A DNA stretch of 64,000 nucleotides, taken from the NCBI GenBank assembly GCA_043228905.1, contig JBHGNT010000006.1, positions 11,904,001 to 11,968,000 on the forward strand, in the 5' to 3' direction. Shown in pieces: positions 1-64,000 of the stretch (its first letter is position 1; every line of letters starts with the position of its first letter). The notes under the pieces were generated by a model. It was not told where the DNA came from and searched no databases. It worked only from the letters and a program-made list of their open reading frames with translations. The translations under genes and the position numbers were made by a program. This stretch comes from Azolla caroliniana (lineage: Eukaryota > Plantae > Polypodiophyta).

Positions 1-3000
1 TTCCTTTAATCCATGTCGAACAAAAGGGAAAGTTGATGAAAGTACTTCACATTTCGACAATCACAAAGAACCTGGTGTCTATCGGACAAATCATCAACCA
101 GAGAATGCAGGTGCGGTTTACGCACCTTAGGTGCTTCATCGAGGAAGAGGGCCGGATAATTGCGCAAGGGCGCAGAGACGAGAGGATGTTCATCCTCAAC
201 ACCAATGACGTAGGCACCGCCTTGTTTGCTAAAGGACAAAAGACTGAATCAAAATTGATCTCTGGCACAAGCAGATCGGCCACGTCAACTACCAGAGGCT
301 TCAAAACCTGCAATTGAAACAGGTTGTTCTCAGATTGCCGAAATTCAGTGGCTTGAAGGCCTAAATATGTAAGCCTACCAACTGGGGAAGCAACATCGGC
401 TTCCATTCCCCACCGAACAAAACCAGATCTGTAACAAGCTTGGCTTAATCCATCCAGATGTATGGGGACCGACACTCATGGATCTACCTCATTGAGAGGA
501 AAAGTGATGTCTTTGACTGTTTCTGGAATCTACAAAGCTTAGTCGAGAGGGAAACAGAAAGAAAGATCAAGTGCCTACGGTCGGATGGCGGAAAAGAATA
601 CTTTTTTGGCCAATTCAATAGTTATTTGCAGCAAAGAGGAATTCAGAGAGAATTCAAGTGCCGATACTCACTGGAACAAAATGGTGTGGCCAAGAGAAAG
701 AATCGGTCGATTATCGACACGGCAAGGGCAATGCTGGAGGAGAAAAGCATGCCTAGGTTCTACTGGGCTGAGGTGGTCCGGACGGTTGTCTACATCCAAA
801 ACCGGATTAGAGATAAGGTGTCAGCACATGAGTTGTATTTCGGGTGGAAGCCGAATTTGAGACACCTTCGGATATTCGGTAGCATGGCATATGTGCATGT
901 ACTGGATGAGAAGCGGAGGAAGTTGGATCCGAAGTCGGAGAAGTGTATACTTGTTGGCTACTCACATGAACAGAAGGGGTATAATTGTTATAACCCCCAA
1001 ACTAAACATGTTCGAGTAAGTCGAGATGTCGAGTTTGATGAGTTGGCATCATGGTACTCTCTACCGACTCTAACTCCCGACAAAGACCCGATTCCGGAGG
1101 ATGAGGCTAGTGAACCCAGAGAGGTTTAGGTAGAAGATGAGGAATTCTGTACTCTAGAAGAGAGTCTGATCTCGTTCCGGCTGAGTGGGCCAAATGATGG
1201 ACTGAGTCAGAATGACCAATCAAATGAAGAATCGATGAGGAGTGGAAACTCTACTATGCTCTCCCTGCGCAAGGAACCGAGGAGATGGTTCACGCGCGAA
1301 GAGAAGGGGAAGAAGAAGATGTTGGGATACGAAACCGGCAATGAAAGGTCAGATCGAAGCGATATGACTCCGGAAAGGATGAAGGTGGAACTTCAGAAAT
1401 GAAGTCTGAACTGGCCAAGAAGGGCCTCAAACCGGCTGCTGAAAATTTGCGCCAGTCAACCCGCCAAAAGATCCTCTTAAAACGGTACAGATACAATGAG
1501 TACATGGCACATCACTATGTGTACATGACCAAGGTGGCGGAAGTGCGTGAGCCGCAGAGCTACGCAGAAGCAATGAAAGACGCAAATTGGCATGCTTCTA
1601 TGGAGGAAGAAATGCGGGCACTCAATGCCAACGACACATGGGACCTAGTTTACCCTCCTCATCATTGTAAACCGATCGGTTGTAAGTGGGTATATAAGGT
1701 AAATTACAATGGCGGCGGTTCGGTCAACTGGTACAAGGCCCAGTTAGTGGCGAGTGGATACGCACAGACGCACAAAATTGACTATGACGAGGCCTTCGCT
1801 CTGGTAGTGAAGATGACGACGGTTCGTGTGGTACTGGCTGTTGTTGCGGAAAGGGGATGGCATCTTCACCAAATGGACGTGAAGAATGTGTTTCTTCAAG
1901 GTGACCTTGAAGAACGGGTCTATATGATCCAACCCCCCGATTTTCAATTGGAGTTGAACAGGTCGGTAGTGTGTCAACTCAAAAAGTCACTTTATGGTCT
2001 AAAGCAAGCCCCCCGAGCTTGGAATGCGAAAATCACGCAACGGTTGCGTAGGATGCGGTTTGTGGCCTAAAAGTCCGACTCTTCAATGTTCATCCGAGAA
2101 GGTCCAAACGGTCCGGTTTGTATCCTACTATATGTAGATGATCTAGTAATCACCGGACCCGGACTCAATGAAATCGATCGAGTGAAGTCCCAGTTGTCGG
2201 ACGCATTTGAAATGAAGGACCTGGGGGACCTTCATTATTTTCTTGGGATCGAGGTGATCCGGACCCCCGATGGCATATTTCTCACACAACGCCATTATGT
2301 GTTGAATATTCTATACAAGTTCGGCATGACGGAATGCTGACCGATCTCCATACCTTTGAACCGGAACCTGACGCTACGTATCGACTCTGAACCGGCCTGC
2401 AATGAGAAACGGTTCCAAAAAATTGTCGAAAGCTTTATCTACTTGACAATCACTTGACCCGACATTAGTTATCTGGTCAGAGTGATCAACCAGTTTATGC
2501 AGAAGCCGACCGTGGAGCACCTTTAGTGCGTGCATCGAATATTGCGATATGTGAGCGGCACAAAGGACTAGGGATTGTTATACTGACACAGTATAGCTGG
2601 GAAGCTAGTAAGATATACTGATGCCAATTGGGCCGGTGATGCATCGAATCACCGATCCACCTCCGGTTATATGTTCTCTCTTGGTCGCGTGACTGTTGCG
2701 TGTAGAAGCAAAAAGTAGCCAACAATGGCTTTGTTGAGCACTGAGACTGAATATTGGGGCGCTACCATTGCCACCTGTGAAGCCATCTAGCTTCGACGAC
2801 TACTACAAGACCTCCGGATCAAGCTCCCGACCCCGATCCTGATCTACTACAACAATGTAAGTAGCATACAGGTCACCAAGGACCTTGTATTCCATGCTCG
2901 AACAAGGCTGAATATTAGGACGCTACCATTGCCACCTGTGAAGCCATCTGGCTTCGGTGACTACTGCAAGACCTTTGGATCAAGGTGCCGACCCCGATCC

Positions 3001-3102
3001 TGATCTACTACGACAACGTAAGTAGCATACAGGTCACCAAGAACCCTATATTCCATGCTCGGACAAAGCACGTAGAAGTGCATTATCACTTTGTCCGTGA
3101 GC
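1..3102 (+). mobile_element. Degenerate Ty1/copia LTR retrotransposon internal region (copy A): post-protease region, integrase, RT, RNase H
   Basis: ORF fragments in copia order: integrase (IKCLRSDGGKEY, EQNGVAKRKNR, RRKLDPKSEKC), RT (KPIGCKWVYK, HQMDVKNVFL, LYGLKQAPRAW, LLYVDDLV) and RNase H (YTDANW, KHVEVHYHFVRE). Many stops and frameshifts; truncated at about 3102; starts before the window. Confidence 0.93.
2746..3065 (+). repeat. About 160-bp tandem duplication inside copia RNase H
   Basis: ctgaatattggggcgctaccattgccacctgtgaagccatc...ttccatgctcgaacaa at about 2747-2905 is repeated with substitutions at about 2907-3065. Confidence 0.9.
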
Positions 3103-4438
3103 ATTAGTGAGCATACCCTTCACTAATGTAAATATTAGTGACCTACCCTCACCAATGTTATGTGTACATAACATACTCCCCTACTTTAAAAGATTGCACT
3201 CTTGCAATATGAAGTGAGGAAATTGTGCCTTAAGAGTATGCTCGTGTTCCCATGTGGCATCATCAATAGGTTTATCCATCCATTTGATCTTCAATAACCG
3301 AATCTCTTTAGAACGTAAATGTTTAGTACGAGAATCAAGAATTCGTTCAGGAACATGAGGTTTGTAAGAAAAATCCTCTAATGTTACAAGATCTTGGATT
3401 GTGATGGTGTTATCACCAGAGCCTAAAAATGGTTTTAGACAACTGGCGTGAAAAACAAGATGAATACCAACATTACGGGGTAAGGCAAGGTGATAAGCAG
3501 ATGGCCCAACTCGCTTAAGGAATTCAAATGGACCACAATATCGTGGGGCTAACTTAGCGCACTTGCCCGTAGACAATGACGTAGAGTCAGTAGGGACACA
3601 CAAAAAAACTTTTTGACCAACAGTAAATGCACGAGGACGTCTCTCCGGATCAACATAAAATCGAGCACGATCTTGAGTTGTCTTGACATTATCTTTGGCA
3701 ATATGCAACATTTGGTTCATGTCTTGCAAAAAATTGCGTCTACTGTCTAATCTATCACGATGAATCGTGACATGGACTGGGGCACGTTGTTGAAAACCAT
3801 ACATCAACATAAAAGGATTGTATCTAGTGGATGTATGTTTAGAGCTATTATAGGCAAATTCTAAGATAGGAAGGTATTGCTCCCACTTAGAAGGGGTTTT
3901 GTTACATAAACTCGAAGCACGTCCTCAATAATTTGATTAACTCGTTCAGTTTGTCCATCAGATTGAGGATGATCTACGGAACTCCTGCTCAACATAGTTT
4001 CTAGTTTCTTAAAGACTTGAGTCCAAAAGTCACTAGTAAACTTGGAATCTCGATCACTAACAATATCCATTGGTAATCCATAAAAACGAAATAACTCATC
4101 AACAAATTGATAAACCAATTGTTGAGCGGTTACCGTGGTTTTGGTAGGAATAAATCTAGCCAATTTTGTTAGTCTGTCAACGACAACCAAATGGCATCAT
4201 GACCCCTATGTGTACGAGGTAAACTAACAATAAAATCCATCGAGATACCTACCCATTTGTTGTTGGGAATATCTAAGGGATGTAAAAACCAACAACTTTA
4301 AGTCATTCCGACTTATTAATCTGACATTGAGAACATTCAACTTTACGTATTTATGCACGTAAGAGCGCATCTTAGGCCAGAAAAAAGTACTTGAGATGAG
4401 AACAAGGTGCGTTGTATTCCAGGATGACCCGCAGATGG
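3103..4438 (-). mobile_element. Chromovirus (Ty3/gypsy) 3' fragment: integrase, chromodomain, PPT and truncated 3' LTR
   Basis: Minus-strand ORFs contain GHPGIQRT, VVVDRLTKLARF, IVSDRDSKF, HPQSDGQTER, PRYCGPF and chromodomain KIKWMDKPIDDATWEHE. PPT AGTAGGGGAGTA is followed by TGTTATG at about 3173. Homologous to 17866-18900. Confidence 0.88.
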
Positions 4439-4700
4439 TGTCAGAACCAAGGATAAAAGATAGAGTGATGGAAGAAGGATAGAGAAGAATGGATGTATAA
4501 GATAGAGAAAGAAAGAGAATGGATACAAGATATGTAATGAGAGCTAAAGACTGGTGTTGATTCGAATTGATTTGAGAATACATGTATGCGCTTATTTATA
4601 GGTTCCTATAGAATAGCTTAGAGATTTCTAGAATGTTCTAGAATGTTCTAGACCTAGAATGCTCTTGAAGTAGTTAGTGAATCTAATATTATGAATAATC
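4439..4700 (-). mobile_element. Partial LTR (ends ...GGTTCTGACA on minus strand) inserted in the chromovirus integrase
   Basis: Abrupt TG junction at 4439, CT-rich R/U5-like sequence on the minus strand, TATAAATA at 4600-4593. The other end is not resolved. Confidence 0.6.
4625..4650. promoter_or_regulatory. Perfect heat-shock element (five alternating nTTCn/nGAAn units) about 25 bp upstream of the LTR TATA box
   Basis: TTC-ta-GAA-tg-TTC-ta-GAA-tg-TTC at 4626-4648; minus-strand TATAAATA at 4600-4593. Confidence 0.6.
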
Positions 4701-5575
4701 CACCCTTGTCCAATAAATTTGAAGTCCTAAGCCAATTAGAAGAGGAGTCAAACGAATAAGTCCGGCCAAAATAGGAGCCATTTGGTTGGACAACCCTAGA
4801 TATGTACAACCTAGTGTGGGTTCCATTTCTTCCAAGCATGTTAGTAGAGTCTTCTCAGCCCTAGTTCAAGTTAGGACATCCAGTTGTCAACTTCAAGTCC
4901 AAGCCCTCTTAGATACTGGAGCCAATTCTTGTTTCATGGATAGAGATTTTGCCCAAAAACACCAAATATCCTTGCATACACTTCCTTGTCCAGTTTCCGT
5001 AGTAGTGATTGATGGACGCCCCATAGCTTCCGGGAAGATATTTGAAGAGTCTGAGCCAATACACATACTCTTGGGTGATTTAGGATGTGTAGTTTCCTTT
5101 AACATAATCCGTAGTCCTGAGCATCCAATTGTCCTCGGTTTGCGATGGTTTGAGCTACATAACCCTAGAATCGATTGGAGGAAGCGAGAAATTAGGTGCC
5201 CTTTAGCAGAAAATATCATTGTCAAGGATCGAACTCGGGATTATCCTCCCAAAGTATATAGTTCTACCGATGCACCATATCCTTCTCATCAAATTTCAGC
5301 CATCACATTGCAACAATTGCACCAAGTGGGAGGCAAGGAGGACCTTTTCTTATTTGCAGTATCAGTGACACCTTCTAGTGTCACTCAAGGGAATTCAAAC
5401 ATCCAAATTCCCAAAAAATATCAAGACTATGCTGATGTTTTCGACAAAGTCAAAGCTAGTGTTCTTCCAAAGCATCGGCCGTACGACTGTCCTATTGATC
5501 TCCAACCAGGAAAAGAGCCTCCGTGGGGTCCTATTTACAATTTATCACCCACTGAGCTTGAGGTTCTTCGAGAAT
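4701..5575 (+). mobile_element. Ty3/gypsy (Tf/Tcn1-like chromovirus type) protease and RT N-terminus fragment
   Basis: ORF 4786-5577 has ALLDTGANSCF, IVLGLRWFELHNPRIDW and LPKHRPYDCPIDLQPG..PPWGPIYNLS; it is truncated before the RT core. Confidence 0.85.
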
Positions 5576-6460
5576 AGAGGAGAACCACGCGGGTGTGTCG
5601 ACAAGTACGCACAACGACAACAAGATGTTGTACACGGAGGGAGATAGGCCCCTTGGTAGTTGTGGATGAGGCGAGTCGGTGCGCAATGGAGGCGGCTGAC
5701 GGGATCAAGGAAGAAGGGACCGTAGTGATACCGACAACAATTCCGGACCCTCCGGAAACAGGGGGAGTCGAGGTGACAAGAACCGGCAAGGGAAATCCGT
5801 CGCGGAATGCTGGTATTGTGAAAAGAAAGGCCACAAGGAGAGCGAATGCTGGAATAAGTGCGCCGATTCAGAGAAAACCAGATCCGGATCCGGACAAACA
5901 GACAAAGGAAATCGGCAACGATCGCACTACGTCGAAGGATCTGAAAAGGCCGAAAAGGGGGCAACCTTCGTAACGAGACACGAGGCAAACTCGATGAAGA
6001 AGACCACCCCAAAATCGGACGAGGTGTGGTAATGTTGTCCGCCGGAATAGTAACCTACGGACAAAAGCGTAGGAATAAGAAATTATATAAGAGCATAACG
6101 CATGTAACGGTTCACGCAAGAAGCGTGAACGGCTAAATAGACCCTGCATATATAAAGGGCAGAAAACCTCTGATGGAGGTGCGTGTAATTTTGGGAATGT
6201 AAAGAAACGGTAACACTTTTGGCATGCTTGGTGATCTGTGTTTTCTCACAAACGAGCAACAATGAATGGATGTTTAGCCGCAGACGACCCAGAGAACCAA
6301 CACGACAAGACCGGCCAATAACAAGGTCCGTCACACGCCGCGCCTCAGTGACCCCAGTACTACCTGCCGTGAGTGCAAAGAGGATTCTTCGCTCCCCAAA
6401 TACCTCGACGAGACGCGGGGACCACGCTCACCACAGCCACCCTATGCCGTAGCTCCCACT

Positions 6461-9400
6461 ATGGCCTTTTCCTACCCCCGCTTTAACGGCGAAACCGACG
6501 CCGCAACTCATATTCGCATGTTCCTGAATGTCTGGAATGCAAACCACATGGCGCAGAATCTCGCCGAGACGGTGGCACACCAGTCAAAAATGACGGAGTT
6601 CAGATTAACATTAGATGGGCATGCAGCGTTTTGGCATTCACAGATGGATTTACCAGCCATAACAACCTTCGATCAGCTACAGTCCGCTTTCTTGCGATTC
6701 TTCCATCAGAGGGTTCCACAACGCGAGATTCTCGGGCAGTTTTATACAATTAAGCAACTACCGACCGAGACGATAGTGGACTTCAGCTTACGTTTCCAAA
6801 ATTTACGACGGAAACTGGAACGAAGCCCCGTGGAGGACGAGGCTCGGGAAACATTTCTGGTGGCTTTACACCGGCCCATCCGGGCAACGCTCAACAACAA
6901 TAGCATGAAAGGGGAAACAACGGATATGGTAATTGAACGAGTGTTACAGCTCGAGTTGGATGACGAGGAGGAAAGGTTTTCTATGTCCTCCTTACGACAA
7001 GCGTTACCTCAGGACGAGGAACGCCAGTTTCGTCAAGCAATCCAGTGCACCATTTGCTTGAACTCGGGGCATTCCGCAATGGAGTGCAATATGCGAATCC
7101 ACTGCCCAATCTCCCCCTCGAAGGCTCACACAGTCTACCAATGCGAGTACAATATGTTAAACAGAGCCACTCCCGCAGTCCGCAACATGGAGACACATCG
7201 TCAACCGCACCAGGCTGAACAAAGGAGGCAAGAAGACCGACCCCGGTATAAGGATCGCAACCCGCGGGAGGACCGGTACAACCGGAATTGCAGGAACCAC
7301 AACGATTCCGAGGAGGACAACCCAAAGGACGAGGATTATCGTGGACATCCGAGTTACGCCAAAGGGGGTCGGCGCTACGAGAATCAACGGCCGACAAACA
7401 AACGTGGTGCCTTCAATGGCGCTATCAGGGTAAGCCACGACAATATAGGGATCACCGGCGTTACGACGAAAGCTCGGGGGATGAGCGGCACCAGGAACAA
7501 CGACAGGACCAACAGCAGCCACCGTGTACGTTCCGACAAACGAGGCCGGACCGCGAAGAGCAAGTAGCACCAGGGGAGCGGCACACACCACCTGGAGCCG
7601 AGAAGGGAGAATCAAGCATCCATTGTTTTATTTGTCAATAACCCGGACATTATGCCACGTAATGCCCAACACGCAAGGGAAAGGGGCCCGCTGTCAATAC
7701 GATTACGGCGGAGGTGCAACAAGTCACGACACGCCAGCAAACAAAAACGGCAGATTGGGTTGCGCAAGACGAGGTACGCTGACAAGCCCAAGCGTGGGTG
7801 GAAAAAGCAAACACGACCAATACGGAACGTATGCGGCAGGAGTCCGCGAACACAATGGAGCGAACAGAGAATGAAAGACCGGGTTCGGACCCCATTTGGC
7901 AGGCGCTAGCAAGCTATGAAATAACGTTAACCATGGAAAAACTGCTACAACTAGTTCCACGCTTCCGCCAGACCATGGAAGAACGGGTGACGGGAATACC
8001 CGGGGCAAGGGTCGCCACAAACCTGAATGACGTTAGCAATGGACCATCGGTGGTGGATCAGCACAACCCGGCTATTACAATAATATTGCACGGACAGGAA
8101 GTTCCTAGATGTGTAATCGACGGCAGCTCAGGCGTCAATGTAATTAGCGCAAAAACTTGCAAGCAGTTAGGCATTTCAGAATGGGAGGCATGTCCATTCT
8201 GGCTCCGCATGGCAGATACCTGCTCAGTGCGACCGTTGGGGTTAATTCGCAAAATAGGCATCATCGTGGGCGGACACCGCTTCGACATCTTGGCGGTCGT
8301 CCTCGCTTTGGATGCCCCAGGAGCGTACCCGGTGCTTCTGGGCAGACCATGGCTTCGGACAACAAATATCAAGCAGAGTTGGCAACACGAGTGTATCAGT
8401 TTCCGGCATGGACGCACCAAGGTTTGCATACCGACGGAAGGCAGCACGCAGCAACCTAAGGGTATAACACCGTTATACGCGGAGGACATAAATATGTTGG
8501 CCGGGGTAGAGGATGCAGAATTGGAGGCATACCTCAACGAACACCCTCGGATTATTCCGCTGTTCGAAATAGATGTCATTGCAACCGCGACAGAATATGC
8601 CACGACCACTATTCCCGACGACGAGCCTTACGCACCAAACGTAGAGTCCATATTAGAACTCAGCAGAGCACGGGCGTCGTTCGAAAGGGAAATGGAGATT
8701 TCACTACGAGTCACTGCGTCCGCCCTCGAAGAAGTAAATGTGGGTACGGAATCAGAGCCCCGGCTCCTCTCCATCGCAAAGGAATTAAGGCCGGACCAGA
8801 GAGTCACGATGATCGCACTACTCACGGAATATAAAGATGTGTTCACTGGGGCTCACGAGGACATGAAGGGGTTAGATCCCAAGTTCTATCAGCATAAGAT
8901 CAATTTAGCAACTGATGCGAAACCCGTCCAGCAGCGCCGCTACCACATGAACCCCAATTACGCAACCCGCGTGAAAGAAGAAATTGACAAGCTCCTAAAG
9001 GCGGGGTTCATACGACCAATTAAACAAGTGACATGGCTAAGCCCGATAGTGGTCATCCCAAAGAAAAACGGCAAAATACGGGTATGCGTAGATTACCGAA
9101 AATTAAATGTCGTAACCATTACGGACGCATTTCCCTGACCCTTCGCCGAAGCATGCTGGACATCGTCGCAGGCCATGAGATGTACAATTTCTTAGATGGC
9201 TTCAGTGGCTATAACCAGGTACACATGCATCCCGAGGACCAGGAGAAGACGACGTTTGTCACGGTCTGGGGAGTATATGTGGCAGTCGTCATGATGTTCG
9301 GGCTAAAGACAGCGCCGGCAACATTTCAACGAACGATTACGGAGATCTTTGGGGAATACATTCTGACGTTCATGCAAGTTTTTCTAGACGACTTTGCCGT

Positions 9401-10783
9401 ATATGGGAAAACAATAGACCATTTTACGCACTTACGACTGTGCCTAGAACGATGCCGCACCGCACGCTTAAGCTTGAATCCCGCGAAATGTGCCTTCAGC
9501 GTGATGAGCGGGACTCTCCTAGGCCACATAGTCAGCAAGGAGGGAATAGCGGTCGACCCAAACAAGATCTCCACGATTACACAAGCCAAAACTCCGACAA
9601 ACGCCAAATCGCTTAGCCGGTTTTTAGGACAAATATGGTGGCATAGTCGGATGATACGGTATTTGGCGGACTTCGCCATGCCGCTACACGCTACCATACA
9701 TCGGACTCCATTCCAATGGATTGCAACGGAGGATAAGACCTATGAGGCACTTAAGATAATGCTCACACAGGCTCCCATCGTACAACCACCAGTTTGGGCG
9801 AAGCCATTCCACGTGTTCGTCGACGCCTCAGACATAGCAATAGGAAGCGCACTAATGCACCTCACCGAACCAAAATGGTACAAGCGAGTATACTACGCGA
9901 GTCGTAAATTGTCAGCAGCAGAGCGTAACTATTCCACAACAGAGCGGGAGGCGCTAGGGATGATCTATAGCATCAATAAATTCTGACACTATTTATTAGG
10001 AAGGAAATTCACGTTCCACGTGAATCATTCGGCACTACTGTATTTGGTGGAGTAACAAGCTCTGACAGGGAAATTGGCGCGATGGATGCTGCTGCTCCAG
10101 GAATTCGATTTCATAATTCAACACCGACCAGGGACGCAACACGCAGTGGCGGATTTTTTGAGCAGACTAGAGAATGGAGAAATAGTACAAAAAGACGACG
10201 AAGATTTTCTAGACGCCGACATCCTGCGAGTAGCCACAGTTGCAGAAAAAACAGAATCGAGCTTTCCGGACCAGTGGCTTATGGAAATGACGTACTTTTT
10301 AACTACAGGACTGCCTCCACCACAATTATGCACGGACGAGAAGAAACGACTAGTCGTCCGATGTCGTCACTTCTGCCTTGTCGAAGGCGTTTTATATCAC
10401 ACAGGAAGTGACGGCATTTGGCGACGTGGGGTCCGTCAGGATGAGAAGGAAGCAGTTTTATGGGAGGCACACTGTGGCACGGCAGGAGGCCATTACGCCG
10501 GCGACGTGACAGCCCGGATAGTATGGCAGGCGGGCTTATGGTGGCCAACAACGCATAAGGATGCATCCGAGTATTGTAGAAAGTGTGATTTGTGTCAACG
10601 GATGGGTCAGCCCGCGGAGGACGCAAGGATGCCACACCAACCCGTATTACCGCTAGACCCCTTCCAAAAGTGGGGATTGGATTTTGTAGGGACCTTCACA
10701 CCAGCAGCGGCCCGTACGGGCAATAAATACATATTGGCAGCCACGAATTACTACACCAAATGGGTAGAAGCAAAGGCATTGAG
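6461..10783 (+). pseudogene. Frameshifted gypsy gag-pol (gag with CCHC knuckles, protease, RT, RNase H, truncated integrase)
   Basis: CTICLNSGHSAMEC, VIDGSSG, VLLGRPWL, RVCVDYRKLN, LDGFSGYNQ, FLDD, VDASD, ERNYSTTERE, GGHYAG...CRKCDLC, WGLDFVG; ends at KWVEAKAL. Confidence 0.9.
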
Positions 10784-11812
10784 TGTTGTCCGCCGGAATA
10801 GTAACCGACAGACAAAAGCGTAGGAATCAAAAATTATATAAGAGCATAACGCATGTAACGGTTCACGCAAGAAGCGTGAACGGCTAAATAGACCCTGCAT
10901 ATATAAAGAGCAGAAAACCTCTGATGGAGGTGCGTGTAATTTTGGGAATGTAAAGAAACGCTTGATAATAGAATTCTATCTTCTCTGATTTTCTGTGTAT
11001 AGCTACGCCTAATTCAGTGTGTGTGTCTTGAATACTTAAGCGTTTGAGTACGTAAGTATAACCCCTGATAGGGATTCGGTTGTAGCCGTCTCCCCTTATA
11101 CATTGATAGGTTACAGGGGTTCTTCCCTTACGCGTTGTCGTAGTGTATTTCGTACACTACGTGAAAAAGTAAAAATAATATAAACGATTTAATTACATAT
11201 AAATAAATAAAATAAGAATATCAAAATATTTATCACGTGCATAGGGCAGGATTCAAACCCTGTACCTCCACGTAGCCAAACCTCAACTTTACCATTATGC
11301 TACCTTATCTTTAGTGTTCTATAAATAGATTTAATAACTATAAGTGCTTTATTTGCGCCTACCTTTATTAAAAGGTAAATCGTGCATTTTTAGAGTGTGT
11401 GAATATTTTATAGAAAAAACGCAAGCAACTAAAAAGTGACTCGTGCACATCTAGCGTGTATGAGCACTATATTTAGCAAATAAAAGCAAGGATTAGAAAA
11501 GCATCACATGCACATTTAGTGTGCATGAACATATTAGAAAAAAAGCATGTAGCTATGCTTAGTCTCTCCCATCACTACATAAGGATGGGGAGCACAATGT
11601 AATAGGCGTGTGAAATATTTGGAAATTGGATATATTTCCGAAAACACCAACCGATTAATATAATCGTGGGATTCACGAGATTTTTATCTTATAACTCTTT
11701 ATACCTATTCTTTACTAGCCTTATTTGTATTTTTCTTTTCTCCTAGTCCAAAACCCCGGTGGTTCCCACCCGACTCACGCAAACGATCCGGAGCCGAAAG
11801 GCACGACACAGT

Positions 11813-11830
11813 TGGTGAACCCGACGTGAA
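11813..11830 (+). other. Primer-binding site complementary to the tRNA-Trp 3' end
   Basis: TGGTGAACCCGACGTGAA is the reverse complement of the plant cytosolic tRNA-Trp 3' end (...TTCACGTCGGGTTCACCA, recalled). An identical PBS lies at 24658-24675. Confidence 0.85.
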
Positions 11831-11846
11831 GGCGGGTGGCAAGGAG

Positions 11847-13826
11847 ATGGAGAATCAACAAGAGGCAATGAGCATAACGATGATGATGATGTTCGAGCGG
11901 ATGCTACAAGAACAACGAGTGATGTCGGAGATCACGGGGGCAGTAAAGCGGCTCGTACAACGAAACGGACAATTCAACGGAAACGATGTGTCACGCTATC
12001 TACGTGACTACAAGGCGGAGATGATACGATGTGGGATACCGGAAGGATTGCAAGTGACATCCTTCAATCGGGTGGCCACGGATGAGCTACAAGAGAGAAT
12101 CCACAAGATACGGCAACAAAATCCAACATGGGGGTCCTTCGAAGAAGCTTTACGAGAGGCATATGATTACAAGAGATCGAAGGGAAAAGATCGGCGAGAA
12201 TTCGACGAATGGGTGGCATCGGAGAAGACCCACCGAAGTGCAACACAAGCATTCCTAGAGTTCGAGCATCGTCTTGCTCAACTCTCGGAGCGGGAACAAC
12301 GATTGGTGGGAGAAGATAAAGTCCTAATGTTCGTAAAATCGATCGATCGAAAAGAAAGGATGGACATCGAGATCGAACTCGAAGACGATGAAGGTACGAA
12401 TGGTCTTACCGAAGATTGGGCCGAAGTCCAAAGGGTATGCCGGAGACATGATGAGAGGAAGATGAGAATCTTGTCAACGACATGGCCGATGAAGGATGGT
12501 CGATTGAAGACAAACGATGGAGCCGATATGAAGGCCGAAATACAACATGATGGTCCGACGGAAGAGGGTGTAAAACAAGCTACCCTCTTGTCTTGCGAAA
12601 GAACAACGACAAAGGATAAGGCCGATAACCCAAGTGTAGAAGAAGATTTCGGAATACAAGTGTCCGAAACATCGGGTGAAAAAGGGGTAAGCATAATTGA
12701 TGTTTGCATAATTGATGCAGTGAAAGAGAGCAAGGAGGACTTGATTGAGGAGGTCACCACGAAAGATGACATCGAATTGAAGGTGGCTATGGACGAATCA
12801 ACGACGGATGGCCATATCGAGACTTCCCCACCACTAATTCCAGAGACTCCGGCGGTTGCATTCGAAAGGCAACGTGAGACCGAAGAGACGGAAGGTGGCA
12901 GAGAGAAAACAAAGGTCGAAGTCGATGCATACGACGGAGAGATAGCCGAGAATATGGCTATGGGTGAAACAATGAAGGATGATAATACCGAGGATTCCTA
13001 CCCACTAATTCTAGAGACTTCGGCGGTTGTGTCCGAGAACCAACGTGAGACCGGAGAGACGGGAGGTGGCGGCAAGAAAGGTAAAGTCGGAAGCCAGTTA
13101 GGATGGAAGGTGATCCGGACGGGATTCCGATCCGAAAGAAAGCCGAACCGGGCGAATGAGGATTCGGCCAAAAGACGACCCAAAAGAAAGCCGACCCGAA
13201 AAGGGGTCGACTTGGTCAAAACCGATCGACCGAGTCTGACTTGGCTGAACGCGAATATGGATGGAAGCCGACCTAGCCGAAAGCCAATCGGACGAGATCG
13301 ATCCGGAAAGAAGCTAATCCGACTCAATCGAAGGTTGGACCGGTCGAGGCTGGTGAAAACGAGGAAAAAAAAGCCAACCGAAACCGAAACCGATAGATCG
13401 AAACCGGGCCGGAAGGAGACCAACTCAATCGAAACCAAACAACTGATTCCGATTCGGCCAAATATGAATCCGATCGGACGCCGATCAAACCAAAAGTCGA
13501 TCGGACGAGAGCGATCCGGAAAAAAGTCAAGGTTGATGAAGACAAGAAAGAGGCCAGTAAAAGACACTACCACGAATGATAAGGGCCAAGAATATGATGA
13601 GAGAGAACAAAGAATATGGTGGATCGGATGGCGACAATGGTTCGGGTGGAAAGAATGGGTCTATTCAAAATGGAGAGACAAAGTTGACATAGCGGGACAA
13701 ACGGAGGATGAAGGGGAGACAACGAGCATCGGCAACTTCGGCACATACCGGAGGATGTGCGGGTTCGGAGGGGGCGAGTGTCGTAGTGTATTTCATACAC
13801 TACGTGAAAAAGTAAAAATAATATAA
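11847..13826 (+). CDS. Gag-derived protein with long acidic then basic low-complexity extension
   Basis: Uninterrupted ORF. The N-terminal ~200 aa closely match Gag at 24693 (FNG.DVSRYLRDYKAEM.RCGI.EGLQVTSFNRVATD). The ORF runs into the 3' LTR. Confidence 0.75.
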   Translation: MENQQEAMSITMMMMFERMLQEQRVMSEITGAVKRLVQRNGQFNGNDVSRYLRDYKAEMIRCGIPEGLQVTSFNRVATDELQERIHKIRQQNPTWGSFEEALREAYDYKRSKGKDRREFDEWVASEKTHRSATQAFLEFEHRLAQLSEREQRLVGEDKVLMFVKSIDRKERMDIEIELEDDEGTNGLTEDWAEVQRVCRRHDERKMRILSTTWPMKDGRLKTNDGADMKAEIQHDGPTEEGVKQATLLSCERTTTKDKADNPSVEEDFGIQVSETSGEKGVSIIDVCIIDAVKESKEDLIEEVTTKDDIELKVAMDESTTDGHIETSPPLIPETPAVAFERQRETEETEGGREKTKVEVDAYDGEIAENMAMGETMKDDNTEDSYPLILETSAVVSENQRETGETGGGGKKGKVGSQLGWKVIRTGFRSERKPNRANEDSAKRRPKRKPTRKGVDLVKTDRPSLTWLNANMDGSRPSRKPIGRDRSGKKLIRLNRRLDRSRLVKTRKKKPTETETDRSKPGRKETNSIETKQLIPIRPNMNPIGRRSNQKSIGRERSGKKSRLMKTRKRPVKDTTTNDKGQEYDEREQRIWWIGWRQWFGWKEWVYSKWRDKVDIAGQTEDEGETTSIGNFGTYRRMCGFGGGECRSVFHTLREKVKII

Positions 13827-15603
13827 ACGATTTAATTACATATAAATAAATAAAATAAGAATATCAAAATATTTATCACGTGCATAGGGCAAGATTCGAA
13901 CCCTGTACCTCCACGTAGCCAAACCTCAACTTTACCATTATGCTACCTTATCTTTAGTGTTCTATAAATAGATTTAATAACTATAAGTGCTTTATTTGCG
14001 CCTACCTTTATTAAAAGGTAAATCGTGCATTTTTAGAGTGTGTGAATATTTTATAGAAAAAACGCAAGCAACTAAAAAGTGACTCGTGCACATCTAGCGT
14101 GTATGAGCACTATATTTAGCAAATAAAAGCAAGGATTAGAAAAGCATCACATGCACATTTAGTGTGCATGAACATATTAGAAAAAAAGCATGTAGCTATG
14201 CTTAGTCTCTCCCATCACTACATAAGGATGGGGAGCACAATGTAATAGGCGTGTGAAATATTTGGAAATTGGATATATTTCCGAAAACACCAACCGATTA
14301 ATATAATCGTGGGATTCACGAGATTTTTATCTTATAACTCTTTATACCTATTCTTTACTAGCCTTATTTGTATTTTTCTTTTCTCCTAGTCCAAAACCCC
14401 GGTGGTTCCCACCCGACTCACGCAAACGATCCGGAGCCGAAAGGCACGACAGCGTTACGCTTAAACACCTGTTCGTTGTTCCACACCCACTTTGAGGTCT
14501 AGGTCGAAGGATTGACCGCGGACCGTGTTCCTAAACGGTAACAGGTACGTTGACTCCGGCGCATCAAACCACATGACGAGCCATAAGGAGTGGTTCTCAT
14601 ACCTTGAGAAACCGATGCAACCGGGAGTAATCGCAATAGGAGACGACACTCCGCATCCAATCGAGAATGTCAGTGAAGTTCCCCTTAGCCATGTCAGGAA
14701 AAAAGGGAAACTCATGAACAAGCTACATGTCCCAACAATCACGAAGAATCTGGTGTCATTCGGGCAGATCGTCGACCAAGGGATGCAAGTCCGGTTCACG
14801 CATCTCGGATGCTTCATTGAGGAGGAAGGCCAAGTTATTGCGCAAGGGCGCAGAGACGGGAGGATGTTTATCCTCGACACCAATGACGTTGGCAGCGCAA
14901 TTGTTACGGGCATGACCATATAATATCCCGTGGTAAGAATTTACCGTAGTATTCTATACACGTGGATAAGTGTGAGGGTTAAATGAGAGTGTAAAGAAGG
15001 GGAGGATTACTTTTAATCCTCGGGATTGAGACAACCCATTAGGTCAAGTGTGAACTTGCCTGGGGGCCTTGGGTATCGCTATAAATAAGAGGCCTAGCTA
15101 CCCTCATTTGATCATCTTTTGACTACATCGAGACTCTGCTCGTGTGGTGGGTCAACTCTTGTAGCGAGCGCGCTAGCACCAGGTACGACTCGACGCCAAG
15201 GCGGTGGTATGGGACGCCGATCGAGGCTCGAGTCCGTCTCGATCCCTTCGCTCGGGGGTGGTCGGGTGGATCGGCACCCTTCTTTCTCTTTCTCCTTTCT
15301 ATCTTTCAATTCTTTATCCTTATCTTAAGCTTACATTAGTGCTATGATCTATAATATTTGGTATCAGATTTTTGTACTAATGTTTCTTTGTTTTTCATTT
15401 GTCTTTTGATTGATGCTGATCGATTGTTGTGCGGTTGGCCTTGATCCAGACAACGATCAACAAAGAACTTCGGTAACTCTTTCCATAATTTTTCTTTCTA
15501 TTCTCTCTTCTCCCATCTAATCATGTGTTTAGTTTATATGTAATTTTTTTCATTAAGTCAATGATGTTGTAGTGGTCTTTAATTGATTATCTAAAACGTT
15601 TAC

Positions 15604-15872
15604 ATATGTGCACGAGGTCAATACCTCGTTTGACATATTGATAATATGTGATGAGTGTCGTATGCGTACGAGGTTAATACCTCAATTACGTATTACGATC
15701 ACGAACATATGTTACGTTTGCGTATGAGTTTAATACCTTGATTTGTTGTAAACGATATGCGTTTGGTCTCGTATGCGTAAGAGGTCAATACCTCCATTGC
15801 GTATTACGATGATCTCTTATTTGTGGATGTTTCGTGTGCGTAGAGGTATATACCTCGATTACGTATCTCGAT
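15604..15872 (+). repeat. Array of five hairpin-forming repeats (period 55-62 bp)
   Basis: Core GAGGT-NNNN-ACCTC at 15614, 15670, 15726 (variant), 15781 and 15843, each inside an outer stem such as CGTATGCGTA...TACGTATTACG. Confidence 0.85.
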
Positions 15873-17044
15873 CATATCATTTGTGGCTATTTAATATAAC
15901 GATATGTTTAATATAGGCATATGTGGTCACATATATACGTATTTGATCGTATATATGTGATAAGTAAACATATGTGTATATTCGTTATTACGTGATTATA
16001 TCGAAAGTTGTCCTTGTCGGGAAAAGGATGTTGGTGGCCGTCCTCACATTCTTGTGAGAATGGCGTTGTCACCATCCCATTTTCAACAATTTTTTATTGT
16101 TGACAACCCCGTTGATGACCTCGATTTCGTTACGTAAAGAAACGCAATAGCCATAATGATGTTGAGTTCGTAGGGCTTGACCCACTTCAAGTGAGGTCGC
16201 TCCAATGACGCACGTATCCAACATCCCTCCCTCGTTACATGGATACGATGCCACCATGAGCTCGTTCTTACGAGAGGCATTCGTAATGACGTGACCATGT
16301 GATGGCCCACATGAGCCTACTACGAAACGAGGGCTCATTTGGCTTGACCATTAGGTTGCACTTTGGCGTATGCCATCGTAATTACGAGACTTGAGGTTAG
16401 GTAACGTACCAACATAGTTTTGGTAAATGAGGGCGAAATAAGGACCCTTGACATATATGTTCTTTTAAAAAAACGTATATGATCAATTGCCTCGCATATC
16501 TCTTATACGCATCAAACATTAAACATTCGAGAAGAGCAACTTACTTGGTTGGCTCAAGTGTTTAATGTATTTGTTCTCGAGGTCTCGAGTTCAAATATGA
16601 CAAAGACCATACAACATCCTTGATACATATGACTATAACACATGTTTAGACTTAAGGTCTAAGTGCACCTCGGGGTCCTCGTAATAGGACTTAAAGAGCC
16701 GAAACCACTTATGTGGGCACCGAAACATAGTTTATTGTTAACATTTTTTTTCGTGTATAAACTATTCATGACGCGAACATACATGGTTGAGCCTCGGGGA
16801 GCCACCATGAAAAAATCGATATAGAGATCAGGGAAAGACATTTATTTGTCACCCCCATGGTTTTTAAAACAACTTTGTGTTACCATAGTAACCTGATCTT
16901 GAACCTCATCTCATACGTCTAGAGGGGTATTGACGTGAGATAATGATATCGATTAATGCTCGCCCATGATATGTTTACATCACGACATGATGTTATGACT
17001 ATATCTCTGACCTTATCCTATTTCTTTTCCAGAAATAATCTTTA

Positions 17045-17902
17045 ATGGCTCAAATTAACGACCCGATGTCATCCGCTCAAGCGGAAGGAACTCAAGGGAA
17101 TCCTCCTGGACAAATGTCCACTGAGATGTATTTGGCACAAATAACCCAATACCTTAGTTTCACCGCTCAACAGATGACCGAACTTCGGCAATCTCAGAGT
17201 GCTCTTGAGGCACGTGTCATTAGTCTACAACGAGAGACTAATAGACCTGATGAGCGACAAGGTGAACCATCATTTGTCGTTAAGCCATTTACGGGAGACA
17301 AAAAGGAAAGAACCGAAGAAGCAATCTGCACATGGTTGGGACGATGGGAGTCTCATTTTGAGCTCTATCCCACGCCAGATAGTACGAAGATTGCATATGT
17401 CGGCCGAGAACTCGAGGGTAAGGCCGCCGCCTGGTGGCGTGGCCTCCGTACTATGGGGAAATTGCCCGATACCTGGACAGATTTTGTCACGGTTTTTAAG
17501 GGCCAATTTCTGCAACCTCCCTCTCGAACCGAGGCAGCACAAGCTTTAATGAACCTCTCTAGCAGGAAATTTTCCTCGCTAGAAGACTATGTTCACCATG
17601 CTAGAACCCAAATCCAAAAATCGGGTCTAGAAGGGGACAATTGGTTGATAGCTTGTTTTGTCAATGGCATCCCCAATTCGGACTATCACTGGATAGTGCA
17701 CGATAAGGATCCAAAATCCTTCGAAGAGGCCGTTGAAATAGTTCTTCGCTATCAACGCACTTCGAAGAAGGACCATAACAAACCCAACGAAGCGCCCGGG
17801 ACTAAGCAGTCGCAATTTGTTGGGAAACGCAAGACACCCAACGAATTCCTGGATCGCGATTGTAAGGTCATGATGCCATATGGGTTGTCGTTGATCGACT
17901 AA
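17045..17902 (+). CDS. Retrotransposon Gag (Ty3/gypsy capsid-like), C-terminus altered by a deletion junction
   Basis: ORF with KPFTGD, WLGRWE, LEGKAAAWW, TWTDFVTVFKGQF and FVNGI, a Retrotrans_gag-like pattern. Confidence 0.8.
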   Translation: MAQINDPMSSAQAEGTQGNPPGQMSTEMYLAQITQYLSFTAQQMTELRQSQSALEARVISLQRETNRPDERQGEPSFVVKPFTGDKKERTEEAICTWLGRWESHFELYPTPDSTKIAYVGRELEGKAAAWWRGLRTMGKLPDTWTDFVTVFKGQFLQPPSRTEAAQALMNLSSRKFSSLEDYVHHARTQIQKSGLEGDNWLIACFVNGIPNSDYHWIVHDKDPKSFEEAVEIVLRYQRTSKKDHNKPNEAPGTKQSQFVGKRKTPNEFLDRDCKVMMPYGLSLID

Positions 17903-18912
17903 CTAAAATGGCCAGATTTATTGCTACTAAAACCACGGTAACAGCTCCTGAATTGGCTTACCAATTTGTTGACGAATTGTTTCGTTTTTATGGGTTACCG
18001 ATGGATATCATGAGTGATCGAGATCCAAAGTTTACTAGTGACTTCTGGACACAAGTCTTTAAGAAGTTAGAAACTACGTTGAGCATGAGCTCCACGGATC
18101 ATCCTCAATCCGATGGACAGACAGAACGAGTAAATGAAATTATTGAGGACATGCTTCGAGCATACGTTGGTGCAAAACCAACAAAATGGGAACGTTATCT
18201 CCCAATTTTGGAGTTTGCTTATAACAGCTCCAAGCATACGTCGACGGGATATAGTCCTTTTATGTTGATGTATGGTTTTCAGCCACGAGCCCCGATTGAT
18301 GTTAATATACATCATGATGAGTTGCGAAGTACGCAAAACTTTCTTCGGGATATGCAAGATATGTTGCATATTGCACGAGATAATATAAAAACAGCTCAAG
18401 ATAGAGCGCGTTTTTATGCCGATCATCATAGGCAACCTCGTGTATTCAACCCTGGATAGAAGGTATTTTTACGTGTACCTCACAATTCTAAGACATTGTC
18501 TACGGGTAAGTGCGCTAAGTTAGCCCCACGGTTTTGTGGACCTTTTACAGTCCTCAAACGCATTGGGTCATCAGCCTATCGTCTCGCTCTTCCCGATGGT
18601 GTCGGAATTCATCCAGTCTTTCATGTGAGTCGTCTAAAAGAACTTCTAGGTTCTGGCGACAATACAGTTACGACTGAAACTCTGGTTACTTCTGAAGAAT
18701 TATCTTCTAAACCACATGTGCCAGAAAGAATTCTCGATGTTAAAACAAAAAAATTACGTACTAAAGAAATCCGAGAATTCAAAATAAAATGGATGGATAA
18801 ATCAATAAAAGATGCCACATGGGAACGCGAAAATACTCTTAGAACTAACTTCCCTAACTTTCCATTGCAAGAGTGCAATGTTTTAAAGAGGGGGAGTATG
18901 TTACGGGCATGA
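17866..18912 (+). pseudogene. N-terminally truncated integrase with GPF motif and chromodomain
   Basis: GHDAIWVVVDRLTKMARF, SDRDPKF, HPQSDGQTER, PRFCGPF, HPVFHVSRLK, KIKW...DATWERE. The zinc finger and the first catalytic Asp are missing; one internal stop at about 18457. Confidence 0.85.
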
Positions 18913-21900
18913 CCATATAATATCCCGTGGTAAGAATTTACCGTAGTATTCTATACACGTGGATAAGTGTGAGGGTTAAATGAGAGTGTAAAGAAGGGGA
19001 GGATTACTTTTAATCCTCGGGATTGAGACAACCCATTAGGTCAAGTGTGAACTTGCCTGGGGGCCTTGGGTATCGCTATAAATAAGAGGCCTAGCTACCC
19101 TCATTTGATCATCTTTTGACTACATCGAGACTCTGCTCGTGTGGTGGGTCAACTCTTGTAGCGAGCGCGCTAGCACCAGGTACGACTCGACGCCACGGCG
19201 GTGGTATGGGACGCCGATCGAGGCTCGAGTCCGTCTCGATCCCTTCGCTCGGGGGTGGTCGGGTGGATCGGCACCCTTCTTTCTCTTTCTCCTTTCTATC
19301 TTTCAATTCTTTATCCTTATCTTAAGCTTACATTAGTGCTATGATCTATAATAGCAATGTTCACAAAACGACAAAAGGTCGAGCCGGATATCGACTTGTG
19401 GCAGAAGCCGATAGGCCACATCAACTATCAAAGGCTTCAGGACTTACAATCGAAACAAGTTGTGTTCGGATTGCCCAAATTTAGTGGCCGGAAGGCCCAA
19501 ATTTGTGAAGCCTGCCAGCTAGGGAAGCCACACCGATTTCCCTTCCCCAACGAGTGTAACCGGGGCCAGAATAAGCTCAACTTGATACATTCGGATGTAT
19601 GGGGGGCGGCACAAAATGTTCGTCTTGGTGGGAGTCGATATTTTGTCTTCTTCATCGACGACTACACGCGGCACACGTAGATCTATCTCATTGAAAAGAA
19701 GAGTGAAGTCTTCGACTGTTTCCGGGACCTCAAAAGCTTTGTAGAAAGGGAAATAGGGAGAAAGATCAAGTGCCTACGGTCGGATGGCGGAAAAGAGCAC
19801 TTTTCCGGCCAATTCAACAATTATTTGCAACAAATGGGAATTCGGCGCGAATCCAATTGCAGGTATAAGCCAGAGCAAAATGGTGTAGACGATAGGAAAA
19901 ATCGGTCAATTGTGGAAGAGGCGCAGGCAATGCTGGAAGAAAAGAGCTTGTCCAAGTTCTATTAGGCCGAAGCGGTACGAACTGCGGTCTACATCCAGAA
20001 TCGGATCGAAGACAAAGTGTCGGCGCATGAGCTGTATTTCGAAAGAAAGCTGAATCTACGACACTTGAGAGTTTTCGCGTGAGCCACAATGTTGTGTTTG
20101 ACAAGTCCGCGTCGTGGTACTTGCCTCAGACTCCGAACCTCAACTCCAACTCCGGACCTCCAGAACCGAGTTCTGACAATGAGGTCAGCGAGGCTGAAAT
20201 GCCTCCGAATGACCGCAAAATCGAGACCCTCGATGAGAGCCCAATTTTATTTCGGCTCAGTGGACCGAACGAGCGGCTGAGTTGGTTTGACCAGTCCGAA
20301 GAAGAGCTAGCGAGTAGTGGAGACTCAACCGTGCATTCCCCACACAGGAAGTTGAGAGACGGTTTACGTGCAAGGAAAAAGGGAAGAAGAAGATGCCGGA
20401 GTACGGCATGGATAAGGACGAGTCAGATTGACGCGAATCCGACTCCGATAAGAGCGATGACGGGCCTTCGAGAGCGAAGTTCGCGTCGGCCAAGAAAGCC
20501 TCCACATCGGCTTATGAGCAATTATGCTGATCTACCCGGCAGAAGAACCCTGTGATGCGGTTCGGTTACAACGAGTACATGGCACATCACTATGTGTACA
20601 TGATGTGTGTAGCGGAAGTGCGTGAGCCGAAGAGGTACGCAGAAGCGGTGAAGGCCGCAAATTGGCATGCCGCGATGGAGGAAGAGATGCGCACATTGGT
20701 GAAGAATGAAACTTGGGACCTGGTTGTCGCACCGAAGGGTGTGAATCTGATTAGATGTAGGTGGGTGTACAAGGTCAAGTACAACACCGACGGCTCGGTC
20801 AACTGATACAAGGCCCAGTTAGTAGCGAAAGGCTACGCGCAACAACATGACATCGACTGCGATGAGATGTTTGCGCCGGTCGCCAAGATGACGGCCGTCC
20901 GTGTTTTGCTTGCAGTAGCTGCGGCAAAGGGGTGGCATTTACATCAAATGGATGTCAAGAATGCGTTCCTACAAGGCGAGCTTCAGGAACATGTGTACAT
21001 GGTACAACCCCCCGGATTTCACTCCGGAATGAACACCTCAACGGTCTGCCGGTTGAAGAAGTCCCTTTACGGACTAAAGCAAGCCCTGCATGCTTGGAAC
21101 GCGAAAATCACGCAGCGATTGCGTCGGATGGGATTTGCGACGTCCAAATCGGACTCTTCACTGCTCATTCGGCAAGGTCGACTCAGGCCGGTTAGTATTT
21201 TACTTTATGTTGATGACTTGGTCATCACCAGCGCCGACCTAGGTGAAATTGACCGCGTAAAGCTCCAGCTCACGGCATCATTTGACATGAAGGACCTGGG
21301 GGACCTTCATTACTTCCTCGGGATCGAAGTGATCCGTACCAATGAAGGCATACTGATTAGCCAACAACATTACATGTTGTGTATGCTCTTCAAGTTCGGG
21401 ATGGCAAATTGTAAGTCCGTCTCAACTCCTCTGGATAGAACCGTTAAGCTTCGCCCCAACTCCGGAAAGGTTTGCGACCCGAAGAGGTTCCAACAGATTG
21501 TCAGAAGCCTCATATACTTGACTATCACTCGACTAGACTTCAGTTACCCGGTCGGTGTGATTAGTCAATTCATGGCGTAGCGAACCGAGGAGCACCTTCA
21601 GTGTGCACAACGCGTACTCCAGTACATCAGTGGCACTAAGGACCGGGGGCAACTATATCGTACCAGTACTACCGCTCAGTTAGTCGGCTACACCGACGCT
21701 GATTGGGCCGAAAACGTCGGCGATCGCCGATCCACATCCGGATTCGCATTCTCTCTTGGGAGCGCCGTGATCGCGTGGAGCAGCAAGAAGCAGCCGACAG
21801 TTGCATTGTCCAACACCGAAGCTGAGTATAGAGGAGCGTTTGTTGCTACATGCGAAGCCATCTGGCTAAAACGGCTACTTAAGGATCTATAGGTGGAGGT

Positions 21901-23195
21901 GTCCGATCCGACAACGATCTACTGCGACAACCTCAGCAGCATCCAGTTAGCGAAGACCCCTGTCTTCCACGCCCGGACTAAGCACATTTAGGTGCACTAC
22001 CACTTTGTCCGCGAGCTTGTCCTCTCTAGTGATGTCGAACTTCAGTATGTTCTGACGGATCGGTAGACCGCCGACAGTTTCCCCAAGCCCCTTGGTCTCG
22101 ACAAATTGCGGCAATTCTTGGGTGCGCTTGGGCTGCGTCACCTCGATGTGCCGAACTTGAGGGGAAGAGAAGTCCTGGAAGACCACGAAAGGGAGCAAGA
22201 AAGGAGTGGAAGCCACCGTGACACCAAGTCGGATGACGAATTCGATTTCGGGACGACTGAAAAAGCCTAGGGCGGATCCGCGAAAGAGTCTGAAAGCGGA
22301 CATGAGGGAAGTAGCCGAAAGAAAGAGCTGAAGCCAGCCAAGCATGGGGGAGATGAAGCCAACTCGAACGAGAGCGAAAACCGATCGGAGGAAGCTGATT
22401 CGGTTCAGATGTTTGATTCGGAGACGCCGAATCAACCGAGGGCCAAGCAGAAGAAAGGGCAGCGGAAGAGGCGCCAACACCGCGACAACAAGGGAGTTGA
22501 GAAGGGCCGCACGAGCACATACGCCGACCGGAAGGGTCGAGGCGCGCAGAATCGAACAGGGCGAGGAGCGCGAGCGAGGCATGGAGCCAGAAGAAACCAG
22601 AGTAGTGACCTAGAAGAACCAGAAGGGCCTCAAGTTGAGCTTGAGGGGGAGTGTTGAGATACAAGCTCAACATTAGCTGGATCGGCTGTACAAGCCGAGA
22701 ACCGGATCGGTTGGAACCGATCGGTTAGGCCGCACCGGTGCGTAAACCGGTGCGCAATCCAGTGCGCAACAAGAAGTCGTAGCGGTGCGTAAACCGTGAG
22801 GCCATCGGAAAGATATTCCGCATAGGAATATATTTTGGGAGTTAGAATAGAGCTCATTTATGAGCATTGAAGTATGTGTCAGTACTTCTGTCAGTTTGTA
22901 TGGACTTGTATAAAAGTGCTCACTGAGCACATCCTATGTACAGACTAAGTATTAGTTTTTTAATAGAGGTGTGTGTACTCTCTCTCTCGTACTATGTGTG
23001 TCCAAGCTCTCCATTAAATCTGTGTTTTCCTAGGTTCTGGTTTCTGTTGCTTCCGTACGTTGTTCTTTTCATAATTTTACTACATATGAAACGGATAACT
23101 AAGTATCAAGCTATGTGACTATGAAGTTTGAGAAGATGAGGAAAACAAAACTGTGAGCTATCCCACATAGGTATCTAACAACATCCGATCCAACA

Positions 23196-23945
23196 TTATA
23201 TAAGCAGAGCCAAAACACATTACTTCATATTTTTGTGTTTGGAGCACTGGATGACGAAGGTGATTTGGGCTGAATTGTGTGGATGATTTGCTTGGAGTTC
23301 ATTTTGGGTCGCGGCCTGATTTGCCACGGCGCACAACACGGTTCGGTGGAGGCGTGCACGGCTCGGTCGGGACATGCGTGCGTGCGTGTTCGGTCGCGAT
23401 TCACGTACGGATTACGCACAGGCCGAACTTTATGGATGATTGGATCATATGGCCGAATATAGGGACATCGCACGCAACTAAAACTGGACACATGCAACTA
23501 AAAGTAGAGGCCATGCAACCAAAAGTAGATGCATGCAACTAAAGTAAAGTTCATGTGTGGACGCATGTAACTGAACATCAAGGGCCATGATCAACGAAGG
23601 ACTCCTTATATATTCCACTCGTTTTTCTCTCCATTTTTTTTGGCTTCTCTTCTCTCGATTCTTTGGGGAAAACAATCTCTCATATTCATATCGAACCACT
23701 CCTTATCTGGTGGCTGAATCCTTTCTTTTAAAATTATCTCTCATTTTCATATCCAATCCATTCTAACACGATTCTTATATTATAAAAGAATCTATTATTT
23801 TGATATAAACAAATGTTTTCTTTCACCTATATGTCTTATGTGTAAATCTTGCTTGTGTTGTACAAGTGAGCCCTAAATCCTTCCAGTCCATAACCCCGAC
23901 GGTTCCGCCTCACAATCCACACATAGTGATGGATTTTTTACGACA
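23196..23945 (+). mobile_element. 3' part of an LTR related to the solo LTR 25969-27300
   Basis: Shares CAACTAAAAGTAGAGGCCATGCAAC and ATGATCAA...ACTCC motifs with 26800-26860 and ends ...TTTTTACGACA at 23945. Confidence 0.65.
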
Positions 23946-25968
23946 ACGCTGTCGTAGTGTATTCCACACACTACGTGAAAACCATACAATAATATATCCG
24001 ATTTTAGATACATATAAATAAATAAATAATATATCAAAATATTTATCACGTGCATAGGGCAAGATTCCAACCCTGCACCTCCACATAGATAAACCCCAAC
24101 TTTACCATTGTAATAACTTATCTTTAGTGTTATACATATAGATTTAATACATATAAGACCTTTATTTACACATACCTTTATTAAAAGGTAAAAACCATGT
24201 ATTCTTTAGGGTGTGAATATTTTATTTACACGTGACATTAAAAGTGACTCATGCACATCTAGAGTGCATGAGCCCTATACTTAGGAAATGACAAAGCATC
24301 ACATGCACATTTAGTGTGCATGGACACTTTTGGTGAAAAAGCATGAAGCCATGCTTAGCCTCTTCCATCTTTATATAAGGAGGAGAGAAATATGTATAAG
24401 GTTGTTGATTAATATACAAGGATTGATCAATCTAATATATTCGTGGGATTCACGAATTTTGCCATCTAAATTACTCTTATAATCTAAATATTGTTTTAAA
24501 TACACTAAACTCGTGGGATTCACGAGATTGCTATCTTACTTCTCTTTATACTATTCATAACTAGCCTTAAGTTGTATTTCTCATCCTCCTAGTCCAAAAC
24601 CTCGGCGGTTCCCATCCGACTCACGCAACGATCCGGAGCCGAAAGGCACGACACAGTTGGTGAACCCGACGTGAAAACCGGGTGGCAAGGAGATGGAAAA
24701 TCAACCGGAGGCTAGCAACATGATGATGATGTTCGAGCGCATGCTACAAGAACAACGCGCGATGTCGGAGATAGCGGCATCAGTGGAGTGGCTCGTGCAA
24801 CGAAACGGGAAATTCAACGGGAAAGACGTGTCGCGGTATCTTCGGGACTACAAGGCGGAGATGCTACGGTGCGGAATATCGGAAGGACTGCAAGTGACGT
24901 CCTTCAACCGGGTGGCGACCGACGGGCTTCAAGCAAGCATCCATGGGCTACAACAGCAAAATCCGACATGGGAGGCGTTTGAAGAAGAGCTAAAGAGGAT
25001 GTTCGCCATCGAGGATTCCTCCAAGGCGACGCGAAGGGGATTCGAAGATTGGGTGGAGACGCCGGACAAGGGATTGAAGGTCGTTGATGTGTTTTCGGCA
25101 TTCGAAAGCCGGTTCGGGAGGTTGTCCGCGAGAGATCAAGCTATCCTCGTACCGGACAAGGTGATCATGTTCTTGCGAGCCGTGGACGTCCGGGACCGGA
25201 AAGATCTCGGAGTGCTCTTGGAGGACATGACCACGGAGAGTGGCCTCACCGAAACATGGGAAAGCATGCGGGATATCGTCGCGCGATACACGAAGAGGGG
25301 GCAATGGCTTGCCAACGAGGAAAAGAGGGTTTCGGAACCGATTCCGAAACCGAGAACCGGATTGGAAGACCATCAACCGAGGGCTCGGGAGACTACAACC
25401 GAGAAGGGGATTGATGCATCTACGGTGGAGCAACTATTGAAGGAGATGGAGAATCTGAAGATCACGATGGTGAAGAAGTCGGATGACCGCCCCATAAGCT
25501 CCAAGTATACGGACCGACGGTGCATATGGTGCGATAGCGCCGAACACGATCGGAGGGATTGCGACGAGCATAAGGAGGCGCTACGGCGGGATCTCATCTA
25601 CTACGAGGGAAACCGGATTCATTCGATGGACTCTCAGAAGCCACTCCGACCGAACTTCCGGAAAGGCGGCATGAAGAAGGTGCTCGAGGAGGAATTGGCG
25701 GCAAGAAGCAACTATGCGACAACCGCGGGAATATGTGTCGAGGAGTCATCGAGCGCAAAGACGTCTTTTTGGCCGGAAGTTCTAGAAAACACCGAGAAAA
25801 CCGACTCCAACGAGATCCGAAGCACCGCGGAAGGCGTCCGGGAAGCTACGGGATGGGAGTGCCCTGTCGACAAGAATAGCGTATACGCCCTATGTCAATT
25901 GCATGAGGTGTATGTGGACGAGAAACGACGACGCATGGAGGATGCGGCCGAGCCATCGAAGATACCGG

Positions 25969-27300
25969 TGTCGTGTGAATCTTCACACACTGTAAAAAAA
26001 TAATGAAATAATTATTATAGATTAGATTAGTAGCTTACTATAGAAAGATGGATATACTCAAGAGCTTGAAAATGTATTTTACTATATACAAAATGGAGAA
26101 ATACATATCAAGTTATGAGAAAATGAAGTTTGATTAGATAGAGAAATTAGAATTATCCCACATAGATAGGAAAGTTAAGGCCCTGGCTATATAAACACCT
26201 TGAGCTCCCTCATTTTTCATTTGTGCTAAGAGCACTTTGGCCACTTTGTCTTGATGGATGATGGTGGCCAAAGTCCCTAAAACCGGAAACCGGCCGGTAA
26301 GCAAATCCGGATAACGGGTCCGGTAAGCAAATCTAGAAATTGGCCGGTATGCAATCTGGAAACCGCTCGGTATGCAAAACCGGAACCGGCCGGCAAGCAA
26401 AACCGGAACTGGAACGGGTATGCAAACCGGAAACCGGTTGGTAAGCAAAACCAGAACTGGCCGGCAAGCAAAATCGGAAACGGGCCGGTAAGCAAAACCT
26501 GAACCCGCCGGCAAGCAAAACCGGAAACCGGCCGGTAAGCAAAACTGGAACCAAAACCGGCAAGCAAATCGGAACCGGCCGGCAAGCAAAATCGGAACCG
26601 GAACCGACCAGCAAGCAAAATGGAACCGGCTACCAGACGAGTTTGGACGCGGACGGACGAAAGATTGGATCATGCAACAAACTAAAGTAAAGTGAAGAGA
26701 ACTAAAGTAAAGGCCATGTGGACGCAAGCAACTAAAGAAGGAGTGCATGGAAAAAGTAAAGGTCATGTGAACAGTCACATGCAACAAAAAGAAAAAGCTA
26801 GGCAACTAAAAGTAGAGGCCATGCAACAAAAAGTGGAAAGGCTATGATCAAGGGAGAACTCCATATTTATTCCATTTTTTTTCCTACACTAGGACTTACT
26901 CTCCATATTATCTTAATTTTCTTCTCAACTCCCTTATCTTAGGGAGCCATAACTCTCATAAACCCTAAAATTCCTTACGGGAGCCATAACACTCAAAAAC
27001 CCTAATCTTCCCTACGGAAGCCATAATACTCATATAACCTAATCCTAATCTTCCCTACGGAAGCCATATCTACCAAAACCCCTAATTTTTCTTTTCTATT
27101 AATCTTAGTAAACCTAAAACTTCTAAATCCCAATCTTGGGACATATTGTAATTTCTTTTTCCTTTGTTAATGAAAATTATTAAATTTCTTCTTTCTGTTA
27201 TTTGTTAAAAAATATAAATGTACGAATGTGATTATCCTCTTGTCGGAGGCCCTGGGGTCTTGCCTCAACGTTCACGTATCCTCGTCGTATTTTCGCGACA
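25969..27300 (+). mobile_element. Solo LTR (1332 bp) with 4-bp TSD CCGG
   Basis: TGTCGTGTG...TTCGCGACA flanked by CCGG at 25965-25968 and 27301-27304. Removing it restores the gag reading frame. TATA-like CTATATAAA at about 26188. Confidence 0.92.
26279..26635 (+). repeat. Tandem ~24-bp repeat array (AAAACCGGAAACCGGCCGGTAAGC-like) inside the solo LTR; a second ~38-bp array lies at about 26942-27085
   Basis: Directly visible degenerate tandem units; the second array unit is GGGAGCCATAAC...AAACCCTAA...CCTAC. Confidence 0.85.
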
Positions 27301-30300
27301 CCGGAAAGCTGGAACTCCGGAGGTAAGGGAAAAGAAAAGGCGACTCCGGCATTCAAGCTCGCCTCGGACATAGAACAACAAACCGACTTGAAAAGAGTGT
27401 TCGAGGAAAGAATCTTGGATAGCCGGGTAGATTTCTCGCTTCGGGAGCTACTCAGAATAGCAAAGAAGGAGTTCCACAATCTTCTCGTGGATCTCGTGAA
27501 GCGAAAAAGACAAAGTACGAAGGAAAATGCTCCAAGGGTGAATGCGAACACCGTTTTAATGAACGACACCGAAGTGGAGAACGAAATTCCGAACTCCCAC
27601 TATACAAGGCCACATTGGGCACGCGCGACTACGTAGACTCCGGTCCGAATCGGCAACATCAAAGAACCCGTGCTAGCATTGATTGATCACGGATCGGAGA
27701 TCAACTTGATGTCCAAGGAATTCTACCGGAAGGGGAAGTGGCCTATTAACAACAGAAGATCTATTTGCGGCTTGTCCAGATGTGACGGTGAAGATCAGGG
27801 ATGTCAAGATCGACCAAAATTTCTTCGTGCAAGATGAGGTTTCACATTCCGTCATCCTCGGCCAACCCTTTATCACGGCATCACGGATGGAGACGAAGGT
27901 GCTCGATAGCGGTGCGGCTTTTGCGCGAATTCGGAGCCAAAATGGTGGGAAATCCGTCCAATTCCTAACGGTGCCGGCAAATCACGAAAGGAACAAGAGG
28001 GAACTCTTGTCCCAAGTGAGAATGGATTTTTAAAGTGGATTGTTGCGGAGTGGGGAAGTGATAGTCCGAGAAGCCTTGATACCCCACACAGGAAGAAAAC
28101 TCTCGGAGCAAAACATGTACGAATCGGTCCGGATGGGGCATCTACATACACGACCGTAACCGGAGGATTGAAGAAAGGATACCGACAAGTGGAGGATAAG
28201 TTGCGGTCGGCATCAATAATAAAAGGAGATGAAGAAATCGTGGGGATAGTCGAAGAAGTGTTCTATGGGAGCACGCTACAACGACTTGAAGAGCTTGCGG
28301 AAGATAAAAGCCAAGGGAATCGAGTAGTCCCGGTGGAATCGGTCGAGATGTATGAGATCATTGCGAAAATGGAGCCGGATACGCTCCACAAAGAAGAAGC
28401 AATGGTAAGTACGAAATACAAGACCGTGGAGAAGAAGGTGAAACCAGCTGCGGGACCACTACCCGCCGATAGCGAACAAAAGAGGAAAGAAGTCTCGGGA
28501 GATCCGACACTTCGGAAGTCCGTGGATATCGGACATGCCTTCACGGATGAGACCCGGAAGAAACTTCGGATCGGTGGAGGTGGGTTCCTATTACAAAAAG
28601 AAGAAGAACGGTTTCGCGTGATGTTGGAGCAACACGGCAAAGCGTTTGCATTTACATCAAGGGAGATAGGGTGTGTCGATCCGAGAATAGTGGAGCCGAT
28701 GGTGATCTTCACGATTGACCATGTACCGTGGAACCTGAAGCCGATTCCAGTGCCACGAGCGCATATTCCGAAAGTCATTGACTTGCCCAAGGAGAAGGTG
28801 GCGATGGGGATTCTAGAGCCATCAACTGCTCCGTACTCAAATCGATGGTTTACGGTTCCGAAGAAGAATGGGTCACTCCGATTTATCCAAGACTTGCAAC
28901 CGGTGAATAAGGTCACGATCCGGAACTCGGGAGTTGGTCCGATAGTGGACGAATTTGCGGAAGCTTTTGCCGGTCGTGCGATATACTCCATCGGAGACCT
29001 ATACTCGGGGTATGACCAATTCCAACTAGCCGTGGAGAGCCGAGACATCACAACCATGCGAACACCGATAGGATTAGTCCGAATGTGCACACTACCACAA
29101 GGAGCGACAAACTCGGTTGCTCATATGATGAACGCGATGAACAAGGTGCTTCGAGACTGCATTCCAGAGATAACGATGTCGTTCCTCGATGACATTCCGA
29201 TGAAAGGATGCGCGGTAGAAGAAAAAGATGAGACTATGGATGATCGGGGATGCCGAAAGTTCGTGGTCGACCATATTCATGATTGCGAGAAAGTGTTGCG
29301 AAAGCTAAAAGATGTGCACCTAACACTTTCCGGGGAGAAATCGGCATTCGGGCAAGAAGAAATATTGGTGGTCGGACATCTATGTGGGCCCTACGGCCGA
29401 AGACCGTCACCAACAAAGATCGACGTGATTCAAGCTATGGAGGAAGTATGTGAGTCAACATCCGAAGTCCGAAGGTTTCTCGGTGCATGTGCATTCTATC
29501 ACATATGGATTCCGCACTATGCACATATAGCGGACCCGCTCTACCACTTGTTGCGGAAAGGTAAGAAATTCGAATGGAAACCGGAACACACCAAAGCCAT
29601 GAAGAAATTGAAGAAGACACTTCGGAGGGCGGAAGCACTTAAGAAGCCGAGCTACGACCGACCGATCATAGTAACGGTTGATACAAGTCCAACCGGTATC
29701 GGGTGGGTCATCAATCAAGCCGACTCGGATGGTTCGCGGTATCCGATCTGATTCGGAGCAAAAGTTCTCAACGAAAGGCAACGTGGATATGCACAAGTCA
29801 AAAGAGAACTGTGGGGAGTCGTGTCAGCGATAAAATCGGATCGGGATTATTTGATCGGAGCCGAAGTGGTGATCGAGACGGATTGTCTTCCGATACTCGG
29901 GATGATGCGGTGTTGTACGATACCGGATGTAGCTATGCTAAGGTGGATTGCATATGTCAAGTCGCTTAATCCGGAGGTTAGACACATCTCGGGGAAGGAC
30001 AACGCAGTAGCGGATATGTTATCAAGGGCTCGGTTCGGAGACGACATAACCGAATTGGATAATGAAGAAGTTTCCGAAGACTACTTTGCGTCGGAACACA
30101 TATGCCGAGTGAACGTAATCCGAGAATTCCGGGAAGAAGAATACGAGGGAGAAAGCTTGATGATCGGAAAGATGTTACAAGAGGCCGAGGATTCAACAAA
30201 CGATAAAGGAAGAAGAGTCGAGATCCGAAGGAAGAAGAGGCAAGTCCAAAAGTTCTTCTTGGAAAACGGATTAATATGGAGGGCGCCGAAAAGACCGGAT

Positions 30301-32330
30301 GGTATACCACTTCGAGTAGTCGAGACAAAAGAGCAACGAAACCGGATAATGTCCGAGTTTCACGAATCCGATTGGGCTGGACACCGAGGAACATGGGCAA
30401 CATTTGTGAAGATCAAGCAAAAATATTGGTGGAAGAAAATGTACAAAGATGTCGCGGAGTTCACGGAAAGCTGCGAGAAATGTCAAGTCTACTCCGAGGT
30501 TCGACATCGAGATGAGTTACATCCGACATTCTCACCGACAATCAACTTCAAGTGGATGGTCGACATAGTGGCCATGCCGACCGGGATCGGACAAAAGAAA
30601 TACTTGGTATTAGCTCGGGAAGATCTCACAAATCAAGTAGAAGGTCGAGCGCTTCAGAGGAAAACGTGTTCCGCGGTATGCCAATTTCTTTTGGAGGAAG
30701 TATTTTGCAGGTACGGGTGCGTAGGACAAGTGATTGCGGACCGGGGAGAACTCGACTCGGACAAAGCTAGGGGATTCTTCGCCAAACACGGAGTTCGGTT
30801 ATCGTTGACAACGGCATACAATCCGGAGGCCAACGGGAAAATCGAACGAGGACATAGTCCGATCGTGGAAGCACTAGCGAAGGCATGCGATGGAAAGGTG
30901 AAGGACTGGTCGTAGATGCTTCCGTATGCACTATGGGCAGATCGGACGACCCATAGCTCCGTAACCGGTTACATGCCGGCAGAACTCATGACCGGACAAG
31001 CACTGGTAATGCCGACGGAAACCGCGATCGCAACATGGACAGTGCTACCATGGAAGGAAGAGATGAGCCAGGAAGAACTATTAGCGGTCCGGATACGACA
31101 ACTAGAGGGAAGACCGGCAGACATAGCGGAAGCAATACGCCGACAACAAGAAGCACGATTCCGAAACAAAAGCCGGTTCGACACAAAGCACCGACCACGA
31201 CCGAGGAGGATTGAAGAAGGAGATTGGGTGATCGTCTATGACAGTAGTTTGGACCATCAACATACAACGATGCGGAAATTCACGAAAAGGTGGTTCGGGC
31301 CATACGAGGTTCAGAAAGTCTTCGACAACAGAACATACCGACTGTCCGAGTTGGATGGAACAATACTACGAGTGCCTATAGCCGGGAAGCGGGTGAAGAT
31401 TTTCAAGAAGCGGACCGACGACAAACCCTATGTGATCCAAGACAAGGCCGACAACGAGGAGCAATCGGAAGAGGACCACGGTGATGCGGGAAGCGAAGAA
31501 AGTGAATTACAACTCATAGTCGACATAAGGGGAGAATCAGAGGAAGCTTTGGGTGAAGACGGATATGAGGAATCGAGAACTTCGGCACATACCAGAGGAT
31601 GTGCGGGTTCGGAGGGGGCGAGTGTCGTAGTGTATTCCACACACTATGTGAAAACCATAAAATAATATATCCGATTTTAGATACATATAAATAAATAAAT
31701 AATATATCAAAATATTTATCACATGCATAGGGCAAGATTCAAACCCTGCACCTCCACATAGATAAACCTCAACTTTACCATTGTAATAACTTATCTTTAG
31801 TGTTATACATGTAGATTTAATACGTATAAGACCTTTATTTACACATACCTTTATTAAAAGGTAAAAATCATGTATTCTTTAGGGTGTGAATATTTTATTT
31901 ACACGTGACATTAAAAGTGACTCATGCACATCTAGAGTGCATGAGCCCTATACTTAGGAAATGACAAAGCATCACATGCACATTTAGTGTGCATGGACAC
32001 TTTTGGTGAAAAAGCATGAAGCCATGCTTAGCCTCTTCCATCTTTATATAAGGAGGAGAGAAATATGTATAAGGTTGTTGATTAATATACAAGGATTGAT
32101 CAATCTAATATATTCGTGGGATTCACGAATTTTGCCATCTAAATTACTCTTATAATCTAAATATTGTTTTAAATACACTAAACTCGTGGGATTCACGAGA
32201 TTGCTATCTTACTTCTCTTTATGCTATTCATAACTAGCCTTAAGTTGTATTCCTCTTCCTCCTAGTCCAAAACCTCGGCGGTTCCCACCCGACTCACGCA
32301 ATGATCCGGAGCCGAAAGGCACGACAACGT

Positions 32331-34550
32331 AGGTCTTATCCTAGCTTGCTCAAGCTCGTGCTTCGCCGACCTCGAATAGTTGCTCTAGCCGCGTTAGTTC
32401 GAACTAGGCTTCAAGTAATTGCACGATTGTCTGCACCCGCAAACTTGGCAGTTGGAATTCATCTGGCATGACTACCTCTAATCCGAACGCCAATCGAAAC
32501 AGAGTCGATTGGATGCTCGTCTTATATGTTGTGCAATATGCCTAGAGAGCACTTTGTAGTTTCTGATCCCAATCCATTCGATTTTCGTTCACAATTTTCT
32601 TTCAGATGCTCTATAGTGTTTTGTTGGTTGATTCGGCTAGACCATTAGCCTAAGGGTATTATGGTGTGCTCTTCTTATGAACCGTGGCGTAGTGATTCGT
32701 GAGGTCATGAACCAATTTATTGATAAAGTGGCCCCCTTGGTCACTTATCAACTCAAGTGGACAAACATACCTACAACAAATATTTTCATAGATGAATTTT
32801 ACCATAGATATGGTTGTGTTGTCCCTAAGTGCCTTCACTTCTACCCACTTGGTGCAATAATCGATCGTGACAATGATGTAACTATTTCCACTTTGTGCGG
32901 CAACCGGTTTGAATGGTCCAAAAAAATCGAAGGCCCACTTTTAAAAGGTCTCGAGTGCCAGCATTGGCTAATGAGGCATTCATGCTCGTTCTGTCAGTTG
33001 TCCCATTCGTTGGCATAAGTCTCATTGTCAACAGAACTTCACCGTGTCCCTTTGCGTCTTTGCGTTGTCGGCCACCATAGGCCACTCTGCCATACTTTGT
33101 AAGCCTCTCTAACATATGCCCGCTTGTTATGTCGTAATGCCCTTCTCATAGGATTGCATCTTTTTCGAATTGTTGAACCGCTCAGCACCAGATGCTGTCT
33201 ACGCTCTTGTCATACAACGTGTCGTGGAGTATGCAGAATTGTTGGCTTCAGACTGCCAATCACTTCTTCTCATCAAGTGCCATGTCGAAAGGTGGTAGGC
33301 CCTAGGTGAGGAAGCATATCATGTTTTCCATCCATTTGTCCTTGGCATCCTGGTTCCGATAACCGGAATCGGCCGAGTGGATTCGGAAAATTTCCCCATC
33401 TGGGAAATCGTCATGTACGCCGACAATTGTGTTAGAGTTATGTTCTAATGTAAGCATGAGATAAGGATATAATAGATATAAAATAAGAAAGGAGAGAGAA
33501 AAAGAAGGGTGTCGATCCACCCGACCACCCCCGAGCGAAGGGATCAAGACGGACTCAAGCCTCGATCGGCGTCCCATACCACCGTCGTACGTCGAATCGT
33601 ACTTGGTGTTGGCGCGCTCTCTACAAGAGTTGACCCACCATAATCTTAGAGTCTCGACGTAGTCGATAATGTGTCAAATGAGGGTAGCTAGGCCTCATAT
33701 TTATAGCTAAACCTAAGGCCCCCAGGCAACTTCACACTTGGCCTAATGGGTTGTCTCAATCCCGATGATTAAAAGTAATCCTCCCCTTCTTTACACTCTC
33801 GTTTAACCCTCACACTTTATCCATGTGTATAGAATACTACGGTAAATTCTCACCACAGGATATTATATGGTCATGCCCGTAACAAGTTGTCTCCCTAGAT
33901 TCAAGTCGACTCAAATAGTTGGCTACCGCGTGTTGTACTCTTGGCCTATGCTAGATATCAAAGTCAAATTCTTGTAATAGTAGCATCCATCTAGCCAATT
34001 AGCCGTTTAATGATTGTTTCGTGACCAGGTACAGGAGCATCAAGTGATCGACATGAAAAGTGAACTTTCGGCCGAGTAGGTAATATGTCGAAACTTGGTA
34101 GTACTATAGATCATGCCGAGGGCCTCTCTCTCGGTGGTCAAATAATTCTTTTCTGTTGCCAAGAGTCTCCAGCTGGAATAATACACCGGTCTATACCAAT
34201 AAGGTATAGTCAGCTGCATCAACGCACTACCGATTGTTGTGTCGGAAGCATCGATGAACACATGGAAGGGTTTTTTCCAGACGGGTGGTTGGACGATGGG
34301 TACTTTTGATAGCATTATTTTTAGGGCGTTGTATGCCTCATCCACAGTGGGGGTCAAGTGAAACAAAGTCAGCCAAGTAGCTTAGCATTCGTCTATGCAA
34401 CCGAATTTGTCCTAGGAATTGACTCAAGGCTTTCGTGTTTTTTTGGCGCTGGATCCTCAATTATGGCTTTGACTTTGTTGGGATCCACCACAATCCCTTC
34501 TCTGTTGACTATGTGTCTGAGTAGTGCCCCGCTAGCAACACCGAATGTGT
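32331..34550 (-). mobile_element. Highly degenerate Athila/Tat-like pol remnant (RT end, RNase H, integrase), related to 9400-10783
   Basis: Minus-strand KVPIVQPPVWKKPFHVFIDASD, EKNYLTTEREALGMIYS and GIVVDPNKVKAI. Confidence 0.8.
33430..33884 (-). mobile_element. Solo LTR of the 14902-19353 family
   Basis: The reverse complement aligns to the 455-bp LTR (TGTTACGGGCATGACC...CTAACA). TSD AATTG/AGTTG with one mismatch. Confidence 0.9.
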
Positions 34551-34871
34551 TGAGAATCGATCTGGCCACAACCAATTGGCATGTATATATATATAAGAGT
34601 GCAAAGATTGAGAAGACAAGAAAAAACAGAAAACAAACAACTCAAGTACAGAGAGACAAGTATGTAACGTGGAAAACCCGAGAAAGGGAAAAACCACGGG
34701 GAGTTCACAAACCCCGAATAGAATCATTATGATGGGAGGAGTACAACAAGAAGCTTCAAGGCAATGACCTTGAAGTTCTTCTTCGTCAAACAAACGGCAG
34801 CTGAGTTACAACTATCATACCACGTAAAGCATTATGGAAGTTCTATCAAAGACCGTTAAGCAAGATATAAT

Positions 34872-34873
<2 letters not shown>

Positions 34874-34914
<41 letters not shown>
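34874..34914. repeat. (GA)n microsatellite
   Basis: Directly visible; others lie at 41127-41173, 45808-45842 and 48018-48056. Confidence 0.97.
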
Positions 34915-34918
<4 letters not shown>

Positions 34919-36004
34919 AAGATATATTAACGTCTTCTAAGGCCAAAATTGGCCCATGAGACAAATGGTTTACAACAAAAAATGGGATATTTACCCATTC
35001 ATCGAAAGTAAAAAATAAAAATAAAAATAGAGTTTTAAGCTAAATAGTTCTAGTAAAATAAAATAACAAACATTTTCTACAATGAAAATGATGTTATACT
35101 AGGCCTAATTTTATTTTCATCCAAGTCTCTCGAAGAGAAGCGGGAGGTCAAAGGGTTTCAATGTGGATGTGGCCCGTGGCCCCAATGTAAAAGGTACCCC
35201 AACCATAGCTTCTAGTCGACGTAGCTAGCAATGGGCGCGGTTCGGTTTCGGTTCGGTTCGGTTTCTTGACCTTGAAACCAAACCAAACCAAACCAAACCG
35301 GTTATTCAGAATAAAAACCAAACCAAACCATTTAAAAAATGTGAAGCCATTTAAACCAAACTATTTAAGCCAAACCATTTAAACCAAACCGTTTAATAGG
35401 TATGAGAAACCAAACTATTTAAAACCAAACCGTTTATGTAAAATGTAGAACCAAACCGAACCGGTTTACCAAAAATCAAAACCAAACCAGTGTATCAAAC
35501 ATCAAAACCAAACCAAACCAAATTGGTTTTGACATAATCCAAGCAACACGAAACAATAAATTGTACCAAATCAAAGACTAGAACACTATAAAATAACAAA
35601 AATTCACAACACATTTTTTGAAAATTGTTAATTTGTGAAACATGATAAGATATTACATAAAAAGATAAATGTTTTTTGGAATGATAACAAAAATCCATAC
35701 AATAGAGTTCCAAAATTCCATACAATAGAGTTCCAAATTTCCAATTAAGAACAACAATCCATATAATAGAGTTCCAATTTTCCAAATCCATAGGACCGTA
35801 TATGTAAACTTAATCCAACTTTTTGTTTCCAATATTTGAATAAGGGATTCCTGAAAGTATAAAATATACAAAAGAATTAAGTAATTCATAATAACAAATT
35901 TAAAGAATCGACTAAAAACAAAATAGTAAACAACATGTAATAAAAATTACAATGACTTTGAAGATCTCCAATTGCAACCACTATTGTCGTTAACATGTCA
36001 AAAA

Positions 36005-38220
36005 TCAACATGATTCCTGTACATATAAAATACATAAAAACAAGTAAGTAATTATTAATAAAAATACTTTAAGTAAAGACTCAAATAAAAAACAACCAAG
36101 TAACAAGTATGCATACCTTAATTTTCCTTTGACTATCATGCGATATGTAATCTATTACCTCGTCTTCAGCAACAAGATCATCCAAATTCATTGTTAGTTC
36201 CGCATAACTGATGTGAAAATTATCTAACATTTGAACATTACATTCTTTTAAAACATTCATCCATGATCGAACGCACATTTCAGCTTTGAAAGTGCATGAA
36301 TGTAGTTTTATCCTATTATCAAAGGTCATTTTTGCTGCCAAATTAGCCTCTTCAGCAGGTACTGATGATGCTGGTATACTGAGGTAATCACATGCCATCC
36401 TATATAGTGAAGGCATTGCCGATTTATTATCATTCCACCATTGTAAAGGATCCTTGTCCGTGCTAGCCGAAGGAAGTCTCATAAAGTGCTGAATTTCTGA
36501 CTGTGAATCGGAAATAAGACTTTTATTATTTACACCCATTAACGTCCAAATTTTAGAATTCTTATCATTTTCATGTATTGTGGTTGAAGCCGAAGGTGGT
36601 TCAACATCACTCGAGAACGAGTGATAGTGGGACTCAATCATGCTTTCAACCAACTTAATATCTAACTCTCTTTCTGTATGATTATTTGGAAGAGGCAATC
36701 TATCAAACAAATAAAACGGTTTTAAACTCAAATAAAAAATCAGAAATCATGATGATAATTGTACAATATAAAGGTAAGCATTACCTGGGATCAAGAAACA
36801 TTGCTATGCGAGATGGAATAGACTTTAACGATTCTTGATACTTAATTAAATATTGCAAGCAGTTCTCAGATGCTCTTTGAAGCACCTCTTGTGTGAATCT
36901 AGATGATCCTGGAAGCGAAGAATCTAAAAATTGATTGCAATGATTTAGTAAACAATTATATGCTAGCGATGCTAGTGATAATGTAGGATATCTTGAGCCT
37001 CCCAGAAAAGTAGAAACCTCGGCCGGTGTATCTAGCCATTCCGCCATGGCATGTATGTGACTCCAATCTTCTCTGGTCAAGACATTACCATTGAAATCAC
37101 TTGATATTGTTAAATCTGAAATTGTAAAGTTCAATACATCTTTATCCTTGATAGATTGCCTAAACATTTCCAAGGTAGAATTCCATCTTGTAACAACATC
37201 GAGCCTTGGGGGTTCCCTTTCATGATGCTCAACCATCCTAGCATACTTCCTAAACACTTCCCTTCGAACCTTGCTAGATCTAATAGTATGGAGCACTGTT
37301 CTCAACTTTTCTGTTGAGGGTGAGATAACCTCTAATGCTGCCTTGATACCCAACTGAAAAGTGTGAACCATACATCTTAACATATGTGATGGAGCCAAAA
37401 TTTCCTTACCATGCTCATCTTGTAACAACATGCTCAACTCTTTTGCAGCTACTTGTGCATCACTCGCTCCATCAAAAATTGTAGCTAAGAGTCGACTAGA
37501 AATATCAACGGATTGAAGTCGAGCAAAAAGGGCATGTGCACAACGCTTCCCTGATCCAACACCTGGAAATACATGCACAAAATCCAATAACATTGACCTT
37601 GACCTTGTTGTTTCATGACATACCCAATGAAGTGTCACTGAGTAAAAGCCCTTCAAACTACTATTTGACCAACCATCAAATGTTATGGAAAATCTTGATT
37701 GGCATTTCGATAGCAAATCTATCACCTGACGACGCAACACCACATACATTTCTAGGATAGAACGCTTAATTGTGCGTCTTGACTTTACTTGATATCCAGG
37801 TACAATTTGTTGCATGAACTCCTTAAATTCAGGTGATTCCACATGTGCATGGGGCAATGTTCCCTTCACAATATACTTCACGATGGCAGCATCAATTTTC
37901 TTCTCTAAAACATGAGATACTCTAGCTGACTCAATTGAAGATTGAATGTGCTGTGATATACCTAAATTTTGGTCTGGGTCGCTTGATAAACGATGCTTTT
38001 CTGCTAAATGTTTGGCTATAGTGCCTGTGGATGTTGTAGAAGACCAACAAACATGGCAATGATGGCATCGTCGTCGAGGTGTGCCATTATCCATATAAAA
38101 TATGATGTGAGCATCTGTCCATGATGTGCGTAGCCTTTTTCTTGAGCTACTTGTTGACCCACGACTAACATCAATTGAAGATGAGTTCATTGCAGCATCA
38201 GTTTGAGATGATGATTCCAT
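36005..38220 (-). CDS. hAT transposase (BED zinc finger, DDE, hATC dimerisation domain); predicted exons 38220-36785, 36699-36117, 36016-36005
   Basis: W...CHHC...KHLAEKH (BED), ITFDGWS, IFDGAS, CMVH, DVVTRWNST, FLDPR, PLQWW, LSIPASSVPAE. GT-AG introns join the frames; the last micro-exon is tentative. Confidence 0.9.
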
Positions 38221-38411
38221 TTTATGGTGTCCTATAAAATTCAATTAACTCAATTAGCACATTTCAAATACATTATAATGAGAAAAATAAATGAAGTAGA
38301 AAGTTTGCTAAGTTAGCTAAGAACAGTAAAACAACCATTATGTCTAATGGCAAACATAGAAAGATAGACATGTTAACATAGAAAGATACATTGTTACATT
38401 GCTAAGTTAGC

Positions 38412-38866
38412 TCAAGTTGGTGGCTTTTTGAGATTCTTGGGGAGGCAAAGGATTTCAAGACCATAGAATTTCTCATGGAAGACATAGTTAAGGATCAAGT
38501 TAGTTTGATACCGAATGCTTTCACAGCTATTGCCAGGGTCTATGCTTATGTTGGAATGCTTGAAGCTTCTGTCACAGCCTTTGAAAGGATGGAGAAATAT
38601 GACTGTATTCCCAATTCCCATACATTTAACATAATGATTGATGCATTGGTGAAAGCAGGGTTTCCAAAGCAAGCTTATGGGATGTATGATAAGATGCTTC
38701 AGCATGTTTTGTTAACAAACTTGTATATATGTAACCTTCTTGTTTATTCCTTCTAGCAAGAAGAGAAACCAGGAGATGTTGCATTATTTAAGATGATGAA
38801 AGAAAAGGGAGAAGTGCCCAACATAAACACTTATAATTTCCTTGCCAATGGCCTTTCAAAAGCAGG
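38412..38866 (+). pseudogene. Captured P-type PPR gene fragment inside the hAT element
   Basis: AFTAIARVYAYVGMLEASVTAFERMEKYDCIPNSHTFNIMIDALVKAG...MYDKM, then after a stop and frameshift FKMMKEKGEVPNINTYNFLANGLSKAG; 35-aa PPR periodicity. Confidence 0.8.
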
Positions 38867-40079
38867 TGAGGGAAGATGTTAAGTTATGTGATTTAATCAA
38901 ATTTAGTTATAATTAAATCTGAGAGAGAATTTTGGACCTATTTTATGAAGCACCATAAGCCAAATCCCGAGTCTAATAAGCATAAAGATAATGTCAAGAG
39001 GAATCTTGTATATATAAATAATTCCATAGAGCAGTAAATCGCAATGAAACTAACATCCCATGCACTGAAGTTCTGGCTGCACAATACAATACAAATATAA
39101 AGTAAAGTACTGGGAACAGTGATAAGGGTTCGGCCCAATTTGTGAGAAACCGATTAAATGCAATGGAACTATATGTTATGGTGCACTATACAAATGTAAT
39201 GCAGAGGAAACCTGGAAATGATAAGGTTTCAATCCAATTTATTAAAAATGATGTGATAATAAATTCCACCATCAAGAGCATGATTTACTTCTCATACATG
39301 TCTAAAATGATCTTCAACTCATCAGTCAAAGAGAAGACTGCAATTTTTTCATGTTAACTAAAAGGAAAAACTTAGCTTGCGTTATGGATCATACCTGTGT
39401 TATGGAGAGTCTGGAGTCTGAAGAGCAATGAAGTGGTGATTGGAAGTGGTGATTGGTGGTTGCCGCCTCAGCCTGCACAATGCCGCCTGTGTAGTGCGCC
39501 TCCTGAATCCTTTCTGTTCGATAGTTGTGTCTGTCTGTCTGTAGATACACCGTAGTTTGTAGTATGTACTTACTACTACTAACTAGTATTAGGTCCATAG
39601 TAAAAATAAGAAGGGTATAATTTATAAAATAGAAAATTTAGGAAGGGTATAATTTATAAAATTGAAAATTTAGGGCTAGGGTAAGAACCTATAAACCTAT
39701 AAACCGAACCAAATTAATAGAAACCGTTAAACCGATAAAACCGATAAACCGATAAATGTTAAACTGAACCGAACCGAAACCAAACCGAACTTTCATTCTT
39801 TAAACCAAACCAAACTCATTATTTAATTTTGAACCGATAAACCGTTAAGCCACGGTTTAACGGTTCGGTTCGGTTTGAGCCGAAACCGTGCCCATTGCTA
39901 GACGTAGCTCACATTCCCTTATCTTCTTAATCCTTTCTACTCTATGTCGACTTGTTTTGAAGCCCAACATCTGAGGGCGTTTGGTTGTTCTTTGCATTTC
40001 GGCTTCCTCAAGAGAGAGGCCGAGCGGCGTAAGTGTATCCACATTCATCGTCTCCCCTTGTTCCTGAAAATTTACACTA

Positions 40080-41123
40080 GTTACAAGTTGATGAATAGTA
40101 AAAGGGTTATGGTTAACACTTTGTAATTTATTCTCCCTATGTTGTTTAGCTCTAAGATATACCTACCTAGTCTCTTTACATCCGGGGTATCTAATAGTTT
40201 GGAGAGGGTGGGAGAGGGTCCTAATATGTATTGTTCCACTCGTATCTCGGCATAAGTTGGGCACTTGCATGTGAAGTGATACTCATCCTCTATCTCTATG
40301 TGGCACAACCTACATAGCCTTTCCTCCCTAAGGACTCTATTAGGCCGACCATTCTCAATCTCAAGTTGGTGAGATGATATCCTAAGTTGTCCAATGGCAA
40401 CCCTTAGTGCATTTGATAAGAATGTATCTAGATATCTTGGTTGTGTAATAAAACCTAACTAAGAGAAGTGCAAGAAGTGTTCCTTATAGTACAACATTTT
40501 AGATGGGAGTGGCTCTCGTGGGGTGATTCATTTATATCAAGTGTAAATTTGCCATATTTCTTGGCGTATCACTTTATTACGGTCTTCATGAGATATTAGA
40601 GTTTGGTCAGTCCCATGGTTGTACTTAAGGGGGGGTAGGTTATTAATGTCTATGCCATTTGCAAGTAACCAACTCACCACAATGCTATACCAAGAGCTAG
40701 TGTCTCCAAACACATGTAGGGATCGAGATGTCTCAAAGGCTCGATGGGATATCCTATCTTGTGGTTGGCTATGTATCCGGTGAATAAAAACTACCACTTG
40801 ATTCAGTGCTTCTACTAACATCGGGGGCAGACTGAACTCTGCTCTAATAATGTCATGTGGTACTGTCGATTTGCTTCGGAGTTGATGTGATAACATCGTC
40901 ACCAAAGGTCTCTCTAATTGCGTCCACATGAAAGATGGTAGACCTAAAGCCCATACTACTGATGCATGCATGAGGGAAGGGGTCACTAATGAGTCGAAGA
41001 GCCATCCCTTAGTCCGTGGCTCTTGAAAGTATGCATGGTGGCATTGTCTCTCTAAGAGTGAGAGGGATGCATACCCTCTCATTAGTCTATCTTTGGATGC
41101 CTGGGTCATCGAGAATTTACCTA

Positions 41124-41126
<3 letters not shown>
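40080..41126 (-). mobile_element. 5'-truncated non-LTR retrotransposon (RTE/L2-like) 3' portion
   Basis: LFDSLVTPSLMHASVVW, IIRAEF, QLRISSHQLEIENG-like and CRLCHIEIEDEYHFTCKC C-terminal motifs with stops. Confidence 0.75.
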
Positions 41127-41175
<49 letters not shown>

Positions 41176-41801
41176 TGTGTGTGTGAATGTAAGTGAGAGA
41201 TTGAACAAACAAGACAAGATCGTATGTAGCAAAATGGGGGATGATGACATGATGAGTAATCAACATTAATCAACAATTGATTAACACCTAATACATAAGG
41301 AGGAATTGGTTTCTACATATTTTAGATAGAATCCTAAACCCATCTTTAACATCTTTAACAAGAGGAGAGTGAGCGGGATACCTTGGAGTACCCACTCTCT
41401 CGATAAGCATTCCCCTAGATTTATTACAAGGGTGGGCTTGCTTTTTCACACATGACCTTCAATAAGTGGTTAAGCTCAAATTCTCAAAGGTGCGATGGAG
41501 CATATGGTTACTGGCACAAATCTAAGGTTGCGGAACTGGAAAACTTTCTTGAGACACTTCTAGCTTTCGGCATGCCTTGAAAATTGGCAGGATGTAGACT
41601 TCAGATGTGAGGATGGATCAGAAGTTATAACAAAGAGATTTATGGGGCCCAGAGTTATCTATATCTACTTCTAGTTTTAGTTATGGAGGGAAGAGGAGGT
41701 GAACCGATTGGTGTTGCTATTAGGACTCAGGAGGAGTAGACTAGTAGTAATAGTAGTAGTGAGAATACAAAGAAACAAAGAGTAAAGAGAAAGAGTCGAA
41801 C

Positions 41802-42949
41802 ATGGGCAAAGATGAATCGCAGGATGGAACAATTCCTTCTTCTGTTCGTCTGAAGCTCGAGTTTGGGTAAGTTTAGCCACATCCGAAACCCTAATAAACT
41901 CAACGACTTATTATTTGCTTTGTTCTTCACTTTTACTTCCTCTCACTACAGTGTTTCCGTTTTTCCCTCTTCTTCTTCGTGTTATGTGTGCGTTTTCGTG
42001 TTTAATGGATTAATCAGGGGTGGATTGGAGCTTCTTTTTTCCTCTGTCAAGGTTCACAATGTGGAGATTCCCCTAAATTCAAATTCAAAACAGGTATTCC
42101 TTCTCCTTTAGGAAAAATAAAGAACATGCTGATCTTATATATTGATCTGGATGTGTGGCATCGAAGTTTATTTGTATGTTTCGTTCCTTGTACTTAAAAT
42201 TGTTATGTTAGTATCAAAGTTTTCCATTGAGGAAATGTTTAGGATTCAGTTTCAGAAAAAAATGGAACTTGCAATTAAAAAACATTTCGAAATGAAGAAA
42301 CTTATTAATTAGATCGTTGTGTTAATGACGGGAAGTGGGTTTTGGTCTTCTTCATGCATCTGTTTCAACGTGTGGTTGTTGAGTATTTCAATCTATTTGT
42401 TTAAATCTCATGATGATGATGATGTAAATGTTGAGCATTGCTGCAATATAAATGTATTTGATACGTCTGTTGCTGGGTTGCAATAAGAAACTGGTTGATG
42501 TATCTCTCGATGATGTAATTGTTGAGCATCAGCGCAACATAAACCTATTTTAACATGGTTTGTTTTTGTTATTTTGTTATTTTCTCCTTTTGTTCAGCTC
42601 ACAATGGAACACTTGCTCGTTTGGGTAAGAGATAACCTCTTGAAAGAACGACCCGAGCTCTTCATGAAAGAAAAATCAATGTAAAGCTCAAACCTTTGAA
42701 GTTAGAAGATTCTTTTTATTTCTTTTCTTATCTTTAGAGAAAATCACAATTAATTCGATTAGAAGATATTTCTTCCTTCCATTTTAGTCTAGTTTCATCA
42801 GTTTTTTTTGTTGCTGTCTTTGTTTTGCTAGACGGCCTGGCGTGCTGGTTCTCATAAACGATTGTGATTGGGAGCTCTGTGACCGACTCCAAGCAGCTCT
42901 CGAGGATGGCGACACAGTTGTGTTTATATCCACCTTACATGGTGGGTGA
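41802..42949 (+). CDS. URM1: Ubiquitin-related modifier 1; exons 41802-41866, 42018-42093, 42598-42680, 42832-42949 (113 aa)
   Basis: Spliced product is ...[21 protein letters not shown]...[31 protein letters not shown]...[16 protein letters not shown]. All introns are GT-AG and in phase. Confidence 0.96.
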
Positions 42950-44077
42950 GTCCAATTTTGTTTTTGCAAACCAACAAAAATGAATGTTGGAATCCATATG
43001 ATCATATACTATATTTTGTTCAAATCTTAACTGAATGCACTGGTCATGTACTTTCTCCAATTTCCGATGCCTAAATTGATCCCTTTAGGAAAAAATGGTG
43101 ATGATGTACATGTGATACAAAAGTGAGATGATGATGATTTCTTTATCGACACTTTGAAATAAGAATTCCATACTCGAAAATGAGCAAGAAAGGACCTTAT
43201 ATCTCTACAAACCTATATATTCTACTTGCTGGTAGGTTGCGGCAAAGAAATTGAAAAAGTTATGTATGCTCTTGGCTCTTTCAAAAAGAAATCATTTACT
43301 TCCAGAAAGAATCTATGCGTTTCCTTTTTCTCTTTCGAAATTTTTGAATAGCAGAGCAAGTTTACATTCTTCAGATTTATTTTGTTTGCATAAAAATCCA
43401 GTTTTTGAAAGTAGAAAATAGGCCCAGAGTCGGCAATTGGTTAATTGTGGTATTTGAACTCAGGCCCTAGACCTAAAGAGACTTCATACACTCTTAATGC
43501 AATGAGCCAGGATCATTAGGTGTCTCCATTGAATGCAGTGAACTTCCATTGAGCTAAGGCATTACAATTTCAAAATTAGGCACATTGATACTATGTTCCA
43601 GGGACCGAGTGAGGAAATGTATCTTTGTGTATCATATAAAAGAGAAGAGGGGAATGTGAGCATGGCCATCATTTAGCGTTATTCTTTTATATCGGCTCAA
43701 AACAATGATCTCATATTTTTCACAAATGTCACTTTTGGGATTTAAGAAGAAAATTTAAATTTTACTCACGAAGACTCCATTGCTAAAACTTATAAAATCT
43801 TTCTTATGCTTAATGCTCAAATGGTATTGTAACAGAAATTAACTGTGATGGAATTTATGAAGACTTTTTTACTGTAATGTGAAGACTACATTGCAAAAAC
43901 AAATAAAATCTGTATGATGCGTAAGGTTCGATAGTATTACAACAAAATTTAATTCTGATGTATGTATAGGTTCAAAAATTCAATAATTATTGTGAGGTTT
44001 TTGTTTCAGAAATATGTCTTGAACAAGGTTGAAATCACAAGGGTTGTTATAACAATAGTATGAGATAGGGTCAAGAC

Positions 44078-45470
44078 TGTTAGAAATTAAGTCTAATGTA
44101 AGCATAAAAAATATGAAAATAGATAAGATAACAAAGAGAGAGAGAGAGAGAGAGAAGTGTGTTGATCCACTCGACTGCCCTCGAACAAGATATTGAAACA
44201 AATTTAACCACTCGTCGCAAGAGTTTGTTCACAACAAGGTCATAGTCGCAACAACTCAAGTAATCTATCTAATGAGGATAGCTAGGTCTCATATTTATAG
44301 CCAAACCTAACAATCGGCAACGGTTCGGTTCAGTTTGAGAGAGTCAAAATTGAACCGATTTGAAACCGAACTGTTAAAATTTTTTGAAACCTGAACTGAA
44401 CCCCGAAACCGTTAAACTAAACCATTAAAAAAGTTTCAAACCATTAAAACCACGGTTTCGTGGTTCAGTTTCGGTTTTCAAGTTAGGTCAAAATTTAATT
44501 TTTTAATTTTTAAAATTAAAATATTTCATTATTTTTAATTTTCAAAAATTTAAAGATTTTCTTAAAATGTGAGAATAAGACCTGAAAATGAAAAGATTGT
44601 TTAAAAAAAATTTAATTTTAAATTAAAATAAACCGTTTAACTGTTGAAACAGAACCGTTTAAAAAAACCTAAACCTAAACTGAATCGAATCGTTTAAATC
44701 ATTAAGCCATTAAGTCACGGTTTCGCGGTTCGGTTCAATTCAAACCGAACCGTTGTCAACTATTAGCCAGACCCAAGGCCCCCAAGCCAAGAGTTGTCGC
44801 AATCATTAAGATTGAAAGTAATCTTCCCTTTTACACTCTCAAATAACCCTCAAACGGTTATCTTTGTGTGTACAAAAATTACAGTTTTAACTACCACATG
44901 ATAAGTATAATTACTCTCGTAACATACCCCTCTTTAAACATTGCACTCTTGTAATGAAAAGTTAGTTGTTGGTTTTAATGTCTTTTTCTCATTCCCATGT
45001 AGCATCTTTCATAAACTTACCCATTCATTTAATTTAAAATTCAAAATGTTTTGTTTTAACATAGAGAATTTTTTTCTAGTGCATGTGGTTTAGAAGCTGA
45101 ATCGGCCAAAGTAACCAAAGTTTCAGTTGTAATCATATTATCTCCAGAATCAAGAAATTCTTTCAACGATTTACATGAGAAATTGGATGGATTCCGACAC
45201 CATCCAGAAGAGCAAGACAAGATGTCGATGAACCAATGCGTTTGAGGACTGTGAAAGGTCCATAAAACCATGTGGCCAATTTAGCACACTTACTCATAGA
45301 CAATGTCTTAGAATCGTGAGGCACACGTAGATATACATTTTGTCTATGGTTGAATACAAGAGGTTACACATTATAGTCTGCATAAAAACACGCTCAATCT
45401 TGAGTTGTTTTATATTATCTTGTGCAATATGCAAAATGTTGTGTCGATATATGCTTGGAGCTATTATAAC
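44078..45470 (-). mobile_element. Old chromovirus 3' remnant (integrase C-terminus, chromodomain, PPT, LTR 44078-44924)
   Basis: SGDNMITTETLVT..SKPH similar to 18650-18720; PPT AGAGGGGTA then TGTTACG on the minus strand; LTR similar to 33430-33884. Confidence 0.75.
44311..44762. mobile_element. hAT-like MITE inserted in the LTR remnant
   Basis: Imperfect TIRs (CAACGGTTCGGT / ACCGAACCGTTG), AAACCG subterminal motifs like the hAT at 35226, AT-rich core. Confidence 0.6.
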
Positions 45471-45805
45471 AAAACTCCGAAGCTTGAAGGTCGAGCCCCA
45501 TTATGTTGACCACACCACCTTTGCGACCACATTGTTGCTAATGTCACCATTTGTTGCCACCTACTGTTGAGATCATCAATGAAAAGTGGCAATGAAGCCG
45601 TCTTAGTTGCCACATCATCATGCAACACACAAAAAATTGTTACTTTGTGAGAAATTCCATTTCAAAAACTCTAGACTTGTCACACAATGATATGTCTAGT
45701 TCTATTGTAGTGAAATATTCATCACACAAGAACGAGGAGTTTACAATTTGAACAATATAGAGGATTAAAAATTAAATAGATAGATAAAACTTTAGATGAG
45801 ACCAC

Positions 45806-45842
<37 letters not shown>

Positions 45843-45845
<3 letters not shown>

Positions 45846-48014
45846 TCAAATGGTTGTGGATTATGCGAAGGAATCAAAACAAGAAATTGTTATGATACAA
45901 TTGGATATTATTGAGAAGGCTTATGATCATGTCAATTGGTCATTTCTTGCTCAACTTATGTCTGAGATGGGTTTTGGTACAAGGATGTCTCGACTCTCAT
46001 TTATGTTGGGATTAGGTGCAGTGTCACATGTCATGTTAAATGGAGGAGTGACTAAGGCAATATCATTAACAAGGTCAGTGAGACAAGGATGTCCATTGAG
46101 TCCATTATTATTTGCCATTGTTACCCACCCAATTTTGGTTCAAATGCATGAGTTAGCGATATGTCGAGATATAGTGGGACTTGTTTTACCCTCAAGGAAT
46201 CAGCTGATAGCTCAAGCATTGGCAGATGATTCTTTTTTTCTTTCTCAAGTCGCATCCCAGTAACATAGCCAAAGCCATGGAGGTGTGGAAGGTGTTTGCC
46301 TTAGCATCATGTTTACATATTAATATGCACAAGTCATTGTTGATTAGATGCACTAAACACGATTTGGTTAATCTTGGTTGGAGTGGCCGAATACTTAGAT
46401 AAAGGGAAGATTTGTCAGCATTTGGGCTATCCGATTGGTGTGGATATTTCACTAAATCAAAGCCTAACTTGGATTTCTAGGACCATAGCAGATAAATTTA
46501 AATATTGGAAGTCCCAAGCTTGGCCGTTTGCTACTCGTCTCAAAGTGGTGCAAGCAATTATGGTTCCAATGATTTCATATTTTTTGCCTTTGTTACCTTG
46601 GACAAAGAAATCACTTGATCATTTGGCTCGTGCTCTTAGGTATTTATGGAAGAAAGAGTCCAACATTGGTATCAGTTGGGTTTCATGGCTTCATATATGT
46701 ACCCTGAAACATTTAGGAGGAGCCGGTTTACTCAATTTGGAAGATCATCTAGTTGCTCGAAGATTTAGTCTCTTGAAAGAGATGTGTGCAGGTTTGCAAC
46801 CATGGGCAGAGATAATTTGTTATTTTGTGGAGAAAGTGGGGATACAACATGGTAAAACAAAAATTAGAACTTCATGGTGGCATGTTATTAATAACACTCA
46901 ATCATTTAGATGTTCAACATTTAGTGGTCTCTTGGCAAAAAAGTTTGAAGTTGTTCAATTGGAAACCACCTGATTGTAGAAAAGATTGCAACTCTTTGCC
47001 AACAGAGGTGATAGCATCTTCAAGATTATTACAATGGGATGGAAAAGACAGTTTAAAGTCAAAGTTTAATAGAATGGCAAAACTAGGTTTGGTAACTGTG
47101 GAGGATGGTATTTTAGAGTCACAAAGGCAGATGATGGCTTTCTGAACTGTGAGAAGTAGATTTCATATACCTCTTGGATATGGTCAGATTTGGCAAACAA
47201 TAGTACAATTGCCTATTTTATCATCACCAATTCCACAATTGGTGGTGGTGGAACCGTGGAGAGATTGGTTTTTTGATAATAAGAAACCATTATTTGTAGT
47301 GAACACAAATGATGTTTACCATAAGTTGGTTAAGGATAGAGTTTGGGTATAGAGCAAGGTTTTGGATACATGGCACATTATCCGTGGAAGTGAATAGTGT
47401 GCTAGAGTTTTAGATGCAGGATGGAAGTCTCATCAGATTCCTTTCCGTGCAAAGATGTTTCTTTCGCGTGCTATGGCTGGTGGGTTACCTTTGGCTAGGG
47501 CTATAAAACGAAGACACATTGGTAGTGGTGCATGTGTCTTTTGTACGGCGGTTGATGAAGATTCTCGACACAGGTTTATATCTTGCCCTATTACTAAAAG
47601 TATATGGATAGGTATATCACAACTGTGGGGGTCATTGACTGGAAATGTTTTGTCACCTTTTCAATGGGTTTTCATTGAAGGTGATAGAGTTTTACCATCC
47701 CCAAGTATAAGTTTGTGTTTGATTATTTGCGGTACTTGGGCATGTGGTATATTTGGAACTTGCGGAATGGTTTCTTATTTGATGGGCTTTCTGGAGTATC
47801 TCAACAGATATGTAGGATAAGAGGAAAGTTGATTTGGCAATTTTCACAATTATGTTGTATGGGAGCTTTGTCCCCAAATGAGTTACATTTGTATCACTTT
47901 GTATTGCAACACCTTAGAAGGTTGTCCTTGCCACATTGCTACCTTTGACATAGTTTTGATAGCAAGGTTTATTTTGTATTATCATGTTGTTTTAATATAA
48001 ACATATACATTTAC

Positions 48015-48017
<3 letters not shown>
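45843..48017 (+). mobile_element. 5'-truncated L1-type LINE (RT and C-terminal zinc-binding region), degenerate
   Basis: EKAYDHVNW, RSVRQGCPLSPLLF, LADD, HLGYPIG, GGAGLLNL and CVFC..DEDSRHRFISC; flanked by (GA)n on both sides. Confidence 0.88.
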
Positions 48018-48056
<39 letters not shown>

Positions 48057-48060
<4 letters not shown>

Positions 48061-48690
48061 TTATATTATCATCTTCGGAGGTCAAATATGACCTATGAGA
48101 CCAAAAATATTACATTTCACGTGATACGAGTGAAAGTGAGTAGTGACTCTCGATGTTCATGAACTTTACCAATGAATGTTGCAATCGAGAGTGCACATTG
48201 TGGTTGTGAGAGGAATTCATGCAAAGATTGGGCTCGATCAAAGAGATGTGGAAAGCATGGTCGAATATGATCAAAGGCAGAGCATTGTATCAAAGTGTGA
48301 TACTCAGACTCGCGAACTTGTTTAGGGCAAAGTGTGCATAGCCGACCACTCTCATCACTTGTACTCCAACGCCCTGTTTCACATCGCAATGCATGTGAGC
48401 TAAGTCGCATGGAAGCAGTGGTTCGAATGGAAGATAACGGTATGGATGTTTACGATTTCCCCGTTCCGCAAAGAATATGGTTTTGTAGTTAGGTGCAACA
48501 TGTGTAGTATAATGTGTGAAGCGTGAGCCTCCACATTTGTCCCATGTCATGATACATTGGCCTTGCAAAAATGCCTCATTTACAGAGGAATCTAATGAGT
48601 CATCATGAAGCAAGTGTCTCGCATCCCATCTACCAAACCATTTTTCTATATCTTGCATCCAACCGGAACACAAAATTTTGCTTTTATGCG
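48057..48690 (-). mobile_element. RTE/L2-like LINE 3' end with (TC)n at its 3' terminus
   Basis: MRLSSHALRCETGRW...RLCTLC..VRESEYHTLIQC is a typical C-terminal motif. Confidence 0.75.
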
Positions 48691-48699
48691 TCTTTTGGA

Positions 48700-49140
48700 T
48701 CTTTCCTCAATTCTCATTGCAAGAGTGCAATGTTTTGAAGAGGGGAGTATGTTATGGACATAGCTTTAGGTTCAAATGGGAAGGCTAATTCATCATAAAT
48801 AAATGCACGTGGATGTGTTTGCTATAACTTAGATGGTCAACAACATGTAAGTAATTATGTGGCAATTGAGGGGCCTTTGGCTTAAAATATAATTATGGGA
48901 CTCGTTAGCTCATTTTATCATCTACTTTGTGAGACTCATGGTTTGGTGAAGTTCTTGTATCAAGGCACTTGTCACATTATCAAGTCAAGGCACATCTCTA
49001 GACCATAACTGGTGGTATGGGATATCCTTATGGTTTAGAGATAGTCTCAAATCATTTGCTTAGGAGTGGTTGGGAGGAACGGTATCCTCACTTATCAATG
49101 TCTTTATATTTGAATAAAATGATTGATTTGATCTAATAAT
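48700..49140 (+). mobile_element. Chromovirus 3' end and decayed LTR remnant
   Basis: ATTGCAAGAGTGCAATGTTTTGAAGAGGGGAGTATGTTA at about 48716-48753 matches 18864-18903. Confidence 0.55.
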
Positions 49141-50535
49141 AATGCCTTAGAAGCGTCGAGATAGAAAATTTGCATTGTCTAGAGCAATACATGATCATGA
49201 AATGAAGTCATGTGTTGAAAAACAATTGGCACATTTGTGAGATCAAAAGGCCCTTATCGAGTGTGAAATATAGTCTTAAACTCATCATCCAAATAAATGT
49301 AACAAGATGGTAAGCACCTCAAAGGTCTAGCTTACTTAAGTATTTAGCACCACTACTCCAAAAGATATGTTAAAAACTGGGGATACATTTCCACTATAAG
49401 AAATATGTCTTTATGTTTTTAATGGATCATGAAAAATGCAATATACATCTAAAGATAGACACTTATATAGGCACAAGGTGGGAGTTGGAATCCTTAATGC
49501 ATATTTTGGTTGGAACTTGTCAAGCCTTTGGACATTGGAGCCCACATATTGATTTAAAGTTGTTTTTCTACCTCTCTTTGTTTGGGTTAGGGAAGTTCAA
49601 TGTGATACTTTTGGATTAGGATTGCACAGTTCAAGTTGATACGGAAATATGCCTCAGTGTTAAAAGATTGGGTCGAGCACATGTATGTTTACACAAGGTG
49701 ATGGCATTAAAGATTGGCGAGAACAAGTATGTTTACATGAGGTGATGGCATCACACGGGAACTCAAAAGTGTAGTAATAGTTAGGAGAACAAGGTGTAGT
49801 TCCCAAGTCATAGTGGTATAAAAACCATGGATATTATTGATCGAATCTATGTTGTTTGGAAGCTTCATGTGTGTGTGTGTGTGTTGTTCATGCAAAGTGA
49901 TGGGTTTTTTTTTTTAACTTTTGCTTTTTGCTTTTTGCATTTTGGAGGTGGCTAAAAATTTTGATTTTGCTTTTGGAGGTGGCTAAAATGGCCGCAAAAT
50001 CTCTAATTAAAGAAGGGAAGTAAAGCTATATTTGGCGCCCTTGCCATGCTTTTTGTAGCCACTGGTCCAAAATTTGGCCTCAATAATGATGCATATTTTG
50101 GGTTAATCACCTGCTTCGAACGAAGCCCATGCAAAGCTTTGGGAATTAGAGAGAGAGAGAGATGGCGGTAAGGGTTCAGTGAGCTGCATGCATGTAGCTT
50201 CTTCCATCACATACATACATACATACAACAGGGATGGACATGCAGAGAGCTTGCAATCAGTAGAGATGAGATCCAGTGGAGGTATGTATGTGTTTGCATA
50301 TATGAGTAATTACTCTAATTTAAACGTGGATTACTGATTGTTAATAATTATATTATGATGCTGCCGCTGCTGGTTCTGAGACGCGTTTTCTGTTAATATG
50401 ATGATGATGATGATGATGATGATTGAATGAATGATATTTAAAATTGATGGCTATGGCGATGGTGATGATAAAGAGATTGGATCTGAATTGGAGTGAGAAA
50501 GACGAGCAAGAAGAGACGGCTGAGTGGAAGGAGGT

Positions 50536-51101
50536 ATGTCCGCCTTCTTGATCTTGCTCTTCTTCTTCTTCTTCTTCTACGGCCTGTTGATGATCCGCCT
50601 CGTGTCTCCATCGCCATCTCTGCCACGGTCACTTAATGGATCCCAGACACCGCTTAATATAACTGCTGCTGCTGCTAATAGTAGCAGGGTTAGGGTTAGG
50701 GTTAGGGTTAGGGTTATGCCAGCAGCAGCAGCAGCAGCAGCAGAATCAGGTGTGCTAGTAGTAGTACCTTCCCCTGCTCCTGCGGCAGCAGCAGCATCTG
50801 CGATATTGGTGGGCGATAACAATGATCCCTCAGCCTCTGTTCCTCCATCCACCTCACCTCCTCCTCCTCCTCCTCCTCCTCCTCCTGTTCCTCCTCCTCC
50901 TCCTGTAGACTTAGTACCTCTGCCTTCCTCTGCCCCACCTCCCCTGCCCTTGACTCATACCTCCTCCTCCTCCTCCTCATCCATGTCTTCTCCTCCCTCT
51001 TCCCCTTCCCCTTCCCCTGCCCCTGCCCCTGCCCCTGTCTCTGCTTCTGCTTCTGCTGAATCTGCCTCTGCCTCTGCCGCTGCCCCATCCCCTTCCCCTG
51101 T

Positions 51102-51133
<32 letters not shown>

Positions 51134-54100
51134 TTGCTCTTGCTCTTGCTCCTGCCCCTAGTAGTAGTGGTGGTGGTAGTAGTAATAGTAGTAGTGGTGG
51201 CGGTGGTGAACCCTCCCTCATAAACAGTAGCACCTCTAACCATAATCAGCCAATTTCTCCTTCTCCCTCTGTTGAAGTAGTTTCCCTGGCTCCATCACCA
51301 TCACCATCTCCCTCACCATCTCCATCTCCATCTCCATCTCCATCTCCTACTACTAATTCACCTCCAGTCTCCTCAACTTCTTCACCCCCCCCTCTGCCAA
51401 TAACAGCATCCCCTGTTCTTCCCTTGCCCATCCCCCCACCGCCACCTTTTTTGTCTCCTTTACCTCCAAATCCACCCCCACCCCCATCCCCCAGCCTACC
51501 TCCGCCTCCACCTCCACCTCCACCTCGAAACCCACCTCTAAATCCACCTCCAATTGCAGTAGCCCCACTTCCATCATCAAAATCGCCTCGGACAAATCCC
51601 CCTCCAGGCTTGCTACTAGCGCCACAGTTACCTAATCCACCCCCTTCACCATCCCCATTACCGTCACGACCAAACCCACCTTCTACATCTGGTCGCCATT
51701 CACCTCTAACTATAAAGTCGCCTCCCTCTCGTTCAGCCCAGTCTCCAGTTATCACATCACCTCCTCCTCCTCCTCCTCTTGGCACCACCTTGGCTTCATC
51801 ACGCAATTCCTCGTCATTGATCTCCACCGCTGGGGCTATAGCCATCATCTCGGCTGGCTCCCTCCTCGCATGCATCATATCAATGATCGCCTGCATGTTT
51901 TTGTACCACAGGAGGAAGAGATTGAGGTTCCAGGAGTCTTTGTCCTGTGCCAGGAAAAAAGGTACTCTGTTCAATATTAATGGCTTTACTCTCGGAGTTT
52001 GAGGCTTTAGGGCCTTGTATTCAAAACTTCTTAGGTTTCCGTGCTTTGCACCTAGAGGTTTAAGGTTATGGGTTAAGAAGTGAGGGTTTGGAAAGCTAAT
52101 TATCATTGGGGTTTAGGGTTTCGATTGGAATCTTAATCACCATTATTCTGACTGCATGGAGATGCTCTCTTATCATGATTCAGATGTTATACTGACCGTT
52201 GAACCTCAAGCACTTATACCGAATTCATCATCTGGCCCCTCATATAATGCAAAGCAAAATCGAAAGCATCATGGTTCTCCACCACCAGCAGCAGCAGCAA
52301 CTCAATCACATCATAAAGCTTCCTCCAATAACTTGACCATGTTCACATATGAGGAGCTTGCCCGAGCTAGCAATGGCTTCTCGGTCTCAAACCTTGTAGG
52401 AGAAGGTGGTTTTGGATGTGTCTTTAAAGGTAGTCTTTCAGATGGAAAGGCTGTAGCAATTAAGCAGCTAAGACTTGGAGGAGGTCAAGGAGAGAAAGAG
52501 TTCCGAGCTGAGGTAGAAACCATTAGCAGAGTTCATCACCGACATCTCGTCTCACTTGTAGGCTATTGTATTGCTGGTGCTCACCGCATTCTTGTCTATG
52601 AATATGTACCAAATGGAACATTGGATCAACATCTACACCGTATGTAATTCGTACATTTCCAGAATGTTCTAGACCATCTGAGAAACATGTTTGGAATATA
52701 CTCTATTCCACACTTAGGTTTTCTTGCTTGGTTCATTATGATATGTAAATCTCATTTTGATATTCAGGGAAAAGAGGTGGACCTGTGATGGATTGGAATA
52801 TTAGGTTGAAAATAGGGATAGGATCTGCCCGTGGCCTCGCATATCTTCACGAAGATTGTAAGGACACATGTAATTGATGTTTTCAGTATATCTGGATGGT
52901 ATGTATATTGACCACACTTTTTATTAATATTCAGGTCATCCCCGAATCATTCATCGCGATATCAAGTCTTCGAACATTTTATTGGACAGCAATTTTGAGG
53001 CCCTGGTAAGTAAGACATAAAACTCTGAAGACCTTAATTGGAAAGAAAATATTAATAAATACTAGTCTACAATTAAATGTCTACATACCTGATTAGGTCT
53101 CTGATTTTGGACTAGCAAAAATGGCTTCTGATGCATTTACACATGTGACAACACGCGTTATGGGAACATTTGGGTAATTTTGTATACATTCATGATTGTT
53201 TTGTGGTTAGGGCTTGCTGCATTTCTGAGATACTGTTCACCTCAGGTATTTGGCTCCTGAATATGCATCAAGTGGAAAGCTGACAGTAAAATCTGATGTG
53301 TATTCATTTGGAGTGGTTCTACTTGAGCTTATAACCGGAAGGAAACCAGTGGATCTATCACAGCCATTTGGTGAAGAGAGTGTGGTGGAATGGGTATGAT
53401 GAAGAGTGTAGACCATGTGATCTTATTTGTTTGTTAAAAGGACGAACTAAAGTGAATGTTAAACTATAAGCAGGCTCGACCCCGACTAATCCAGATATCT
53501 TCAGAAGAAGACTTACATCTATTAGCAGATCCTTTGTTGGAAGACAAATTCAATCCAAATGAAATGCTACGGATGGTTCGGGTAGCCGCTGGATGCATTT
53601 GTCGGTGCTCAAAAATGCGGCCACGGATGGGACAGGTTTGCCATTCAGCATCCACAATAATAGTGTAATCATTGTCATCTGATATGAACATTCATTATCA
53701 TGACATTGTGTGCCATCATAGCTCAAAAAGTTTGTGTTGTTTTCTTCAGCATTATGTTGGGCATCATATGTGAATGATTTTATGTGCTTTTTTCATGAGT
53801 GTATGACCTTTGCATCTGGACATGCGCTGGCATTATGTTTGGCATTATATATGCATTGTTTTCATGAGTACATATCCAGTTTCCGATGGATAGGTGGTTA
53901 GGGCTTTGGAGGATGATGGGTTCGACATGGATTTCTATCGAGGTATAAATCCAGGTTCTGGCAGATTGTATGATTCATCAAGCAATGATCCAGAGAATGC
54001 ATCGATATTATCCATGGGAACATTGATGAAGCAAAAAGCCGCGTTCAACAGCAGCGAGCGTGAACTAAGCAGCGCATACAATAGTGGTGAAACAAGTGAA

Positions 54101-54187
54101 TATGGATTGAATCCTTCTCCATCTAGTAGTGATTGTCCTGCCAGTACAGAGCTTAGACAACAGACGGATGTAACACCACCTAATTAA
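50536..54187 (+). CDS. PERK-family proline-rich extensin-like receptor kinase; exons 50536-51961, 52184-52639, 52768-52857, 52935-53005, 53097-53173, 53246-53393, 53474-53635, 53894-54187
   Basis: Pro/Ser-rich ectodomain, TM helix ([29 protein letters not shown]), and kinase motifs [77 protein letters not shown] introns are in phase. The start codon is inferred. Confidence 0.93.
50686..50715 (+). repeat. (AGGGTT)5 telomere-like hexamer inside PERK exon 1
   Basis: Directly visible; encodes [10 protein letters not shown]. Confidence 0.85.
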
Positions 54188-55278
54188 TGCTTTGCATCAT
54201 AAGAAAACAAGCACACCCCTATACATCACACATGTACATGCATTGAGAGAGACTCTGGACTCCCATGAGTCATGTAAATGATTCAAATAACATTTTGTAC
54301 CTGTTTCAATGTCTAATGGAAAATTCTTTGCCTGTCTGAGAACAGATTGCGTTTTTGCTTGTTCTTTAGCTTATGAAAGAAAACATTCCGTCTCCATATT
54401 GTCTTCAAATACAAACAGAAACATATGAACAACCCTGTCACTCTCGTATTCTGTGTTCATCCCTACTATGATAATAATCAGAGGCTCCTGCAATTAAAAA
54501 TGAATGATGACTTCATCTAAAGCAAGCCGGATATTAATTGTTCTGCCAAATGAAAAACTCTTGTTTTTCAATCTGAGAACAGAGTATGCTGCTTGTTCTT
54601 TAGCCTATGCAAGAAACCCTTTACCATCATCAAATTGTATATCCTTGCAATAAACCTGTGGCGTCAAAAGACAAACGAAAACATATGATCCACTGTGGCG
54701 CTCTTTGCATTCTGTGTTCATGCTACTACTGAGCACTCCAAGAGACTGGGAATCTCTTGGTAGCAAAACTCATGACTGTTCATACATAAATTTCTTATAT
54801 CACCAGCACTATGATAATAACCAGAGGCTCCTGCAATGAAAAATGAATGATGACTTCATCTAAAGCCAGCAGAATTTTAATGGTTATGCCTGATGTCTAG
54901 AAGATCCTAACCTCATTTCATCTTCGGCTTTCTGTGGAGTTCTAAATCTCCTTTTGACTCCATACCTTAAGTAAATAGGGATTAAGCTATTACAGAGAAT
55001 ATGGAATTTAGAGGCTTTCTTCGTTCTTTAGTCCTAATCTTTGACAGTAGATTCGAGTCCAAAGATATTGAACATACATACATAAGCTGTTACATGGTTT
55101 TCATTCAAGCAAGCAAAGTGTTTGAAGTCATGTCTTGCAAGCTTCACTAAACCCCATCTCCTGCAACTGTGCATATGGTAAAGGGATTCTCTCAATCAAT
55201 ATAACCTCATTATACCTAGTACAATTAGCGGTCAAGTTATTACAGAGCAATATGGAATTTGGAAGCTGTCTTGCTTCT

Positions 55279-58200
55279 TTAATTCTCATCTTCCAGGGCA
55301 GATTCTGCACAGATATTGAGCATACATACATAAGCTGTTGTATAGTTTTCATTCAAACAAACAATATGTTTGAAGGCATATCTTGCAAGTTTCACTACAC
55401 CCCATCTCCTGCAACCAGCCAATAGGGTATGCCACACTACTGTACTAGGATGAAAAGGCATCCTTTCAATCAATATAACCAAGTCATCTATACGGCCTGC
55501 GCGACCCAATAAATCTATAAAACAAGAGTAATGCTCTGGTCCTGGCCCTAAACCAGAATAAGCTTCCATGGCATTGAATAATGAATAGCCCTCATCCACT
55601 AGACCTAGATGACTACATGCTTTGAGTATCGTAACAAATGTAATAAGATCAGGTGATTCACATCTCACTATCTTATCAAACACAGAATATACATTTTTAC
55701 TGTCTCCAAGCTCTGCATACCCTGCAAGTAATGCATTCCATGAGGCTAAAGTTTGAACAGGTAGTTTTTCAAATACATTTTGTGCTTCTAGAAGTGAGCC
55801 ATATGCTACATACATGTCAATGATCATGTTACCCATTAGATATCCTGCCTCTAATCCTCTTATGACTATCTCCTGGTATATTTCATGACCTTGTTCTGCA
55901 GATCCAATGCTACTACATGTTTTAATGATGCAAGCAAATGAGATGACATCCGGCAAAATACCATTTTGTTGCATTCCTTGTAAACAATCAGCTGCCTCTT
56001 TAGTAAATCCATGTTCAACATACCCAGAAATCAGAGAATTCCATGAGACCACATCCTGTAGAGGAATCATGTCGAACACTTGTTGTGCTTCCATAAGAAA
56101 AGCATGTTTAGCATATATGTCAATCAAGGTATTCCCCAAGAGGGTTTCTCTTTCCAATCCCATTTTAATAATAATAGCATGAATAGCTTTACTTTTGTCC
56201 ATGTTTCTTATGCTTCCGCAAGCTTTCAAACAGCACATAATTGTTACAGAATCTGAGGGGATGCCCTCTCTTTGCATTTCTTCAAAAGCCTCCAGAGCTT
56301 CCTCACCGAATCCATTCTCAGTATATCCTACAATCAGTGCATTCCACAAAACCACATCCTGATCCAGAATATTGTTGAAAACATCTTGTGCTTCAACAAG
56401 ATGATGACATTTGAAATACATATCAACCAAGGCACTACCAACAAGAATATCCCTTTCTAGTCCTTTTCTGGATACCTCAATATGCAATTCTTGGCCCCAG
56501 ATACAGGACCTCATGCCTGCACAAGCCTTCAAGATGCAAACATATGTCACAGAATTTAAGCACAGTTCTTTCACTTGCATCTCTTGGAAGCAGTGGAGAG
56601 CTTCCTCGACATATCCATGGTCAGTTAAACCAGCAATCAACGTAGTCCAAGCAATAACAGTTTGAGTTGGAAGCTTATCCAATATGGCTCTTGCTTCTAG
56701 AAACATGCCACATTTGGCATACATGTCAATTAAGACATTGCTTATCATGACCTCTCTTTCCAAGCTTTTCATGGTGATCTCAATGTACACTGCTGGAATC
56801 TCTTTCCTGGCACAAGTTTTCAGCTTACAAGAAAATGTGATGGCGTCCAGTGATATACCATGGTTTTGCATTATAGTGCAACAGTTAAATGCTTCTGTGA
56901 AGTAGCTATGTTCCATGTAGCTTACAATCAGGGCATTCCAAGCGACTGTTGTTGGACATTCATGATCATCAAACACATTTTTGGCATCCTGGAGAGACCC
57001 ACATTTACCATACATATCAATTAAACTACTGATGACAGAAGTTTCTCTTTCCATCCCTTTCTTTACCACATAGCTATGTATTTCTTTTCCTTTGGTGAGT
57101 GCTTGGATGCTACTACAAGCTTTTAAGCCACAGATATATGCCACATCATTCAGATTGACACCATCATGGAGGGCACAATCGAAACAGGCAACTGTGTCCT
57201 TACTATTTCCACATTCTAAATATCCCGTTAGAAGAGTTGTCCACGAGATCACATCTCTAACCAAAATCCTGTCAAACACATTTTCTGCCGCATCCATCAC
57301 ACCACATTTAACATACATATCAATCAATACGTTATCAACTATAACATTTTTTTCTAGTCCCTTTTTTAAGGCGTCACTATGTATTTCTTCCCCCTTCTTT
57401 CTCAATCCACTGATGCTGCATGCTTTCAAGGCAGATACAAATGTCCCGATGCTCAGAAAAATTCCACGTTTCTCCATCTCTTCAAAGCAAACCAGAGACT
57501 CATTACCAAAGCCAAAATCACAGTATCCAGCTATGAGTGCATTCCACGAGACTTCATTCTGAACCAACAGCTTGTCAAAGACATTGCGCGCATCACCTAG
57601 ATCACCACATTTTGCATACATATTAACAAGGGCACTTCCAAGAAATAGGTTACCTTCTAGGCAACCATTCTTGATGATTTGGGCATGCATTTCATGGCCT
57701 TTAATTGAGGATTCAATACTCGCACATGCTTTCAAGAAACAAACGACTGTGAAAGAGTTTGGAGAAATGCCTTCGAAATACATTTCTTCAGAACATTTAA
57801 GGGCTCGTTCAAACTGCAAATCTTCGACATATCCTGAAATCAACAATGTCCATGAGACCACATCGCGACCCAAGAGACTGTCGTGCAATTCCTGAGCTTT
57901 AGCAAGATAGCCACATTTGGCATACATTTCCACTAAGTGTCTGCCAATGAGAGGATGGCCGGCATCAAAGCATCTTTTATTATTATTGATCTCACTATGA
58001 ATTATCCTACCCATCTCTATATCTTCCATAATTGAACAAGCCTTGAGTAACGCTACAAAAGCATATAAACTAATACTCAAATAGGCTTCTTCTTCTTCTT
58101 TCATTTTATGATACAAACACAATGCATGATGTGGGTCCCCTGCTTTGACATAGCCAATGATAAGAGCATTCCATGAAGACTCATCTCTGAGTACTAACTT

Positions 58201-58392
58201 GTCAAAAACCCGCTGTGCATGATGATAGGTAGTTTCAAGCTCAACAAAGAGACAAACCATGTGGTTTGAAAGGATATTGTTAGCTTCTATACCATATACA
58301 CACATCTGATTATATAATTTCAGAGCTTCTTGCAAAGGAGCCTTCTCCGTCCTGAGCTTCTGAAGGGTGGAAGCAAAGCCCTCCATAGACAT
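55279..58392 (-). CDS. PLS-class pentatricopeptide repeat protein with E domain (putative organellar RNA-editing factor), intronless, no DYW
   Basis: 1037-aa ORF with repeated P-L-S triplets (LVNMYAKCG / DVVSWN.LI.GY / TFV..LKAC) ending HYSCFIDLLGRAG...MPFHP...WHTLLAGCR. Confidence 0.95.
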   Translation of the reverse strand: MSMEGFASTLQKLRTEKAPLQEALKLYNQMCVYGIEANNILSNHMVCLFVELETTYHHAQRVFDKLVLRDESSWNALIIGYVKAGDPHHALCLYHKMKEEEEAYLSISLYAFVALLKACSIMEDIEMGRIIHSEINNNKRCFDAGHPLIGRHLVEMYAKCGYLAKAQELHDSLLGRDVVSWTLLISGYVEDLQFERALKCSEEMYFEGISPNSFTVVCFLKACASIESSIKGHEMHAQIIKNGCLEGNLFLGSALVNMYAKCGDLGDARNVFDKLLVQNEVSWNALIAGYCDFGFGNESLVCFEEMEKRGIFLSIGTFVSALKACSISGLRKKGEEIHSDALKKGLEKNVIVDNVLIDMYVKCGVMDAAENVFDRILVRDVISWTTLLTGYLECGNSKDTVACFDCALHDGVNLNDVAYICGLKACSSIQALTKGKEIHSYVVKKGMERETSVISSLIDMYGKCGSLQDAKNVFDDHECPTTVAWNALIVSYMEHSYFTEAFNCCTIMQNHGISLDAITFSCKLKTCARKEIPAVYIEITMKSLEREVMISNVLIDMYAKCGMFLEARAILDKLPTQTVIAWTTLIAGLTDHGYVEEALHCFQEMQVKELCLNSVTYVCILKACAGMRSCIWGQELHIEVSRKGLERDILVGSALVDMYFKCHHLVEAQDVFNNILDQDVVLWNALIVGYTENGFGEEALEAFEEMQREGIPSDSVTIMCCLKACGSIRNMDKSKAIHAIIIKMGLERETLLGNTLIDIYAKHAFLMEAQQVFDMIPLQDVVSWNSLISGYVEHGFTKEAADCLQGMQQNGILPDVISFACIIKTCSSIGSAEQGHEIYQEIVIRGLEAGYLMGNMIIDMYVAYGSLLEAQNVFEKLPVQTLASWNALLAGYAELGDSKNVYSVFDKIVRCESPDLITFVTILKACSHLGLVDEGYSLFNAMEAYSGLGPGPEHYSCFIDLLGRAGRIDDLVILIERMPFHPSTVVWHTLLAGCRRWGVVKLARYAFKHIVCLNENYTTAYVCMLNICAESALEDEN

Positions 58393-60499
58393 CTTCGAGA
58401 GTCCAGAGAAAACCAGACATTTACTCTATTTTTCTGCATTTGGTAGTATAACATATTCTTACGGCTTCTTACGATCTGAAAGTACATAAAGCTTAATAAG
58501 AGCTAAGCCATGCTAGTCTTCCTCTTTAAAGCTCATTGAGCTTGATATTCTGTTATGTATTCGATTGGATCTGATCTAAGTCTGTGCTTAAGCTTCTAGC
58601 TAATTGGTTCCTAACTTGTTTTATGTACTGGCATGTATCTCAGGTTTTTTGCTAGCTTAGCTTGCACTGGGGCTGATGCACCAATGCGATTGGATTTGTT
58701 ATGGGGTAGCTTCTGTCTAGACAGAATTGAACATGTTCCACGTAGGTTCTCACAATTACCAGTAATCTGTCCTCGTGTTTTAAATTGGTAACAAATTTTA
58801 CCTTATTAAAGTTTTACGTTTGATCTTTATTTTGAACCACTAACTTCCAGCTAATTTGGGTTTCTCACTAATATATTCTGATGTGTTATCCATTGATCGA
58901 ATAAACATATGCCATTAATATGTGTGAAGCGATGCATATGAGAGGAAGGTGCAGTTCTGGCCTTTCAATATTTATTTGCTGATGGGACTGGAACGACGGT
59001 AAATTATGCATAGCGGGATGAATGAAGGATAGTAGAGCTATTGCAATGCTTTTATATCACAGAATCTCAAATGATGGTGTTGAATAATTTCTCTACCAAA
59101 TATCAATCAAAATCAACTAAGGTGACGGTATATGAATGTTAAACGAGTTTCCGGTTTGGTTTAAATGATTATTGATCGAGCACGATATCCCACACGATTT
59201 GACAAACTTGTGTTCTAGCTTAAACACCTATTGATATCACCTTGTTTCAACATATGAGAAATGAAATTTGCAAATGAATCAGTCACTATACATGGTGGCT
59301 CCATGCATTCAAATTTCATTTGTTGGTACTCATATTTTACCAAATCAACCAAAGAATTTCAGTTCTGAACAAGAAGAAAACTATCACGTTGACACAATGG
59401 GCAGAAATGTGAATTTTGAAACAAGACCTTCATTGCCCCATAACTTTTTTAGCCACTTTAAGAGAATGTTAAAAAAGATACATTGTTCATTGCAGATCAC
59501 AAGGCACAAATCATTATGTGATCCAATTGCAAGTTTACAAAATTAATATATAATGAATCTTGATACTAGATTCATCTAAGCTGCTCTTGAAGTTAAGACA
59601 CACAGTACCTATGTGTCTATAAAGTACTTGGTAAACATATCAATAGAGTCATATTGTAGATTCTTGAGCTTAAAATTGTGGTGCGTAGATAAATATGAAC
59701 CATACTATTCAACTCAGATGAACTAGTAGACCATAACACTATTAGGTCTACTAATTCAAGATGCAATAGACAGATACAAACAGGTTGTTGCAACAAATAG
59801 GTATTTTAAATCAATTGTTGGCATTTATCAAACACAGCGAATATTTGCTCAAATTGGAGTTCTAACTCAAAAAGAGCTAGGCCAAATGTTTTCACATTCT
59901 ACAATCATTCCCTCCTCAGGGCTGCTAAGCCACTTCCATTTATTTGTACATCACAAGATTGGCCACCTTGCCTTACCAATTTGATCATCTGACATAAAAT
60001 AGGAGAGTTAGCATTTAGGGTGAAAGCATGGGAGTGGGAACAATTAGTTGTGTCCTTGACATAGCTAATTAGCTATGCAAAAAGCTACCAGTGATTTAAA
60101 GTCTTTTTGCACCATGAATGGAAACATTAGAATGTTTTAATTATATAAATGAGCACCATAAATGTGCAACATAAACGTACATCATAATTGTAAACATTAT
60201 AATGTTTTTATTTTTAAAATGAGCACCATAAATGGAAACATTAATTATATACCAAATTCTTAGGTTCATTATGCATGATCCATTGCCACATCACGTTGGC
60301 CATCACTTTGTGACTATTTAGGCTCGATTGTTGCCACTGTTCGCTCCGATTGATTCACTTCTCCATTGCCGCCATTGTATGCTCAGTTGTCGCCACTATT
60401 CGAAGCTCGATTGCTGCCATGTTCGGTCCTGGATTGTTGCCGCTGTTTGGTCTAACTGAGTTAGATCCTCCATTGCAACCATTGTACGCTCAGTTGTTG

Positions 60500-62906
60500 C
60501 ACGTCACACCGGGTAGAGACTTCGACTGTCGGCATCAACAGCCAACGTAAGACCAAGATATTGACGTTGGCGGCAGGAGAACGAGACCCGGCAATGCAGA
60601 GAGTTACGGACGGGCACGGACGAGAACCGGGCGGAGTGGACAAGAACCGGGAGGAAGAGGCAGGCCTATGGGGAGGCCGGAACACGGTACATCGGTACCA
60701 CGAGAGAGGGTGCGGAGCGAGCCACCCTCTCGACATGCGAAGAAGGACAACCCGAGACAGGGTCGCGAAGGACGAGGGGCCCAAGAAGGATCCTTCACAC
60801 CGGGCTAAAGACTTCGACGGTCCGCATCGGATCCGACATAAGACCAAGATACTGATGGTGGCAGCGAGGGGACGAGGGCAACAACGACGACGACAACCGA
60901 AGACGAGCGGGGTCCTACAAGAGGACCGAAAGAACAGACAAGAGGTATAAAGCCGGCAACGTGGCCACAGACCGGAACCGGACCCGATCTACAGGGTCAG
61001 TAGGACGAAGACCGGACACGCTTGGTGAACGAGTCGGTGGCCTAACAGATCGGAGGCCCAAGAAGGATCCTTCACATTGGATCTAGAGACTTCGGCGGTT
61101 GGCATTGGATCCGACGTAAGACCAAGAGACTAACGGTGGTGGCGAGGGGATGAAGACAGTAGCAGTAGAGGCACTGAGCGGCCAAGGCGTCGAAGGACTA
61201 CAGAGGCCAGGCAAGCCAAAACAGGCAAGGGTGATCCTTCGTGGGTAGCAACACAGAAAGCTACCAAGGACACCCAAGCGGGGAACGGTGTGTCGAGTCG
61301 AAAAGGGGACACCCGGAAGTGTATCAGAAGATGTGCGTGTGGCCATCGAGGGCCGAAGTAAAGCACGGGTATGGGACAGTGTTCGACACAAGTGGTGCCA
61401 AGCAAGGAAGGTGGAAGACGGCACACAATGGTGTCGGGTTGGAAATCGGGCGCAGGATAGGCTACACACGTCGGTAGCTAGAAACGGTATCGGTGACCGA
61501 AGGAGGGTTCTCCACACCCACTTCGGAGATCTCGACGGCTCAGTCGGAGTGGCAACGACTCGCGTGGCAAGCCAAGCCCGAGATAACAAACTGGTGGGGG
61601 CGAGGGGACGACGACAAGTGTATGGCGTCGAACCAGTTGCAGTAGCGCGGAACGAAAGGGGCCAAGTAGGGCGACACGGGGTGTTCTTCGAACGTGAAGG
61701 ATACCAGTATGTGGAGAAACAATGGGCGACGACGCTGGACCCAACCAATGCGACGCGGAGGCCAAGCAGGCCACTACGGGATGTTCCTCGGACGCAGAGG
61801 AAACCGGGTATACGGGAAGCGAGGATCGTGCATACGGTCGATCAAGGGCCATGGGACGAGCACGCGTATTACAGGTTGATCAAGCCTATGGAGAGGCGAG
61901 CGCGAGGATGGAACCGGAGCTGACGGTTTGGATCGGCAGAGGCCAACACATTAGCCGGGATGCAGATTACAGAAGGCCGATTGCTCACTACGGCCAGAAT
62001 CTCTCACCCTTCTTCAGATTTGGCACGTATCGGTGGACATGCGGTTTGGTGAGGGCGGATGTCGTGAAGATTCGCGACCATAGTGGGAAAACCGGGCCTA
62101 TTGGGAATATGGGCAAGGTGCGGCGTGAGCACTTACCCTTGTATACTCGTGTAAGATAATGGGGGGTGCCTCTATGGCGCCGAATAGGAGTTAAGTTGGG
62201 ACAGAGAATCCCATGTAATAAGGGATTAATCCCACATTGTAACATCCCTCCCTCCTTGGGCTATAAAAGGAAGGGAGGGTCCCTTACAAAAGAGATGCCC
62301 ATTTTGAGTTAGGAGGGTATACCACGTAGATCTAAAGTATGGTAACTTTCTCTTCTTTCTTTCTTACTTTCTTTAGGGTTTGATCTAGGTCTTCTCCTTC
62401 ATCATCATGTGGGTTGAGTCTTCATGTCTGTTTAGGGTTTAGTCTGGTTTAGAGCTCATATGTCCTAGGGGGGTTTTGCTTTCGCTCTGTCTCCTGTGCA
62501 AGACCCTGCTCGGCGCGACTAGCCCGTGAGCTCCCCGATCGGTGGCTTGGCAGCAGAACGTTGTTGTAACCTAATCTACCTTGGTCCAGCTCAAGGCCGA
62601 AGTTGTATCTTGCTCTTGTGTATATATATAGTGAAGTTATGTGCATCTGTGTCTGTGTTGGTGTCTTTGGAGTTCCTTCTTTCTGGTCTCTGAACATAGG
62701 ATGTGTGTGTCTAGTCAATGTTCGTGCGCATCATTTCCCCTCTCTCATTCAGTTGCTCTCGGTACGTATCAGGAAACACTTTGGTTGGTGTCCTGGCCGA
62801 TCACCAGGAATGGTGAAGCTCGACCTTCCATGCTCCGTCTTTCTCAGGTCCAAGACCCCTGTGGTCTCGCCCCGGATCTAACACGCACGCGTGGATTTCC
62901 GCGACA
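60500..62906 (+). mobile_element. 3' portion of a TGTCG...CGACA-lineage gypsy element: repeat-rich internal region and 3' LTR at 62060-62906
   Basis: The pre-LTR sequence TTTGGCACGTATCGGTGGACATGCGGTTTGGTGAGGGCGGA-TGTCG is homologous to 13737-13783. TATA CTATAAAAGG at about 62261; LTR ends TTCCGCGACA. The 5' boundary is unclear. Confidence 0.7.
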
Positions 62907-64000
62907 CTGGCATTTGAAGGTGTTCGGGTGTCTTGCATACATGCATGTGGCAAAGGACAAGAGAGAAAAGTTGGATTCGAAGTCCCGACCATGCATATTC
63001 CTTGGATACGGCAATGATGAGTTCGGTTACCGGGTGTGGGATCTGATCGACAAGAAGGTGTTCCTGAGTCGGGACATAGTCTTCATGGAAGACAGGACCA
63101 TTGTCGGCTGGGAGTCGGACAAGAAGATGATCAACTCTGGATCATCCAATGAAAACCGGCCTGAGGACACAAGGACCTACCTAGTTGAGAACCGGATGTT
63201 AGCTGGTAACCGGATGACACTCGACGAACCAGCCGGATATGGATAGGAAACCGAACCGACCGAAGGAGAAGAAGAAGAAGGCATCGAAACCGGACAAGAT
63301 CCCAAATCGGATTCGGAACAAACGGAGGAACCAGTGATCAGAAACCAAGGACGGAGATATCCTCTCCGAGAGAGAAGAGCCCCCCGGAGATTTCTGGATG
63401 AAGAGGACATGTTGCTAACCGATGAGGGGGAGCCGGAAAGCTTCGAAGAAGCAAAGAGAGACACCCACAGCCGCAAGTGGTTGAGTGCCATTCGGATGAG
63501 ATGGATTCCCTGCATGAGAACCACACATATGAACTGACAGAGTTGCCGAAAGGGAAGAGAGGACTTCGGAACAAGTGGGTCTACAAGCTGAAACAAGGAG
63601 ATGCTAGAAATCCACCAAGGTAAAAGGCTTGAATCGTGGTGAAGGGCTTCCAGCATAAGAAAGGAGTGGACTTCGATGAGATCTTTTCCCCGGTAGTAAA
63701 GATGACATCCATCCGTATGGTATTTGGGCATAGCGGCAAGCATGGACCTTGAGGTAGAGCAACTGGACGTCAAGACGGCATTCCTACATGGCAACCTCGA
63801 AGAAGAGATCCACATGCATCAACCGGAAGGATTTGAGAAGAAAGGGAAGAAGCACCTGGTGTGCCAGCTGAAGAAGAGCTTAAGCAAGCTCCCGAACAAT
63901 GGTACTGGAAGTTCAACTCCTTCATGACCGACCAAGGGTACCACAAGATGCAGACCGATCACTATGTGTTTGTGAAGAAATTTGACGGAGGACATTTCTT
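62907..64000 (+). mobile_element. Degenerate Ty1/copia (Tnt1/Tork-like) integrase C-terminus and RT
   Basis: HLKVFGCLAY, KLDSKSRPCIFLGY, SRDIVF, GEPESFEEA, EQLDVKTAFLHG; runs off the window. Confidence 0.9.

What the first reader, a model, noticed from the sequence alone, without database searches (positions are those of the whole stretch)
11132..62910. A gypsy lineage that appears to integrate specifically at CpG-centred 4-bp targets
Seen: every readable insertion of the TGTCG...CGACA lineage has a 4-bp duplication with CG in the middle: GCGT (11132/14452), ACGC/ACGT (23946/32327) and CCGG (25965/27301). The LTR ending at 23945 is also followed by ACGC, so the 23950 element sits in what may be the same 4-bp target. 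The LTR ending at 62906 is followed by CTGG. In the host copia frame this reads W-HLKVFG where an Arg codon is plausible, so the site may be CCGG deaminated at CpG (inference). Known: most plant LTR elements make 5-bp TSDs with weak sequence preference, as the chromovirus copies here do (GCAAT, AATTG). Inference: this chromodomain-less integrase may recognise CpG or methyl-CpG, which would steer insertions into methylated TE DNA. All of the sites here are inside other TEs.
Basis: partly seen in the sequence, partly recalled or inferred. Interest (0 to 1): 0.8.

Follow-up and report, generated by a model that had tools for sequence, protein, structure and literature searches.

The report
Fern Phygy-type retrotransposon inserting at CG
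These jumping genes, in what is likely a fern genome, insert almost only at four-base sites with CG in the middle; the same preference was published in 2019 for the moss Phygy lineage, to which they likely belong, and whether methylation of the CG matters is untested.

Summary
Three two-sided insertions have 4-bp, CG-centred duplications (GCGT/GCGT, CCGG/CCGG, ACGC/ACGT), and 5 bp fits none. A scan of metagenome contigs for the LTR end gave 38 independent flanks: 33 are NCGN (background 4.3%, P about 4e-40), and the other 5 are NTGN or NCAN. Sequencing runs of four coded organisms agree.

The pattern is already known. Neumann et al. 2019 (PMC6317226) list Phygy, a moss non-chromovirus gypsy lineage, with a 4-bp NCGN duplication, a tRNA-Trp primer and no extra domain. 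Element B matches on duplication and domains; the Trp primer is recalled, and no tree against REXdb could be built.

Methyl-CpG steering has no support here. The integrase has no methyl-reader or chromodomain. Flanks are not CG-dense, and 83% of the window's CGs lie in TE stretches anyway.

Most likely the integrase itself reads the central CG step of a bent 4-bp target. New here: a likely fern host and the refined motif VCGB (ACGT in 14 of 33).

The parts
11136..14451 (+). Element A: young non-autonomous Phygy-type element (gag-like ORF only). LTRs 11136-11808 and 13779-14451, 673 bp, 3 mismatches
   Evidence: no Pfam family in its ORF
11132..11135 (.). Left target duplication of A, GCGT
14452..14455 (.). 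Right target duplication of A, GCGT
11813..11830 (+). Primer-binding site of A, 4 nt after the LTR end; tRNA-Trp identity recalled, not tool-confirmed
   Evidence: searches did not confirm the tRNA
13767..13778 (+). Polypurine tract of A, identical to that of B
23950..32326 (+). Element B: decayed autonomous-type gypsy, 8377 bp (7041 bp without nested C). LTRs 23950-24653 and 31623-32326, 704 bp, 13 mismatches
23946..23949 (.). Left target copy of B, ACGC, directly after the end of LTR D
32327..32330 (.). Right target copy of B, ACGT; the C/T difference sits in a CHG context, so deamination is a likely cause (inference)
24658..24675 (+). Primer-binding site of B, same core as in A
24693..27573 (+). 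gag region of B, interrupted by solo LTR C; weak DUF4100 hit after the insertion
27910..31620 (+). pol of B: RT, RNase H, integrase (H2C2, rve, SH3/GPY-F, acidic tail), broken by two in-frame stops; no chromodomain, MBD or archaeal RNase H detected
31611..31622 (+). Polypurine tract of B
25969..27300 (+). Solo LTR C (1332 bp, separate family) in the gag of B; duplication CCGG at 25965-25968 and 27301-27304
23072..23945 (+). LTR D remnant (patchily related to C); 5' end replaced by a copia LTR, left duplication unreadable; similar LTR ends are joined to the same PBS in sequencing runs
   Evidence: (table 5c)
62060..62906 (+). LTR E: 3' LTR with TGTCG...CGACA ends, followed by CTGG inside a copia integrase frame; assigned to the lineage by its termini only
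14902..19353 (+). Control: chromodomain-bearing gypsy with a 5-bp GCAAT/GCAAT duplication
33430..33884 (-). Control: solo LTR related to the chromovirus LTR, flanks AATTG/AGTTG

Best explanation
These Ty3/gypsy elements make a 4-bp duplication centred on CG, are likely fern members of the Phygy lineage, and their integrase likely picks the CG itself by reading the bases at the sharply bent centre of the target, with no need for methylation. Shown: the 4-bp stagger, the CG centre, avoidance of T at the first and A at the last position (VCGB, modal ACGT), and an integrase with only HHCC, DDE core, SH3 and an acidic tail. Inferred from foamy-virus intasome work: a 4-bp stagger forces unstacking at the central step and favours pyrimidine-purine steps, and T at the joining position is disfavoured. 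Inferred here: because TA is never used and CA/TG rarely, bendability alone is not enough, so base-specific contacts from the core or the SH3 loop likely choose CG. The few TG/CA centres are likely later deamination of methylated CG. Insertions land in other TEs because most CGs are there.
For: 33 of 38 flanks are NCGN against 4.3% background. Against a null of any YR step P = 1.5e-20, with 0 of 38 TA. Position 1 is never T, and position 4 is A in 1 of 38, the general pattern of 4-bp intasomes (PMC4422553 passages). REXdb lists Phygy as 4 bp (100%) NCGN, tRNA-Trp 81%, no extra domain. No chromo or MBD family was found in B's pol pieces or in five long homologues at E up to 1. The integrase alignment ends after the SH3 domain in a variable acidic tail, which is low-confidence in the model (pLDDT < 50 for 456-500). 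Best structural matches are PFV and Ty3 integrases. Flank CG density equals that of random positions, and 7 of 37 flanks are CG-poor. RT relatives at 65-73% identity carry Riccia, Calypogeia and Adiantum names, and Phygy is reported in a liverwort.
Against: No tree with REXdb Phygy sequences: the FASTA supplement was too large to read, and none of my homologue searches returned a Physcomitrium-named protein. The Trp primer was not confirmed by tools. B without its nested LTR is 7041 bp, below the moss range of 7656-9968. Of 3 two-sided sites in the fetched loci only 1 is a perfect pair (L002, a 71-bp remnant that may be an assembly collapse); L029 is ACAC/CCAC and L024 is CTGT/ACGT. No residue that reads CG was identified. 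CG methylation is widespread in a model fern, so the sequence cannot separate CG from methyl-CG.
Confidence: 0.7

Rival explanations
1. The integrase prefers 5-methyl-CpG, through the extra methyl in the major groove or easier bending, and so is biased to silenced DNA.
For: All 5 non-CG centres are TG or CA (P = 6e-5), and TpG carries a methyl where methyl-CpG does (established chemistry). L029 has CA on both sides. At least 23 of 38 flanks match window repeats within 1.5 kb. A 1992 paper on CpG methylation and retroviral integration in vitro exists (title only, in the reference list).
Against: Later deamination explains TG/CA equally well: B's own LTR pair has 4 CpG-type changes over 15-17 CG sites. 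No reader domain was found. Flanks are not CG-dense: median 0.040 against 0.060 expected for CG-picked sites in this window (P = 0.003), although assemblies favour low-copy flanks and the null comes from one window.
Confidence: 0.2
2. A host methyl-DNA or chromatin reader tethers the integration complex to heterochromatin, and the CG centre is a secondary local preference.
For: Tethering is how other elements target (established knowledge: LEDGF, BET proteins, TFIIIB). Phygy and Selgy domains are enriched at a liverwort's centromeres. The integrase has an acidic disordered tail.
Against: A tether sets the region, not a fixed base register: CG is at offset 2 in 33 of 38 flanks and at 0-4 of 38 at the other eleven offsets. 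The tail is not conserved.
Confidence: 0.07
3. Chance, or a misplaced LTR boundary in which the CG belongs to the element.
For: Only three two-sided sites in the window, one imperfect; the 38 outside flanks are one-sided, and 2 of 3 two-sided outside sites mismatch.
Against: 5' LTRs continue with CAGT/CAAG and the PBS, not NCG (11 of 52 loci). The base between the LTR end and the CG varies. The host frame at site C proves a 4-bp duplication. P about 4e-40.
Confidence: 0.02

Closest known systems
Phygy lineage, Ty3/gypsy non-chromovirus (Neumann et al. 2019, PMC6317226; passages, and Additional files 2 and 5 read; files 1 and 3 not readable)
   Same: 4-bp NCGN duplication, no extra domain, short element mostly filled by gag-pol, PBS likely for tRNA-Trp.
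   Different: Defined as specific to Physcomitrella; here in a likely fern. B is 7.0 kb without its nested LTR against 7.7-10.0 kb. The VCGB/ACGT refinement is not in the text I read.
4-bp TSD class in nested plant LTR elements (Jedlicka et al. 2019, PMC6911290; passages)
   Same: 4-bp TSDs with GC-rich centre and AT-rich edges; Phygy mostly 4 bp; Phygy often nested in other elements.
   Different: Pooled over families; no mechanism tested in the passages read.
TatI and Selgy (same REXdb table)
   Same: 4-bp TSD; TatI also uses tRNA-Trp.
   Different: TatI carries an archaeal RNase H, not found here; Selgy uses tRNA-Ala and is 4.4-6.7 kb; neither has a sequence preference listed.
Prototype foamy virus intasome (PMC4422553; abstract and passages)
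   Same: 4-bp stagger, central YR step, T disfavoured at the joining position; best sequence and structure match among integrases, with Ty3.
   Different: PFV preference is weak and accepts any YR step; here 87% of sites are CG and none TA.
Drosophila errantiviruses of the ZAM subgroup (PMC5408687; passages)
   Same: Sequence-specific palindromic 4-bp targets, including CGCG, in a species that has lost DNA methylation (PMC6673714 text).
   Different: Other lineage, AGT termini, and the central step of CGCG is GC.
CopiaMBD of arthropods (PMC6673714; abstract)
   Same: The published case of a retrotransposon binding methylated CpG DNA.
   Different: Uses a captured MBD domain and gives a regional bias; no such domain here.

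Membership tests
Phygy | 4-bp target duplication | tested here: met
   5 bp fits none of 3 window sites and none of 3 outside two-sided sites
Phygy | NCGN target preference | tested here: met
   33 of 38 flanks; 3 of 3 two-sided window sites
Phygy | tRNA-Trp primer-binding site | tested here: inconclusive
   A conserved TGG-initial PBS is present. Its match to plant tRNA-Trp is recalled; 0 of 31 viral loci with the motif held a tRNA and no paper held the string
Phygy | Gypsy order PROT-RT-RH-INT with no chromodomain, aRH or extra ORF | tested here: met
   for RT-RH-INT and absent extra domains; protease hit only in longer homologues
Phygy | Size 7.7-10.0 kb | tested here: inconclusive
   7041 bp without nested C, but B is decayed and may carry deletions
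Phygy | RT/RH/INT phylogeny within the Phygy clade | not testable with these tools
   REXdb FASTA too large; no moss-named homologue returned. B's RT is 24% identical to the window's Athila-like RT and its integrase 25% to the chromovirus integrase
Chromovirus (Tcn1, Tekay, Reina, Galadriel, CRM) | Chromodomain after the integrase; mostly 5-bp TSD | tested here: not met
   the control ORF at 18460-18909 does hit Chromo
TatI | Archaeal RNase H (PF13456) | tested here: not met
   No hit in B's pol pieces or 4 of 5 long homologues; one sub-threshold hit overlapping the normal RNase H in P0154
Selgy | tRNA-Ala PBS, 4.4-6.7 kb, no sequence preference | tested here: not met
   Strong NCGN preference and size above the range; PBS identity itself only recalled
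Ylt1-like fungal gypsy | RT/INT phylogeny with Ylt1 | not testable with these tools
   No named Ylt1 sequence obtained; papers read gave no Ylt1 target sequence
CopiaMBD-type methyl-CpG targeting | Element-encoded MBD domain | tested here: not met

The most novel reading that the evidence does not exclude
The Phygy integrase reads 5-methyl-CpG directly at the bent centre of its target, with no reader domain, so the catalytic complex itself senses DNA methylation and keeps a lineage spanning liverworts, mosses and ferns inside silenced DNA.
Probability: 0.15. Interest if true: 0.65.

Novelty: new member of a known kind. Interest (0 to 1): 0.2.

Why it matters
The headline (a plant gypsy lineage with CG-centred 4-bp targets) has been in print since 2019, so a specialist would not be surprised. 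What is added is modest: a likely fern host, where my searches found no report (2 papers hold both 'Phygy' and 'fern'; I read passages of one and saw only the listing of the other), a sharper motif (VCGB, modal ACGT), and intact natural integrase homologues. Neumann et al. call Phygy the only exception to variable TSD sequences among the plant lineages they surveyed, and I found no mechanism for it in the library. It is therefore a usable model for how an integrase reads bases, and the CG versus methyl-CG question is directly testable.

Tried and rejected
No own genome is held, so the genome-wide count used metagenome contigs and sequencing runs instead.

I first read 23061 as the start of LTR D with an ACGT duplication. 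Rejected: that stretch is the natural end of the copia LTR, seen in L001, L002 and L029.

A fixed 4-nt gap between LTR and PBS as a lineage trait: weakened, because D-like ends show gaps of 1 or 8 nt (table 5c).

Viral contigs held no LTR end and no pol relative (0 of 65 candidates). Genome contigs gave 2 short loci without usable ends.

Confirming the primer tRNA failed. Naming a moss homologue failed (Atlas one search gave only generic pol clusters).

Laying runs on a 1-kb stretch did not show terminal flanks, because only 24 of 872 loose ends were printed.

Back-to-back stacking as a rule: 0 of 38 flanks start a new TGTCG LTR after the 4 bp.

LTR E's internal region matched none of 354 fetched proteins.

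The structure model did not identify a CG-reading residue. Earlier scan notes held nothing on this finding. GingerRoot (passages) and two Ylt1 papers (passages) were not informative.
Full report
What is in the window. The window is a nest of plant retrotransposons (1-34.6 kb and 60.3-64 kb) around a gene-bearing stretch with PPR-like and proline-rich kinase-like ORFs (read by eye). No own genome is held. Five LTR units with TGTCG or CGACA ends are involved: A (11136-14451, non-autonomous, LTRs 3 mismatches in 673), B (23950-32326, gag-pol, LTRs 13 mismatches in 704), C (solo, 25969-27300), D (remnant ending 23945) and E (3' LTR, 62060-62906). A and B share LTR, PBS and PPT. C and D are patchily related. 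E is linked only by its termini.

Checking the observation. The duplications are GCGT/GCGT, CCGG/CCGG and ACGC/ACGT, and 5-bp readings match 1, 2 and 1 of 5. At C the intact homologue P0329 shows that exactly 4 bp were duplicated. D's left end is lost to a copia LTR and E's left end is missing, so those sites are one-sided. Arg precedes His in both homologous copia frames found, which fits CCGG before decay but does not show it. The controls are GCAAT/GCAAT and AATTG/AGTTG.

Outside test. An exact scan of metagenome contigs for the 24-base A/B LTR end gave 52 loci. I set aside 11 that continue into the PBS (5' LTRs) and 3 duplicates, leaving 38 unique flanks. Of these 33 are NCGN, 3 NTGN and 2 NCAN. 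Background CG in the same flanks is 0.043 (P about 4e-40). Against a null of any pyrimidine-purine step P is 1.5e-20, with no TA. Position 1 is A 24, C 7, G 7, T 0; position 4 is A 1, C 9, G 7, T 21. ACGT makes up 14 of 33 against 5.5% of background NCGN. Limits: the flanks are one-sided, the exact-match scan favours young copies, the contigs carry neighbouring accession numbers and may be one study, and they need not be the window's species. Three loci show both sides: L002 ACGT/ACGT (71-bp remnant), L029 ACAC/CCAC and L024 CTGT/ACGT, so only one is a perfect pair. In contigs of four runs from four coded organisms (3 studies), loose ends after the LTR end pile up behind ACG (15, 16, 22, 15 contigs) and ACGT (26, 21, 30, 16). 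The only row shown for a break inside ACG has 6 contigs. Only 24 of 94 rows were printed.

What it is. Neumann et al. 2019 (PMC6317226, passages) write that Phygy elements have an insertion preference for NCGN, the one exception among the lineages they surveyed. Their Additional file 5, read whole, gives Phygy as 186 elements, 4 bp (100%) NCGN, 8628 bp (7656-9968), tRNA-Trp 81%, no extra domain. B agrees on duplication length, motif and domain content. Its PBS is conserved, and I recall it as complementary to plant tRNA-Trp, but no call confirmed that. A weak DUF4100 hit lies in gag; I recall that family as described from Physcomitrella. The phylogenetic test could not be run, because Additional files 1 and 3 were too large; these files may also already contain the VCGB detail. 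RT relatives at 65-73% identity carry liverwort and fern names, and Phygy is reported in the liverwort Apopellia (PMC12885004 passages). Jedlicka et al. (PMC6911290 passages) report GC-centred, AT-edged 4-bp TSDs and Phygy nested in Tcn1. I put membership in Phygy at about 0.85.

How it likely works. The integrase has HHCC, DDE core, SH3 and a variable acidic tail. The model of homologue P0121 (mean pLDDT 79.6, tail below 50) matches PFV and Ty3 integrases best (sequence search). For 4-bp retroviral intasomes the central step is unstacked, YR is favoured, and T and A are disfavoured at the first and last positions (PMC4422553 abstract and passages). That accounts for the V and B of VCGB. The near-exclusive CG needs more than bendability, so direct base contacts by the integrase are inferred; I did not identify the residues. 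The TG/CA cases fit later deamination at about the rate seen between B's LTRs (4 CpG-type changes over 15-17 CG sites).

Methylation. Nothing here requires it. There is no reader domain, unlike CopiaMBD (PMC6673714 abstract). The TE-dense stretches hold 2169 of the window's 2598 CGs, so 4 of 4 sites in TEs has probability 0.49. Flank CG density (37 of 38 flanks long enough; median 0.040) is like random positions (P = 0.46) and below CG-picked positions (0.060, P = 0.003), with 7 CG-poor flanks; the null is one window and assemblies favour unique flanks. At least 23 of 38 flanks match window repeats within 1.5 kb. Drosophila ZAM-group elements pick CGCG although the fly has lost DNA methylation. 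Against dismissing the idea: CG methylation runs through most features of the Ceratopteris genome (PMC9477723 passages), so most targets are probably methylated, and TG/CA as the only alternatives also fits a methyl-reading model.

Novelty. 'NCGN' with 'retrotransposon' is held by 2 papers, one relevant. 'Phygy' with 'fern' is held by 2: PMC13469084 (passages, no fern report) and PMC13477047 (listing only). A search for Phygy with methylation, insertion preference and CpG listed 20 of 68 papers, none containing 'Phygy'. The library lacks most subscription journals. Verdict: real, well supported, already described for the lineage; a new member in a likely fern, with an untested methylation twist. 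Interest 0.2.

Noticed in passing
window 23072-32330: B sits directly against the end of LTR D with one 4-mer between them (D|ACGC|B|ACGT), as if it used D's own duplication as its target. None of 38 outside flanks shows such stacking.
   Followed up: partly
window 11809-11812, 24654-24657, 13775-13778, 31619-31622: In A and B the PBS lies 4 nt from the LTR end and the purine tract is followed by CGAG before TG; D-like ends show gaps of 1 or 8 nt in run contigs. This may mean end processing longer than the usual 2 nt.
   Followed up: partly
window 11136-14451; L024 629-3531: A is a very young gag-only non-autonomous family with an open 647-codon frame, sharing only the first 340 and last 51 internal bases with B; a second copy lies in L024.
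   Followed up: partly
window 14902-19353: Both LTRs of the young chromovirus end in ...ATA rather than CA, yet it has a perfect 5-bp duplication.
   Followed up: no
window 6033-14467: Athila-like non-chromovirus element whose integrase is cut off at its 3' LTR (10784); element A appears to sit near the end of that LTR.
   Followed up: no
L027 flank; L022 flank: A/B-family copies inserted into a D-family LTR (at GCGG) and into their own family's integrase gene (at ACGT).
   Followed up: no
L053, L054, protein P0110: Phygy-like pol on short contigs of bacterial genome records (a cyanobacterial assembly, Streptomyces, Kitasatospora), likely plant contamination.
   Followed up: no
window 1-34600 versus 34600-60300: CpG observed/expected is 1.06 in the TE nest and 0.46 in the gene-bearing stretch.
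   Followed up: no
window 36081-38244 (-), 40537-41259 (-), 45796-46973 (+), 50524-52647 (+), 55279-58425 (-): By eye: a hAT-like transposase, LINE fragments, a proline-rich receptor-like kinase and a 1048-aa PPR protein (not scanned).
   Followed up: no
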